From contig OZ218961.1 of the NCBI GenBank assembly GCA_965112735.1, forward strand, positions 2,728,001-2,792,000: 64,000 nt of DNA, written 5' to 3'. Below the pieces are notes generated by a model, which was not told the DNA's origin, made no database searches, and saw only the letters and a list, made by a program, of their open reading frames with translations. Below are positions 1 to 64,000 of this stretch, one piece after another; positions within the stretch are counted from its first letter, which is position 1; each line of letters opens with the position of its first letter. Source of the DNA: Phaeosaccion multiseriatum. Lineage: Eukaryota > Protista > Ochrophyta, other classes. The position numbers were made by a program, and so were the translations under genes.

Positions 1-509
1 CCCCGGCAAAGCTGAGGCCTTCATTTATTCCCCAGCTGGGAACATCGCGTGACCGTTTGCACAGCCCCTTTGCTGCATCATCATCGACGCGAATCTTTCA
101 TACGACCCGATGGTGGTGTCTTTCTCTACACCAACATTGTACCGCTCCTAAGTGCTGGCACAAGCCTCTCCAACCCCCCCCCCCCGGACTTCATAAAGTC
201 AAGCACAAATCGAAAACCGTCATAATTACGTAAGGATGGGGAACGTTCCTTTTTGGATCTTCCCTCTGCCTTCCCCTCCTCGTTTCCTTCCTCATATTCC
301 ACAGTCCACAGCAGCTACAAAGAAGAGACAGACCAGGAACGCTTATCTCATCACCGCCAAGAAGAAGTCCGTGCTTCTACGCCAGTCAGCCTTCAGGTTG
401 TCAAGAGAGCAGCAGGAGCAGCCAGAGGATCTTTTTCGTAGTGTGAGCGACGAGGAGCAGTCGAAGCCGCAGTGGAAGATGCAGCAGTAGCGCAGAAGCA
501 GCAGCCAGA

Positions 510-3383
510 ATGTCCCTTAGTGATGCCATTACTGCCGCAGAGGCCGTTGTGCTGCAGCTTAAGCAGGAGATTGAGGATGCCTTCCCGTCGAGGTGTGCCA
601 TCACGTCGAGCGACTGCACGGCCTCCCACAATAGCGCTTGCAGCAGCATCAGGAGTGGGGCCACCTGCGAGGTGGACGGGGTGCTCGACGAATGCGAAGA
701 GGAGTCTTGCGGGTGAGTAGGAAGTAGGCACCACGCCGACGAGTCTTCCCATCCAACTAATAAAGCCTGGCCTTCCTCTCTCTTATTTTCTTTACTTCTC
801 TCTCCTCGCTCCCGTGCTCAGATACCTTGTCGACAAAACGCTGAGTGTGGTGAGGATTCCCGCGGCTCTAGCTGATGGAGAGAGCGGAAACCCCACGGAG
901 GCAAGTCTTATTGAAGCTGCGTGCTTCTCGGGACTGATTGAAGGTGAGCGAGAGGCAGGAGGAGGGGCAGGGGCCTAAAACAGGAGTTGAGCACATCGTT
1001 AACATCACTAGTCTCTCTCCCTCTCCCCCACTTGACATTTGACAGACTCTCTCAAGTCTGCCTACGATGATAACAACGAGAGGTACGGACTTGAAGCAGC
1101 CTTCTTCGGGAGCTGGAGCGGTGTCTTTCGGTACTTTCCTGGCATCGCTGAGGAAGAATGCGGCAACTTCGACCCGCGCTTAAGGTAGGGGCCACGTACG
1201 TGCTTCCGGGCTCTCTTGTGTACCGTCGATGGACTCAGTATCGCCTCCCCCTGCTCCCGTCCCCATTCATCTCTGTACGCAGGCCCTGGTTCGTTGGAGC
1301 GAGCAGCGGGCCTAAGGATGTCGTCATCATCCTCGACACGTCGGGGAGCATGAGATTTGAGGGCAAGATGGAGCTCGCCATCGAAGCGGTGCAGACGGTG
1401 CTCACCGGGATGACCTTCGACCACTACGTCAACGTCATCTCTTTCGACTCCTCGGCAGAGGTGCTAAGCCTCAGTACGGATTCGCTACTGCAGGTACCGC
1501 GGTAGTAGTCTATCTGGACAGCTCCTCGCTCCTCTCGCTCCCTTTGCATTGTTTGTACTGGCTGACAAACTGCGCTCTGCTGCTGCCCACCAGGCCACGG
1601 AAGAAAACCTGCTTGCTCTCTCTGGGCTGGTCGGCCAATTGTCTCCCAACGGCGGGACGAACTTCTACGAAGGTGAGCGAGAAGCGCTCTCTGAAATCTG
1701 TCCAGCAGCTGCTTCTGTACTCACGTATGTCTCTCCTTGTCGTGCCATCCATCATGTGCTCCAACCCTCTGCGGCAGCCTTCGACTTGGCGTTCGATCTC
1801 ATCGAGAGGTGAGCCTAGCCAAGTCAAGCGAAGAGCATCACATACGCACTGGCTGCAGCAATCCCCGGATTGGGCACCTCACCTCACTTACGTCATCTCA
1901 CGTACGTACCTGTTCCGTTTGCTTCGCTTGCAATTGTTGGTTCTATATGCCTTCCACAGCTCCGTCGCTAGCGGCAACACGGCGGGATGCCACACTACGA
2001 TTCTTTTCCTCACTGATGGTAAGCAAGCTCAAGCCGAACAGCTACGGAAGCGTCGCTGTACTGCATAAGCAATAAGACGCATTAGAGACAGGACTCAGGG
2101 CCACCCACGCGGATGGCTGACTCTTCCTTCTCCGCTGCTCTCTGCTCTGGCTACTGACTCCAGGAGGAATCAGTGACGGACCGCTGGATCCGCTGGATCC
2201 GCTGGAGACGACAGGCCTCATCGAGACCAGAAACGCGGACATTGGTGCGGAAATCTTCACCTTCTCCTTCGGCGAGGACGCAGACCAAGACACCGCACAG
2301 ACGATAGCCTGTGAGACGGACGGGATCTACCGTCACGTCAGCAGCACCGACGATCTCACGGGGGCAATGGCGTCTTACTACCAGCTCTACGCTGTCGGGA
2401 GTGGAAACAGCAGCTCACAAAACCTCACAACCTGGACTGAGCCCTACATCTTCGACACGAGCGGCCAGTTGGGCACTACTTGCGCGGCGTCTGCCTACGA
2501 CCACAGCACCAGGTAGGCGGCTTACAAGCGAGATGTTGCTGTCCGCGTGGCTTGGAACCCGGAAAGCAGCCAGACCTGTTCCCTCGCTTAGTGTGGCCTC
2601 CATCCTCCCCCTCTCTCGATCTGCGTCTTGCCTCTCTCCTCTCCGCAGCCCCTCCACCTTCCTGGGGGTGGTGGCAGTGGACTTTACGCTATCGACCTTC
2701 ACAGACCTCGACGTGGAGTACAGCTTCGTCCTTGACCGGCTCGTCGCAGAGTCAAGCACGTGCCCGGTCTTCGAGCTGTCCGAGTGCGACAAGCAGGCCT
2801 ACAGAGCCTCCATCTCTGACGCCAGCGTGTGCGCGAGCCAGTGCGAGTCTACTCAGGTTGGTCTTCGCCGCTCAGGGAGCGAGTCAACGGGGTGGCGGGG
2901 CGAGCTCGTCGCTCCTGTCGTCCTCCCACAGCAGGAAGCAAGCGCTGATTGCCGTCCCTTCCCCTCTGCCCCACTCCTACCCCGCTGCAGGAGCTCACTC
3001 CCGAGGACTGCATGCCCGCCGGGGAGTACCCAAGAACGCTATGGACCAACACGGACGCCACTTACTGGTCGTACGTGGCGCGGGCGTGCTGCGATACCGG
3101 TTCCCACGCTGACGCCAGCGTGCAAGAGCCCACGTGCTCCAGGACGACATCCACACAGGTGTTTCCTCGCGTTTCTGTCGATTGGATTGTGGCGTCTTGC
3201 GTTGTTTTCGTCTTCATGTTATGTGATGCTTTTGTGGCATACGTGGGTGTTAAGTTGCTCGTGTTGTTGTATCGAGAGCGACAGAGGAACAAGCGTGATG
3301 CGAGAGTCCAGTCACATGCTACGGAAACCCAAACTCGTCCAGCAGCAGAAGCAACAGCAGAAGCAAGAGCAGGCGGCGTCTAG
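510..3383 (+). CDS. alpha2delta/CACHD1-like dCache+VWA single-pass membrane protein, copy 1 (about 597 aa, 10 exons)
   Basis: GT-AG exons 510-712, 822-943, 1046-1184, 1283-1493, 1594-1672, 1778-1808, 1960-2018, 2164-2512, 2649-2856 and 2991-3383 splice in phase (1794 nt). The protein has FFGSWSGVFRYFPG..FDPRLRPWFVGASSGPKDVVIILDTSGSM (the alpha2delta Cache-to-VWA junction), MIDAS DTSGS..GGTN..FLTDG, then WTEPY..FLGVVAVDF (second Cache half), a Cys-rich stalk and a C-terminal hydrophobic segment. Confidence 0.85.
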
Positions 3384-4289
3384 GAAGAAGAAAGATGATG
3401 GGAAGGAGAGCGTCGCTGATGCGCTGGTCGCCTTCTTGAGAGAGGTTGGCAAGGCCGGGATAGGGTAAGATGGCAACACGAGAGTGAATGCCCTCATGAA
3501 GTCGCTTATGAGAAGTGTACTAGTGTCAAAGGGTAATGGAAATCACGACTTTGTATGTTCTGTCACGCTTCAAGTTAGCCCAGGCTCTCCATCCAAAGCG
3601 AGACACTTCAAGGGTGCTCAGATTGCACTGGGGGGGGGGTTGCCAATGGGTGCCCACCCAACCTACATCTCATTATGCAGGGCCACAGAGCACGCACACC
3701 TGCCGCAGTACCTCTCACACACAAGAGTCAGGACACCACGACTCTGCCGTATAGCTGAAGCTTTCTCACTGAGCCATCTACGCCTCTCCTTTCGCTTAGC
3801 CTGCTTATTGCTGATGGGCCGGGACAACGCCTCTCTCGCTGCAGCCCCGCTCCCATTTTACGTAAGCAAGCGGGTGGATGAGTAGACTGCTTGCGACCTA
3901 GAGCACTCGGGGGTGGCTTGTGGAGCTGGCTGCTGCTGCCGGTCCACGCCCACTCGTTTGCAGCGCCTGGCCTGCTACTTCCCCGGCCCTTTCACTCAAT
4001 GAGGATGCTGTCGCGCGGCCAAGTCTTTCCATTAGGGCGCTGTCTCCTCTATTCCCTACCTATTGATCCTCTTTTACCCTTTCATCTGCCGTACTCCTGC
4101 CGTCTTCTGCATGCACTCCGTCGTTGTGGCTGCGTCTCTCTTCCTCAGCTCCACAGCGCTCGAGACATTGGAGCGGCTGAGTCCTCCGGCACGATCGAGC
4201 AGTAGTGACGAGATCAGACGTCAGGCAGCTCTCCCTCTCTCCTCGGCCTCCTCCCTGCTGATGCATGCATACCTCTTGCACATTCCGTC

Positions 4290-4570
4290 CATCCCTCCCT
4301 GCCCTGCTGCTTATCACACTCGCCAAACCGACAGCGCTTGAGCGCAGCCCACCAATGAAACACCCCTTGGTACATCTGCTTTTGGCACCCGGCCAGCTAC
4401 TCGGCAGCGCTTGACCTGAGCCCCGTGAGACACGCACACACCGCCTTGCTTTACCTTCTTCTGCATAGAGGAGAGGTAGGTACCGTCATGTCGCCAGCAA
4501 GGCCCTGTCGTTCTGCCCCCTTGTGTCACACGCTTCAACAGCGCGTCTCTCAGTACGGACAGGCATAATC
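4290..4570 (-). pseudogene. Decayed WRKY19-like zinc-finger repeat fragment (C-x4-C..GG.C..HG)
   Basis: Frame-shifted pieces GPCWRHDG and KKVKQGGVCVSHGAQVKRC resemble the CxxxGCxKxAxxGGxCxxHG repeats common in stramenopiles. There is no intact frame. Confidence 0.6.
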
Positions 4571-5354
4571 TGCACTCGCTTTTCTCCTCTGCTCTAGCCA
4601 CGGAAGCAGCAGCGCTCAAAAAGAGCCCCCCCCTCCCCCGCTGGGGTTGGAAGCTTCCTTCTTGCTGATCATCCCTCCCCCGCTGCGGTTGGGCTCCTGT
4701 GTGATCAGTGGTGCTATATGGGATTGTAGCGCCCTAGTGTGGCGACACGCATCTGATGGGGTGGGTGTTGGTGATTAGTAGAGACCCCTGGTGGGTTGAT
4801 CCTGGCCTGCAACTTGTAGCTTCAAGCGCCATGCTATGCATTGGGTATCTCGCGGGTGTGATGAGCAGGCGAGGGGGGGGATGGGCGGGATGGGCAGGAG
4901 GCATGCGCGTATCAGCAGGGAGGAGGCCGAGGAGAGGAGCAGCAGCACTCAAGAAGCCCCTCCCCCCCGCGACGGCCGCCGCGAGGAGGGGGAGGCGTGT
5001 ACGTAAGGGGGGACGCAAGAAGCGAGGAGCAAGGAAGCCGCGCACCACCTCTCGCCCTGCTTCCGCTGCTCGTGGACAGGAGGAAGGGCAAGAGGAGGGG
5101 CACACCCGCCGCCCCCGTGCAGCCAAAAGAGAAAGGCACTGTGCAGCTGCCCAAGAGATTCCGCAGGTACCATTGAGTGCATAGTGGGGCGGCGATGGGC
5201 TCACAGACGCTCGAGAGCGAGCGCGTGTGCGAAGGCAGGGCGGTGGCCATCCGTCAGGCGTGATATAATATCTATTACTACTATGTAATGCACAATCATA
5301 TATTCACACTGTAACCCCCTCTCTATTCTTCTCACATGCTTCTGTTCCTCCTTC

Positions 5355-5535
5355 TCCCCTTTTCCGCATCGCGACCCGAAAGCTGAAAGCTCCGGGCATT
5401 GTACTTCCTGTCGACTGTGCCCGTTCCCGTCGAGCCCCTTTCGGCGATCCACTGCCGAAGCTCTCTGTCGCCCGCCTCTGTCTCTGCCTCGCAGAGGCTC
5501 TGCCGTATCTATGCCCATCCTCGTCCATACCAAAG
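5355..5535 (-). pseudogene. Decayed inverted copy of the 3' end (last EF-hands) of the giant gene
   Basis: The reverse complement gcgacagagagcttcggcagtggatcgccga..ctcgacgggaacgg..gtcgacaggaag..tgcccggagctttcag matches 57840-57928. Confidence 0.85.
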
Positions 5536-6048
5536 GCAAAGCTGAGGCCTTCATTTATTCCTCAGCTGCTGGGAACATCGGTCAGTTTGTACAGCCCCTT
5601 TGCTGCATCATCATCGACGCAAATCTTTCATACGACCCGATGGTGGTGTCTTTCTCTACACCAACATTGTACTGCTCCTAATGTCACAAGCCTCTCCCAC
5701 CCCTCCCCCCCCCCCCCGGACTTCATGAAGTCAAGCACAAATCGAAAACCGTCATGATTACGTAAGGAATGGGGAACGTTCCTTTTTGGATCTTCCCTCT
5801 GCCCTTCCCCCTCCTCGTTTCCTTCCTCATCTTCCACAGTCCACCGCAGCTACAAAGAAGAGACAGACCAGGAACGCTTATCTCATCACCGCCAAGAAGA
5901 AGTCCGTGCTTCTACGCCGTCAGCCTTCAGGTTTGTCAAGAGAGCAGCAGGAGGAGCCAGAGGATGATCTTTTCGGTAGTGTGAGCGACGAGGAGTAGTA
6001 GAAGTCGCAGTGGAAGATGCAGCAGTAGCAGCAGAAGCAGCAGGCAGA

Positions 6049-8839
6049 ATGTCCCTTAGTGATGCCATCACTGCCGCAGAGGCCGTTGTGCTGCAGCTTA
6101 AGCAGGAGATTGAGGATGCCTTTCCGTCGAGGTGTGCCATCTCGTCGAGCGACTGCACGGCCTCCCACAATAGCGCTTGCAGCAGCATCAGGAGTGGGGC
6201 CACCTGCGAGGTGGACGGGGTGCTCGACGAGTGCGAAGAGGAGTCTTGCGGGTGAGTAGGAAGTAGGCACCACGCCGACGAGTCTTCCCATCCAACTAAA
6301 GCCTGGCCTTCCTCTCTCTTATTTTATTGAACTTCTCTCTCCTCGCTCCCGTGCTCAGATACCTTGTCGACAAAACGCTGAGTGTGGTGAGGATTCCCGC
6401 GGCTCTAGCTGATGGAGAGAGCGGAAACCCCACGGAGGCAAGTCTTATTGAAGCTGCGTGCTTCTCGGGACTGATTGAAGGTGAGCGAGAGGCAGGAGGA
6501 GGGGCAGGGGCCTAAAACAGGAGTTGAGCACACCTTTAATATCACTAGTCTCTCTCCCTGTCCCCTCCTGGACATTTGACAGACTCTCTCAAGTCTGCCT
6601 ACGATGACAACAACGAGAGGTACGGACTTGAAGCAGCCTTCTTCGGGAGCTGGAGCGGTGTCTTTCGGTACTTCCCTGGCATCGCTGAGGAAAAATGCGG
6701 CAGCTTCGACCCGCGCTTAAGGTAAGGGCCACGTACGTGCTGCGTGCCTCTCTTGTGTACCGTCGATGGACTCAGTATCACCCTCTCCTTTCTCACCCGT
6801 ACTCATCTCCGTACGTAGGCCCTGGTTCGTTGGAGCGAGCAGCGGGCCTAAGGATGTCGTCATCATCCTCGACACGTCGGGGAGCATGAGACTTGAGGGC
6901 AAGATGGAGCTCGCCATCGAAGCGGTGCAGACGGTGCTCACCGGGATGACCTTCGACCACTACGTCAACGTCATCTCTTTCGACACCTCGGCAGAGGTGC
7001 TCAGCCTCAGTACGAATTCGCTACTGCAGGTACTGGGGTTGTCTATCTGGACAGCTGTTCCCTTTTCATCGTTTGTACTGGCTGACAAACTGCGCTCTGC
7101 TGCTGCCCACCAGGCCACGGAAGAAAACCTGCTTGCTCTCTCTGGGCTGGTCGGCCAATTGTCTCCCAACGGCGGGACGAACTTCTACGAAGGTGAGCGA
7201 GAAGCGCTCTCTGAAATCTGTCCTGCAGTTGCTTCTGTACTCACGTATGTCTCTCCTTGTCTCCCGTCCATCATGTGACCCAACCCTCTGCGGCAGCCTT
7301 CGACTTGGCGTTCGATCTCATCGAGAGGTGAGCCTAGCCAAGTCAAGCGGTGAGCATCACATACGCACTGGCTGCAGCAATCCCCGGATTGGGCACCTCA
7401 CCTCACTTACGTCATCTCACGTACGTACCTGTTCCGTTTGCTTCGCTTACAATTGTTGGTTCTATGTGCCTTCCACAGCTCCGTCGCTAGCGGCAACACG
7501 GCGGGATGCCACACTACGATTCTTTTCCTCACTGATGGTAAGCAAGCTCAAGCCGAACAGCTACGGAAGCGTCGCTGTACTGCATAAGCAATAAGACGCA
7601 TTAGAGACAGGACTCAGGGCCACCCACGCGGATGGTTGACGCGTCCTTCTCCGCTGCTCTCTGCTCTGGCTACTGACTCCAGGAGGAATCAGTGTCGGAC
7701 CGCTGGATCCGCTGGAGACGACAGGCCTCATCGAGACCAGAAACGCGGACATTGGTGCGGAAATCTTCACCTTCTCCTTCGGCGAGGACGCAGAGCAAGA
7801 CACCACACAGACGATAGCCTGTGAGACGGACGGGATCTACCGTCACGTCAGCAGTACCGACGATCTCACGGGGGCAATGGCGTCGTACTACCAGCTCTAC
7901 GCCGTCGGGAGTGGAAACAGCAGCTCACAAAACCTCACAACCTGGACTGAGCCCTACATCTTCGACACGAGCGGCCAGTTGGGCACTACTTGCGCGGCGT
8001 CTGCCTACGACCACAGCACCAGGTAGGCGGCTTACAAGCGAGATGTTGCTGTCCGCGTGGCTTGGAACCCGGAAAGCAGCCAGACCTGTTCCCTCGCTTA
8101 GTGTGGCCTCCATCCTCCCCCTCTCTCGATCTGCGTCTTGCCTCTCTCCTCTCCGCAGCCCCTCCACCTTCCTGGGGGTGGTGGCAGTGGACTTTACGCT
8201 ATCGACCTTCACAGACCTCAACGTGGAGTACAACTTCGTCCTTGACCGGCTCGTCGCAGAGTCAAGCACGTGCCCGGTCTTCGAGCTGTCCGAGTGCAAC
8301 AAGCAGGCCTACAGAGCCTCCATCTCTGACGCCAGCGTGTGCGCGAGCCAGTGCGAGTCTACTCAGGTTGGTCTTCGCCGCTCAGGGAGCGAGTCAACGG
8401 GGTGGCGGGGCGAGCTCGTCGCTCCGGTCGTCCTCCCACTGCAGGAAGCAAGCGCTGATTGCCGTCCCTCCCCCTCTGCCCCACTCCTCCCCCGCTGCAG
8501 GAGCTCACTCCCAAGGACTGCATGCCCACCGGGGAGTACCCAAGAACGCTATGGACCAACACGGACGCCGCTAACTGGTTGTACGTGGTGCGGGCGTGCT
8601 GCGATACCGGTTCCCAAGCTGACGCCAGCGTGCAAGAGCCCACGTGCTTCAGGACGACATACACACGGGTGATTTACGAGCCTAGCGCTCTCGTTATGTT
8701 TTATTGCGTGGCGTTCTCCGGCATGTTTTGTGCTGCCGTATCATTTTGCGTTGGGTGCTGCCAAATCATGGAACAGCATCAACTTATGGGACTTGGTCGC
8801 AATCACCGCCGCTCTTTGTCGACAGAGTCTCGAGCGTGA
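6049..8839 (+). CDS. alpha2delta-like dCache+VWA membrane protein, copy 2
   Basis: Same exon/intron layout and splice sites as copy 1 with a near-identical ectodomain. The TM/tail differs (..EPSALVMFYCVAFSGMFCAAVSFCVGCC..STESRA*). Confidence 0.82.
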
Positions 8840-9509
8840 TGCGAGAGGCCAGTCACACGCTACGGAAACCTAAACTCGGCCAGCAGCAGAAGCAACAGCA
8901 GAAGCAAGAGCAGGCGGCGTCTAGGAAGAAGAAAGATGATGGGAAGGAGAGCGTCGCTGATGCGCTGGTCGCCTTCTTGAGAGAGATTGGCAAGGCCGGG
9001 ATAGGGCAAGATAGCAAAACGAGAGTGAATGCCCTCATGAAGTCGCTAATGAGTAGTGTACTGTCTTCTTCCTCCTCTGCCCAAGTCCAATGGAAACCAC
9101 GACCTTACATGTTCCTTCACGCTTGAAGTTAGCCTCCTCTTCTTATGCAGGCTCCCCATCTAAAACGAGACACTACAAGGGTGCTCAGATTGCACGCTGC
9201 TCCCCTTGGGGGCCGAGTGGCCTTGCTTCGCCAAAGGGTGCCCACCCAACCTACATCTCATAATGCAGGGCCACAGAGCACGCACACCTGCCGCAGTACC
9301 TCACAAGAGTCAGGACACCAGGACTCTGCCGTATAGCTGAAGCTTTCACGCCCACTCTTCCTCAGCTCCACAGCGCTCGAGACATTGGAGCGGCTGAGTC
9401 CTCCGGCACGATCGAGCAGTAGTGACGAGATCAGACGTCAGGCAGCTCTCCCTCTCTCCTCGGCCTCCTCCCTGCTGATGCATCCATGCCTCTTGCACAT
9501 TCTGTCCAT

Positions 9510-9800
9510 CCCTCCCTGCCCTGCTGCTTATCACACTCGCCAAACCGACAGCGCTTGAGCTCAGCCCACCAGTGAAACACACAGACGCCACCTCGGTACA
9601 TCTGCTTTTGGCACCCGGCCAGCTACTCGGCAGCGCTTGACCTGAGCCCCGTGAGACACGCACACACCGCCTTGCTTTACCTTCTTCTGCATAGAGGAGA
9701 GGTAGGTACCGTCATGTCGCCAGCAAGGCCCTTGTCGTTCTGCCCCCTTGTCACACACTTCAACAGCGCATCTCTCAGTACGGACAGGCATGATCTGCAC
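9510..9800 (-). pseudogene. Decayed WRKY19-like zinc-finger repeat fragment, copy 2
   Basis: ERCAVEVCDKGAERQGPCWRHDG..KKVKQGGVCVSHGAQVKRC in ORF 9561-9800. Confidence 0.62.
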
Positions 9801-10597
9801 TCGCTTTTCTCCTCTGCTCTAGCCACGGAAGCAGCAGCGCTCAAAAGGAGCCCCCCCCTCCCCCGCTGGGGTTGGAAGCTTCCTTCTTGCTGACCATCCC
9901 TCCCCCGCTGCGGTTGGGCTCCTGTGTGATCAGTGGTGTTACATGGGATTGTAGCACCCTAGTGTGGCGACACGCATCTGATGGGGTGGGTGTTGGTGAT
10001 TAGTAGAGACCCCTGGTGGATTGATCCTGGCCTGCAACTTGTAGCTTCAAGCGCCATGCTATGCATTGGGTATCTCGCGGGTGTGATGAGCAGGCGAGGG
10101 GGGGGGATGGACGGGATGTGCAAGAGGCATGCGCGTATCAGCAGAGAGGAGGCCGAGGAGACGAGCAGCAGCGCTCAAGAAGCCCCTGTGCCCCCCGCGA
10201 CGGCCGCCGCGAGGAGGGGGAGGCGTGTACGTAAGGGGGGACGCAAGAAGCGAGGAGCAAGGAAGCCGCACACCACCTCTCGCCCTGCTTCCGCTGCTCG
10301 TGGACAGCAGGAAGGGCAAGAGGAGGGGCACACCCGCCGCCCCCGTGCAGCCAAAAGAGGAAGGCACTCCGTGTGGGGGACGAGGTGCAGCTGCCCAAGA
10401 GATTCCGCAGGTACCATTGAGTGCATAGTGGGGCGGCGATGGGCTCACAGACGCTCGAGAGCGAGCGCGTGTGCGAAGGCAGGGCGGTGGCCATCCGTCA
10501 GGCGTGATGTAATATCTACTACTACTATGTAATGCACAATCATATATTCACACTGCAACCTCTCTATTTTTCTCACATGCTTCTGTTCCTCCTTCTC

Positions 10598-10812
10598 CCC
10601 TTTTTCCGCATCGCGACCCGAAAGCTGAAAGCTCCGGGCATAGTACTTCCTGTCGACTGTGCCCGTTCCCGTCGAGCCCCTTTCGGCGATCCACTGCCGA
10701 AGCTCTCTGTCGCCCGCCTCTGTCTCTGCCTCGCAGAGGCTCTGCCGTATCTATGCCCATCCTCGTCCATACCAAAGGCCATGAGTACTAGAGAGCCGCG
10801 TGCTCCTCATGA
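10598..10812 (-). pseudogene. Longer decayed inverted copy of the giant gene 3' end
   Basis: As above, and it extends to gaggagcacgcggct, identical to 57728-57742. Confidence 0.85.
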
Positions 10813-10813
10813 G

Positions 10814-12119
10814 TCAGTCTTGATCAGTCACCCTCGCCCCTCCCCTCCCCCCCCTCCCGCTGCTCCTCCTCCCCCCTCCTCCTCCTCCCGTGCCTCGGGG
10901 CCGTGCCTGGCCGGCGTTTGCCTGCTGCTCCTGCTGCTCCACTTGCTCCAGCGGCGGTCGGGATGGACGTTGCCGACGACTGTGCGAGCCTCTGCTGCCG
11001 CACTCTCCGTCGAACACCTGCCACGGCCGGACGAAGAGAAGGAGAGTCAGTCAGGGCAGAGCCGCTTGAGGGGACGCCACAATAGGTGGTGTGAAAAGGA
11101 TCGACGAAAAGGATTGACAAGGCGGAGCGGTCATCTACTCGTGAATGAGCAACCACCTCATCTCAAATAGGGGGTAGGTTGGGCTTCGATAGGAAACAGC
11201 CAAAACACGTCACTTACATAGTCCATCCCCGCCCCGCAGCGGTTGGCATTCACCAAGCGACACGTGTTGGAGTACGTGCTGTATGAGGTGCCGTCGAATG
11301 CACAGACGGGGGTGTAGTCGGCTGGACAGGCGGCAAGAGGGTCGCAAGGCCGCCGCCCTCCCTCCTCTTCCGCTGGAGTCTCAGCTGGACCGGCGCCATT
11401 AGCCGCCAGACACGAGCCCCCAGTTATCTCCCGCTGCAGGGCTTCGTGCTGCTCTGGGCTCAGCCTGTCCCACGGTGTCGGACTGTTGCACAAAGTCGTC
11501 ACGTACATGGTAGCGTCGGACTCTGGCTCTTCGTTGTCGGCCGTTCCGAGGGGAAAGAGGTATCTGCGTGGGCGAGTGAGGGTCGAGAGGGCGCAGCAAC
11601 AGCAGTAGAAGCAAGCTGAGCAAGGAGAGCCAGACAGGGGCGGGGCGACCAGCGACCCCCGGAGTGAAGGGGGCTGCCGTGTGATGCACGGATGAAGAGT
11701 AAAGCTTCACGCACCTCTCGCCCACGGTGAGACGGACGCCACAGGCGGCGCTGCTGGCCGGCGTTGAGATGCGCACGAACCTTCGCGGAGCCTCAAGGCC
11801 TCTGAAGTAACTCCCGACTCCAACGCGATAGATCACTGCATTGCGTCCCTGGGAGTCCACAGGCGGCCCCTCTAGGTTCAGCACCTCTCCGCTCAGCAGG
11901 GTGTCTTGTTGATCCCGCACGAGAGAGGGAAGGGGAAGGGGAAATTATATTAGAAGGAAGTGCTACTTAAAGCGCTACCTTTCTCTCTCTGTCTCTCTCC
12001 CACTCACCTGCAGATCTAATCTGGTGGCAGAAGGAGCGACGGGCACAACGGCAGCTGCAAGCCTCACGGACAAGGCTACTGATACACACCAGAAGCAGGA
12101 AGGGGCGAGGGAGGAACAT
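10814..12119 (-). CDS. Secreted TIMP/NTR-like + Kazal domain protein (283 aa, 4 exons)
   Basis: Exons 12008-12119, 11715-11904, 11218-11563 and 10814-11017 splice in phase (852 nt). Translation: MFLPRPFLLLVCISSLVREACS|CRCARRSFC..ADTLLSGEV..IYRV..FRG..ISTPASSAACGVRLTVGERYL..TTLCNSPTPWDRLSPEQ..GSC (N-TIMP pattern, 6 Cys). This is followed by CDPLAACPADYTPVCAFDG..TYSNTC..NRC..YVFDGEC (6-Cys Kazal). Confidence 0.85.
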
Positions 12120-12346
12120 TTTTCGCGAGCCGAGCCTTACCCCCCTTTTTACGACTTTAAGTTCCCTCTATCCTTCCTCTTGCTCTTCTTATACGTCTAT
12201 ACTGTCACTCCGCAAGCCCTCTCCCGTCAGTGCCTCCCGTCAGTGCCTCCCGTCCCGTCTGATGCACATCTGGTACCATCGGAAAAGGGCTCTCGTCCCC
12301 TCTCTCTCCACCTCATTAGGACTCAACCAAAGCAAAGCTTGTCACT
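12120..12346. promoter_or_regulatory. Putative bidirectional promoter between TIMP-Kazal and UBL-RING
   Basis: A 227-bp gap between divergent ATGs. It contains a tandem 13-mer (ctcccgtcagtgc x2) at about 12221-12252. Confidence 0.35.
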
Positions 12347-13849
12347 ATGGCAACATTGGTGACGGGAGCGCGCAGCCATGAGATCATCGACGTGACTCAC
12401 AGCGACGATGCTCAACGCTGCATGTTTCTGACGCTGAACGAAAAGGACACCCTTGGCGACGTCGAGTGCGCTCTCCAGAAGCAGCTGGTAAGGGCCGACG
12501 ATGCCCTCTTCCACGTTGACAAGCTGGTGCAGGGCGGCAGTGCGCTGGCGAGGGAGTCGGGGGAATAGATTGGACTGTTTGGCATTGTGGGAGCGTCCAT
12601 CCTCTTACCTGGAACGCCCCTGTCCCTGTGAAGATTATGATCAGCGAGGGCGAGACGCGCTCCTTCGCTCAAGAACTTGTGGTGAGAGCGTGGCCGTGGA
12701 CTCTTTGGACCCCGAAGGCCTGGCTTGGGTGGCGAGGGAGGGATACACAGATGGCGTGCTCAAGTGTCTGGCCTCGTCTGTGGTCCGTTCTCACGTCGCC
12801 ACCGGCCGCCCTCCCACTCCTACTCCATGACCTGCCAATGCTCATCAAGGCTTCCTCCGTGCAGGAACCCGATCACATCTTGGTCAGGTTGATCGAGGGA
12901 AACACCGTGACCCTTACTATCAGGCCCACGGACGCCATCGCCTCTGTGGTGGAGCGCCTCACCAGCAGCAAGGGAGTGCCCTCTACCTCGGAGCAGTACC
13001 TTCGCTTCGCAGCCAAGCCGCTTGCGACCGCAGCTCACTGTCGCTGACTACCACATCACGGCGAACAGCACCCTGTACATCTCGCTGAAGCTCAAGGGTG
13101 GTCGTGAAGCTCCTCGCGTGATGTTCGCAGACGTCTCCGACAGCTCGGCCGCGACTATTCCCCACTGGGGCTCCTCCTCGCCAGCTTTGAGGAAAGCGCG
13201 TAAAGGTCTATGCCTGGAGAGTGTGTGCACTAACTTAAGCTACTAGGCCTGCTACAAGCACTTCATTCCGAAGTGGGGCTTCAATGACGTCGACTTCATC
13301 CCGCAGCAGAGCCCCGGCCAAGCACACGGCCGGGGACCCGCGTGCCCCATGTGCGCCGAGCCCGTCACACCTGCCATGAGCGGTTTCAACAACTGCGTGT
13401 GGCGCGCATGTCCGGCATCAAGGCCGACGAGGGGGGCGACGCCGTCACCCTCCACCCAGTGGAAGCAAGTGGGGCACGAGTACCTCGCCTTCAAAGCGAG
13501 CTCGAGCGTGGCCTGGAGCAGACTCCTACTGCAAGTAAGGAGGCCCACCGTCTGCCCCGAGAGCTTGCCGCTGATGCGCGTGGTCGCATCAAGCTCGGAG
13601 GTGGTCCCTCTTCCGGAAGATCCCATGCTCTGGAGCGGCTGCTGTTCTATCTGCCTGGAGCCCTGCAGCAGCTCCAGCGCCACGAAGGCCACGAAGATGA
13701 GCTGCGGTCACCGCTTGCACCGCACCTGCTACCTCAGGATGAAGAGCAACATGTCCTCCACCACTTGCCCCCTGTGCCGCGCGGAAGGGGCGAGCACGAG
13801 CACGACAACTTTGAGTCTGCGGTATGCCGGACGCACGCACGCACGCAGG

Positions 13850-13896
<47 letters not shown>

Positions 13897-13939
13897 ACAC
13901 ACGCAACCGCCCATACTCTCCATGCTCCAAACGGAATGA
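12347..13939 (+). pseudogene. Ubiquitin-like + Cys-rich + RING-H2 E3-ligase-like pseudogene
   Basis: The UBL (ILVRLIEGNTVTLTIRPTD..EQYLRFAAKPL / TVADYHITANSTLYISLKLKGG) is broken by a frameshift at about 13021. The Cys-rich region GLCLESVCTN..CPMC..FNNCVW has an in-frame TAG at 13244-13246. The RING-H2 is CSIC..CGHRLHRTC..CPLC at about 13643-13780. Confidence 0.75.
13853..13901. repeat. (CA)n microsatellite
   Basis: Direct reading. Confidence 0.9.
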
Positions 13940-14399
13940 GTGTAGTTGGCGTCACGTGGTGACGGCCCAAGGGTAGTATTCGAAACAAAGCCAGTTAGCA
14001 ACAGTCTGGGTACGCACACACGCACGACCTTTGAAAGCCGCCGTGGCACCAGACTCGGTGATCAGAAGTTTGGGTTGGGCGGATTGAGCAGCGGCAAGGA
14101 ATGAAGAATCGATGCACTTCTCCTGCTGCACAGGAAAAGAAGCATATTTATTCAAAGCCAAACCGTGTCTGCCGCTTGTCTCACTCAGCGAGACTCGCTG
14201 GGCCTGTGCCACCCATTGCTCGCTTCACCGACCCTCGCCGACTCGCTCAGACTCCACCTCTCTCTTCGTGGCACCTCCAGCATGTATGGCTGCTTCAACC
14301 CCCCCCCTCTTAGTTTTCGTCTGCTCACAGCCGCCGCTGCCTCATCTCCTTGATGGTCTCAACAAGGCTTTCAGCCCCATGCACGCCAAGCGGTTTTGC

Positions 14400-14472
14400 T
14401 CTAGGCCGCTAGGCCGCTCTAGGCCGCTCACTTTTCAACCCTAGGCGGCCTCTAGCCCGCCTCTAGGCAGCC
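14400..14472. repeat. Cluster of CTAGGC(C/G)GC direct and inverted short repeats
   Basis: ctaggccgctaggccgctctaggccgctc...ctaggcggcctctagcccgcctctaggcagcc. Confidence 0.7.
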
Positions 14473-15207
14473 TCCCAGTGACCGTGGGCGCGTGCGTGGT
14501 GCCGCCCAGCCAGTGGGTAGCACCCCTGTAGGCCTGCACTCCTCTAGTCCTCACTTCCAAACCCATGCAATACATACTACGCTAGGCCAGCAATAGCGAA
14601 CAGATCCCTTCTCTGAAACGTCACTCTCGAGTACTGTCACGATTGGGGAGAAAGTATCTCGAGCGGGAGACGGATCACCGCGGAGGCCTCCCCGGCAAAG
14701 CTGAGGCCTTCATTTATTCCCCAGCTGGGAACATCGCGTGACCGTTTGTTGCACAGCCCCTTTGCTGCATCATCATCGACGCGAATCTTTCATACGACCC
14801 GATGGTGGTGTCTTTCTCTACACCAACATTGTACCGCTCCTAAGTGCTGGCACAAGCCTCTCCCACCCCCCCCCCCCCCGGACTCCATAAAGTCAAGCAC
14901 AAATCGAAAACCGTCATGATTACGTAAGGATGGGGAACGTTCCTTTTTGGATCTTCCGTCTGCCCTTCCCCCTCCTCGTTTCCTTCCTCATATTCCACAG
15001 TCCACAGCAGCTACAAAGAAGAGACAGACCAGGAACGCTTATCTCATCACCGCCAAGAAGAACTCCGTGCTTCTACGCCAGTCAGCCTTCAGGTTAGTCA
15101 AGAGAGCAGCAGGAGCAGCCAGAGGATCTTTTTCGGCAGTGTGAGCGACGAGGAGTAGTAGAAGCCGCAGTGGAAGAACAGCAGTAGCAGCAGAAGCAGC
15201 AGCCAGA

Positions 15208-18044
15208 ATGTCCCTTAGTGATGCTATCACTGCCGCAGAGGCCGTTGTGCTGCAGCTTAAGCAGGAAATTGAGAATGCCTTCCCGTCGAGGTGTGCCATC
15301 ACGTCGAGCGACTGCACGGCCTCCCACAATAGCGCTTGCAGCAGCATCAGGAGTGGGGCCACCTGCGAGGTGGACGGGGTGCTCGACGAATGCGAAGAGG
15401 AGTCTTGCGGGTGAGTAGGAAGTAGGCACCACGCCGACGAGCCTTCCCATCCAACTAATAAAGCCTGGCCTTCCTCTCTCTTATTTTATTGAACTTCTCT
15501 CTCCTCGCTCCCGTGCTCAGATACCTTGTCGACAAAACGCTGAGTGTGGTGAGGATTCCCGCGGCTCTAGCTGATGGAGAGAGCGGAAACCCCACGGAGG
15601 CAAGTCTTATTGAAGCTGCGTGCTTCTCGGGACTGATTGAAGGTGAGCGAGAGGCAGGAGGAGGGGTAGAGGGGCCTAAAACAGGAGTTGAGCACATCGT
15701 TAATATCACTAGTCTCTCTCCCTCTCCCCCACTTGACATTTGACAGACTCTCTCAAGTCTGCCTACGATGATAACAACGAGAGGTACGGACTTGAAGCAG
15801 CCTTCTTCGGGAGCTGGAGCGGTGTCTTTCGGTACTTTCCTGGCATCGCTGAGGAAGAATGCGGCAACTTCGACCCGCGCTTAAGGTAGGGGCCACGTAC
15901 GTGCTTCCGGCCTCTCTTGTGTACCGTCGATGGACTCAGTATCGGCCCCCCCTGCTCCCGTCCCCATTCATCTCTGTACGCAGGCCCTGGTTCGTTGGAG
16001 CGAGCAGCGGGCCTAAGGATGTCGTCATCATCCTCGACACGTCGGGGAGCATGAGATTTGAGGGCAAGATGGAGCTCGCCATCGAAGCGGTGCAGACGGT
16101 GCTCACCGGGATGACCTTCGACCACTACGTCAACGTCATCTCTTTCGACTCCTCGGCAGAGGTGCTCAGCCTCAGTACGGATTCGCTACTGCAGGTACCG
16201 CGGTAGTAGTCTATCTGGACAGCTCCTCACTCCTCTCGCTCCCTTTGCATTGTTTGTACTGGCTGACAAACTGCGCTCTGCTGCTGCCCACCAGGCCACG
16301 GAAGAAAACCTGCTTGCTCTCTCTGGGCTGGTCGGCCAATTGTCTCCCAACGGCGGGACGAACTTCTACGAAGGTGAGCGAGAAGAGCTCTCTGAAATCT
16401 GTCCAGCAGTTGCTTCTGTACTCACGTATGTGTCTCCTTGTCGTGCCATCCATCATGTGCTCCAACCCTCTGCGGCAGCCTTCGACTTGGCGTTCGATCT
16501 CATCGAGAGGTGAGCCTAGCCAAGTCAAGCGAAGAGCATCACATACGCACTGGCTGCAGCAATCCCCGGATTGGGCACCTCACCTCACTTACGTCACCTC
16601 ACGTACGTACATGTTCCGTTTGCTTCGCTTGCAATTGTTGGTTCTATATGCCTTCCACAGCTCCGTCGCTAGCGGCAACACGGCGGGATGCCACACTACG
16701 ATTCTTTTCCTCACTGATGGTAAGCAAGCTCAAGCCGAACAGCTACGGAAGCGTGCTGTACTGCACAAGCAATAAGATGCATTAGAGTTGGGACTCAGGG
16801 CCACCCACACAGATGACTGACGCTTCCTTCTCCTCTGCTCTCTGCTCTGGCTACTGACTCCAGGAGAGATCAGTGACGGACCGCTGGATCCGCTGGAGAC
16901 GACAGGCCTCATCGAGACCAGAAACGCGGACATTGGTGCGGAAATCTTCACCTTCTCCTTCGGCGAGGACGCAGACCAAGACACCGCACAGACGATAGCC
17001 TGTGAGACGGACGGGATCTACCGTCACGTCAGCAGCACCGACGATCTCACGGGGGCAATGGCGTCGTACTACCAGCTCTACGCTGTCGGGAGTGGAAACA
17101 GCAGCTCACAAAACCTCACAACCTGGACAGAGCCCTACATCTTCGACACGAGCGGCCAGTTGGGCACTACTTGCGCGGCGTCTGCCTACGACCACAGCAC
17201 CAGGTAGGCGGCTTACAAGCGAGATGTTGCTGTCCGCGTGGCTTGGAACCCGGAAAGCAGCCAGACCTGTTCCCTCGCTTAGTGTGGCCTCCATCCTGCC
17301 CCTCTCTCGCTCTGCGTCTTGCCTCTCTCCTCTCCGCAGCCCCTCCACCTTCCTGGGGGTGGTGGCAGTGGACTTTAAGCTGTCGACCTTCACAGACCTC
17401 AACGTGGAGTACAACTTCGTCCTTGACCGGCTCGTCGCAGAGTCAAGCACGTGCCCAGTCTTCGAGCTGTCCGAGTGCAACAAGCAGGCCTACAGAGCCT
17501 CCATCTCTGACGCCAGCGTGTGCGCGAGCCAGTGCGAGTCTACTCAGGTTGGTCTTCGCCGCTCAGGGAGCGAGTCAACGGGGTGGCGGGGCGAGCTCGT
17601 CGCTCCTGTCGTCCTCCCACTGCAGGAAGCAAGCGCTGATTGCCGCCCGTCCCCCTCTGCCCCCCTCCTACCCCGCTGCAGGAGCTCACTCCCAAGGACT
17701 GCATGCCCACCGGGGAGTACCCAAGAACGCTATGGACCAACACGGACGCCGCTAACTGGTCGTACGTGGCGCGGGCGTGCTGTGATACCGGTTCCCACGC
17801 TGACGCCAGCGTGCAAGAGCCTACGTGCTTCGTGACGACCCCCCCGAATTACGATCCTACCTATATCATCATCATTACGTATTTTTGCGTTTTTGCCCTC
17901 ATCGCATTTTTCTGTTATTTTTTTTTCCTCTTGGATCGCCGCCGCTCTTTGTCGACAGCAGAGTCGGATATCAGAGTCGCAAGCGTGATGCGAGAGGCCA
18001 GTCACACGCTACGGAAACCCAAACTCGGCCAGCAGCAGAAGTAG
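15208..18044 (+). CDS. alpha2delta-like dCache+VWA membrane protein, copy 3
   Basis: Same layout as copies 1 and 2. The TM/tail is PPNYDPTYIIIITYFCVFALIAFFCYFFFLLDRRR..GQQQK*. Confidence 0.82.
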
Positions 18045-18679
18045 CAGCAGAAGCAACAGCAGAAGCAAGAGCAGGCGGCGTCTAGCTAGGAAGAAGAAAG
18101 ATGATGGGAAGGAGAGCGTCGCTGATGCGCTGGTCGCCTTCTTGAGAGAGATTGGCAAGGCCGGGATAGGGCAAGATAGCAAAACGAGAGTGAATGCCCT
18201 CATGAAGTCGCTAATGAGTAGTGTACTGTCTTCTTCCTCCTCTGCCCAAGTCCAATGGAAACCACGACCTTACACGTTCTTTCACGCTTGAAATTAGCCT
18301 CCTCTTCTTATGCAGGCTCCCCATCTAAAACGAGCCACTACAAGGGTGCTCAGATTGCACGCTGCTCCCCTTGGGGGCCGAGTGGCCTTGCTTCGCCAAA
18401 GGGTGCCCACCCAACCTACATCTCAGAATGCAGGGCCACAGAGAGCACGCACACCTGCCGCAGTACCTCACACACAAGAGTCAGGACACCGGAAAGCTGA
18501 AGCTTTCACGCCCACTCTTCCTCAGCTCCACAGCGCTCGGGACATTGGAGCGGCTGAGTCCTCCGGCACGATCGAGCAGTAGTGACGAGATCAGACGTCA
18601 GGCAACTCTCCCTCTCTCCTCGGCCTCCTCCCTGCTGCTGATGCATCCATGCCTCTTGCACATCCCGTCCATGCCTCCC

Positions 18680-18943
18680 TGCCCTGCTGCTTATCACGCT
18701 CGCCAAACCGACAGCGCTTGAGCGCAGCCCACCAGTGAAACACACAGACGCCGGCACCCGGCCAGCTGCTCGGCAGCGCTTGACCTGAGCCCCGTGAGGC
18801 ACGCAAACACCGCCTTGCTTTACCTTCTTCTGCATAGAGGAGAGGCAGGTACCGTCATGTCGCCAGCAAGGCCCTTGTCGTTCTGCCCCCATGTCACACG
18901 CTTCAACAGCGCATCTCTCAGTACGGACAGGCATGATCTGCAC
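18680..18943 (-). pseudogene. Decayed WRKY19-like zinc-finger repeat fragment, copy 3
   Basis: ERCAVEACDMGAERQGPCWRHDG..GGVCVPHGAQVKRC and GVCVFHWWAALKRCRFGE in offset frames. Confidence 0.6.
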
Positions 18944-19398
18944 TCGCTTTTCTCCTCTGCTCTAGCCACGGAAGCAGCAGCGCTCAAGAAGCCCCTCCCC
19001 CCCGCGACGGCCGCCGCGAGGAGGGGGAGGCGTGTACGTAAGGGGGGACGCAAGAAGAGAGGAGCATGGAAGCCGCGCACCACCTCTCGCCCTGCTTCCG
19101 CTGCTCGTGGACAGGAGGAAGGGGAAGAGGAGGGGCACACCCGCCGCCCCCGTGTGTGTGTGTGCTGCGAAGAAGAGGAAGGCACTCTGTGTGGGGGACG
19201 AGGTGCAGCTGCCCAAGAGATTCCGCAGGTACCATTGAGTGCATAGTGGCGCAGTCAGAGAGGCTGGAGCGACAATGGGTGGGGCATGGTATTACTAATA
19301 AAACAAAGGAGTTTAAGGGGGAAATAAAACGTGGCTATACAATGCGACATGATCTTGAAAACATTCGCTGGAACAACCGCCCAAAATAAGAACAAGCA

Positions 19399-22300
19399 TC
19401 ACCCTTCTGGAGAAGACTGCTGCGTCCGCTGGCACTTGGAGAGCCAATGGCGGCATGCCCCGAGGTAGAAAGCGTTGCTGCGCGACAGATTGGAAGGCAC
19501 CTCCGCCCCCCCGCCACGAGCCTCCACCTCGCCCTGCAACGCACGCACCAGCACGTCCACCCCTGGGATCACTCCGTGGGTGCCGAGTGGCATGAAGGAG
19601 AGCGCCCACAGAATGTCCCGCATCTCCGGCGGCGTGAAAACCTTCACCCACTTTTGGCACTGCCGTACGGTAAGAGAGGAGGGGTGAGAAGGGATGGCAT
19701 GAGATGGGATAAGAGACAGAAGGAAGGAGGGGGGAGGGAGGGAGAGTGAGGAAGAGAAAGAGGGAGGCAGAGAGAGAGGGGAGAACAGAAAGAAACGGAG
19801 AGAGATAGCGACAGAAGGAAGAAGTAAGAGAGAGGCGAAAAGTGAGAGGGAGACGATCGAGAGAGCATGAAGCAGAGAAAACAGACACAGTGCCCGCGCT
19901 TTTACACACGAGCAGCTGCACCTCTGCTGCAAGCCCCCATCCTTCCAGCAGCACCTGAACACCCTGACTGTATCGTAGGCAACCCAATCGATTGCCGTCT
20001 CCATACGCCTCTCTTACCTCGCTTACAAGACGAGCCAGGAGGGCCTCCTGCGATGCCTCGAATCCAGCGCCGTCGCCATCACCGTCTCCGGCAGGACGAC
20101 AAGCAACGTCGGCTCTGGCGCGGCTGGAAGAGTCAGTCACACCCGCCTCGACTTGCGAGGGGTCGCGGTGTGAAGGGCTGGAGGCACCATCACTGCGACA
20201 ACCACCACCAGCAGCAGCATCACCACCACCACCACCACCACCACCACCAACACCAACATCATCGTCGTTCTCTGCCGAGGCAACAGCTTTATCTCCAGCT
20301 CCAGCTAAAGCTCCCGCAGAAGCAGCCGTTGGTGATACATCCTTGTCATTCTTGACCCCCCCTTGGCCTTGACCATACAGAAGGAAGGCAGTGGATGGGT
20401 CGGCCCGTAGGGAGGCCGTTGCCCACATTACGCGACAAAGCTCCTGCGGGGTGCACAGATAAAGCTTGGCAGTCAAGTCTTCAGCGCACCGAGTGAGGAG
20501 GGCACGACTGCTCCTTCGCCTCCGGTCGAGGTCAGCGTCTGCCGATGCCTCACCATCCACTGCTGCTGCTGCTGCTGCTGCTGCCGCTGCCGCTGCTACG
20601 GCTCCGGTCAGCGTCGATGCTGAGGCTGTGAAAGACTCCGTTCTGACCAGGCCCCACAGCAAGTTGGCCGCCGCGGACGGGTTCAGGCCCTTGAGCTGCT
20701 GTGCGTCCAGGGTCAGGGGCGTCTTCAGCGGAGCGCAATGGCCCCAGGATATACAGACAACGACAAGAAAGCAAGCAAAAGCAAGGAAGGATTAGCACAA
20801 AATTCGGTGTTGAGCAACTTTTCCTTCTTTCTTTTGCATCTTGTCACTGTTAGCATACACATACGCTGTCTAGGTGGAGCAGAGGCCGAGCCCGGGGGGG
20901 CATGTGTGTGAATAAGTTGATATCACCATCAACATCACCAATCACCATCAACATCACCCTCCAGGAAGGAGGTGCTGCTTGCCCTCTTGCTCATGGCCCA
21001 CTCTCTTTCTCTCTCTGCACGGCCCTCAACAACCAACTTTTGCGCAGGGACACCACCACCAAGCCCACCCCCCCCCCCCCCCACGCACACACACACGCAC
21101 ACACACACGTACACACACGCACACACACACCCGCACACGCACGCACGCGCACCCACGCGCACCCACACACGTACCTTCAGATTAACGCTATACCCCAGTG
21201 CCCCCAATGCCCAAATCACGTGCGCAAGATCTTCGCTCGAGAAGTCCGCGCTGCGCCGCTCCACCACGCCCACGATGACCTCCAATATCCTAGTCGGGCC
21301 ACGGAGGGGAGGCAGGGAAGGAACAAACCAGCAAAACAGCTTAGGCAGGCGGACTGATTGTTGCCGAGGAAGACATTAGACAGATCGATCGATTACAGCT
21401 CTTCTTCACCCAGCCCGTGCCCCCTCCATCCCTCTCCTCCCTCCCTGCCTCCCCCCCTCCACCCCTCCCTCCCTCCCTCCGTCCCTCCCTCCTCCCCCTC
21501 CCTCCCCCCACCTTGACGGGTGTCCAATGGTGGCGTGTGCCCAAGCGAGGCGAGTGAGATGTTCCAAGGGTAGGGTCTGCTCCAAGTGCTCAGCCTGTGT
21601 CAGGAGTATGCCATCGAGGAGGTCGAAGAGGTGGTGGGCGGGGTGGCGCATAGCAGCCAATGACCACAACACCTCGCACAGCTGCTGCAACTGCTGCTTT
21701 CCTCCTCGGTCGATGGTGGCCGAGGTCGATCTTGACGTCCATGTCGGTGAGAAGGAGAAGGAGGATGACGATGGTGATGATGATGATGATGACGATGATG
21801 ATGATAATGATGATGAGGATGATGGGGTTGCTGCTGGTGCTCCTGCCGGTGGCGGTGCTAGTGGTGCGAGTGTCAGTGCTGCGAAACCCGACTCCAAATA
21901 GCTGCTGATGCGCCCCATGGTCATGGATAGCTCCGGCCCAGGGCTCTCGTGATTGCCGACAATCGTTCCGTACGCCCACAGAATCCTCGCCACGTCAGTC
22001 ACACCGAACCTGCCCTCGAGCGTCTCCTCGGACCCGGCCTCTGCCAGCGCCATGACTGCGAATGTGCTTGCCCCAGAGGTGAGACGTGCGCTGAAGTCCT
22101 CCACTGAGGAGGTTTGCATCATATCCAGGTCACTAGTACTGCTGCTGCCCATATGACTACTGCTGCTACTGCTCCTGCCAGCATCCCCACCGCCAACCCC
22201 ACTACGGCTGCTGCTGCCCTCTCCTCGGCTAGCCCCCTCCTGACATCCCCTCTTATCCTCCTCCTCTTTCTTCTCCTCCTCCTCCGCCATCGCCACCACC

Positions 22301-24630
22301 CCCTCCTCCTCTACCACTACCACCTGGTCCCCCGCCTCCTCATGCACCTGCTGCTGCTGCTGCTGCTGCTGCTGCGGGGAGGATATCTGCCGTAGCTCAT
22401 CCTGCCGCTTCCACGTGGCGAGAGCCCAGCAAAATTTGGCCAGGGGCGATGGCCGAAAGTCCCTAAATCGCTCCTCCGCCCGGCCCAACAGCGCCAACGC
22501 CAACTCCTGCTGCAGGCCGTACGTGGAGCCCGTGCTTCCGTGGTGGCCGTGGCTACCGTGGCGGGTGTTGATACCTGCACCCATGGGCCCAGTCTCGCCC
22601 TCGCTGGTTGCCGCTTCTCCGGTCTCGGCGCCTTCGAAGGAGGGGTTGCGGCCCACACCAAGGGAGTCCTCTTCTCCTCGCGCCCGCCTTTGCAGATGAG
22701 GGTGGTCATGGGCGAGACTGGTTTGGGCGGAGGCGCTATTGACAGGTCCTCTCTCTCCGCCTTCTTGATCCACCCCCCCCACCCCGGTCTCTGTGTCCAT
22801 TCCACCTGGTAATGAGTGAGCCCCTAACCCCTCACTGTTACTAATACTGGCACCACTGCTCCTTCTTTGGTGGTCGAAGCTGAAGAAGCCAGCGCGGGTC
22901 AGCCCCCACGCCAGCTTGGAAACATCCGCAGCGCACATGACTGAGATTTCCCCCAGACTCTCCCTCGCCAACTTTGTAAACAGTGCCGGAGGTCGCGGGT
23001 GAATGTCGCCGAAAGTCGAGGCCAGACTCGCGAGCTCTTTCCCCTTGAGCTCCCCTGCCTGCAGGGCCATCACCCTTGCAGCAATAGCCGTGAAGATTGC
23101 ATGCCGTCCCCCACTACTGTTGCCTCTGGATACCACTCCTCCACCGTCTCCTGCATCGCTTGTTTCGTCAGCTCCTTCCCCCCTACCGGCGCCGACATCC
23201 ACATCCACACCAGCGCCCTCGACAACACCGCTGCTGCCTCTGTTTCCCTCACCATCCTCCTCATCGCCGTCGTCCTGATCACCGCCACCAAAGCCGTACT
23301 CGCACACCCGCAGAGACCATGCCAAGTTCCCTAGGTCATGTGGGGGAAGCGACTCAAGCTGCGGGGCCAGTACAGCAACGGCGGCAGGCACGACACCGTC
23401 GTCGGCGTATTCGAGCTTGGTGCGTGCGTAGGCAAAGGCTAAGATACAGGTCGAGACATCCGTCACGGACATGACCGCACTCCGCATGGCCGCTTGCCTC
23501 TCCTCGAGAGGCGAAGACGATGACGGAGATGGCGGAGAGGGTGGTGATGCAACGGTGGAGCTATCTGAACGCTCATCCTCTCCCACTTGTGCTGGGGGGG
23601 GGTGTTTAGCAGACTCTGCTAAGAGAGAGGCCGAGGCCAGAGAAGACGCCTCCATCCTGTGCGTCAGCTCCTCGTCAATAGAGTGCAGCAGCGCGTCCCT
23701 TCCCTGACACCCCAGAAGCGACAGCGACCACACCGCCTTGCTGAGCGAGGCGGTATCCACCTCGCCCTCTGTGGCAACATCCCCCCTCCCCACCAGCCCG
23801 TCATCTCCGACAATGAGGGAGCTCTCCAGTACCTCCAGTAAGCGCTCAAAGCGGTGGGCATCCTTGCCTACAGATGTGGCTCCTCCTCCCATCTTGCCAC
23901 TGCCCCCTTCTCCTCCTGCGCGAGCCTCTCTTCCGAGTGTGCCAGCCGCAAAGCCCTCCTCTTCCTCTCCAGGGGGGAGAGACGCAAGCCGGTAGAGGAC
24001 CAGGGCGGCCAGCGTTCCGTCCTCCGCAGTGGCTCGTGATATACGGAGCATATCTGTGAGTGACAACGCAGTAAAGAAATAATCAGAAGCCCGTCGATTT
24101 CAACACTTCCCTTTCTCCCTCCTTTCTTGCCCACTGCGCTCCCGCCTCCCCCGGGCTTACCACCCAAAACCCCTCCTCTTACCATCGACATTTGTCTTGA
24201 TGGCGGGGATACTCTCAGACAGCTTCAGCAAGGCCGTTCGAGAGCTCGCAACCGCGATGAGCTCGCTCAGGGATGGGGGGGGTGCGGGTGCTGCTGGTGC
24301 TTCTGCTGGTGCTGCTTCTACTGCTGGAGCTGCTGCTGCTGCTTCTGCAGCTACTTCTGCTGTCCCTTCTCTTATTCCTGCTACTGGTCCTTCTCCGGCG
24401 GGGCTGAGAGAGCCTCCTCGCACCAACGACACGTGGGTCGCACTCGTCGCTCTCGTTCTCAATACCTCGCGCGCACTCGCACTGTGCATGGAGCATGAGG
24501 ATCCTTCCGCCGCTTCGCTCAATGAGTGCGTAGCAACGCATTGGGAACAGAAGAGGACGATCGCCGTCCCTCTTAGCTTCTTCATGTCGTGCTCAATAAA
24601 ATCAACTTCCTCACTTTGGTGGTGGCCCAT
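19399..24630 (-). CDS. OPR/HPR-type helical-repeat (organellar RNA-binding-like) protein
   Basis: About 13 degenerate repeats of the F.P..L....WA.A.LG type, e.g. LPPHDLGNLAWSL, FRPSPLAKFCWALAT, LPLEHLTRLAWAHATIGH, FSSEDLAHVIWALGALGY, CTPQELCRVMWATASLR and FTPPEMRDILWALSF. Exons are about 24183-24630 (alternative ATG 24585), 21512-24053, 21175-21289, 19922-~20720 (acceptor uncertain) and 19399-19659. Confidence 0.72.
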
Positions 24631-24880
24631 AGGCTTTGGATTTTGAGCTTCTCAAATGACAACATACGAATGACCAATATTAACGGTTAAGCACAAACAC
24701 TAGTTGCCCATAGGGGGAGTTCCTGGACCATTTGAATCATTACGAGGAGGAGTGGAATAGGAAAGGGACTGCTGCGCAGACAGCAAGCTCTCGCGATCGC
24801 CGCACCCCGGCCGCAGAAAGGGTTTGTTAAAATTAAAAAAAGCGGGTTGTGAAATTGGGTGAGCTATCTAGGAGGCGGCC
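24631..24880. promoter_or_regulatory. Putative bidirectional promoter between the OPR gene and the giant gene
   Basis: A relatively AT-rich gap of about 250 bp between divergent start codons. Confidence 0.4.
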
Positions 24881-27800
24881 ATGGCGAATCCCTTCTCAGT
24901 CGTAGGTAAGTGAAGCACGCCATCATCGGATCCGACAGTAGAGCAGTAGCAGCAGCAACAGTACCAACAACAGTAGTGGCAACAGCAGCGCCCAACTCCC
25001 CCCTCCTCTTCGTATTCCCCCCCTCCGCGATCTTCCTGGGGCAGAGGACCCATAGAAAATGAGCAAAAAGGGGGGAGCAGGATCGTATAAAAGCTCTTTA
25101 GAACATGAGCAAAAGGGGGGGAGCAGGATAGCATACAAGCTCTTTAGTACCGAAGAGGCATCTCTGAGCTTTCCTTGGTGGTTGTACAGCGCCTCCTCCT
25201 CCTCCTCCTGCTGCTGCTGCTGCTGCTCCTGCTGCTGCTGCTCCTGCTGCTGCTCAACTATCCCTTCTCCCTCATGTCCTTCAACTTGGCCCCGCTATAG
25301 TCGTCGATTGCCGCAACCTGGAGCCAGTGGGAGAGAGCACCTACGTGGAGGTTCAGCTCATCGTCCCTGGAGAGAGACACCGCGCTCAGGGATGCAGCGC
25401 TGTGGACGAGGCCGTCAATCCCGTGTGGGAGGAGGAGCACCTAGCCTTGTGAGTCAACAGCCCCAGCTAACCTCCTTCATGTTGGGCATAAGTATGGCAG
25501 CGCGACCTCCATGCGTCCTTTCCCTGACAAACCGCAATACTTTGACTTGCTGCTTCTGTCTTGAACTTCATCCCCACCATGTGCTTTGGCAGCGATACCG
25601 ACTCCACAGGGCGCGTCGGAGATGTGGAGATGCGAGTATTCCAAACCGATGGACGGGGAGCCACGCCACAGCTGGTGGGAGAGTGTATACAACCCTTAAG
25701 CAAGCTCATTGGGAACCTGCACCGCAAGACCTTTCGGTTGCAGGCAGCGGGAGGAGGAAGCAGCAAGGGCGTCATCCGAATTAGCACGGCCTACGGTGAC
25801 GAGGACGAGCGAGGCCGGAGAGAAACAGGGGACCTAGATGATCTCGAGGAAGGAATGACGTGTGAGGTCAACTACAAGGGAAGTGGTCAGTACTACCCCG
25901 GACAGATCACTCGGCTGCACAGCGATGGAACGTGCGACATCAACTACGACGACGGAGAGAAGGAGACGCGCGTGGAGCCCTCCTCCATCAGGGGGGCACA
26001 GAACGCTCCTCCCTCGCCGCGCAGTCGGAATCAAAGTCCTACCATGAGAGCGAGTCGAGGTAGAGGGGATGCTCATGAAGCGAATAAGGGCCGCAACAAG
26101 CTGGAGGAGGGCATGAAGGTGGAGGCCAACTATAGAGGCAAAGGGCGGTACTACCCTGGGCGTATCGCTCGCGTGCACCGAGACGGCACTTGCGACATTG
26201 ATTATGACGATGGCGATAAGGCGCTGAGGATGGAGCCTGATATGGTGAGGGTCAAGGGGGGAGGAGCGAGTCGAGGAGCGAGTCGAGGAAGGGGAGCCGC
26301 TCAGGACAGCGAGGATGAGGGCAGCAACAAGCTGGAGGAGGGCATGAAGGTGGAGGCCAACTATAGAGGCAAAGGGCGGTACTACCCTGGGCGTATCGCT
26401 CGTGTACACCGAGACGGCACTTGCGACATTGATTACGACGATGGCGAGAAGGAGAGAATGCTTGAGCCGAGCCTCGTCAGAGTAAAGGGCAGAGGGAGAT
26501 CGGGAAGCCCTGTCAGAGCCAGAGCCGGTGCGGCATCGACAGAGAAGCTGGCCGTGGGTGATAGGGTGGAGGGCAACTACAAAGGCAAGGGGCGGTGGTA
26601 CAAGGGCAAGATCTCTCGCGCCTGGCTCAATGGATCATACGATATCGAGTACGATGACGGTGAGAAGGAGACCAGGGTAGCCAGGGAGCTGATCAGAGAG
26701 CGCGATGGAGGAGGCGGTAGGAGAGGAGGAGCAGCTCAGGAGAGCGAGGATGAGGGCCGCACAAGGCTGGAGGAGGGCATGAAGGTGGAGGCCAACTATA
26801 GAGGCAAAGGGCGGTACTACCCTGGGCATATCGCTCGCGTACACAGAGACGGTACCTGCGACATTGACTATGACGACGGCGATAAGGCGATGAGGATGGA
26901 GCCTGATATGGTGAGGGTCAAGGGGGGAGGAGCGAGTCGAGGAGCGAGTCGAGGAAGGGGAGCCGCTCAGGACAGCGAGGATGAGGGCAGCAACAAGCTG
27001 GCGGAGGGCATGAAAGTGGAGGCCAACTATAGAGGCAAAGGGCGGTACTACCCTGGGCGTATCGCTCGTGTACACCGAGACGGCACCTGCGACATTGACT
27101 ACGACGATGGCGATAAGGCCATGAGGATGGAGCCTGATATGGTGAGGGTCAAGGCGGGAGGAGCGAGTCGAGGAAGGGGGGCCGCTCAGGACAGCGAGGA
27201 TGAGGGCAGCAACAAGCTGGAGGAGGGTATGAAGGTGGAGGCCAACTACAGAGGCAAAGGGCGGTACTACCCTGGGCGTATCGCTCGTGTACACCGAGAC
27301 GGCACTTGCGACATTGATTACGACGATGGCGAGAAGGAGAGAATGCTTGAGCCGAGCCTCGTCAGAGTAAAGGGCAGAGGGAGATCGGGAAGCCCTGTCA
27401 GAGCCAGAGCCGGTGCGGCATCGACAGAGAAGCTGGCTGTGGGTGATAGGGTGGAGGGCAACTACAAAGGCAAGGGGCGGTGGTACAAGGGCAAGATCTC
27501 TCGCGCCTGGCTCAATGGATCATACGATATCGAGTACGATGACGGTGAGAAGGAGACCAGGGTAGCCAGGGAGCTGATCAGAGAGCGCGATGGAGGAGGC
27601 GGTAGGAGAGGAGGAGCAGCTCAGGACAGCGAGGATGAGGGAAGGGGCAAGCTGGAGGAGGGCATGAAGGTGGAGGCCAACTACAGAGGCAAAGGGCGGT
27701 ACTATCCTGGGCGTATCGCTCGTGTACACCGAGACGGCACCTGCGACATTGACTATGACGATGGCGATAAGGCGATGAGGATGGAGCCTGATATGGTGAG

Positions 27801-30800
27801 GGTCAAGGGGGGAGGAGCGAGTCGAGGAGCGAGTCGAGGAAGGGGAGGAGCTCAGGACAGCGAGGATGAGGGCAGCAACAAGCTGGAGGAGGGTATGAAG
27901 GTGGAGGCCAACTACAGAGGCAAAGGGCGGTACTACCCTGGGCGTATCGCTCGCATACACCGAGACGGCACTTGCGACATTGATTATGACGATGGTGAGA
28001 AGGCGATGAGGATGGAGCCTGACATGGTGAGGGTCACGGGGGGAGGAGCGAGTCGAGGAGCGAGTCGAGGAAGGGGAGGAGCTCAGGACAGCGAGGATGA
28101 GGGCAGCAACAAGCTGGAGGAGGGCATGAAGGTGGAGGCCAACTACAGAGGCAAAGGGCGGTACTACCCTGGGCGTATCGCTCGCGTGCATCGAGACGGC
28201 ACCTGCGATATTGATTACGACGATGGTGATAAGGCGGTGAGGATGGAGCCTGATATGGTGAGGGTCAAGGGGGGAGGAGCGAGTCGAGGAGCGAGTCGAG
28301 GAAGGGGAGGAGCTCAGGACAGCGAGGATGAGGGCAGCAACAAGCTGGAGGAGGGCATGAAGGTGGAGGCCAACTACAGAGGCAAAGGGCGGTACTACCC
28401 TGGGCGTATCGCTCGCGTGCATCGAGACGGCACCTGCGATATCGACTATGATGATGGTGAGAAGGAGAGAATGCTTGAGCCGAGCCTCATCAGAGTAAAG
28501 GACAGAGGGAGATCGGGAAGCCCTGTCAGAGCCAGAGCCGGTGCGGCATCGACAGAGAAGCTGGCTGTGGGTGATAGGGTGGAGGGCAACTACAAAGGCA
28601 AGGGGCGGTGGTACAAGGGCAAGATCTCTCGCGCCTGGCTCAATGGATCATACGATATCGAGTACGATGACGGTGAGAAGGAGACCAGGGTAGCCAGGGA
28701 GCTGATCAGAGAGCGCGATGGAGGGAGAGAAGGAGGAAGGGCCGGTCAGGACAGCGAGGATGAGGGAAGGGGCAAGCTGGAGGAGGGCATGAAGGTGGAG
28801 GCCAACTATAGAGGCAAGGGGCGGTACTACCCTGGGCGTATCGCTCGTGTACACAGAGACGGCACCTGCGACATTGACTATGACGATGGCGATAAGGCGC
28901 TGAGGATGGAGCCTGATATGGTGAGGGTCAAGGGGGGAGGAGCGAGTCGAGGAGCGAGTCGAGGAAGGGGAGGAGCTCAGGACAGCGAGGATGAGGGCAG
29001 CAACAAGCTGGAGGAGGGCATGAAGGTGGAGGCCAACTACAGAGGCAAAGGGCGGTACTACCCTGGGCGTATCGCTCGTGTACACAGGGACGGTACCTGC
29101 GACATTGATTACGACGATGGTGATAAGGCGATGAGGATGGAGCCTGGCATGGTGAGGGTCAAGGGCAGGGGGACATCAGGAAGCCCCGTCAGAGCCAGAG
29201 CAGGCGCCTCGTCGACAGAGAAGCTGGCCGTGGGTGATAGGGTGGAGGGCAACTACAAAGGCAAGGGGCGGTGGTACAAGGGCAAGATCTCTCGCGCCTG
29301 GCTCAATGGGTCATACGATATCGAGTACGATGACGGCGAGAAGGAGACCAGGGTAGCCAGGGAGCTGATCAGAGAGCGCGATGGAGGAGGCGGTAGGAGA
29401 GGAGGAGCAGCTCAGGATAGCGAGGATGAGGGAAGGGGCAAGCTGGAGGAGGGCATGAAGGTGGAGGCCAACTACAGAGGCAAAGGGCGGTACTACCCTG
29501 GGCGTATCGCTCGCGTACACCGAGACGGCACCTGCGACGTTGACTACGACGATGGCGATAAGGCCATGAGGATGGAGCCTGATATGGTGAGGGTCAAGGG
29601 GGGAGGAGCGAGTCGAGGAGCGAGTCGAGGAAGGGGAGGAGCTCAGGACAGCGAGGATGAGGGCAGCAACAAGCTGGAGGAGGGCATGAAGGTGGAGGCC
29701 AACTACAGAGGCAAAGGGCGGTACTACCCTGGTCGTATCGCTCGTGTACACCGAGACGGCACCTGCGACATTGATTACGACGATGGCGAGAAGGAGAGAA
29801 TGCTTGAGCCGAGCCTCGTCAGAGTAAAGGGCAGAGGGAGATCGGGAAGCCCTGTCAGAGCCAGAGCCGGTGCGGCATCGACAGAGAAGCTGGCCGTGGG
29901 TGATAGGGTGGAGGGCAACTACAAAGGCAAGGGGCGGTGGTACAAGGGCAAGATCTCTCGCGCCTGGCTCAATGGATCATACGATATCGAGTACGATGAC
30001 GGTGAGAAGGAGACCAGGGTAGCCAGGGAGCTGATCAGAGAGCGCGATGGAGGGAGAGAAGGAGGAAGGGCCGGTCAGGAGAGCGAGGATGAGGGAAGGC
30101 GCAAGCTGGAGGAGGGTATGAAGGTGGAGGCCAACTACAGAGGCAAAGGGCGGTACTACCCTGGGCGTATCGCTCGCGTACACAGAGACGGCACCTGCGA
30201 CATTGACTATGACGATGGTGAGAAGGCGATGAGGATGGAGCCTGATATGGTGAGGGTCAAGGGGGGAGGAGCGAGTCGAGGAGCGAGTCGAGGAAGGGGA
30301 GGAGCTCAGGACAGCGAGGATGAGGGTCGTACAAGGCTGGAAGAGGGCATGAAGGTGGAGGCCAACTACAGAGGCAAAGGGCGGTACTACCCTGGGCGTA
30401 TCGCTCGCATACACCGAGACGGCACCTGCGACATTGATTATGACGATGGCGATAAGGCGATGAGGATGGAGCCTGACATGGTGAGGGTCAAGGGCAGGGG
30501 GACATCAGGAAGCCCCGTCAGAGCCAGAGCAGGCGCCTCATCGACAGAGAAGCTGGCTGTGGGTGATAGGGTGGAGGGCAACTACAAAGGCAAGGGGCGG
30601 TGGTACAAGGGCAAGATCTCTCGCGCCTGGCTCAATGGGTCATACGATATCGAGTACGATGACGGTGAGAAGGAGACCAGGGTAGCCAGGGAGCTGATCA
30701 GAGAGCGCGATGGAGGAGGCGGTAGGAGAGGAGGAGCAGCTCAGGACAGCGAGGATGAGGGCAGCAACAAGCTGGAGGAGGGCATGAAGGTGGAGGCCAA

Positions 30801-33800
30801 CTATAGAGGCAAAGGGCGGTACTACCCTGGGCGTATCGCTCGTGTACACCGAGACGGCACCTGCGACATTGATTACGACGATGGCGAGAAGGCGCTGAGG
30901 ATGGAGCCTGATATGGTGAGGGTCAAGGGGGGAGGAGCGAGTCGAGGAGCGAGTCGAGGAAGGGGAGGAGCTCAGGACAGCGAGGATGAGGGCAGCAACA
31001 AGCTGGAGGAGGGCATGAAGGTGGAGGCCAACTATAGAGGCAAAGGGCGGTACTACCCTGGGCGTATCGCTCGTGTACACAGAGACGGCACTTGCGATAT
31101 TGATTATGACGATGGTGAGAAGGCGATGAGGATGGAGCCTGACATGGTGAGGGTCAAGGGGGGAGGAGCGAGTCGAGGAGCGAGTCGAGGAAGGGGGGCC
31201 GCTCAGGACAGCGAGGATGAGGGCAGCAACAAGCTGGAGGAGGGCATGAAGGTGGAGGCCAACTACAGAGGCAAAGGGCGGTACTACCCTGGGCGTATCG
31301 CTCGTGTACACAGGGACGGCACCTGCGACATTGACTACGACGATGGCGATAAGGCGATGAGGATGGAGCCTGACATGGTGAGGGTCAAGGGCAGGGGGAC
31401 ATCAGGAAGCCCCGTCAGAGCCAGAGCCGGTGCGGCATCGACAGAGAAGCTGGCCGTGGGTGATAGGGTGGAGGGCAACTACAAAGGCAAGGGGCGGTGG
31501 TACAAGGGCAAGATCTCTCGCGCCTGGCTCAATGGATCATACGATATTGAGTACGATGACGGCGAGAAGGAGACCAGGGTAGTCAGGGAGCTGATCAGAG
31601 AGCGCGATGGAGGGAGGGAAGGAGGAGGCGGAGGAAGAGAGAGACGAAATGAGAGCAGGGGGCGGCGGACAGGATCGATCGGAGACAGCGAGGATGAGGA
31701 GCGTGCAAAGCCGCGCAGTGGGAGCAGAACGAGAAGGACAAGTAGAGGCAGAGAGGACGAAGAGGCTGTGAGGAAGGCGCGAACAAGGCGGTTTGGAGGG
31801 GGGAGCGACAGAAGCGATGAAGAGGAGGACGACAGCAGCGTTGGGGGTGGAGGAAGGCGGAGAAAGAGAGGCAGAGATGATGGAAGGGACAGCGGAAGAG
31901 GAGGCGGGGGAGGAGAAGGAGTGGGCCGATCGTACTCCAGTCGCAGCCGGGATGGGCGGCGACGGCGGGGAGAAGATGGGGATGAAGATGAGGATGAGGC
32001 ATCTGAGGGGGAGGAAGGACGGGAGGAGGGGCGGCGGAAGCGCAAGCAGCCGCTCATCAAGAGGAAGGATGAAGTCAAGTGTTGTTGGAGGAGAACCAAC
32101 GCCTATGCCCGGGCGAAGCGGACCGCGGTGTGGAAGGAAGGAACGGTACTAGCGGCGCACTCGGATGGAACGTTCTCCATTCGGTATAGAGACGGAGGGG
32201 CGATGGTGGACGATGCCCCCGCGGACACCGTCAAACTGAAATTCAACAACGAGGGTGAGGGCAGCAGCAGCACCCGCAGCACCAGAACGAAGAAGAGGAA
32301 GGGTGGGAGTGAAGAAGAAGGAAGCAGTGGAGATGACGAGGAGGGAGGGGGAGGAAGGCGCGGGGGCCGAAGCGGGGTCAAGCGGGGCCGGTCCACAGTG
32401 ACGACAAAAGCTCCGGCGGCGGACGGGTGGGCCTTTGTGCATCACATGGCGGAAACCTTGTACGAGCGTAAGGCCATAAGTAAGAAGCCCCCCCCCCTGG
32501 AAAAAATTGAGCGGGAAGTTCGCCGGGAGGAGCGGGAGCAGGAGATGAAGGACGAGGAGGAAACCAAGGAGGGTGGCGTCGACTTGAATGTCGAGCGCAT
32601 CGAAAAAATCCTGGGGAGGAGAGAGATGTTGCGCCTCCGCGACGCCTTCGTGCAGTCTGATGTCGATGATGTGGGCGACTTGGACACAGGGGCGGCAGCG
32701 GCAGCGTACCTTCGACTGGGGAGGAGGGTGGCCAAGGAGGACGTGAAGCGCTACCTTCGAGCGGCCTATCCGGACAGGTACAAACAGGCAGCCATGCGCC
32801 ACTCGGTGGGATTTACGGACTTCGTCAAGGCATTTGCGTGGGTGTTTTATAGCGAGAGCCTGTTGAAGGACATGGGCATCGGGGAGGACGAGGAGGAGGA
32901 GGAGGAGGAGGAGGGGGAGGAGGAGGGGGGGGGGGCGTGGAGTGAAGACTCGGAGAGGCGGAGAGCGAGCGGAAAGAAGCGCTCTGTGCGAGGCAGCAGC
33001 ATCAGCAGGGGAGGGGGGGGGTCTCGGTCCTACTCACCCACCAAGCGGAGCGGAGGAGCAGGAGGAGGAGGGCGCACGCGAAGGGTTGGTTTCGGGTTAG
33101 GCCAGGGAGGGGGAGGAGGAGGAGTAGGCGGAGGAGGAGAGGGAGGAGGGGGAGGATTGGAGATGTGGGCCCAGAGGATGGGACGAAAAGAGATGAGCAA
33201 GGTGGAGCGGGTGTTCGAAAGGAGGGCTACGGAGGGGAGGGAGGGGAGGCGCGGCCTCAAGGTGAGTCAGTGAGTGAGTGAGTGAGTGAGTGAGTGAGTG
33301 AGTGAGTGAGTGAGTGAGTGAGTGAGTGAGTGAGTGAGTTAGCGAGTGAGTGAGTGAGTGAGTGAGTGAGTGAGTGAGTGAGTGAGTGAGTGAGTAAGTG
33401 TGTTAGTGAGTGAGTGAGTGAGCGAGTGAGTGAGTGAGTGAGTGAGTGAGTGAATGAGTGAGTGAGTGAGTGAGTGAGTGAGTGGGTGAGTGAGTGAGTG
33501 AGTGAGTGAGTGAGGGAGGGAGGGAGGGAGGGAGGGAGGGAGGGCAGAGAAGAGGGGAGGGGAGGCCCACTCACCCGTGTAGAGGGGCAGAGAGCGAGAC
33601 GCACACACCTGTACACACCTACTCACCCACGCACACACGCACCCGTACCTCCACACACCTACGCACGCACGCACCCACACCCACATCCTTACACACCTTC
33701 GCACCCCCGCATCACACACACACATGTATACACACCCACGCACGCACACACATACACACGCACGCACGCACACGCACACACGCACGCACCATCCCGTAGG

Positions 33801-36800
33801 TGAAGGAGCTCCGCGGCGCCTTCTTGGACCTTGATCATGATATCAGCCCCGCACAGCTCAAGGCCTGGTGTCAGGAGATGGACCTCAGGGCGATGGACCG
33901 ACTCGGATTGGCAGGTGAGGCATGGGGAGAGGGGAGGGGAGGAGGGAGGGAGGGAGGGAGGGAGGGAGGGAGGGAGGGAGGGAGGGAGGGAGGGAGGGAG
34001 GGAGGGAGGGAGGGAGGGAGGGAGGGAGGGAGGGAGGGAGGGAGAGAGGGAGGGAGGGAGGGAAGGAGGGAGGGAGGAAGGGAGGGAGGGAGGGAGGGAA
34101 GGGCGCGATACCATGTTTCCCCCACACAACTACCAGCCGCACTCCACTGGCGCAATAGTGTAGTATTAAAGCGTCGTACTTAACATCGGATACTATTTCC
34201 TCTGTCCGTTTCTCCTCCCCTCCCCTCCCTGCACTCTCGCTCTCCCTGCCTTGTCGTTACATCACTGAACCTGCGCCACTGGACGGGACTCAACTGAACT
34301 GGACTGCCTCGGATTGAACAATGAAACAAACTATAGACTTTGCCTACACCTACTACACCTTGTTCTTCGACGAGAGCAGCGGCGCCATTTGGGGAGCAGA
34401 GACAGGGGATGCCCAAACCCTTGCCCTCTCTTCTCACCGAGGCAGAGATGCCCTGCTCAATGTATCGGGCCGGAGAGGGGACGGAGGGCTCAGGTCAGTG
34501 ACGGTGTTGATGGGGGTGGTGGCGCTGCATTCGAGAGTGGAAGAAGGGAGGAGAGGGAGGGAGGGAGGGAGGGAGGGAGGGAGGGAGGGAGGGAGGGAGG
34601 GAGGGAGGGACGGAGGGAGGGACGGAGGGAGGGAGGGAGGGAGGGAGGGAGGGACGGAGGGACGGAGGGAGGGAGGGTGGTGGGTATGCCGCCTCTCGAC
34701 GACTTACCATTTCCGTCCTTATTTACTGTAACTGAAGCACACATTGTCTCCTCTCCTCTACCTCGCTCTCTCTCCCTCTCTCTCTTCCTCGCTCTCTCAC
34801 TCTCTTTCTCTATCTCTATGTATCTCTCTCCCCCATCCCTTCTATATCTCTGCCGGACCGACCATGTTTGTCATTAACACGGCACCCTCCTTCGACACCC
34901 AATCCTGCCTACTTGGCACCCCAACCTTCCCTACCTCATTCATCAGAACCATCGCGGAAGTGGCTGCCACAGTGTTTCAGGAGGAGAAGTGGGAGGGGAC
35001 TCCGGAGCAGCATGCCTCCCTACTAAGGTGATGAGGAGGAGGGGAGAGGAGAGGAGAGGAAAGGGGCGGACCTAAGCATACCTAAGCATACGTAATTCGT
35101 GTGTTTGTGTGGTTGCACTCTTGCCTTTGTTTTCTTCATGCTTACGATAATTTCCTTTGCTTTGCTTTGCTTTGTTTTGCTTTGCTTTGACCCCGGGGGG
35201 GACGCTCTGTTGTTCTGCCGATCGCTCCATCGGGAACACAGACGTCTCTGCGTGGGCAGACCCTTGGTACAGCAAGAGCTGCTCCGAGCCACGAGGGATG
35301 CCTTCGAAGGCCTCGATCAAGACGGGGTGGGAGAGCTTCCCCTCGGTCACGCCAAGGCCCTCGTCAACGGCCTTAGACCCGGGCACGACAAGAGCACCCT
35401 GCTCGACGCACTCGCCAACTTCACCTCCACCATCGGTGGCGAAGATGGGAAGAAGCAAAGAGGCAAGCAAGGAGGGAAGCAAGGACGGAAGCAAGGAGGC
35501 GGCGGCAGGGGGGAGCAAAAGGAGGGCGGTGGGGAGAAGGAGGAGGAGGACGAGGAGGAGGAGGAGGAGGAGGGGTTCGATGGGTCTCGTCGTCGTCGCT
35601 CCTTCTCTTCGACTCGACCTGCCTCGTCCTCCTCGACCTTTGCTCTGCCGGAGTTCTTCGCAGCCTTTGGCTTCGCCTTTGAGAGCAGTGGAGGAGACGC
35701 CAAACCTACCGTATCCACCGCCTTTGCAATGCTGAGGCTCCATGCCACATTGGCAGAGGCAAGGACGGCAGGGGAGACGGTGCTACGCTACTTGGACAAC
35801 GTTCTTACCAGCGTTGGCGACGCTCGGCTGTGGAGAGTCAACTGCAGCAACGATGTGTTCTTCTCTCGGGTGGGCCGCCACAAGGGTGGGGTTGAGCTCA
35901 TGAAGGCCGTGGGCTTTGCCGACGGAATGGTTACACACAACAGCAGCAGCCGAAGCAGTAGCAGTAGCAACAACAAGAGCACCTCGACTATGGGTGGGGG
36001 TGGGGACGGAAACCCTCGGAAAGAATGGATGATCCTGGAGGGTACGGTGGGTGCCAATGGAAAGCCCATTGCCGACATCGGAGAGGAGCAGCGCCGAGTG
36101 CTGAGCACCTGCAGAGCCGAGGTTGAGGCTGAGGTCGTGGCTATGGAGGGGGCCCCAAGCGTGGCCGCAGCTCTCAGAGAGATGCGTGGCAGCACCGGCC
36201 AAGAGGGAGGAGGAGGAGGAGGAGGAGGAGGAGGAGGAGGAGGAGGAGGAGGAGGAGGAGGAGGAGGAGGAGCGGGGGGGGGGGGCTTAAGCGTTGGGGA
36301 TGTGAAAGGGGCCGCGGAGATGGCACTTCAGTACGTGACGAATGTGCTGAGGAACCCTCGGGATGGGAGAATGCATCGTATCCGCATTGCTAATCCCGCT
36401 TTCCACGGAGCCATCGGTCGACATCTGCCCGCTGGCGGCGGGGGCGGAGGTGAGTGAGAGAGAGGGAGAGAGCGAGGGAGGGAAGGAGGGAGAGAGGGAA
36501 ATAGAGAGAGAGGAGGGAGGGAGGCAGGGAGGGAGAGAGGGAGGGAGGGAGGGGTCCTTTCACCCCCCACCCCCATCTAACCTTTGCACCCTCACCCCCT
36601 TGTCTCTTTATGTGTTGCATGTGTGTCTGTCCCTCCCCACCCCCCTCTCTCTGTGTGTGTGTGTATGTGCGTTTCTCTCTCTGTCCCTCCCTCCCCCCCA
36701 ACTCTCTCTCTCTCTCCATGCCTGTGTCTATGTGTGTATCTGTCTACCTCTCCCTGCCCCCCCCCCCCCCTCTCTCTCTCTTATCCAGGTCTACTCATGG

Positions 36801-39800
36801 AGGCGTGTGGGTGGAAGGCCCAGGAGAGGGGGGACGTGTTGGTACTGTCACTCAACGGCTCTCCCACGACGATCACAAATGGCACAAATGGCACCACCAC
36901 CACCGTCGAGAATACGCATGGTGGCGATACCGCAGGGGCGTCGTCGTCACCTCTGACGTCCTTCTCGTTCCCAGGTTTGGATGCCGCTGGGGAGGGCTTT
37001 CTGTGGCGGAGGAAGGCGGACCTGGAAGCTGCCATCGACGCACTCGGAAAGGAAATGGCCTTGGCCCACAGCGACGGACGAGGAGGAGGAAGAGGAGGGG
37101 CAAGACGAGGGGAGAGGCACTCGCGCTCGGCCGGGCAAGACTTGGCCGATGCAAGCTTGCTCTCCGGCGGCGGCGGAGGGAAGATGAGTAACGCCAACAT
37201 GCAAGCCATGAGCCTGAAGCAACGAGGAGGAGGAGGAGGAGGAGGAGGAGGAGGAGGAAGAGGAGGGACGCTGGGTGGGCGTACGATAAGCAAGGAGAGG
37301 CAGCGGCAACAGCACCAGCGCGCCGCCGCAACCATGAGCGCAGCGACAAAGAAGGTGCAGGCCTTCCTCAAGGGCACCACTCGTGCCCAGCGGCTCCAAC
37401 TAGAGCTCATCCGGGCTGCCTTCGACCGCATCGATGTCAACGGAGATGGAACCATCACACCGGAGGAGGTGCGGACGTACTTCCGGGCGAGGGGGCAGGA
37501 CAGCAGCGAGCGTCGCGCGGCCAAGTGGATACGCGAGAGAGATATGACTCAGGACGGCGTGGTGGGCTTTGAGGAGTTTTGTGCGTCTTTCCAGGCCCTC
37601 ATACCCCCTGAGACGAAGGGATGGCTCGCAGCAGACAAGAGCATGACCGGGGCTGCCATTGCAGAGGCCACCAAAGGCCGGGCAGGAGCAGGAGCGGGAC
37701 AGGCAGATAGCAGTGCACGGCGTGGCAGTGGAAGAGGCGGCGGTGCCAGGAAGGAGAGCATCGCAGCCATGCTCTCCGGCGGCGGCGGTGGTAACGGTAG
37801 TAACGGCAGTGCGAGTGGCTGTGGTGTGTCGGAGGTGACGGCCGCCTTTGGAGCCCTTCGCCTCTGCACGACCATCGAGGAGGCCCAAGTGGCACTGGAG
37901 TGGTGCGTGGACTTTATTCAACGCATCCTCAACGCGCCAGGCAACTCCTCCTACTGGCAGTTGCTCCTCACCTCGCCGGACTTTGACCAGGCCGTAGGCA
38001 GGCACTTGGGTGGAGTGTCGCTAATGGAAGCCTGTGGCTTCGGTCTCGAGTCACAGGGGACAGTGTTGGCGCTTCGGGACCAGAGAGGTACGCGGTGGGA
38101 GGATGCCCGTGTGCCTCTAGATGTCTTGGCGCAGCTCAAGGGGGCGCAGCAGCAGCTCCTAGGCCATGTGCGCGGATTGGAATACCCCGCCATTAGTGAT
38201 GTGGCCGCGGTGTCTAGCGCGGTGGGTCTCCTCGGGGCAAGAGGAAGAGCAGGAGGAGGAGGAGGAGGAGCAGCAGCAGCTGCAGGTCCATCGGCCTATG
38301 TGAAGTGTATCCAGCTCATCGTTCGCTACTTGCAGAACGTGGTTGGGCACCCCACAGACCCCAAGTATCGACACATCAGCAGCACCAATGGGCCCTTTCG
38401 ATCGTGCGTGGCCTCCCTCCCCGGGGGAGTGGAGCTCATGGTCGGGCTTGGCTTTCGAGAGACGGCGGATGGAGGAATGACGCTGCCGCGGACGGTCTGT
38501 CTGGAGCGGCTTGCGGCGCGTTTGCTTGAGTTAGAGGCGGGTCTACCGTGGCTGCAGAGTCGAGCCGAGGCGGAGGCGGCGGCTGCTGTATCACCAACTG
38601 CTGGGGCTGCTGGAGGTGCCGGGGCTACTCATCAAGCCAAAGGGAGAAGGGGGGTTGGCGGTATAGCTGGCGTGGGTGGTAAGGACAAGGGAGCGGCTGC
38701 TGCTACTACTGCTTCTTCTGCTGGCGCGGAAGAGGGCAAGGAGGATAAGGAGAAGCAGCAGCAACAGTTGGTGATACAGGAGAGAAGGGAGAAGGCCAAG
38801 GTGGCGGCCGCGGTAAAGGAGGCGCTGACGAGGGAGCAGAAGGTTCGCAAGAAGGTTGAGGCCAAGCTCGAGCAGAGCACAAGGGCGGCGCACCTCCTTG
38901 AGGAGAAGGTTACCGAGTTGAGACATCGCGGAGGCCTCACGCTGCCCATGAACGATGCTGCCACCATTGCCCGCATGAGCGCTCAGGAGAGGGCAAAGGT
39001 GGGGAAGTTGGCGACGACCCTCGGACTCGACTTGTCCAACGTACCTGTGGCCATGACCACCCTGCTTCAGGAGAAGCAATTGGTGGCACAGCAGCAACAA
39101 GGGGAGGCTTTTGGGGGAGGTGCAGCCTCCGGCGGCAGCGGTGGCGGCTTCCGTTCTACTGCTTCCGCTGCTGCTGCTGCTGCTGCTTCCTCTTTGGGGG
39201 GAGGCAGAGCTTTAGCGAATGGTGCCAGAGGAGGAGGCGTAGGAGGGGGAGGGAGAGCATCGGCAGGCAAAGGCGCGGCCGTCCTCTCTACTATGGTCTT
39301 GGCGGGGTGCACTCACCTGCCCGTGGAGGGTGTGGCTGGGAGGGGCAAAGGAGAGGCAGTTGGTGGTGCAGTTGGTAGTATGCCCTTCAAGGTTGGCAGC
39401 AAGATTCGGATCGGCAGCGGGCTTGCTCCACCCGCCGCGGAGGAGCGCTTCGTCACTGGCTATGCAGGACCGGGGGGTACCACTACTGCCTCTCATGCGG
39501 TCGTACCACCAACTGCTGATGCTGATGGATCACCAACTGCTCCAGCGGCTGTGCTGGTGTTGGACCGTCCTCTGGAGCAGCCCCATCACGGAGCGGGTGA
39601 GATGGTGGCGATCGTCAAGGCCACGAAGATGGAGATGAAACGCTTCAGACACCGTCTCATGCACAGCACCATTCAGGACGAATTTGTGCTACCCATGGTG
39701 GCAGTAGCGTGTGCAGAGGGAGAGAAGGTGGTCGTCGCCAGAGCGGCACAGGCGCATTACCAACGTAGGCACGTCCCCACTTTCGTCTACAGCGCGACGC

Positions 39801-42800
39801 CTGTCTTTCGCCAGCGGCTGCAAGGCTGCCCAGCGACAGCGGCAGCCAATGGTATGGGAGGAGGAGGAGTAGGGGGAGATCACAATGCGGCCCAGAGGGT
39901 GGTGGCGCTTCCATCACTCGGGCGACTGCTCACCTTGGACGCCCGAGGGGGGCGCGGCAGTCGTATGGGTGGCATCAGCGGCAGGATCACAGCTGGCTGT
40001 GGAGTACCATCCTTCGTGGTGCTTGATGAGGGCTTCCCCCTCGCCGATCTGTGGCGCTTCTTTGCACGTCTCGACGTGGACGGAGGCGGCAGTGTGGATG
40101 CACTCGAACTCGTCAGCGCCCTCCGGCAGGACCCACTCATGGCCACTCTGCTCTGCTCAGGCACGGGACGGGACGCCACGTCTTCCTTTGCGTGTGGTGG
40201 TGGTGCAGTTGGTGATACAGCGGCGGCGGCAGCAGCAGCAGCAGGGCTGTTTGGGGCTATGGATGCGGATGGCAGTGGAAGCGTCTCGTGGGACGAGTTC
40301 CATTCCTTCTTCCGCCCTGCCACACTGCGCCGTATCACCAACGGCAGCAGCACCGCGTCCATCACCTATGCCACCCCGCGCCGTGATGAGAACGAGTTGG
40401 AGTCGGATAGAAATAGAAACACGCCAACAACAACAACAAGAGAGACAGGAGGAGGAGTGAGGCCGGCAGACCGTTACCTCCGGACGCTTCCCTGGGCGGC
40501 GGGGCTATCGGACAGAGAGCTTGTGGTGTTACGCAAGGTGTTCGACACGTTCGACACGTCGGGAGATGGCAAGGTGTCCCCAGAGGAGCTGCGGCAGCTT
40601 TGTGCAGAGCTTGACGGGACGGCGCTTGACCTCGAGGGGGAGGATGTTGCCGCTCTCACCACTTCAACGGCAACATCGACGTCAACTGCAACTTCAACTT
40701 CAACTTCAACTTCAGCTGGGGTGGTGCAGAAGCGACGGAGCATGGAGGGGGAGGTTGAGACGATGGTCTCTTTTGAGGCATTCGTGCGTCTGAGATGCGC
40801 CAATGGAAGCGGCGCTTGGCGATTCGCCGCTCTTCCCCTCCTGAGAAGGGCCTTTGCCACGGCTGCTGGAAAGGCGGCAGCGGCTGCAGCATCATCTACT
40901 GATACCACTGCTGCTACGACTGCTATCACTGCCACTTCTGCCACCACAACTGCCTCAACTTGCACCCCTCGGCCGTCAGCTGCCATCGTGGTGAGTCGAA
41001 ACGCCCTCCTTGAGGTGGCCTTTGCGGATGCAGAGCTTCGTCCCTTCCTCAACCGACACGTGGCGGCGTCGAGTACAGGGGGGCAGGCGGGGAGGGCGGC
41101 AGTAACAACCACGACGACGACGACCAGTACCAACACCGTAGCCCGTCTCCTACGCTCACTGGGTAGTGATGGAGGAGGGGGAGGAGGGGCTGGAGACGAT
41201 GGCGATGTGGCGGTGGATTGGTGGCAGGTTGAGGCCATACTCTTTCCCCAGGCGCCCCCACACGCCATCTTCCGCAAGCCTCCCAGCTTCATCACCATCA
41301 ACGGCGGCAGCAGCAGCAGCATCCGCGAGAGCAACCTCAATAGCAACAGCAACAGCAAGAGCATCAGTGGTGGTGATGGTGGTGGTGGAGCTGGTGGTGG
41401 AGGAGGTGACGAGAGCAACGAAGTGTACGAGGTGGAGGTGGACCCCTCGGGTCAGCGTCTGTACCTGCTCATGCGGGACGGCGGGCTCTGCGTGTGGGAC
41501 GCCGTGATGATGCGCCCTCTGCAGCAGCGGCAGCAGCTCATCACGCACGACCCCACCCCTACTGTCAGCTCCGCTTGCTCTACCACCAGTTGTGCCACTG
41601 CGTCTGCTGGCAATGGGGAAGCGGCCGTAGCAGCAGCAGCAGCAGAAGGCTCGATCGCTGCTTCCTCCCTCTTGTTCAACATTGAGACGCAAGCCACGCA
41701 CCGCCAATGGCGTAGATCAGTGGGCTTCGACAACACAGATGGCAGCAGCAGCAGCAGCAGCAGCAGCAATGGAGCACCACATCGCCCGCCTCCCATGAGC
41801 AAAGCTGACGCTCTTCTGGTGAGCAAGGGTTATGCGCGACTGCTTCTCGGCCTCCGTCCCCACTGCAGAGTGCTGCGAGCGGTGCCCTCCGCTGGCCTGC
41901 TCCTGGTCAATACTTCAGCTGGCGACGGCTGCATGCGATATCATGAGCCGTTGGTGCTTCGGAGGCTGTGCCGGGTGAAGCTTCAGCTGCCTGCCAGCCC
42001 GCATTTCGACCCAGGTGAGTGGGAGGAGGAGAGAGAGGAGGAGGAGACGGAGAAGGAGGAGGAGGAAAGCGCCTTCACTCACACAAGAAGCTGAAACTCC
42101 GACTACCTCTCTTGCTCCAATCATCTCTGAATGGCATGATTCGTACCGCGCCCCCCCCTTATTTGTTACAAGACTATATACTATCGGGAGAGTGAGAGCT
42201 AAACCTACAGGAGGGTATGGGGCTATTCCTGACAGTGTCGTGTGCGACATGTACTCAGCCAAAAGCCTTACACTACCCCTCCACCCCCCCCTCTCTCGCC
42301 CCCTCTCTCCTTCTCTCTCCCTCAAAGGCCTCTTTGACTTGGGAGGCAACTCAGACGGCGTCTCTGCCGCTCGGGTGGCAAAAGCAGAGGCACGGGGGTC
42401 GACGAGCGCCTCGGCAGTGAGGGACTTTGCTTATGTGCCTCACGCACAGCTTATACTCGCACTAGTCTCCGGCAAGGGGCAGGTACGGAAGGACGGCAAG
42501 GGGGAGGGAGGGGAAGGAGATTGTATAGCTGACACACCCCCGTAGAACTGATACCCTTTCATCTGACACACCCCCGTAGAACTGATACCCTTTCATCTGA
42601 CACACCCCCGTATAACTGATACCCTTCCTCTCTGTCTCTGTGTGTCTCTCTCTCTCTTCTTTTCTCGCTCTGTGCATGTGTGTGTGTGGGTGAATCTCTC
42701 TCCATCACGCTCTCACTCTCTCTCCACTCAACAGGTGCTTGGGCTGTGTGGTACGACCGGTTTCCTCCTTGCGAGCTTCGCTGGGCATCAAAGTCCCACC

Positions 42801-45800
42801 ACCACCCTGCTGTACGAGCCCGCGTATCACCACCTCGTCACGGGCGACACAGATGGCGACATCCGCTTGTGGGAGGTGGGTATGGCCTCCCCCGCCCTCT
42901 GTGCTCTCGCCAAATGGAGAGAGGCTCTCTGCGGAGGAGGAGGAGGAGGAGGAGGAGGAGGAGGAGGAGGAGGAGGAGGAGGAGGAGGAGGAGGAGGAGG
43001 AGGAGGAGGAGGAGGAGGAGGAGGAGGAGGGGTGGATGATGGTGAAGGTCATAGTCAATCTCGAGCAGGAGCAGCAGGAGCAGCAGGAGCAGCAGCAGGA
43101 GCAGCGCCGCCACAGATGGCGATGGCGAATAGACTCACACGTGTTATGCGCCTGCTCTACCCGGCCATGTTAAGGCAGGCTCAGCAGCAGGACAGTAGTA
43201 GCAGCAGGAGGGGCGGGCTCACAGGCTGGCAGCTCGGCACCGTGAGCGCCGTTCTGCATCGAAAAGATGCGTGGGGGGATGACAACAACAACAGCAGCGG
43301 CAGCAGCAGCAGCAGCGGGCTCGATGGCAGCTTGCCCCACCGCCACGCAAACACCCATGCCCACGGCCGTGGGCCCCATCAACAACTCGTGGTGGAGGTA
43401 GAGTACGAGGACGGGAGGGTGGAGCTCGGGGTGAAGCCTCATGAACTTCGGAGGCCTATCGAGGCGGAGAGGCATTCCTCCCTCGGACCCCTCTGGACCG
43501 CCAAGGCTGTCTCTCCGGAGAAGGGGGCTAAAGTAGCGGTATTTCGCCGCAAGGGAGGGTCAGGGCCCGAGTCCTCGGAGCTAGAGGAGGTGGTGAAGCG
43601 TCTGTTCGACCGTTTCGATGAGGATGGCAGTGGACAGATAGACATGGGAGAGTTCATCGATGCCCTCAGGGAAGTGAGAGATACAGGAAGTCTGTCATCA
43701 TCACCATCAACACCATCAACACCATCAACACTGGCATCGCGATCGGCGTCGGCAGGGTGGGAGGACGAGCAAGAGCGAGCGCAGGAGAGAGCGGGCGGCC
43801 GACGAGGAGAAGGGATGCGGGGGGAAGTGTCCGACCCCAACGAGCGGCTGGAGCTCTCGCTGGTCGAGGACAGCGAGCTCAGGCTGCTTGCCTCCTCCTT
43901 CGACCTCGATGGGGACGGGATGGTGTCGTACCTTGAGTTCACAAGGGCGATGGCAGCGGCTCGGAGCAGGCCGGAGGCAGAGGAGCGGCATCGTCGAGAC
44001 ACAGAGGAGAAGGTCAGAAAACTCGTGTTGGAGGCAGCCACGATCGTCGCCGCTGCCGCTGCTGCTGCTGCTTCTGTATCACCAACTGCTGGTGGTGAGG
44101 GGAGGTCGGCCCTGCTGGGCAGCATGGGCAGCGGCAAGAAGGCCATGGCCTCTGCGGCTCGACTGCTGCGCTGTATGGTGCCATCCAAGCGCATCCTTCG
44201 TGGCCACACCAAAGCCATCACTGCGCTGCGCTACATGCCCGTCTCCATGCTGCTGGTGTCTGCTTCTGAAGGCTCTCCCCGAGCCAGAGGAGGAGAAGGA
44301 GGAGGAGGAGGAGGAGGAGGAGGAGGAGGAGGAGGGGGATCCCTGCGAGTGTGGGATCCCTGCGCGAAGCCTCACCGCCTCGTCCACCCTGGGGGTACTG
44401 CCCACCTTCGAGAGTGGCCGGGCTACTACCTCCCCTCCGCAGAGCAGTGGACGGAGCAGGGCAAGGCCTACGGATGCGTCATGACCATCCCCCTGCTGCC
44501 ACCCTCTGCCTCTGCCTCTGCCTCTGCTACTGCTTCGACTGCTGCTGCTGCTACTGCTGCTTCTGCCTCTGGCGCTGGCGCTGCGGGGGTAACCCCCTTG
44601 GGTACAGGCATGGAAGGAGGATGGACCTCGTCGGCTGCTTGCGTCATCGCTTCCAGCAGCGGTGGAGGAAGTGGCGGTGGTGTTGGTGGCGGTGGTGATG
44701 TTGACGACTTGTTGGGCCCGCGGCGATGGGCTACCGCAGTGAGCATGGAGGCAATGGTGCTTTCGGGGCAGAGCGTGAGTGCGCGCGTGATCTGCCGCCC
44801 CGAGGGGGCCGATACAGCGCGGGCCATGGACCAGGATGGGGCCAAAGAGCAGCGGAGCCATCAACGAGCAGCAGGGGGAGGAGGAGGAGGAGGAGGAGGA
44901 GGAGGAGGGGATGGCAGCCGAGGGTTCTTGTATCTGCTGGACGACGGCACCGTGCTCACTCTGCCCACCGAGGAGGGCTTCCACAGTCGCTATGTCACGC
45001 TCAGCGATGCGGCGTTCTTTGAGGTATACGGAGGAGGAGTAGGAGGAGGAGGAGGAGGAGGAGGAGGAGGAGGAGGAGGAGGAGGAGGAGGAGGAGCGGG
45101 GGGAAGCTCGCCTCAGCGGGCATTGCTGCTGCGGAAGATCTTTGAACGCCGCAGCCGAGTGGTCCGAGTTGGATACACGTCTTACTCCTGGCACCTCGGC
45201 GTCAATGTGGTGGAGCTTGGGTCACAAATTGGGGCTGGCGATACACTCGGAGGGAGGGCCACGCAAGGGAGGGGCCGAGGGCGAGGGTGCGAGGATGGAC
45301 TGGTGTACTTAGACGCCCCCGGGGGGCAACAGAACCCGGGGGGGGGCAGTGGCAGCGGCGGCGGCGGCGGCTCTATTCCTTGTGTACTGTTCTACGCCTC
45401 GAGCGATGGGCCTGATGTCGACATCTGCGGGCAGCTTCGACGGACGCAGATGCAGCGACAGAGGCTGGAACCGAGGGGAGGACAAGGAGGAGGAGGAGGA
45501 GGAGGAGGAGGCGCAAGGACGAGGAGAGGAGGAGGAGGAGGAGGAGGAGGGGGAGGTTCGTCGTCAACGGGTATGGTTGTGAGGGTTCATGCTGACGGAA
45601 GCGTAGAGGTGGCGGTGGATGCGACCGGGAAAATCACTCGTGTCTTGAGCGGCATGTGCAGAGTCCTTGGGGGGAGGACAAGGCGACCGACCGATGGGGT
45701 GAGTGGTGGAGCGCCGCTTCAAGTCGGGGCGGCGGTGCGTCTCCTTAGAACCTCATCTGCAGCGGCAGGAGGAGGAGGAGGAGGAGGAGGAGGTGGTGGA

Positions 45801-45971
45801 AAGAGTGGTGGTGCTGCTTCTTCATCGTCTTCTTCGTCCTCGGGTACCGTCGTTGGTGGTACAGCTGCGGCCGCCGCTGAGCAGGCACAGGCCACGGAGG
45901 TGCTGTGTGTGGAACTAGTGCGCACAGCCGGCACTCCACATCAGCCGAAGCATCAGCCGTTGGTGATACAG

Positions 45972-46002
<31 letters not shown>

Positions 46003-49000
46003 CCATTCGTGAGCTGGTGTGCTTCGCCATTGGCCGCGTCGGTCTCCGAGTCGAGGCACGCCACTTCGACGCCCCTTTGAGCCCAAGGGTCCAAGGGGCC
46101 GCCCACGAGGCCTTCCTTGCCTCCTGGGCACTGCACATGCAGCTCTTTCGAGGGACTGTGCCCGCTCGACTCACAGCGTCAAGGGGAAGGGCAAGGGCAG
46201 AAACGAACCTTCTCGCCAGGGTAGGGGCGGGGCTTCGGCTGTCTTCGCTGGACCGAGGAGCCAGCCTTGCGAGAGAGCAAGGCGAAGAAGGAGGCGGAGG
46301 AGGAGGAGGAGGAGGAGGAGGAAACGGGGGTCATCGGGGTGGAGTGGCGGATATGGCGATGGCGGGCGCGTTTGAGGCTGCTTCGCTTCTTCCCTCGCGA
46401 TTCCCAGGGGTGTGGACCGGAGTCGAACACGCTCTGTCGGTACTTTTCCGAAACGTTCTGGTGCGCTCTAGCAGTAGTCACATGGGCAGCAGCAGAGCCG
46501 CAAATGGCAGCAGCAGCAGCACCAACGGCAGCAGCACTGCGCTGCTTCTTGGGGGGGGCAGTACCGGACACGGCCTGACCTTTGCGCTCACACCAGATAC
46601 GAGTGTGTCTCGGACGGCCTTGGCGGAAGCACTGCTTGTCGCACTCGGCAGGTCCAACCCTCACCACATTGACCCTGATCGTGCTGCTTTCCTTGCTGCT
46701 GCTGGAGAGAGAGAGGGGCGAGGAGGAGGAGGCCTATCTGGATCTGGATCCAGAGGTGGTGGGCGGCGCAAAAGCAACAAGAAGGGTGGTGTAAGTCAGC
46801 GGGAGGTGGATACCCGTCGTGCACTTGCCCTCTTGGCCGATGGCACTGTACGGCACCCCGCTGTCTCGCACTTCCTACGGGCCGTCGGAAACAGCGCGGC
46901 CGTTACGAGCCGGATCCTCACACCCGCTCGTCCTGGTCAGGGCCTGACACCCGATACTGGTGGTGGCGCTGGTGTTGTGCGCTGGGGGGAGCTGGTGTCT
47001 GCAGCTCATGATGCCCTTCAGATGGAAGGGATGCTTCTTGAGGAGGGTGTCGGGCTACTCTACCGGTTCCGACAGCTTCCTCCAAGGGCCGTTTCGGTGG
47101 AGGACGTGGTGCAGACAGCGCTTACGAAGGTGCCTTCCGTGGCGGTGAGAGTACTAGGATCATGTCCAGGGAGGTTGTCACGCTCACCAGCACCACCATC
47201 AGCAGTTGGTGATACAGCAACAGCAGCAGCGGGAGCAGGAGGAGGAGGAGGAGGAGGAGGAGGAGGAGATCAGGTGCGGGCGCCGTCCACCATTGCCTGC
47301 ACGCTTGTCGCGTCAGAGTTCGTCTCTCTCGCCAAGACATTCGACCCCCTCGGGCAGGTAACGCGATCCTTCCACAGCCTGGACGGGGCGCTGTCACATC
47401 TGTGGGGTATCACTAACTCGGCAGGGAGCCATCGAGGAGGAGCAAGTGGTGGTGGCGGTGGTGGACGAGGAGGAGGAGGGGGAGGAGGAGGTGGTGGAGG
47501 AGCTTCCTCCGCTCTCCCTCTGGAGCACTACGCTCTCATGCAGCGGTGCGCCAAGTGGTCGGCCGCTCTGGAGAGACTCTCTCCTCTGCTGGCAGAGGCC
47601 AAGCGCAGGGCTGCAGCGAGGGGCATGCAACTGCTTCTACAGCAGCCGAGTGAGGACCTGGCCGGCCTTGATGGTGGAAGAAGGAAAAACGACGACCCGG
47701 AAGCTAGAGCTGGTGGTGGTGGTGGTGGTGGTGGTGGTGGTGATGCTCCTGCAGCTGAGAGTAGTGCGGGAGGGGTACCTTCTACCCCTCCTGTGGAGAT
47801 GACAGGTGCCGAGATGCTCAGCGCAGCTCAGGCAGTGGGCCTGGCAGCCACGAGGAACGTCGAGGAGGGTGCCGATGGAAGCACAGGAAGGGCCCGGCTC
47901 AAGTCTGCACGTGTGCTTCGGACCAGTCCTATAGCGGAGCGGGCTGGTGGCGAGGAGGGCCTCCGAGCCTATGAAGGCGTCGGGTATCCGTCCCGGGTAC
48001 CCTCTGTATCTTCGACGTCCTTCCAAAGCGACCCGAACGAGCAAACGATTGCCATTGTCGAAGTGGCGTTTGACCGTACGCGTCAAGTGTGTAACGCACG
48101 CGACGGCCTCACTACCTTCGGCGAGCAAGTAGGACGTATGGCGATGCTTCTTGCCGTGCCCGCGTTGCGAAACTTTGCCCATCTTGCCTGCGTCCACCCT
48201 GACGTTCGAGTGGATGATGCGGATGCTCATGCTGATACCGCGGCGGCAGTTGGTGGAGCAGTTGGTGATACAGCTGGCATGTTCGTGGCATTCGAGCGCC
48301 TAGAGGGGTGGCTCAGCCTAAGACAGGTGGTGGAGCAGAGAGGTACCCTGGCGTCGTACAGACGACCCGGCGTGCAGCTGCTGCGGCTGTGGGGAAGGCA
48401 GCTGATGGAGCTTTTCAAGCACCTTCACGCGCACTCGGTGGTGGTGAGGGATGTGCGGCCGGAAACCATTTTCGTGAGCCCCGATGGCTCCACATTGAAG
48501 CTGGTGTGGGCGCCTCACTTGGCTGTGCTAGGCCAAGACGGGAAGACAAGCCCTGGCGACGCTTGTGATCTGGATCGCAACCTCTTCGCCACGGACAGTG
48601 CCCTGACCCCTCCCGAGGCCTTCTGCGGAGGAGGCGGAGGAGGAAGCGAGTGCGATATGGCTGCTGTGGCGTGTCCTAAGTGGGACGTTTGGACGTTGGG
48701 CGTGTTGCTCTTCGAAGTTGCGTTTGGAGTGCCCCCGCCTGCCTATGGAGACGTACTGCGGGCCCATCGACGCGCAAGAGGAGGCGGAGGAGGGGGAGGA
48801 GGGGGAGGAGGAGGAGGAGGAGGAGGAGGAGGAGGAGGAGGAGGAGGAGACGGACGAGGCACAACGAAGGGTGTCAGCCACGCTAACAGCATAGGGCGTG
48901 ACGCTGCTGCCGCTGCTACTGCTGCTGTATCACCAACTGGTGGTGGTGGGGTTGAGGAGATCCCACCCTGGCTTCAAGTGTCCCACTTTGACTTCCTCAG

Positions 49001-52000
49001 CAGTCTGCGGAGCAATCAAGACGGGGCAGGCGCACTGGTCAGCGGCTGTGGTGGTGTACCACCAACAGGCGCGGGAGTAGGCCCTGTGGGGTCGGCACTC
49101 AGAGGGGGCTCGCTTGCCTCTCTGCTGCGAAGTGGACTCGGCAAAGCCATCGGTACGTGCATACACACGTACACACGCAACACGTACACACACACACACG
49201 CACACACACACACAGCAGGCGTAGCGGCGTCCTTCCTTGACTTACTCATGCAGGACCCTGCCCCCCAGCAGTGGCCTGGCCTGTGGTCTAGGCTCGTTCT
49301 GCTTGCGCAGCTCACTCATCCTTCTCTCTCCATCCTCCTCGGACCCCTTCCTCTCTTGCTCGTTGCTGTACCCGCTCGCCCCTCGTCTTCCTTTGTCCTC
49401 CCCACCTCTGCTGCTGCCCCATATGCCTATACGGCCTGTGTTTACCCACCTCACCTCTACCCAAAGGGACCGGAGCTCCCGCGTCGCTGGGTAACGAACC
49501 CGAGCTTGACCACTTACGAGGTGCTTGGCTCAGGCAGCAGCTCGCCCGAGAGAAGCTGCAGTCAGAAGCTACAGCAGTTGGTAATACGGCAGGCACAGGA
49601 GCAGGAGGTGGTGTGCCGCTGTGGAATGACCTGTGCGGCAAGATCCAGAGGGCCGTGTTCGGCTCCATCCAACCTCCAAAACTGCTCGAAGCGCTGGAGG
49701 TCCAGGCAGAGCAACAGCAGCAGTTGGTGATGCAGCAGCAGCAACAGGATCAGGGTCACAGATGGCATGGAGCGAGAGAGGAGCGGCGCAGCGTAGCCAA
49801 AGCAGCGATGATGGTGTTACGGGGGAGGGATGTAGGGGGGGCGGTATCAACCCTCGGGCGGCAGGCCTCCACCCTGGGCGCTGCCCCGAGCGGTTTCCTC
49901 ACGGTGCGGCAGCTGCAGGGAGCCTTGGAGAAGGACTTGGGCATCCCCATCACCCAAGTAGAGGTGGACATGCTGGCAGGTTGCTTGCGGAGTGTGCCGT
50001 CCGCTGCCTCTGCTGCAAGTAAGAGAGGAGGGGGGGGAGAGTCGATGGTACCCTACGAAGGCCTCGCTCTCCTCTTCCAAGTCTGTGGGAGTGAGCTCGG
50101 ACTCACGGCGCGAGGAGGAGGCACGCGAGGCAGTAGGGGAGCAACGAGAGGCCACACCAGTACAAGTGGCGACGACCCGGATTCCACCTTGTTGGACATC
50201 TTGGCTCTGTGTCTCACCCCCCACCCGAGCGACAGACCGCACCCTGCTCTACTGCTTCGGCATCCCTTCTTCGAGGGCGTGGCGACGGGCTCCGCGGCTG
50301 AGATACACGCCAAGAGAGGAGCGGCGGCGCTGCTGGGAAGTGGGGAAGCAGTGATGTACGTACTGAAACGGCAAGTGCAGCAGCCCCTGGACGAGCTCAG
50401 CTGTCTCATGATAGAGGCCATGCAAGACTTGCAGGGGATGGTTGGCGACGACCAGGGGGGAGGAGGAGAAAGGGCAACAATGACGACCAACATGGCAACT
50501 TCCTCCCCCTCCTCCTTCTTCGACGTGGGCAAGCTCGCGGAGGCCATTCGAGTGCTCTGCCGCTTGGGGCATGGCTGGATAGGGAGGATGGGCCACAGCA
50601 ACACTAGCTCACGATCATTCACTAGTCGAGCAGGAGCACCAGGAGCAGCTGCAGGAGAAGGAGGAGGGGGGGGAGGAGGAGGAGGAGGAGGACGTACTGG
50701 CAAAGAGAGTGCCGGGCTCAGTGCGGCTCAGCACACCACCGCTGTCGATGCCATTCTTTCCAGGGGCCTGCTTCAGCGGGTGGTTGCTCTCTCACTCCTG
50801 TTTCTGGAGCGACCAGAGGCGGACGCCTGCGGCCGAGCAGTACCTGGTGTCAGCTTCCTAGAGGGTGATCCCCGACTCAGCCTGGGCTCCCGGCTGCTGA
50901 TGGTGGTGGCGCGGTTGGTGGAGGGGTTTGTGTTGGACCTTAGCTACCCTGGTAGTCCGGTGGGGGCCTACGTCGATGTGGTACTACGCTGCTTGGTCAT
51001 GCTGTATATGGGGGAGGAGGGGCACTTGGCTGCCAAGTACGGAGCCGTGGGGCCCAGCTCCCTCGTGCTGCACCACTCCAACTTCAACTCATACTCATCC
51101 TCATCCTCATCCTCTCAAGTTGGTGATACAGGAGTAGCAGACCCGCACCCACCACCGCGTCGTGTGAGTGCAAACACCAACCACTGGACGCCGCCCATGA
51201 GTCGTCTCTTTGAAGGCCTCATGGTGGATGCCGTTACGGAAACCGGTAATGGTAGCCACCTCTACCCGCCTCTCCAGCGCTACTTGCAGCGGGCTGGCGG
51301 CCTGGCGCACCGACTGGAGGGGATGGCAGTGGATGGAAGAGGAGGAGGAGGAGGAGGAGGGTATGGTCTCGTGGACGAATTCGATGAAGTGGAGGAGCAT
51401 CTAAGAGCAGAGGCAGCGGCAGAGGCTGGGGGAGGAGGACGAAGAGGACGGGAAGAAGGTGGTGGGAGAGGAGGAAGACAAGATCGAGTTCGACAGGGTG
51501 ATTCAGACTGGGATGGGGGGGATAACAACGAGGAGGAAGAGGAGGAGGAGGAAGAGGACGACGACGACGACGAGGAGGTGCTCTTGGAGCCGGAGTTCGC
51601 TTCCATGGTGAACCACACTGCCACCCTTCGTAGAAGTGGAAGCGGGGATGGGGGTGGGAGCGGGCGAGGCCTTCTCCGGGCTCCGTGGTGCGAAGGCTTT
51701 TTGAGATCCTCGGCCTACTTTGGGGAGATTGTCGGCCTGGGAAGGGCTCTACAGAGCCTTCACGCGGCCTTCTCGAGCGGAGGAGAGGCCCGACGGGCAC
51801 CGGCCCAGGGGGGGAGGAGACGTAGTGCTGGCTACGTGGTGACGCTGGTGCGGATGAGCGTCGGGGACAACAGCGGCAGCACCCTCGCGCCCCCGGAGGA
51901 CGAGTCGCAGCAGCAGTCGCAGGAGCAGCAAGGGTCTTCTTCTAATCGAGGCGCGGCAAGGCCAACAGCTCTCGGTCAGTTAGAGGCACCCGCGGGGGGG

Positions 52001-55000
52001 CAGGGAGAGGAGGAGGATGGAGCCGTGCTTCAGCGAGCGCAGCTACTGATCGACTTTGGTGTGGCCTCCAAGCTCGCACCCCTGTTGCTCGATGGTGACG
52101 AGGAGGTGCGAATGACCACTCTCAACGGCATGGCGGTGGTGATGCGCTACGGAGGGCCCCTGCTTAGGGGCTTGGCCCTGGCCGGGGGAGGAGGAGGACG
52201 AGGAGGAGGGGTGGGGGGAGATGGGGATGATAACCTCGGCGACGACGACTGCGACAGTGGTGGTGGTGGTGGTGGTGGTGGTGGTGGTGGTGGTGGTGGT
52301 GGTGGTGGTGGTGGTGGTGGTATGGTCGTCGACCCCCGAGCGCTTGTGTGTCTGGGCTTCTGCTCTCCCGTGTGGGTGTCGGGTCTGCTGAGCATCCTTC
52401 GGGGGCGGCCCAAGGAGGGCACCAAGCTGACCAAGCAGAAGGTCCAGACGCTCAATAGAGCGCGCAGAACGGCCCTGCTGGTGCTGAGAGACATGGCAAT
52501 TGCTGGTGACAGGGCCATCGAGGGTTGGCAAACATGCCACGTCATGCGAGCTCTGCAGCAGCTGCTGGTGGAGCAACAAGAGCAGCAGCAACAGCAGCCG
52601 CAGTTGGTGATACAGCAGCAGCACCAGCAGCAAGAGCAGCACGACCTCCCCGTCCTTACTGTGCTGCGGGCTCTCGCAAGGAATGGAAGTGACAGCGCTC
52701 GTCAGCTCATCGACTCGTGCCCCGGCCTGCCTAGAGCCCTCGACTTTTACGGCCTTGAGCTGCCCCGTAAGGTCACTCTCCCTGACTTGGCGGAGAGGGC
52801 GGAGGACTTGGGTCGGCGCGGTGGCATGTTGAGTGAGGTGGCAGAGGTGATGCGCCAAACGCTTGTGCTTCTCAGTACGGCGGTTACGGTGGGGGACGTT
52901 AGCGTTCTTCACCCACCTGTGCTATGGCCACCGCTGGCACAGGAGGACGAAGAGGAGAAGGGCAGGGCGGGTGGCGAGGGCACAGCCGGTCAAGAGCAAG
53001 AGCAGCTAGGTAGACGTCTCGGGGCCGAGGAAAGAGGAAAAGGAGGCGTAGCAGGAGAACAGAGGGAATACACCCACCGGGAGAGGCTGGAGTTGCCCCA
53101 CCCTCTCCTGGAGCGGCTAACTAGCCTCTGCTGGGGTTGGTTGCTTCGCTCCTGGCTTCAGCTAGCGAGAGACGACCCCACACACCCTTACACCAGAGCG
53201 AGGGTGGGCGTGGTGCGTGCTTGTCTCCAACTGGCGACGTTCCTGCTTCGTGCTTCCAACTCCTCCCCATCTGCGGCCCACCTTCGCCTCCTCGTGCTCG
53301 GACCGGTTGACACTCGGCTAGCTGACCAAGCCAGGGCGGCGGCAGGGCTCGGCAGCAGTAGCTTGATGGGGCCACTGGGGCTAGGGGTCACAGCAGAGGG
53401 AGAGGGAGGAGGAGAAGGAGGAGGTGGAGGGGGGGGAGGAGGAAGAAGCAGCTACGACGCGTACTTGGAAGAGGCTGGCGTCGAAGACGAAGATGGCGTT
53501 ACAGAGAATGGCGGCATTTCGAAGGCCGAGAGTCGTGGTACTCGTCGCGAGCTGGCCCGAGCAAGCACAGGCTTGGAAGTGATGGTGCGAGCGCTGTCCT
53601 GCGATGTGCCGCTGGAGCTGTACCACACGCACCCTTTGCAGTCCGTGGTGCCTCAGCTTCAGTCTTGTCTGGCATTGGCCCTCTCAGGAGGAGAAGGAGG
53701 AGGAGGAGCAGGAGGAGGAGGAGGAGGAGGAGGAGTGCTGGTCAGAGCGATGGCTGACGCCGGAATCGGTCTCCGCTTTAAGGATTGCTTAGACCAAGGC
53801 TGTCGCTTGGTCCGCTGGGCCACGGGGCAGGGGCTGGAGGCGGCCCACCTGGGGGAGTGGTACGCACCGGCCCGACAGACGCGCAAGGTGCTGCTGGATC
53901 GGCTGTTGTGGGTACGCAGCGAGGCCATTCAGTCACAGCTCATGCTGGGCGGCCTTGTAGAGGGGCTACTCACGGACATGCTTGGCGACGCCAACGTGGT
54001 GCATATCACCAATGTTCGCCTGCCCGCCGCGTTTCGCCGCTATAACGGTACGCCCCTGTTACGCAACGAGGCCTTGGAGCTGCTGGAGAGGGTGGTGACT
54101 CGCCGTGCCCGCGCTCCTGCCCTCTGTCTGGAGATGGCCCGTCAAGCACTTCGGCACGGGGTGGCAAGGCAGGAGAGGAAGCGAGTGGGGCGCTACCGTC
54201 AGCGCTCGGTGCGCGCTGGGGTAGGGGTGGCCCTGCGACTACTATGTCGACTCGGAAATCCTCAGCTGGATAGGGAGATGCGCTCTCCTGCCATGGCCGT
54301 GCCGCGCTCGCTCCTCTCGGCCACGCGAAGGGGGGGCAGCGGCCACCTGCTGACGGATGTGAGAAGGAGGTGGGCAAGGTGGATCTCCAGAGTCGCCAGG
54401 GCAGTGGATGGTGATGGAGAGCCAGCGCGGCAGGGGGCTGCGGTGGCGGCCGCGGCGACGGCGGTGGTAGAGAAACCGTCGCGGCAGGGGATGAAGCGCG
54501 AGACTACGGAGCGATCATCTTCTTCTTCGTCCTCATTCTCTTCTCCTTCTCGTTCAAGCTCGAGGGCGTCCAATCAGGACCAAGAAGCAGAGACAGGAGA
54601 AGGAGGAGGAGGAGGAGGAGGAGGAGGAGGAGGAGGAGGAGGAGGAGGAGGAGGAGGAGGAGGAGGAGGAGGAGGAGGAGGGCTAGGAGGAGAGAAGAGG
54701 CGCTTGGTGACGCTGACTTTTAGCAACACAAGGGCGTCAAGCATGCGGCCCACGAGCGTCAGCGGCTTCCTCTCTGCTCTGTCCAGCGTGACGGGCGTGG
54801 CTGTGGAGGGCATGCACGTGACCGGTGTACGCAAGAACTGCACCGAGACAGGAGAAGCAGGGGAGCCCGTCCCTGCTGGTGCTGCGCTTGCCTCAGGAGG
54901 GGGGGGAGCGCTGCCGATTGCGGTGGATCTGCTGGTCACTCCGACGGCGGCTCAGGGCATGTGGCGCCGCTGCTTGGCAGGCATCTTGCTACAGATCCCC

Positions 55001-58000
55001 TCCTCTGGTACAGGAGGAGGAGGAGGAGGAGGAGGAGGAGGAGGAGGGGGTGGCGAGGAGCAGCCCTACCATGTGCATGCTCTGGAGGTTCAGGGGATGG
55101 GGAGGCTCTCTGGAGATGGCTCGGAGGTGCTACAGGAGGGTATGCAGGAGCGTCACCCCATGCATCTGAGCAGCAGCAGCAACAGCAGCAACAGTAGTAG
55201 CCACAAGGCTGGTGGCGGAGGACGAACTGTTGGAGGAGTAGTAGCAGCAGGAGGAGAAGGAGGAGTGGGAGGAGGAGGGGGAGGAGGACGAGGCAGGGAA
55301 ATGGAGAGGTGGAAGCCGCAACAGCACGACGAACCGGAGACGAGGGTTCGTGGGGAAAGTAGGAGTATGGGCAAGTTTGGGTGGCTGGGAAGCGTCCCTC
55401 GGGGTAGAGAAGGAGGAGGTGGTACTACGGGTGGTATCACAGGCAGTAGGCGGGCGACGCCGGCAACAATGGAGCGACCCAGGGGTGGGGGGCGACGGAG
55501 TGAACCAGGGAGGGACCGAGAGCAGCAGCAGCAGCAGCAACAGCACGACAACGACGAGGAGGAGGAGGAAGTGCAGGAGGAGGAGGAGAAGGGCCTTGGC
55601 GAGGGCGAGACGGAAGGAGATCTGTCCGCAGCGCTGGACCGCCTGGGGGAAGGCCTCCTAGAGGTTCAGGAGGCCTTTTCGCAGCGCGCGCTACCTACTG
55701 CTCTGCATAGAGGAGGAGGAGGAGGAGGAGGAGGAGGAGGAGGAGGAGGAGGAGGAGGAGGAGGAGGAGGAGGAGGAGGAGGAGGAGGAGGAGGAGGAGG
55801 AGGAGAAGAAGAAGGAGGAAAGCGATCTGTTGATGGTGATGACGACAGTGCCACGGTGGATCTCGAGGGGCTTTACTGCGCTCTCATGGACCTTCGTCTG
55901 TCAGAAGGGAGGGTGGTGAAGGCCATCGCCTCCGTGCGCCGCATCAACAAAGCGAACATGCGGATGGACTTTGCCGGCTTCATTCAGCTCTTCGCACGAG
56001 CAGCGGGGTTGTATGATCTTCCACTGCCATCCCAGGCCAGTGGAGCCGGAGGCGTGGGTGGTTCCGCTGCCCCTCCTCCGGGGGCGGGGTTGTTGAGTGT
56101 GTCCGTGGAAGGGCCGCTGGACGGGCGGTGGGAAGCGGTGCCGCCCAACAAGATACTCCGCTTCAAGCGCGTCTTCGACAAGCTCGTTATAGAGGAGAGT
56201 GAAGGAGGGGCACTGGGGGCAGACGGGAGGAGGGGGAGGAGGAGGGGGCGGGGGGGGGGCAGCAGAAGCAGCAGTGGTCCGGAGGACGAATCTTTCTCAT
56301 TGGAGAAGCTCCCTGCGGCCTTGTTGCAGCTCTTTCGCTACGAGATGGAGCTGGTGCAGGCCTATGTGGAGGGGCGAAGGGAAGTTATTTCGAGGCTCTT
56401 TGACGGCCGAGTGTCGCTACAGGAGCTCGCACGAGGGGCGGTGCATATCGAGGCCATGAGGAAGAAGAAGAGCGAGAACAAGGCGAGCGATGGTAGTGCG
56501 AGTGTCAGTGCTACGGTCGCTTCGATGTCCTCGTCATCAGCGTCAATGCCGGGTAGCAGCGGTAATCGAGGAGGGGGAGGAGGAGCGGTGGACCGGCAGG
56601 GCACAGGCAGGGGCAGGGGCAGAGCTTCGTCGTCGTCGCCTTGGGGCAGCGCTGGACATGGGCGGCAGTTGGTGCTACAGCAGCAGAGAGGACGGGAAGG
56701 GCCTCCTTCTACGGCTTCCCGACTCTCGCACTCCCCAGACGGGAGGAGACGCAGCGCCGGTGGAGACCCAACAACAAGAGGGCACCCAACAAGAGAGGGC
56801 AGACAAGATTCCCATGCCCCATTGTCGCCCTCTCCTCCTCCTGACCCTGAGCGCCGTCGATTGGCGCGTGAGGAGCAGCCTGAAGACACCCGTGCCTACG
56901 CGGGGAGCGGTGGTAGCGGCAACACCAGTGGCAGCATTTCCCCTCTGAGTAGGGGGGGGCGGCGGCGGAGCAGATCCAACAGTCTGCTCAGTGTGACCTT
57001 TCAGGATGAAGAGGAAGGGAGAGGGGAGGGAGTGGAGGAGAAGGGGGAGAGAGCGGGTCGGGAATGGGAGACATGGGCTGACGAGGAAATGGAGGGAGAG
57101 TTGGAGAGGCAAGCGAGGAGAAGGAAGCTCATGGAGGGTAGGAGTGAGGAAGAAGATGGTCTTTCTCTCTCTGCTCGCGGGGGTGGTGGCGATGGTGTAG
57201 AGAGAAGACCAGCAGCAGCAGCAGCAGCAGCAGGAGGAGGAGGAGGAGGAGGAGGAGGAGGAGCAGCAGCAGCAGCAGCGACTGGGCGGGGTGTTGAGAA
57301 TGACTATTCATCGGAGCCGGAGACCGAGTTGGAGAAAGAGGTCACTATGGAAGCAGCAAAGCTTGCATTCGAGGAGTACGACAGGGATGGAGACGGAAGA
57401 ATCACCATCTCAGATTTGAGGGAGGCTTTCTCTGGTGATGCAGGCGGAGGGGGGGGGGGGCAACCGTGTGTCACTGAGGAGGACATGAGGGAGTGGATGC
57501 TTGAAAGAGATACAGATGGCAAGGGCCACGTCAGCTGGCAGGACTTCCTTGCCGTCTATGGGGGAAGACGAAGTGGAGGAGGAAGAGGAGGACATGCCGG
57601 AGATGATGGTAGGAATGTGGTACCTGGATCTGAGGCGGCGGAGAGGGAGCCGCAGCATGATGAAGAGGAAGAGGAAGAAGAGGAGGAGGAGGAGGAGGAG
57701 GAGGAGGAGACGGTGTCCATCACGCCAGAGGAGCACGCGGCTTTACTCACGGTCTTTGATATGTACGATGGGAATGGGGACGGTCTCATCAGCTATGCCG
57801 ACCTCAGAGCCACCTTTGCCAGGCAGGGACAGACGCCGAGCGACAGAGAGCTTCGGCAGTGGATCGCCGATAGGGACTCGACGGGAACGGGTACCGTCGA
57901 CAGGAAGGACTTTGCCCGGAGCTTTCAGGTCGCCATGAGGAAGGGGGGGGGGGGGGGAGGAGGAGGAGGAGGGGGGGGGGGCAAGAGGAGGGTTAGTAAG

Positions 58001-58015
58001 GGACTGACGCAGTAG
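24881..58015 (+). CDS. Giant multidomain protein (about 9,916 aa, 11 exons): C2 - 26x Tudor-like - EF-hands - 4x PUB - WD40 - pseudokinase - EF-hands
   Basis: Exons 24881-24905, 25301-25448, 25593-33261, 33800-33914, 34337-34493, 34947-35027, 35242-36449, 36789-42014, 42328-42482, 42735-49152 and 49467-58015 all have GT-AG ends and matching phases. The total is 29,751 nt, or 9,917 codons including the stop. Domains run across junctions (C2 over exons 1-3, PUB2 over exons 7-8, kinase over exons 10-11). Confidence 0.8.
25059..25148. repeat. Imperfect direct repeat (about 45 bp x2) in intron 1 of the giant gene
   Basis: atgagcaaaaaggggggagcaggatcgtataaaagctctttag followed by atgagcaaaagggggggagcaggatagcatacaagctctttag. 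Confidence 0.75.
25843..31605 (+). repeat. Coding tandem array of 26 Tudor/Agenet-like repeats
   Basis: One divergent first unit, 18 units of type KVEANYRGKGRYYPGRIARVHRDGTCDIDYDDG and 7 of type RVEGNYKGKGRWYKGKISRAWLNGSYDIEYDDG. Confidence 0.9.
33262..33513. repeat. (GTGA)n intronic microsatellite starting at the 5' splice site
   Basis: About 250 bp of gtga units directly after CTCAAG|gtgagt. Confidence 0.95.
33945..34100. repeat. (GGGA)n intronic microsatellite
   Basis: Direct reading. Similar tracts lie at about 34550-34677, 36460-36552 and 60710-60783, with the complement at 21420-21510. Confidence 0.9.
38586..56680. repeat. Dispersed 15-bp motif CAGTTGGTGATACAG (both orientations)
   Basis: Perfect copies start at 38586(-), 38765, 40206, 44074(-), 47203, 48259, 48925(-) and 52601. 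One-mismatch copies start at 45957, 49721, 51117 and 56666. Confidence 0.9.
42530..42626. repeat. 34-bp intronic minisatellite, about 3 copies
   Basis: Unit tgacacacccccgtagaactgataccctttcatc. Confidence 0.85.
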
Positions 58016-58262
58016 TGAGGCATGTGTACATAGTATATATATATTGCGAGATGAGAGGGGGGGTGGGCTTCGGAAGCGCTACGCGCGAAGGGGAGTTTTA
58101 CAATCGTGAGGCGAGAAAAGGGAGAGGGAAGGAAGTTGAAAGGTCATACATAAATGAGTTTTTGTTCCTTCACTTCTTGCCCCTTCTACCACTTCGATGC
58201 CGCGGGGTGCCGCTGCTGAAGGTCGTCGCCCTTCGCACACTCTCTCGTTGCTTCTCGAGCCC

Positions 58263-58311
58263 GACTCGGGCTGATATCTATCTATATCTATGATATCTAT
58301 CAGCCCGAGTC
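58263..58311. repeat. 14-bp perfect inverted repeat with 21-nt AT-rich loop
   Basis: gactcgggctgata (58263-58276) and tatcagcccgagtc (58298-58311). Confidence 0.8.
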
Positions 58312-59768
58312 CGACCCGTCACTGTCGCTGCCGGCTTCCAAACGACGTTTGTTATCCGTTTCAATGTTTGTGGAGCGGGTCGTATGCGAGTACCGGTGGT
58401 TGTCGTCTCGAGTATGGAGCGGCAGTGGAGGCCGCGTACTTGTCCTGCTCGCTGGGCCTTGTTGTTGGCGGCGATGCAGGCGGTGCCGGCGTGTTCCGCG
58501 TCGGAGATGGCGGAGTCCAGATCCTCGTTGATCCGTCGGGTTTGCGAGTGATGCGTTTTCTTGGCCGCCTTTTGATGCGACTCGCACTCGATGATGCGAT
58601 GTGCTGTCTTGATGGTGGTGACGGTTGCCGCCAGTGCGTGGGCCTCGCCGTGGTAAGGAGCGCCGACTTCAATGGATGACGCAGAAGTCGATGATTCTAA
58701 AGGCTCATAACCTGAAGATGATGCCCGTTCTCCGTCGCTGGATGTAGATGATGCGAAGGAGAGGTAGGCAGATAGAAGTGGTGTGCGTATGCGTCAGTCA
58801 GCAGTCGTACAAGACTGGCAAGGACTGGGGCAATACGAAGCGGCAGCGGTCAGTTGACAGCGTGCAGGAATGGGGAGCTTGAGGCTCGTGAGACGCCAGT
58901 GGCCGTAGCGAATGACAAACAGAGAGCAAGCAATGGAGCAGCCAGGAGAGGGAAGGGCGACACTCGAGAGTGCAACCTTACCTCGGTGCGGAGAGATATC
59001 TTGTCTTGTCTTGTCTGGTTGTGAGCACTAGTCGTGCCCCTAGTCCCCGAGGGGGGAAGATGAGCGTGGCATGATCGACTGCAAGTTGCAGGCCATGTCA
59101 TCACAGTGTGGGCGCAGAAGGCGCGTCCACAGAACATAAGACTAATATACCATACTCTCTCACACACACACACACCCCTACGCATACCTGTTTAGGGTCA
59201 TTCTGTCGGAACCCTGTAGTTCACAGTTGGCTTGGTTCTTCCAACACGGAAGAGGGGGGGAATGGAGCGAGTTGAGGAGGGCGCTGGAGCGATGGGTGCG
59301 ATGTGTCCGCGCGTCTGGGCTGAGCGAGGCAAGTGGGTGCACAAGTCTTGGCGCTATCAGTTCGTCAGCCCTGTTGAGGACCTAGCAGTGCACCAGAGGA
59401 CAAAATCGGTGAAATATACCATTGGAGCAGTAGCTATGTACAGTGAGGAAGAGGGACGGAGGCGGAGAAAGAGAGATTCCCATTGGTCCTCAACACGTTC
59501 TAATTTATTAGAATAAAATTAAAATAAAAAGAAGGGAAAATAGGCGTTGCTGCCGCGGGTGGGTGGGTGGGCGCTGACCAGTCAGCAAGCAGAGTGTCGA
59601 GGCCGTCACGGTGCGTGAATAGGGACATCGACATCGCGATGTCGACACACACCATCGGCTCTGAAAAGCCCTTCCTGAAAACCAAAAGCGCCCCTCCCTG
59701 TGTAAGACCCACGGCCACAGCTTTGCTTTCGCTCAGCTCAGCTCAGCTCAGCTTAGCTTAGCTTAAGC

Positions 59769-62700
59769 TCAGCCCTCCAGGGGCACTCCCTCTCCCTTCA
59801 TGCCGTACTTGTCGAAGTACTCGGAAACCTTGTCCCAGTTCACCACACTCCAGAAGGCGGCGATGTACTCGGGGCGGCGGTTCTATGGCGGTTACACAAT
59901 ACAGGGTATCAGGGGGGGGAGGGGGGGGGCGGAGGCTTGTATTAGGGAAAAGGGGTTCAGTTCCACGTCTACAGTACGGGGGCGTGGGCGGGTCTGGGCG
60001 ATGAATTAATTCACGCATCACACACACACACTCACGCGCTCACACACTCGTGCACTCACGCACTCACGCACCCACAAGCTGACTTACTTGGTATTTGAGG
60101 TAGTAGGCGTGCTGATGATGTATCGGCATGCCATGGAGGGCGAGGCAAGGAAGGAGGCAAGGCGGGAAAAGGGGGGTGGAAGGGCAAGGCCGAGGGAAGA
60201 GCGTGGGGTGTGTGTGTGGGGGGGGGGGGGGGAGGAACGGAAGCGAGAGGTGAGTAGTCTTCGTTGTTGGGGTGAGTCTTTCGTCATACCCATCCAGTGC
60301 CATCCACAAGCGCAGGTATGATGGTGCCGAACAATCCAACCACTTGAACCCAACTATGACCCGTGTCTTGCTGTTGCTGAGGTCCCATCACTGCCCTTCC
60401 CTTGGCCATTGACATTATAAAGCACTCAGCCCTCTGCACTCAGCCCTCTACACTCAGCGCCCCGAGCAAAAGGCCGTTAGCCTAATATATGGCAGCATAT
60501 GGCTTAACTTACCTCCCACACGTCCTTTGTTGATCACATCAAAATCACACGGCAAAAGGGGGGGGGGTGCAGGAATTGGCAGGAATTTGGGGGGCGGGTT
60601 AGTCCGAGGTCAGAGGGTAAGAAAGAGAGGGAAAGGGAAGGGAAGGGGGAGCACCGGAAGGAAGAAACACCACGGACGCCGCACGTAAGCACAGAAAGGT
60701 AGAGGGACGAGGGAGGGAGGGAGGGAGGGAGGGAGGGAGGGAGGGAGGGAGGGAGGGAGGGAGGGAGGGAGGAAGGGAGGGAGGTGGGTAGCAATGCACT
60801 AGCAGCTCACGAACTAACTCTGGTAGCCTGTTCTTTTCTCCTTCTCTTCTCTCCTCTCTTCTTACCAGGCCCAGGATAGGGATCATGGCGGTGCAGCCCT
60901 GTCCGTCCATCAGCGGGTTGTCCTGTGGGGGGGAGGGGAGAGGGGGGGGGAATACGGGGTGAGGAAGTGTGTGTATGAGAGAGAGAGAGTGTGTGTGTGA
61001 GAGAGAGAGAGAGAGTGGTGTGTGTGTGTGTGTGTGTGTGTGCGTGCGTGCGGAAAGGTCCCTACCCGACCCCACCCTACCCACAAACCTGGTTGGGGGT
61101 GGAGGTGATCTCCAGCTTTCCGTCCTTGACGCCCAGCCTGAGCAGACAGACCAGCGAGAGACATCGAACGAGGACAGAGGACACCACGAAGGACCAAAGG
61201 GGGAAGGGAGAGGAAGAAGGAGAACAACACACCGGCCCAAAGCACAATGCAAACACACGCACACAACGAGGAGACGCTTCAGTTGACTGTCGGCACTCGA
61301 GCGAGGAGGGGGGGGAGTCTTTACATGCCCAGAGCCTACCTCTCCCTCCCTCTCCCTCCCTCCCCCTCCCCCTCTTCCCCGTTTCAGCCGTTACAAAAAA
61401 ACACATGTAACGTACCATGCCCACCCGGAGCCGAACACTCCGGCGGCGGTGGCACCGAACTTCTCCTTCATGGCGTCAGTGGAGCCGAAGGCGGCGTCGA
61501 TGGCCTTCTGCAAGGAGGCAGAGGGCTTTCCGCTCTTGGCCACAGGGGCGAGTGTCTGCCAGAAGAGGCAGTGGTTGTAGTGCCCTGGGGTGGATGGGTG
61601 GGTGGGTGGGTGAGTGGGTGGGTAGGTGGCAGGTAAGTAGATAAGATGTAGGTAGAGGGGTGGATAGATAGATGGGAGGGTAGGTAGACAGAGGATTCTT
61701 GTACGTTTAGTATCGCCTAGCAGGGGGGGCGTCGGAGGAGGGGAGGGGTGCGAGGAACGCACAGAAAAAAACTGACAAGGGGCTGTGGAAAGTCCGCCAC
61801 AGTCTACCTCCCTGTGGATGCATACGGAGGGAACGGAAAGAGCTTTACCCTTGCCTCTTGATGGACAAACGTGAAGCCTCGCAGATGCCTCCTTGCCCCC
61901 CTCCCCTCCTTTGCTTACCTCCGACGGCGTTCTTGTTGCCGTTCTTGATAGCGTCCTTCTGCAGCTCGAGGATGGGCACAGCGTCCTTGCCAGCGATGTA
62001 CTACGGATGGACGGATGGCAGTAGATGGATGGATGAACGGATGGCAATGGACGGATGGATAGAGAGAGAGTTGAGGGTTGTGCTCAGGGTATCAAAGCTC
62101 AGAGGCCGCAAGGAGAAGGGCATGCAGAAGTGGGCAAACGGATGGCACCAGATGGATGGATGAACGGATGGCAATGGATGGATGAAGAGAGGGCCAGAGA
62201 GAGAGAGTTGGAAGAAGTGGGCCATCCCACCACCGGCAAACGGATGCTCGAGCAAGTGACGTGCAAGCAGCAAACGCAAGCACAAACGCAAGCAGCAGCA
62301 GAAGGGAGGAGCCCTATATATATAGTGAGACCCGCGACCCATTGCGTTGATGTGTCACTGGAAGTGATGGAAGTGATATACCTTGTTGCTGTTGGCCACG
62401 TATGCGGCGTGATGCTTATCGTGGTGGAACTTCATGGTGGCAGCGTCAATGGCGGGCTCGAGCGCCTGTGACGGACAGGCATGCACACACACATACACAC
62501 ACATACACACATAAAGAGAGAGAGCAAAGCACACACATATACACACACACGGGGAGGGTGCGGAGGGGAGGGGACGCTAAGATAACAACGGGGAGAGGAA
62601 GGAAGAGAGGAGGGCAGGAAAGACATAAGAGTGGCTCTTCGTGGCGCCAAGAGAGTACTCACGTCGTATCCGTAGGGAAGGTCGGGTACGAAGTAGGGTC

Positions 62701-63572
62701 CGTCAGCGTAAGCGGGGGCGGCAGTTGCCAGCACACCGCCGAAAGCAATGCCTGTCCCAAGTTCAATCAGAGAAGGGAGGACGGAGGGGGGGAGGGAGGG
62801 AGATAGTAAGAGGTGGGACACCAGAGTTGAGTTTGTGGGCTGAAATGAGCGGACATGGACATGCCCTGAGAGGTTCCTTGACGGATATCGAATGCACGTA
62901 CGCCAATCCCGCTGTACGACACTTGCCCTTCGATTCTCAACACCACCCCCCTTCAACATCAACAGACTACAAGGAGTGAATGCCTCTGCCTTCCGGCTTC
63001 TCTACACCCAGATCCAACAGCGCTGGACCAGTAGCAGCACATGTACTCACCAGAGGCGAGAACTCCGGCTCCGGCGGTGGTGAGGGCCTCCCTGCGAGAC
63101 ATGCCCTCGTTCTTGGTGCCCGTGGTCATCTTCATGGTCGTCGTGGCGACGGAGGGCATGAAGGCAAAGGCAGAAGCTGTGCAAGATGTGAGGAGTGCAG
63201 TAGCAGGCAGAAAGAAGAGGGGGGGGGGGGTTGCGATGAGCAGGCATGCGGCAACTAGAAAGGAGGAGAAGGCGAAGATGCGAAAAAGGAAGGACCAGCG
63301 GATCAAATGCTATGCAATGCGCAGAGAGACATCTCATGGCGCGATTGCTGACCTCAAGCATCTGCATCCTCTGCTCATTTCAGCGCTATCCCTCCCCCAC
63401 ACTGCCACGCTCTACTTATACGGGAAGGGAGAGAGCTGGAGGAGAGGGAAGGAAGATGAGTCAAATGTGTCAATTCGCTTTCCCCCGCTTTTCAGCAAAA
63501 CCCCGGAGAAGCAGGCAACAGGCACCTACCCGAGCTTCCCGCCAGAGCGAGGAGGATAGCGGACGTCTTCAT
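59769..63572 (-). CDS. Fe/Mn-family superoxide dismutase, Mn-type, with plastid and thylakoid targeting presequence (282 aa, 11 exons)
   Basis: Exons 63530-63572, 63051-63176, 62663-62751, 62382-62465, 61919-62000, 61416-61584, 61089-61137, 60866-60922, 60513-60524, 60088-60111 and 59769-59882 give 849 nt in phase. Motifs are [42 protein letters not shown] and [21 protein letters not shown] and NQD are Mn-type signatures. Confidence 0.93.
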
Positions 63573-64000
63573 GGTATATCTCTCTTGTGTTAAACAATCC
63601 TTCGTCTTCTCTCTTTCGTCTCCGGGAGCAAAGATACTGGTACCCAATTTATGTGCCTCCCCCCCCAAGTGCATTGACCATAAGTCAACGATACACTCAC
63701 CGCCGCATCAACTAGGGCAGAAGGGGCACCTTTCCTCCCCTGACTGACGACGAGGCCTGTCGGCGAGTAGAATAAGGTACTAATCCGTATGAAGATGGGG
63801 AAAATAAAGAAACGCGCGACGTAAGGTACCGGAAGCTTCCGGAATGGCGGAGAAGGCCGAAGCAAGCAATGCAAAAACATCACCGGAAAGGCTCCAAGAG
63901 GAAGGGAGCGCTCCTGCGGAGGGAGAACCACTCTCGAGGAGCCAGCTTGCCCAGAAGGTGACAGGGTGTTCCCGCCAGAGAGTGACCACAGTAGTCTCTG

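Follow-up and report, generated by a model that had tools for sequence, protein, structure and literature searches.

Does an alga encode, in one secreted chain, an inhibitor aimed at two classes of protease? The question is raised by a locus at 12119..10814 on the minus strand of the window (the whole 64,000-nucleotide stretch of DNA that was analysed), where an earlier sequence-only reading had seen a four-exon gene that would join a TIMP-like domain to a Kazal domain. TIMPs chelate the zinc of metzincins through their N-terminal cysteine, so that what follows the leader of this protein, and not only its domain content, bears on the question. Here, we confirm the observation of a four-exon TIMP-like plus Kazal gene, of which the Kazal part and the gene model are sound. 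We lean towards the view that the locus is a real nuclear gene with introns, from a GC-rich eukaryote, whose 283-aa secretory product would consist of a leader, a TIMP/NTR-like N-domain of about 130 aa that starts with Cys-x-Cys, a flexible linker, a single canonical Kazal domain and a low-complexity tail.

Gene structure and leader

The gene is present in the open reading frames only as separate pieces, as had been claimed, and the pieces do join. Four minus-strand fragments (11967..12119, 11399..11920, 11158..11508 and 10814..11017) are connected by three GT..AG introns of compatible phases (1, 2 and 0) into a single frame, with the exons summing to 852 nt, or 283 codons and a TGA. The introns start with GTGAGT, GTGCGT and GTAAGT, and each ends in an AG behind a pyrimidine tract. 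The GC content at third codon positions of exons 2 and 3 is 0.71-0.73, as against an overall GC of 0.49 and 0.54 in introns 1 and 3.

Exon 1 (12008..12119, 112 nt) begins with an ATG at 12119 in an AAAATG context, encodes a hydrophobic leader (residues 1-20 or 1-22) followed by CSCRC....FC (Cys21, 23, 25 and 31), and ends at a phase-1 donor, CAG/GTGAGT. Intron 1 (11905..12007, 103 nt, GT..AG, 49% GC, phase 1) has as its acceptor the first AG past the pyrimidine tract. Exon 2 (11715..11904, 190 nt) encodes the central part of the TIMP-like domain and terminates in STPASSAACGVRLTVGE, which holds Cys92, at the donor AG/GTGCGT. Within intron 2 (11564..11714, 151 nt, GT..AG, phase 2) lies an alternative AG whose use gives a 52-nt frame shift. 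Exon 3 (11218..11563, 346 nt), bounded by the acceptor CACGCAG and the donor TAT/GTAAGT, encodes the final third of the TIMP-like domain (with TLC..PWD.LS, Cys126 and Cys152), an Ala/Glu/Pro/Gly-rich linker of about 20 aa, and the first five cysteines of the Kazal domain. Intron 3 (11018..11217, 200 nt, GTAAGT..CAG, phase 0) divides the Kazal domain between its fifth and sixth cysteines. Exon 4 (10814..11017, 204 nt, acceptor GTGGCAG) carries the sixth and then a tail of 61 aa (10817..10999), which is low in complexity, rich in Gly, Arg and Gln and without a family match in the Pfam scan, before the TGA at 10816..10814. All the motifs quoted in the sequence-only reading are found in the joined protein: the leader with CSCRC, TPASSAACGVRLTVGE/R/YL, TLCNSPTPWDRLS and CPADYTPVC.

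Two plus-strand frames lie on or near the gene. An ATG-initiated ORF of 212 aa (10532-11170), antisense to exon 4 and intron 3, is Pro/Leu-rich and of low complexity, and probably owes its existence to the GC-rich repeat of that exon. A 73-aa ORF at 12347-12568, divergently oriented and about 230 bases upstream of the start codon of the gene, gave no Pfam match; it may be the first exon of a neighbouring gene, with a bidirectional promoter region in common.

The signal-peptide-like leader (12054..12119, minus strand), delimited by reading the sequence against the established -3/-1 rule for signal-peptide cleavage, is MFLPRPFLLLVCISSLVREA and is followed directly by CSCRC....FC. This is the arrangement that had been described, namely a signal-like peptide and then a mature chain starting Cys-Arg-Cys or Cys-Ser-Cys. 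Cleavage after Ser22 (12054) would give the Cys-Arg-Cys end, has Ala/Ser at -3/-1 and leaves exactly six cysteines in the N-domain, and by the rule this site appears acceptable. Cleavage after Ala20 (12060) would give Cys-Ser-Cys and places Arg at -3, for which the rule would disfavour it. At either candidate site, an N-terminal cysteine would be exposed, as the TIMP mechanism requires, and the protein is probably secreted.

The Kazal domain

Membership of the Kazal family is the most solid of the domain assignments made from the sequence. The domain spans 11000..11346 on the minus strand (residues 174-222, with intron 3 inside), and exon 3 alone scores above the Pfam gathering scores of two models: 26.0 bits against a cut-off of 21 for Kazal_1 and 23.8 bits against 22.8 for Kazal_2. 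The same exon matches dozens of solved Kazal inhibitors in a PDB search, and its CPADYTPVC aligns with the CPKDYRPVC reactive loop of the ovomucoid third domain (1OVO). From this alignment, the loop reads Cys180-Pro-Ala182-Asp-Tyr-Thr-Pro-Val-Cys188, and therefore P1 is Ala182 (codon 11322..11320), P2 is Pro and P1'-P3' are Asp-Tyr-Thr. The six cysteines (Cys174, 180, 188, 202, 210 and 222) occur in Kazal order, five of them in exon 3 and Cys222 in exon 4, such that the complete set is dependent on the exon 3/4 splice. This splice is supported by the domain itself, since exon 4 supplies the sixth cysteine in a fitting context: the VFDGEC at its start resembles the ..YDGEC ends of Kazal units among the database matches. 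The earlier claim of a full six-cysteine Kazal domain with Ala at P1 is thus upheld, as is its placement where the C-terminal domain of a TIMP normally lies, the linker and the Kazal domain both coming after the N-domain.

In common with the ovomucoid third domain and PSTI/SPINK1 (PF00050/PF07648, MEROPS I1), the domain has the six-cysteine pattern and the Cys-P2-P1-P1' loop. It differs from these inhibitors in its Cys4-Cys5 spacing of 7 residues and not 2, a spacing of the follistatin/agrin type, in the Ala at P1, and in being a single unit behind a TIMP-like domain. A Kazal P1 of Ala suggests elastase- or subtilisin-like targets and not trypsin-like ones, and on this general rule of P1 specificity the Kazal head would be directed at proteases of the elastase or subtilisin type. 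Known Kazal proteins of stramenopiles include EPI1 and EPI10 of oomycetes.

The N-terminal domain and its likeness to TIMPs

What, then, is the domain that precedes the Kazal unit? The putative TIMP/NTR-like domain covers residues 21-152 (11410..12059, minus strand, with introns 1 and 2 inside). When the gene was scanned exon by exon against 24736 Pfam models, TIMP was the only non-Kazal match; it came from exon 3 alone, with scores of 12.5-14.5 bits that lie below the TIMP gathering cut-off of 23.1 bits. The 55-aa N-terminal part of exon 3 gave TIMP as its sole Pfam match (14.5 bits, E 0.032, profile positions 97-128 of 183), and in a search of 177635 PDB sequences its sole matches were four TIMP-2 chains (E 0.14-0.5). 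In the HMMER alignment, TIMP-2 residues 90-122 align to ...TLCNSPTPWDRLSPEQ... (TLC..PWD.LS), and Cys126 falls on TIMP-2 Cys101. At the end of exon 2, TPASSAACGVRLTVG agrees at 10 of 15 positions with the TIMP-2 stretch quoted in the sequence-only reading. In a pairwise test, each of these two matches to TIMP-2 was reached by none of 20000 shuffles, although at the scale of whole databases they are marginal (Pfam E 0.032, PDB E 0.14). The two are also colinear and similarly spaced: about 30 residues separate them here, and 25 in TIMP-2. Exon 2 additionally gave, in a language-model atlas search, a weak lead (score 0.83) to a bacterial cluster of which 19% of members carry PF00965. The corresponding search with exon 3 returned nothing usable, and an AlphaFold2 model of exon 3 alone was likewise unusable, with a mean pLDDT of 45.5.

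The cysteines provide a further line of evidence. By index arithmetic on the 283-aa model, the cysteines before the Kazal domain are at 21, 23, 25, 31, 92, 126 and 152. Numbered from Cys23, they are at 1, 3, 9, 70, 104 and 130; numbered from Cys21, at 1, 3, 5, 11, 72, 106 and 132. In the N-domain of TIMP-1 the cysteines are at 1, 3, 13, 70, 99 and 124, and in that of TIMP-2 at 1, 3, 13, 72, 101 and 126, of which the position of Cys101 is borne out by the PDB alignment. The spacing agrees with the statement that six cysteines are placed as in the N-domain of TIMPs; the numbering from Cys21 has one further cysteine, at position 5.

Taken as a whole, this makes a TIMP/NTR assignment of the N-domain plausible, and the likeness to TIMPs suggestive but not proven. 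We judge it likely, at a good deal better than an even chance, that the N-domain is a true domain of the TIMP/NTR type. The earlier claim of a TIMP-like N-domain is favoured by the return of a single family from both Pfam and the PDB, by the colinear matches and by the cysteine spacing; against it, every score lies below the curated threshold. The proposed HMMER comparison with Pfam, made here exon by exon, is accordingly divided, with the Kazal models above their gathering scores and TIMP at 14.5 bits below its own.

Could the protein instead be a plain secreted inhibitor with a single Kazal domain, behind a lineage-specific cysteine-rich domain whose TIMP motifs are due to chance or convergence? 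Every TIMP match being sub-threshold is as such an account would have it; exons 1 and 2, when searched singly, had no match in Pfam or the PDB; and when the two colinear local matches are combined in an approximate sum statistic, E is about 1 over a database the size of the PDB. The account also gains from the lack of homologues connecting the N-domain with TIMPs. Searches with exons 2 and 3 in word-index protein databases (in which the exons were embedded in longer frames and proteins of 95-318 aa were eligible) gave no match, and neither metagenome contigs (searched with exons 2 and 3) nor viral contigs nor prokaryotic genomes yielded relatives of the N-domain. An exact look-up of the 116-aa ORF returned no record. 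An exhaustive HMMER search of 1.84 billion representative proteins with exon 3 produced 188 matches at E<=1e-3, all of them via Kazal units, and among the best 150 of these 188 there was no TIMP-like partner, as judged by phmmer with exon 1, exon 2 and the N-terminal part of exon 3 and by inspection of the N-termini. At the level of sequence, the N-domain is therefore lineage-specific. Against chance or convergence, however, TIMP is the one family that all those models and structures returned, with a cysteine aligned on Cys101, and three independent features are colinear with it: the Cys-x-Cys behind the leader, a cysteine at mature position 70 or 72, and the SSA.CGV ridge motif. Hence we regard the plain Kazal account as unlikely, while recognising it as the foremost of the alternatives.

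To return to the TIMP-type reading, the resemblances to the N-domain of animal TIMP-2 (1BR9, 2TMP; PF00965, MEROPS I35) are a leader followed by Cys-x-Cys, six cysteines in near-identical spacing, SSA.CGV before the cysteine that pairs with Cys1, and TLC..PWD.LS around the cysteine that pairs with Cys3. The differences from TIMPs are the sub-threshold profile scores, a shorter segment between Cys3 and the third cysteine, a second residue that is Arg or else an extra cysteine, and a host that is not an animal. The two candidate cleavage sites diverge on this point: a Cys-Arg-Cys mature end would put Arg at residue 2, as against the usual Ser or Thr of TIMPs, and a Cys-Ser-Cys end would leave a seventh, unpaired cysteine in the N-domain. 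Compared with full-length vertebrate TIMPs, the protein is without the C-terminal six-cysteine TIMP domain and has the Kazal domain in its place.

Some of these differences bear on a second alternative, in which the N-domain is indeed of the NTR/OB fold yet serves to bind or anchor, as in PCOLCE, sFRP and WFIKKN, and the Kazal head alone inhibits. For most NTR modules outside the TIMPs, inhibition of metzincins is not among their functions (PMC2871463). From Cys3 to the third cysteine the N-terminal segment has 5-7 residues here, against 9 in TIMPs, residue 2 is possibly Arg and the cleavage site is uncertain, all of which would suit a binding module. The position of the domain would not: it stands at the very N-terminus, behind a leader and with Cys-x-Cys, an arrangement that internal and C-terminal NTR modules do not have, and its best-conserved stretches (SSA.CGV) are those that form the inhibitory ridge in TIMPs. 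A pure binding role thus seems to us improbable, and more so than the plain Kazal account.

Coding constraint, genomic setting and the proposed two-headed inhibitor

The locus is contained in four public runs, from one sample in one study. Contigs of all four traverse the introns unbroken, and therefore the runs are DNA and uninformative on splicing. They do supply a second version of the sequence, with 99.4% identity over 10804..13000 (runs X1, X2 and X4; run X3 contains both versions), for which allelic variation, a different strain or a very recent duplication could account. The second version has 13 substitutions in 10804-13000, of which 9 fall in exons 2 and 3 of the gene. In the predicted frame, seven of these 9 are synonymous third-position changes and the other two are conservative (V187I and F190Y); the binomial probability of at least 7 synonymous changes in 9 is about 0.003, assuming that about 28% of random changes are synonymous. 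With most of the exon changes silent, the reading frame is shown to be under constraint, that is, under purifying selection. This counts against the last and by far the least probable alternative, that the locus is a pseudogene without a functional product, either silent or in decay, that arose by duplication within a multi-copy family, for which the heavily duplicated surroundings and the long low-complexity tail lacking a family match might speak, but which is contradicted further by a frame intact over four exons with canonical splice sites and by the retention of all 13 domain cysteines.

The distribution of the substitutions is an observation in its own right. The remaining 4 are at 12346-12889, inside or beside plus-strand ORFs, and there are none in the 454 nt of the three introns; that all 9 changes in the gene should lie in exons has a probability of about 0.02. 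Such a restriction could be due to gene conversion between paralogues or to a mixed assembly.

As for the surroundings, there are three copies, 95-97% identical, of a segment of about 3.15 kb (1-3164, 5535-8675 and 14690-17839), and further blocks are common to the copies (4138-5537 corresponding to 9355-10779, and 8823-9863 to 17972-19003). One repeat block ends at 10779, which is 35 bases past the TGA of the TIMP-like/Kazal gene; that gene lies outside the repeat, and no second copy of it is found within the 64-kb window. Further along, 25561-33270 on the plus strand is an open frame of 2570 aa with about 25 repeats of the Tudor/Agenet type (Tudor_5, E 4.5e-168), made of internally repeated DNA at 80-95% identity. 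Also on the plus strand, 36584-58012 holds three open frames (1836, 2362 and 2800 aa) with EF-hand pairs, one of them with a PUB domain and another with WD40 and a partial protein-kinase match; these long EF-hand frames confirm the eukaryotic context. Contamination by animal DNA, or a recent transfer from an animal, was considered and ruled out by the introns and GC content of local type, the long eukaryotic contig and the independent DNA runs.

In light of these findings, how might the protein work? In the reading that we prefer, signal-peptide cleavage would free the N-terminal cysteine of the Cys-x-Cys. Along with a disulfide-linked ridge formed by the Cys-x-Cys and SSAAC-G-V, this cysteine would insert into a metzincin's active site and there chelate the zinc in the manner of a TIMP. 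The Kazal loop, with Ala at P1, would bind serine proteases of the elastase or subtilisin type as a substrate does. Together, the two heads would make an extracellular inhibitor for defence, or for regulating the cell surface or matrix. Dual inhibition of metallo- and serine proteases is what we infer from the sequence of the two domains. A broader proposal, which we hold tentatively and at rather less than an even chance, is that the gene belongs to a multi-copy family, specific to its lineage, in a stramenopile alga, and that each member is a secreted inhibitor with one head of TIMP type and one Kazal head, probably directed in defence against bacterial, parasite or grazer proteases or at the alga's own surface metzincins.

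A TIMP-like domain outside animals has precedents, and the statement that TIMPs are known mainly from animals needs qualifying to this extent. Outside Metazoa, proteins with the TIMP/netrin domain as their one domain are reported from Sphaeroforma arctica, Ectocarpus siliculosus and various bacteria (PMC3516229). In the red alga Pyropia yezoensis, a secreted PF00965 protein with a signal peptide, py03343.t1, is induced during oomycete infection and is proposed to block pathogen metalloproteases in defence (PMC6928737), and in Listeria a TIMP-like lipoprotein paired with a metzincin is described (PMC8235301). The reports from Ectocarpus and Pyropia thus provide a precedent for TIMP-like proteins in algae. 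The protein described here shares with all of these a domain of TIMP/NTR type in a non-metazoan; compared by description only, they are single-domain or reported without a Kazal domain. The only described combination of a Kazal-type unit with an NTR module that we found in one secreted multi-inhibitor chain is that of vertebrate WFIKKN/GASP, which has WAP, follistatin/Kazal, Ig, Kunitz and C-terminal NTR domains (PMC3516229). The NTR module of WFIKKN, being C-terminal, has no free N-terminal cysteine, whereas the NTR-like domain here is N-terminal; WAP, Ig and Kunitz domains had no Pfam match in any exon (E<=10). In the literature searched, we found no paper joining TIMP, Kazal and algae or stramenopiles in the sense of a two-headed inhibitor; to all appearances, no fusion of an N-terminal TIMP-like head with a Kazal head has been described so far.

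Should the N-domain prove not to be TIMP-like, what is left is a secreted Kazal protein of the ordinary sort, joined to a cysteine-rich orphan domain. TIMPs have been treated as regulators of the animal matrix, and the reports of them outside animals are few and purely computational. If the TIMP-type reading is true, the TIMP mechanism would be in use outside Metazoa and recombined there with other inhibitor modules, giving a compact, naturally occurring inhibitor of two classes of protease. In turn, this would be a pointer to extracellular protease warfare, or to remodelling of the cell surface, in algae.

Follow-up and report, generated by a model that had tools for sequence, protein, structure and literature searches.

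The 64,000-nucleotide window analysed here, part of contig OZ218961.1 of the Phaeosaccion multiseriatum assembly GCA_965112735.1, carries on its forward strand a predicted gene of 33 kb (positions 24881-58015 of the window, to which all coordinates refer). Its eleven exons, joined in phase, form an open frame of 29,751 nt (9,916 codons and a stop), all 10 introns are of the GT..AG type, and the phases match at each of the 10 joins. The five large open frames named in the initial annotation (25546-33270, 35096-36454, 36581-42091, 42567-49727 and 49292-58012) are all present, and its chain of eleven in-phase exons encoding about 9,900 aa was recovered when the splice chain was rebuilt independently. 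Exons and their contents are listed in Table 1.

Table 1. Features of the predicted gene in window coordinates; slashes mark exon boundaries.
Feature	Position	Strand	Content and basis
Exon 1	24881-24905	+	ATG and 8 codons; donor G/GTAAGT; read directly
Exon 2	25301-25448	+	First half of putative C2 domain (VVVVDCRNL..YVEV..NPVW); Pfam C2, P0023 alignment
Exon 3	25593-33261	+	Second half of putative C2, Tudor array, basic/acidic linker; 27th degenerate Tudor-like barrel ~32074-32240; first EF-hand-like unit ~32620-32850
Tudor array	25852-31690	+	26 tandem units of 72-86 aa, three subtypes
Intron 3	33262-33799	+	Start of repeat-rich gap; sequence and coding-score profile
Exon 4	33800-33914	+	Mini-exon; part of second EF-hand-like unit
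Exon 5	34337-34493	+	Mini-exon, (D)FAYTYYTLFFDESS...; splice sites read
Exon 6	34947-35027	+	Mini-exon, TIAEVAATVFQEEKWEGTPEQHASLL
Exon 7	35242-36449	+	EF-hand-like unit ~35243-35430; PUB 1 ~35759-35923; start of PUB 2 ~36305-36449
Exon 8	36789-42014	+	End of PUB 2; EF-hand pair 37409-37591; PUB 3 ~37850-38090; PUB 4 38297-38509; coiled coil ~38690-39000; EF-hands 40262, 40553; first WD40-like blades ~41430-42010
Exon 9	42328-42482	+	Mini-exon with propeller blade (..AVRDFAYVPHAQLILALVSGKGQ); splice sites read
Exon 10	42735-49152	+	WD40 blades 42735-42885 and ~44150-44370; EF-hand pair ~43590-43960; Gly-rich low-complexity inserts; pseudokinase subdomains up to IX ~48282-48770
Exon 11	49467-58015	+	Kinase insert; kinase subdomain XI ~50180-50270; armadillo/HEAT solenoid ~50270-54400; low-complexity region; EF-hand pairs ~57350-57560 and ~57740-57930; stop codon

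The codon-usage score separates the two classes of sequence, with a mean of +10.0 in exon windows versus -10.5 in intron windows, and a coding-score scan of the large exons for hidden introns revealed no intron-like stretch. Introns 3 to 6 lie in a repeat-rich gap of (GTGA)n, (GGAG)n and CA-rich sequence that extends to 35241 and includes a simple repeat at 33941-34044. A search of the same genome for paralogues returned poly-Gly matches only, and the gene is therefore single copy. Glycine makes up about one fifth of exons 7, 10 and 11, in long runs, so that much of the protein may be disordered.

Continuity of the gene across its introns

Relatives of the predicted protein were used to follow the exon chain, and three single predicted proteins together align in order through all the joins between exons 3 and 11. 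The alignment with P0001 runs from exon 3 to exon 8, that with P0002 from exon 3 to exon 10 with a further match to the C-terminal EF-hands of exon 11, and those with P0006 and P0008 from exon 7 to exon 11, including the join between exons 10 and 11. Exon 3 is matched in order by P0001 and P0002, and exon 8 by all four. Neighbouring residues of P0002 fall on neighbouring exons at 2787/2788 (exons 6 and 7), 4434/4435 (exons 8 and 9) and 4489/4491 (exons 9 and 10); P0002 4435-4489 aligns to exon 9 (E=1e-8) and P0002 4491-4536 to 42744-42881 in exon 10 (E=5e-12). P0006 3400-3830 aligns to 49877-51295 in exon 11, following the P0006 kinase match in exon 10. At the 5′ end, P0023 from Mallomonas likewise has only a few residues ahead of its C2 domain, as would be the case with exon 1.

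Three mini-exons lie within the repeat-rich gap. Exon 4 is bounded by the acceptor tag/GTG and the donor CAG/GTGAGG and aligns to P0002 2693-2734 (E=4e-5) and P0001 478-514. Exon 5 matches P0002 2731-2757 weakly and in the correct order, and its join ..GLA/D/FAY.. resembles ..LTLADFVS.. of P0001, while exon 6 shares 59% identity with P0002 2757-2788 (E=1.9e-9) and 52% with P0001 558-578. Three domains are themselves split by introns, namely the putative C2 (exons 2 and 3), the WD40 blades (exons 8, 9 and 10) and the kinase (exons 10 and 11).

The four public sequencing runs for this genome, all from one sample, consist of genomic DNA over the window, as is evident because their contigs pass straight through non-coding sequence; these contigs are continuous through the gap from 34045 onward. 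Apparent joints in the reads were ruled out as splice junctions, their source being a dispersed 15-nt word.

It is very improbable that two or more separate genes merely look joinable here, for instance one for C2 and Tudor that terminates at the stop codon at 33271, one for PUB and EF, and one for WD40, kinase and solenoid. The genomic nature of the public runs, the 1.8-kb repeat-rich gap between exons 3 and 7, an in-frame ATG at 34321 just upstream of exon 5 and the many database relatives far below 9,900 aa would suit such a division, but the mini-exons in the gap are conserved and in phase, domains are divided across the joins, exon 10 has no ATG until the middle of a WD40 blade, the short relatives are mostly on short contigs, and the single proteins that bridge exons 3 to 11 in order come from several other organisms and include an MMETSP transcript whose ORF is annotated as complete. 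The single-gene reading of the initial annotation is borne out by the relatives that align across the joins from exon 3 to exon 11 and by the domains split by introns, and the locus is confirmed as one protein-coding gene of 11 exons and 9,916 aa, with its splice joins predicted.

Domains of the predicted protein

The half of the C2 domain encoded by exon 2, scored alone, reaches 16.4 bits in Pfam (E=0.011, profile positions 9-53 of 104), below the cut-off of 22, and aligns to residues 26-54 of the P0023 C2 (E=0.004). The C2 assignment in the initial annotation is accordingly weak in this protein itself, and is strengthened by relatives P0023 (23.1 bits) and P0025 (25.8 bits), in which a C2 domain at the N-terminus passes the cut-off. 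As far as can be read from its residues, the domain would be without the usual Asp-rich Ca2+ loops.

The C2 is followed by the Tudor array, for which the count of 26 repeats given initially was obtained again by two routes: Pfam Tudor_5 finds 26 stretches (E=4.5e-168), with further matches to Agenet, 53-BP1_Tudor and JMJD2A Tudor_2, and a motif scan finds exactly 26 units. At the DNA level the region is a tandem array with a period of approximately 231 bp (24 copies in TRF), and the differences between units are concentrated at third codon positions (1390, versus 365 and 250 at the others). A single unit matches solved methyl-lysine readers in the PDB weakly (E ~0.2). The sequence retains aromatic residues, and an acidic one, at positions that would correspond to those lining the cage in 53BP1: Y in ..NY.., YY in ..RYYPG.. 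and Y and D in ..DYDDG... The units appear to resemble the methyl-lysine-reader type found in 53BP1, PHF20, SGF29 and KDM4A, and not extended Tudors. Linkers such as GGGASRGASRGRGG and GRGRSGSPVRARAG alternate with the units, and basic stretches resembling nuclear-import signals, e.g. RRKRKQPLIKRK, lie 3′ of the array.

A pattern scan for EF-hands found six canonical loops, at 37433, 40262, 40553, 43617, 57380 and 57767. The first four coincide with EF-hands already placed in the initial annotation, and the last two belong to two C-terminal pairs, in agreement with the four terminal EF-hands proposed there. Pfam detects EF-hand_7 pairs at 92, 38 and 93 bits, and the EF-hand regions, with canonical 12-residue loops in pairs, are predicted Ca2+ sensors.

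Four PUB domains, the number first proposed, are found by Pfam as 2+2 (59.9 and 72.7 bits), with two stretches in exon 7. PUB 4 aligns to the PUB of PNGase (E=1.3e-6), including an entry solved with the p97 tail, and to UBXN6 (E=0.0035), and retains the pattern N..P.D.KYR.I...N..F..G..E....GF, while PUB 1 and PUB 3 deviate from the KYR signature when their sequences are inspected. In this genome the CDC48 candidate has a last exon ending in ...GVDDLYG, which contains the PUB-interacting tail ..DDLYG. Complex prediction for PUB 4 with the CDC48 tail gave a score of 0.09 against a mark of 0.34, a value that speaks neither in favour of binding nor against it.

The WD40 assignment holds at 35.8 bits (cut-off 27). 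The Pkinase profile scores 23-28 bits in this protein, which is below threshold (profile positions 75-196 at 28.4 bits), and 38.3 bits in P0002, which is above the cut-off. Subdomains VIb-IX and XI of the C-lobe are recognisable, separated between IX and XI by a large insert, and the N-lobe is not recognisable; the kinase piece in exon 11 matched almost solely the C-terminal ends of PDB kinases (best E=0.005). The protein reads VRDVRPET in place of HRDLKxxN and KLVWAP in place of the DFG region. This protein and nine relatives have no DFG motif and carry other residues in place of the catalytic Lys, Asn and His, and several of the nine are without even the Asp. The domain is, as judged from these residues, a catalytically dead pseudokinase, as originally suggested.

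The long helical region described initially is indeed helical, and can be assigned more specifically as an armadillo/HEAT solenoid on the basis of profile, AF2 model and Foldseek comparisons. The family profile of the region matches consensus armadillo repeats at E=3e-9, and the AF2 model of the corresponding region of P0002 is all-helical with a pLDDT of 74.9. Foldseek placed this model with karyopherin-beta and CAND1 at a probability of 0.96-1.0, with low TM-scores. A model of residues 441-900 of exon 11 made without an alignment was unusable (pLDDT 39), and a search for look-alikes in the ESM Atlas yielded weak leads only (scores ≤0.86). In the family, the solenoid is ~900-1,300 residues long.

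A family of giant proteins in stramenopiles

An exhaustive protein search uncovered a family of giant relatives, with 52 matches at E<1e-30. The matches include proteins from Phytophthora lilii (GMF15318.1), Lagenidium giganteum (DAZ98959.1), Achlya hypogyna, Hondaea fermentalgiana (GBG26827.1, 'sir2E'), Mallomonas annulata (EukProt P000829), Chrysophaeum taylorii and Pelagophyceae sp. CCMP2097 (KAJ1457763.1), as well as the MMETSP transcript; P0002 and P0006 are metagenome proteins. These matches therefore place the gene, by homology, in a family of giant proteins present in four groups, the oomycetes, thraustochytrids, chrysophytes and pelagophytes, and it is not a one-off.

The architecture as seen by Pfam is alike in P0002, P0017 and P0023, in-order homology to the window was found by tblastn with P0002, P0006, P0008, P0017, P0025 and P0028, and this protein, P0001 and P0002 share a set of four PUB domains in which an EF-hand pair separates the second from the third. 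From the N-terminus the predicted family order runs through a C2, a variable Tudor array and EF-hand-like units to the four PUB domains with their intervening EF-hand pair and to a coiled coil; it continues with further EF-hands, a WD40 propeller, a dead kinase with an insert and an armadillo/HEAT solenoid, and closes with two EF-hand pairs. The order from C2 to terminal EF-hands set out in the initial annotation agrees with this, both in the window by Pfam and in the relatives. Conserved blocks align in order at 25-45% identity, conservation within the family is highest in the four PUB domains, and the C2 is at the N-terminus wherever the N-terminus is present.

The members differ in other respects. 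The Phaeosaccion protein is the longest among those examined and contains a great deal of poly-Gly and RG padding. Tudor units vary greatly in number: Pfam matches none within residues 1-4,400 of P0017 and many more in P0002. The Hondaea relative ends in a SIR2 deacylase domain that is absent from the order described above, and P0041 has a ubiquitin-family domain inserted after the PUB domains. Many of the database relatives are fragments, at least some public models ending prematurely at contig ends, and the complete architecture can be seen in no more than a handful.

The labels of all 10 named database records consulted read hypothetical or unnamed or refer to a single domain, and the family has so far been met only as 'hypothetical protein' records. 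A word-index search with the 42567-49727 frame gave no match, literature searches on the domain combination found no description of the family, and it is not described in the Phytophthora kinome paper (PMC3019232). As in the initial annotation, which recognised no characterised protein with such an architecture, literature and database searches found none that would combine a Tudor array, four predicted CDC48/p97 docking domains and many putative Ca2+ sensors. If the model holds, the protein would be among the largest of this alga, and this would be the first description of the family in the four groups, which include the crop pathogens Phytophthora. In practical terms the analysis yields a corrected gene model of full length, with predicted joins, that supplies domain boundaries for binding assays.

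Proposed role and alternatives

The domain content suggests a very large, multivalent, Ca2+-sensitive adaptor. The CDC48/p97 hexamer would be engaged through its C-terminal ...DDLYG tails by the four PUB domains, methylated client proteins or assemblies would be held by the Tudor array, and the block of WD40 propeller, pseudokinase and solenoid would serve as a further protein-binding platform; a rise in Ca2+ would lead the EF-hands to alter the shape or contacts of the scaffold. We judge it an even call whether this single-copy member of the stramenopile family acts as such a multivalent Ca2+-sensitive adaptor. A Ca2+-gated role linking methyl-mark reading to CDC48/p97 may be inferred, and gains modest support because the CDC48 candidate ends in DDLYG and because relatives add ubiquitin-family and SIR2 domains; support of an indirect kind comes from PUB 4, because it aligns to a PNGase PUB solved with the p97 tail. 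The fuller claim, that a giant adaptor confined so far to stramenopiles physically couples methyl-mark reading by its variable Tudor array to the CDC48/p97 segregase, with four PUB docks suited to the tails of the hexamer, under Ca2+ control, is rather unlikely to hold as stated. If true, it would define a path by which methylation leads to protein extraction or disassembly, one undescribed in animals, fungi and plants, and the protein would be a concrete, testable candidate for connecting the segregase with protein methylation and calcium signalling.

PUB domains are also found in the p97/VCP cofactors PNGase/NGLY1, UBXD1/UBXN6 and HOIP, where the PUB stands beside a catalytic, UBX or RBR module. 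In the Phaeosaccion protein, by contrast, four PUB domains are embedded among the Tudor, EF-hand, WD40 and pseudokinase domains of a 9,916-aa scaffold, and CDC48 is the likely partner predicted for them. Tandem Tudor barrels for multivalent binding are likewise known from Drosophila Tudor and the mammalian TDRD proteins, but the 26 units here are near-identical and short, without the extended-Tudor/SN-like extension, and single units are similar to the short readers of methyl-lysine.

An alternative is a nuclear, chromatin-associated platform in which the array reads histone methyl-lysine and the rest of the protein recruits remodelling activities, among them CDC48 and, in Hondaea, a sirtuin. 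The top Pfam families are all histone-reader Tudors, the SIR2 fusion would fit, and the basic stretches after the array could act in nuclear import. However, no DNA-binding or other chromatin domain was found by Pfam in the window or the relatives scanned, and the C2, the many EF-hands, the WD40-pseudokinase-solenoid block and the size would rather be expected of a scaffold in the cytoplasm or cytoskeleton. We consider a chromatin function unlikely.

Multi-Tudor germ-granule proteins bind methyl-arginine clients, and by analogy the Tudor units could bind methylated RG/RGG motifs in the protein's own linkers, forming a self-associating condensate scaffold in which CDC48 is not central. The alternation of units and linkers and the long Gly-rich low-complexity tracts are consistent with this. 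It is nonetheless quite improbable, as the units are of the methyl-lysine-reader and not the extended type, the strongest conservation lies in the PUB domains, and conservation does not extend to the RG-rich linkers. Those of P0002 and of the relatives from oomycetes and Hondaea are Lys/Glu/Ser-rich, so that the RG content here probably mirrors a GC-rich genome.

Improbable to the same extent is a Ca2+-responsive flagellar or cytoskeletal scaffold with a pseudokinase-armadillo block like that of ULK4 or the Fused/STK36-type ciliary proteins. The solenoid follows the dead kinase, SPAG6 (E=0.39) and 7sqc_P1, two ARM proteins of the ciliary central pair, are matched weakly, and the named lineages that carry the family make flagellated cells. 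The ciliary matches, however, are no better than those to the generic karyopherin/CAND1 solenoids, and the Tudor and PUB domains would be left unexplained.

Whichever partners are bound, the adaptor proposed above shares with ULK4 and SCYL1 a degenerate kinase followed by a long alpha-solenoid, and with Vps15 a WD40 propeller in the same polypeptide, although here the WD40 precedes the kinase. The likeness to ULK4, Fused/STK36, SCYL1 and Vps15 is one of domain layout, the kinase part reaching 23-38 bits in Pfam, and one of the weak Atlas leads is an 'N-terminal kinase-like protein' (score 0.76).

Structure and continuity of the gene

With a GC content of about 60%, the eukaryotic DNA of the window is GC-rich; it belongs to contig 12 of an assembly of 67 Mb in 22 contigs. 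The splice chain of 24881-58015 was rebuilt independently from the sequence, with profile and similarity searches run exon by exon. The initial annotation had described eleven exons encoding about 9,900 aa, and the rebuilt chain (E1-E11) likewise forms one frame of 29,751 nt, or 9,916 codons and a stop, with matching phases at every join. All 10 introns have GT..AG borders; donors are mostly GTGAGT, GTAAGT or GTACG, and acceptors mostly lie behind pyrimidine-rich tracts. Codon-usage scores average +10.0 in exon windows versus -10.5 in intron windows, and a scan of the large exons by this score found no intron-like stretches. Within introns 3, 4, 5 and 7 (33269-33544, 33941-34044, 34553-34654 and 36450-36560) there are long microsatellites of the types (GTGA)n and (GGAG)n, and the (GTGA)n tract directly behind the E3 donor produces a row of many alternative GT donors.

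Coordinates of open frames, exons and repeated elements in the window
Feature	Position	Strand	Basis
Very long open frame	25546-33270	+	ORF reading
Very long open frame	35096-36454	+	ORF reading
Very long open frame	36581-42091	+	ORF reading
Very long open frame	42567-49727	+	ORF reading
Very long open frame	49292-58012	+	ORF reading
E1	24881-24905	+	rebuilt splice chain
E2	25301-25448	+	rebuilt splice chain
E3	25593-33261	+	rebuilt splice chain
E4	33800-33914	+	rebuilt splice chain
E5	34337-34493	+	rebuilt splice chain
E6	34947-35027	+	rebuilt splice chain
E7	35242-36449	+	rebuilt splice chain
E8	36789-42014	+	rebuilt splice chain
E9	42328-42482	+	rebuilt splice chain
E10	42735-49152	+	rebuilt splice chain
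E11	49467-58015	+	rebuilt splice chain
Poly-glycine runs	42927-43030, 44290-44340, 45000-45100, 48760-48830, 54600-54690, 55700-55790 and others	+	in-frame reading
CAGTTGGTGATACAG, exact copies	38586, 38765, 40206, 44074, 47203, 48259, 48925, 52601		
CAGTTGGTGATACAG, 1-2 mismatches	39357, 39525, 40330, 45957, 49575, 49721, 51117, 56666		

Joining the five long frames into one gene, as first proposed, is very probably right, the joins being supported by comparison with related proteins from database searches. P0001, found by word-index search as an uninterrupted ORF of 2,180 aa on a 7.4-kb metagenome contig, has the order Tudor, EF-like units, two PUB, EF and two PUB, and its alignment to the window is collinear, starting at the last Tudor units, taking in the three mini-exons and reaching about 40624. 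The metagenome protein P0002 (7,637 aa) is collinear with the window from the Tudor array through the C-terminal EF-hands, and its adjacent residues fall on neighbouring exons at E6/E7 (2787 and 2788), E8/E9 (4434 and 4435) and E9/E10 (4489 and 4491). In P0006 and P0008, a kinase match in E10 is followed further along the same protein by a match to E11. Introns also split three domains, with C2 divided between E2 and E3, the WD40 blades distributed over E8, E9 and E10, and the kinase divided between E10 and E11, where a 64-aa piece of E11 (containing LLDILALCLTPHPSDRPHPALLLRHPFF) has PDB matches almost only to kinase C-terminal subdomain XI (best E=0.005).

Only four public runs, all of one sample, contain window DNA, and they are genomic because contigs over 34045-40040 continue straight through non-coding sequence. 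Apparent joints in genomic contigs over the window are false, and are a product of the dispersed 15-nt word CAGTTGGTGATACAG. This word occurs 16 times in the gene at ≤2 mismatches, on both strands, and encodes QQLVIQ in the protein. In-frame poly-glycine runs reach 33 residues, those of at least 6 residues numbering 14 in E10 and 12 in E11; homologues are without them, and the window protein is padded by comparison.

Domain composition

Pfam places Tudor_5 in 26 stretches (E=4.5e-168), with overlapping Agenet and 53BP1-Tudor matches, and a motif scan found exactly 26 units of three subtypes at 25852-31690, the number originally counted. The array has a period of about 231 bp (Tandem Repeats Finder). 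Differences between units fall mostly at third codon positions (1390, versus 365 and 250 at the other two), and each unit is therefore under selection as protein.

In the window frames, Pfam also recovers the four PUB domains (2+2) and the WD40 repeats (35.8 bits; cut-off 27 bits) previously reported, together with matches to many EF-hand families. Canonical EF loops are found at all four positions named earlier (37433, 40262, 40553 and 43617), and also at 57380 and 57767. The PUB domain of PNGase, for which entries include a p97-tail complex, aligns with PUB 4, where its conserved pattern is kept; PUB 1 and PUB 3, as read from the sequence, are more divergent. A small conserved block at 39380-39600 (with FKVGSKIRIGSG, ERFVTG, VLVLDRPL, then H and G) lies between a coiled coil and EF-hands, recurs in P0001, P0002, P0006, P0008 and others, and is matched by no Pfam family.

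The intron-split C2 domain is probable; the Ca2+ binding initially associated with it is unsupported, because Asp-rich Ca2+ loops are not seen in its sequence. The Pkinase match in the window is sub-threshold, with VRDVRPET in place of HRDLKxxN and KLVWAP in place of DFG. An alignment with nine relatives reveals the same loss of catalytic motifs, several lacking even the Asp, and retention of DxWxxG of subdomain IX. Between subdomains IX and XI lies a large insert, in the window and P0002 alike. By its motifs the kinase domain is catalytically dead, in keeping with its first description as a pseudokinase. What had been noted as a long helical region is helical and, on profile and model evidence, is an armadillo/HEAT solenoid within E11. 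A profile built for the region from eight members of the family hits consensus armadillo repeats (E=3e-9), and AF2 models the corresponding part of P0002 as entirely helical (mean pLDDT 74.9). Foldseek returns karyopherin-beta, CAND1 and similar HEAT/ARM proteins with high probability and low TM-scores, the latter expected because such solenoids are flexible.

A family of stramenopile relatives

With the first 1,200 residues of E8 as query, an exhaustive protein search returned 52 proteins below E=1e-30, and many of them measure 3,000-7,600 aa. Members identified by exact look-ups include Phytophthora lilii, P. idaei, P. cactorum and P. oleae, Lagenidium giganteum, Achlya hypogyna, Mallomonas annulata, Chrysophaeum taylorii, Pelagophyceae sp. 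CCMP2097 and Hondaea fermentalgiana; an MMETSP transcript and many marine metagenome contigs are further members. Most matches carry no taxonomy; the named lineages place the family in four stramenopile groups, and the architecture is not unique to the Phaeosaccion multiseriatum genome, where the gene is single copy (own-genome search). By Pfam, P0002, P0017 and P0023 (M. annulata) share this architecture. Pkinase exceeds its cut-off in P0002 and P0017, as does C2 at the N-terminus of P0023 and of P0025 (H. fermentalgiana GBG26827.1).

Without exception, named members are labelled 'hypothetical', 'unnamed' or by a single domain. The annotation 'sir2E' of the Hondaea protein is misleading, and is due to a C-terminal SIR2 deacylase at about residues 6047-6250. 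No characterised protein with this architecture had been recognised initially, and neither the literature searched for the domain combination nor the Phytophthora kinome paper yielded a description of the family.

Possible adaptor function

In other proteins, PUB domains dock on the p97/CDC48 C-terminus, Tudor barrels of the short kind seen in 53BP1, PHF20 or SGF29 recognise methylated lysine, EF-hands are Ca2+ sensors, and WD40, pseudokinase and ARM/HEAT modules serve as protein-binding platforms. In an adaptor, the PUB domains would dock on the CDC48 tail, the Tudor array would read methylated lysine on clients, the EF-hands would make the scaffold Ca2+-responsive, and the WD40, pseudokinase and ARM/HEAT block would offer a protein-binding platform. 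Such a function is plausible and testable; as a model drawn from what the same domain families do elsewhere, it is tentative. The CDC48 candidate of P. multiseriatum ends in GVDDLYG, the canonical PUB-binding tail, and P0041 (a EukProt protein) has a ubiquitin-family domain directly after its PUBs (residues 2314-2372). With the Hondaea SIR2 domain, these features modestly strengthen the case for a connection to CDC48, ubiquitin or lysine modification. The CDC48 candidate locus (L013, G000:C6:1953500-1961500) has many small exons, repeat-rich introns and its last exon at locus positions 6807-7076; a Gly/Glu-rich spacer precedes the DDLYG end.

Rivals to the adaptor model are a chromatin reader platform and a flagellar or cytoskeletal Ca2+ scaffold. 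A condensate formed by self-binding of Tudor units and RG motifs is weakened as an explanation, as the RG/RGG-rich linkers between Tudor units (GGGASRGASRGRGG, GRGRSGSPVRARAG; 25852-31690) are not conserved in the relatives compared, in which linkers are Lys-, Glu- and Ser-rich. The RG content may simply come from the GC-rich codon bias of the genome.
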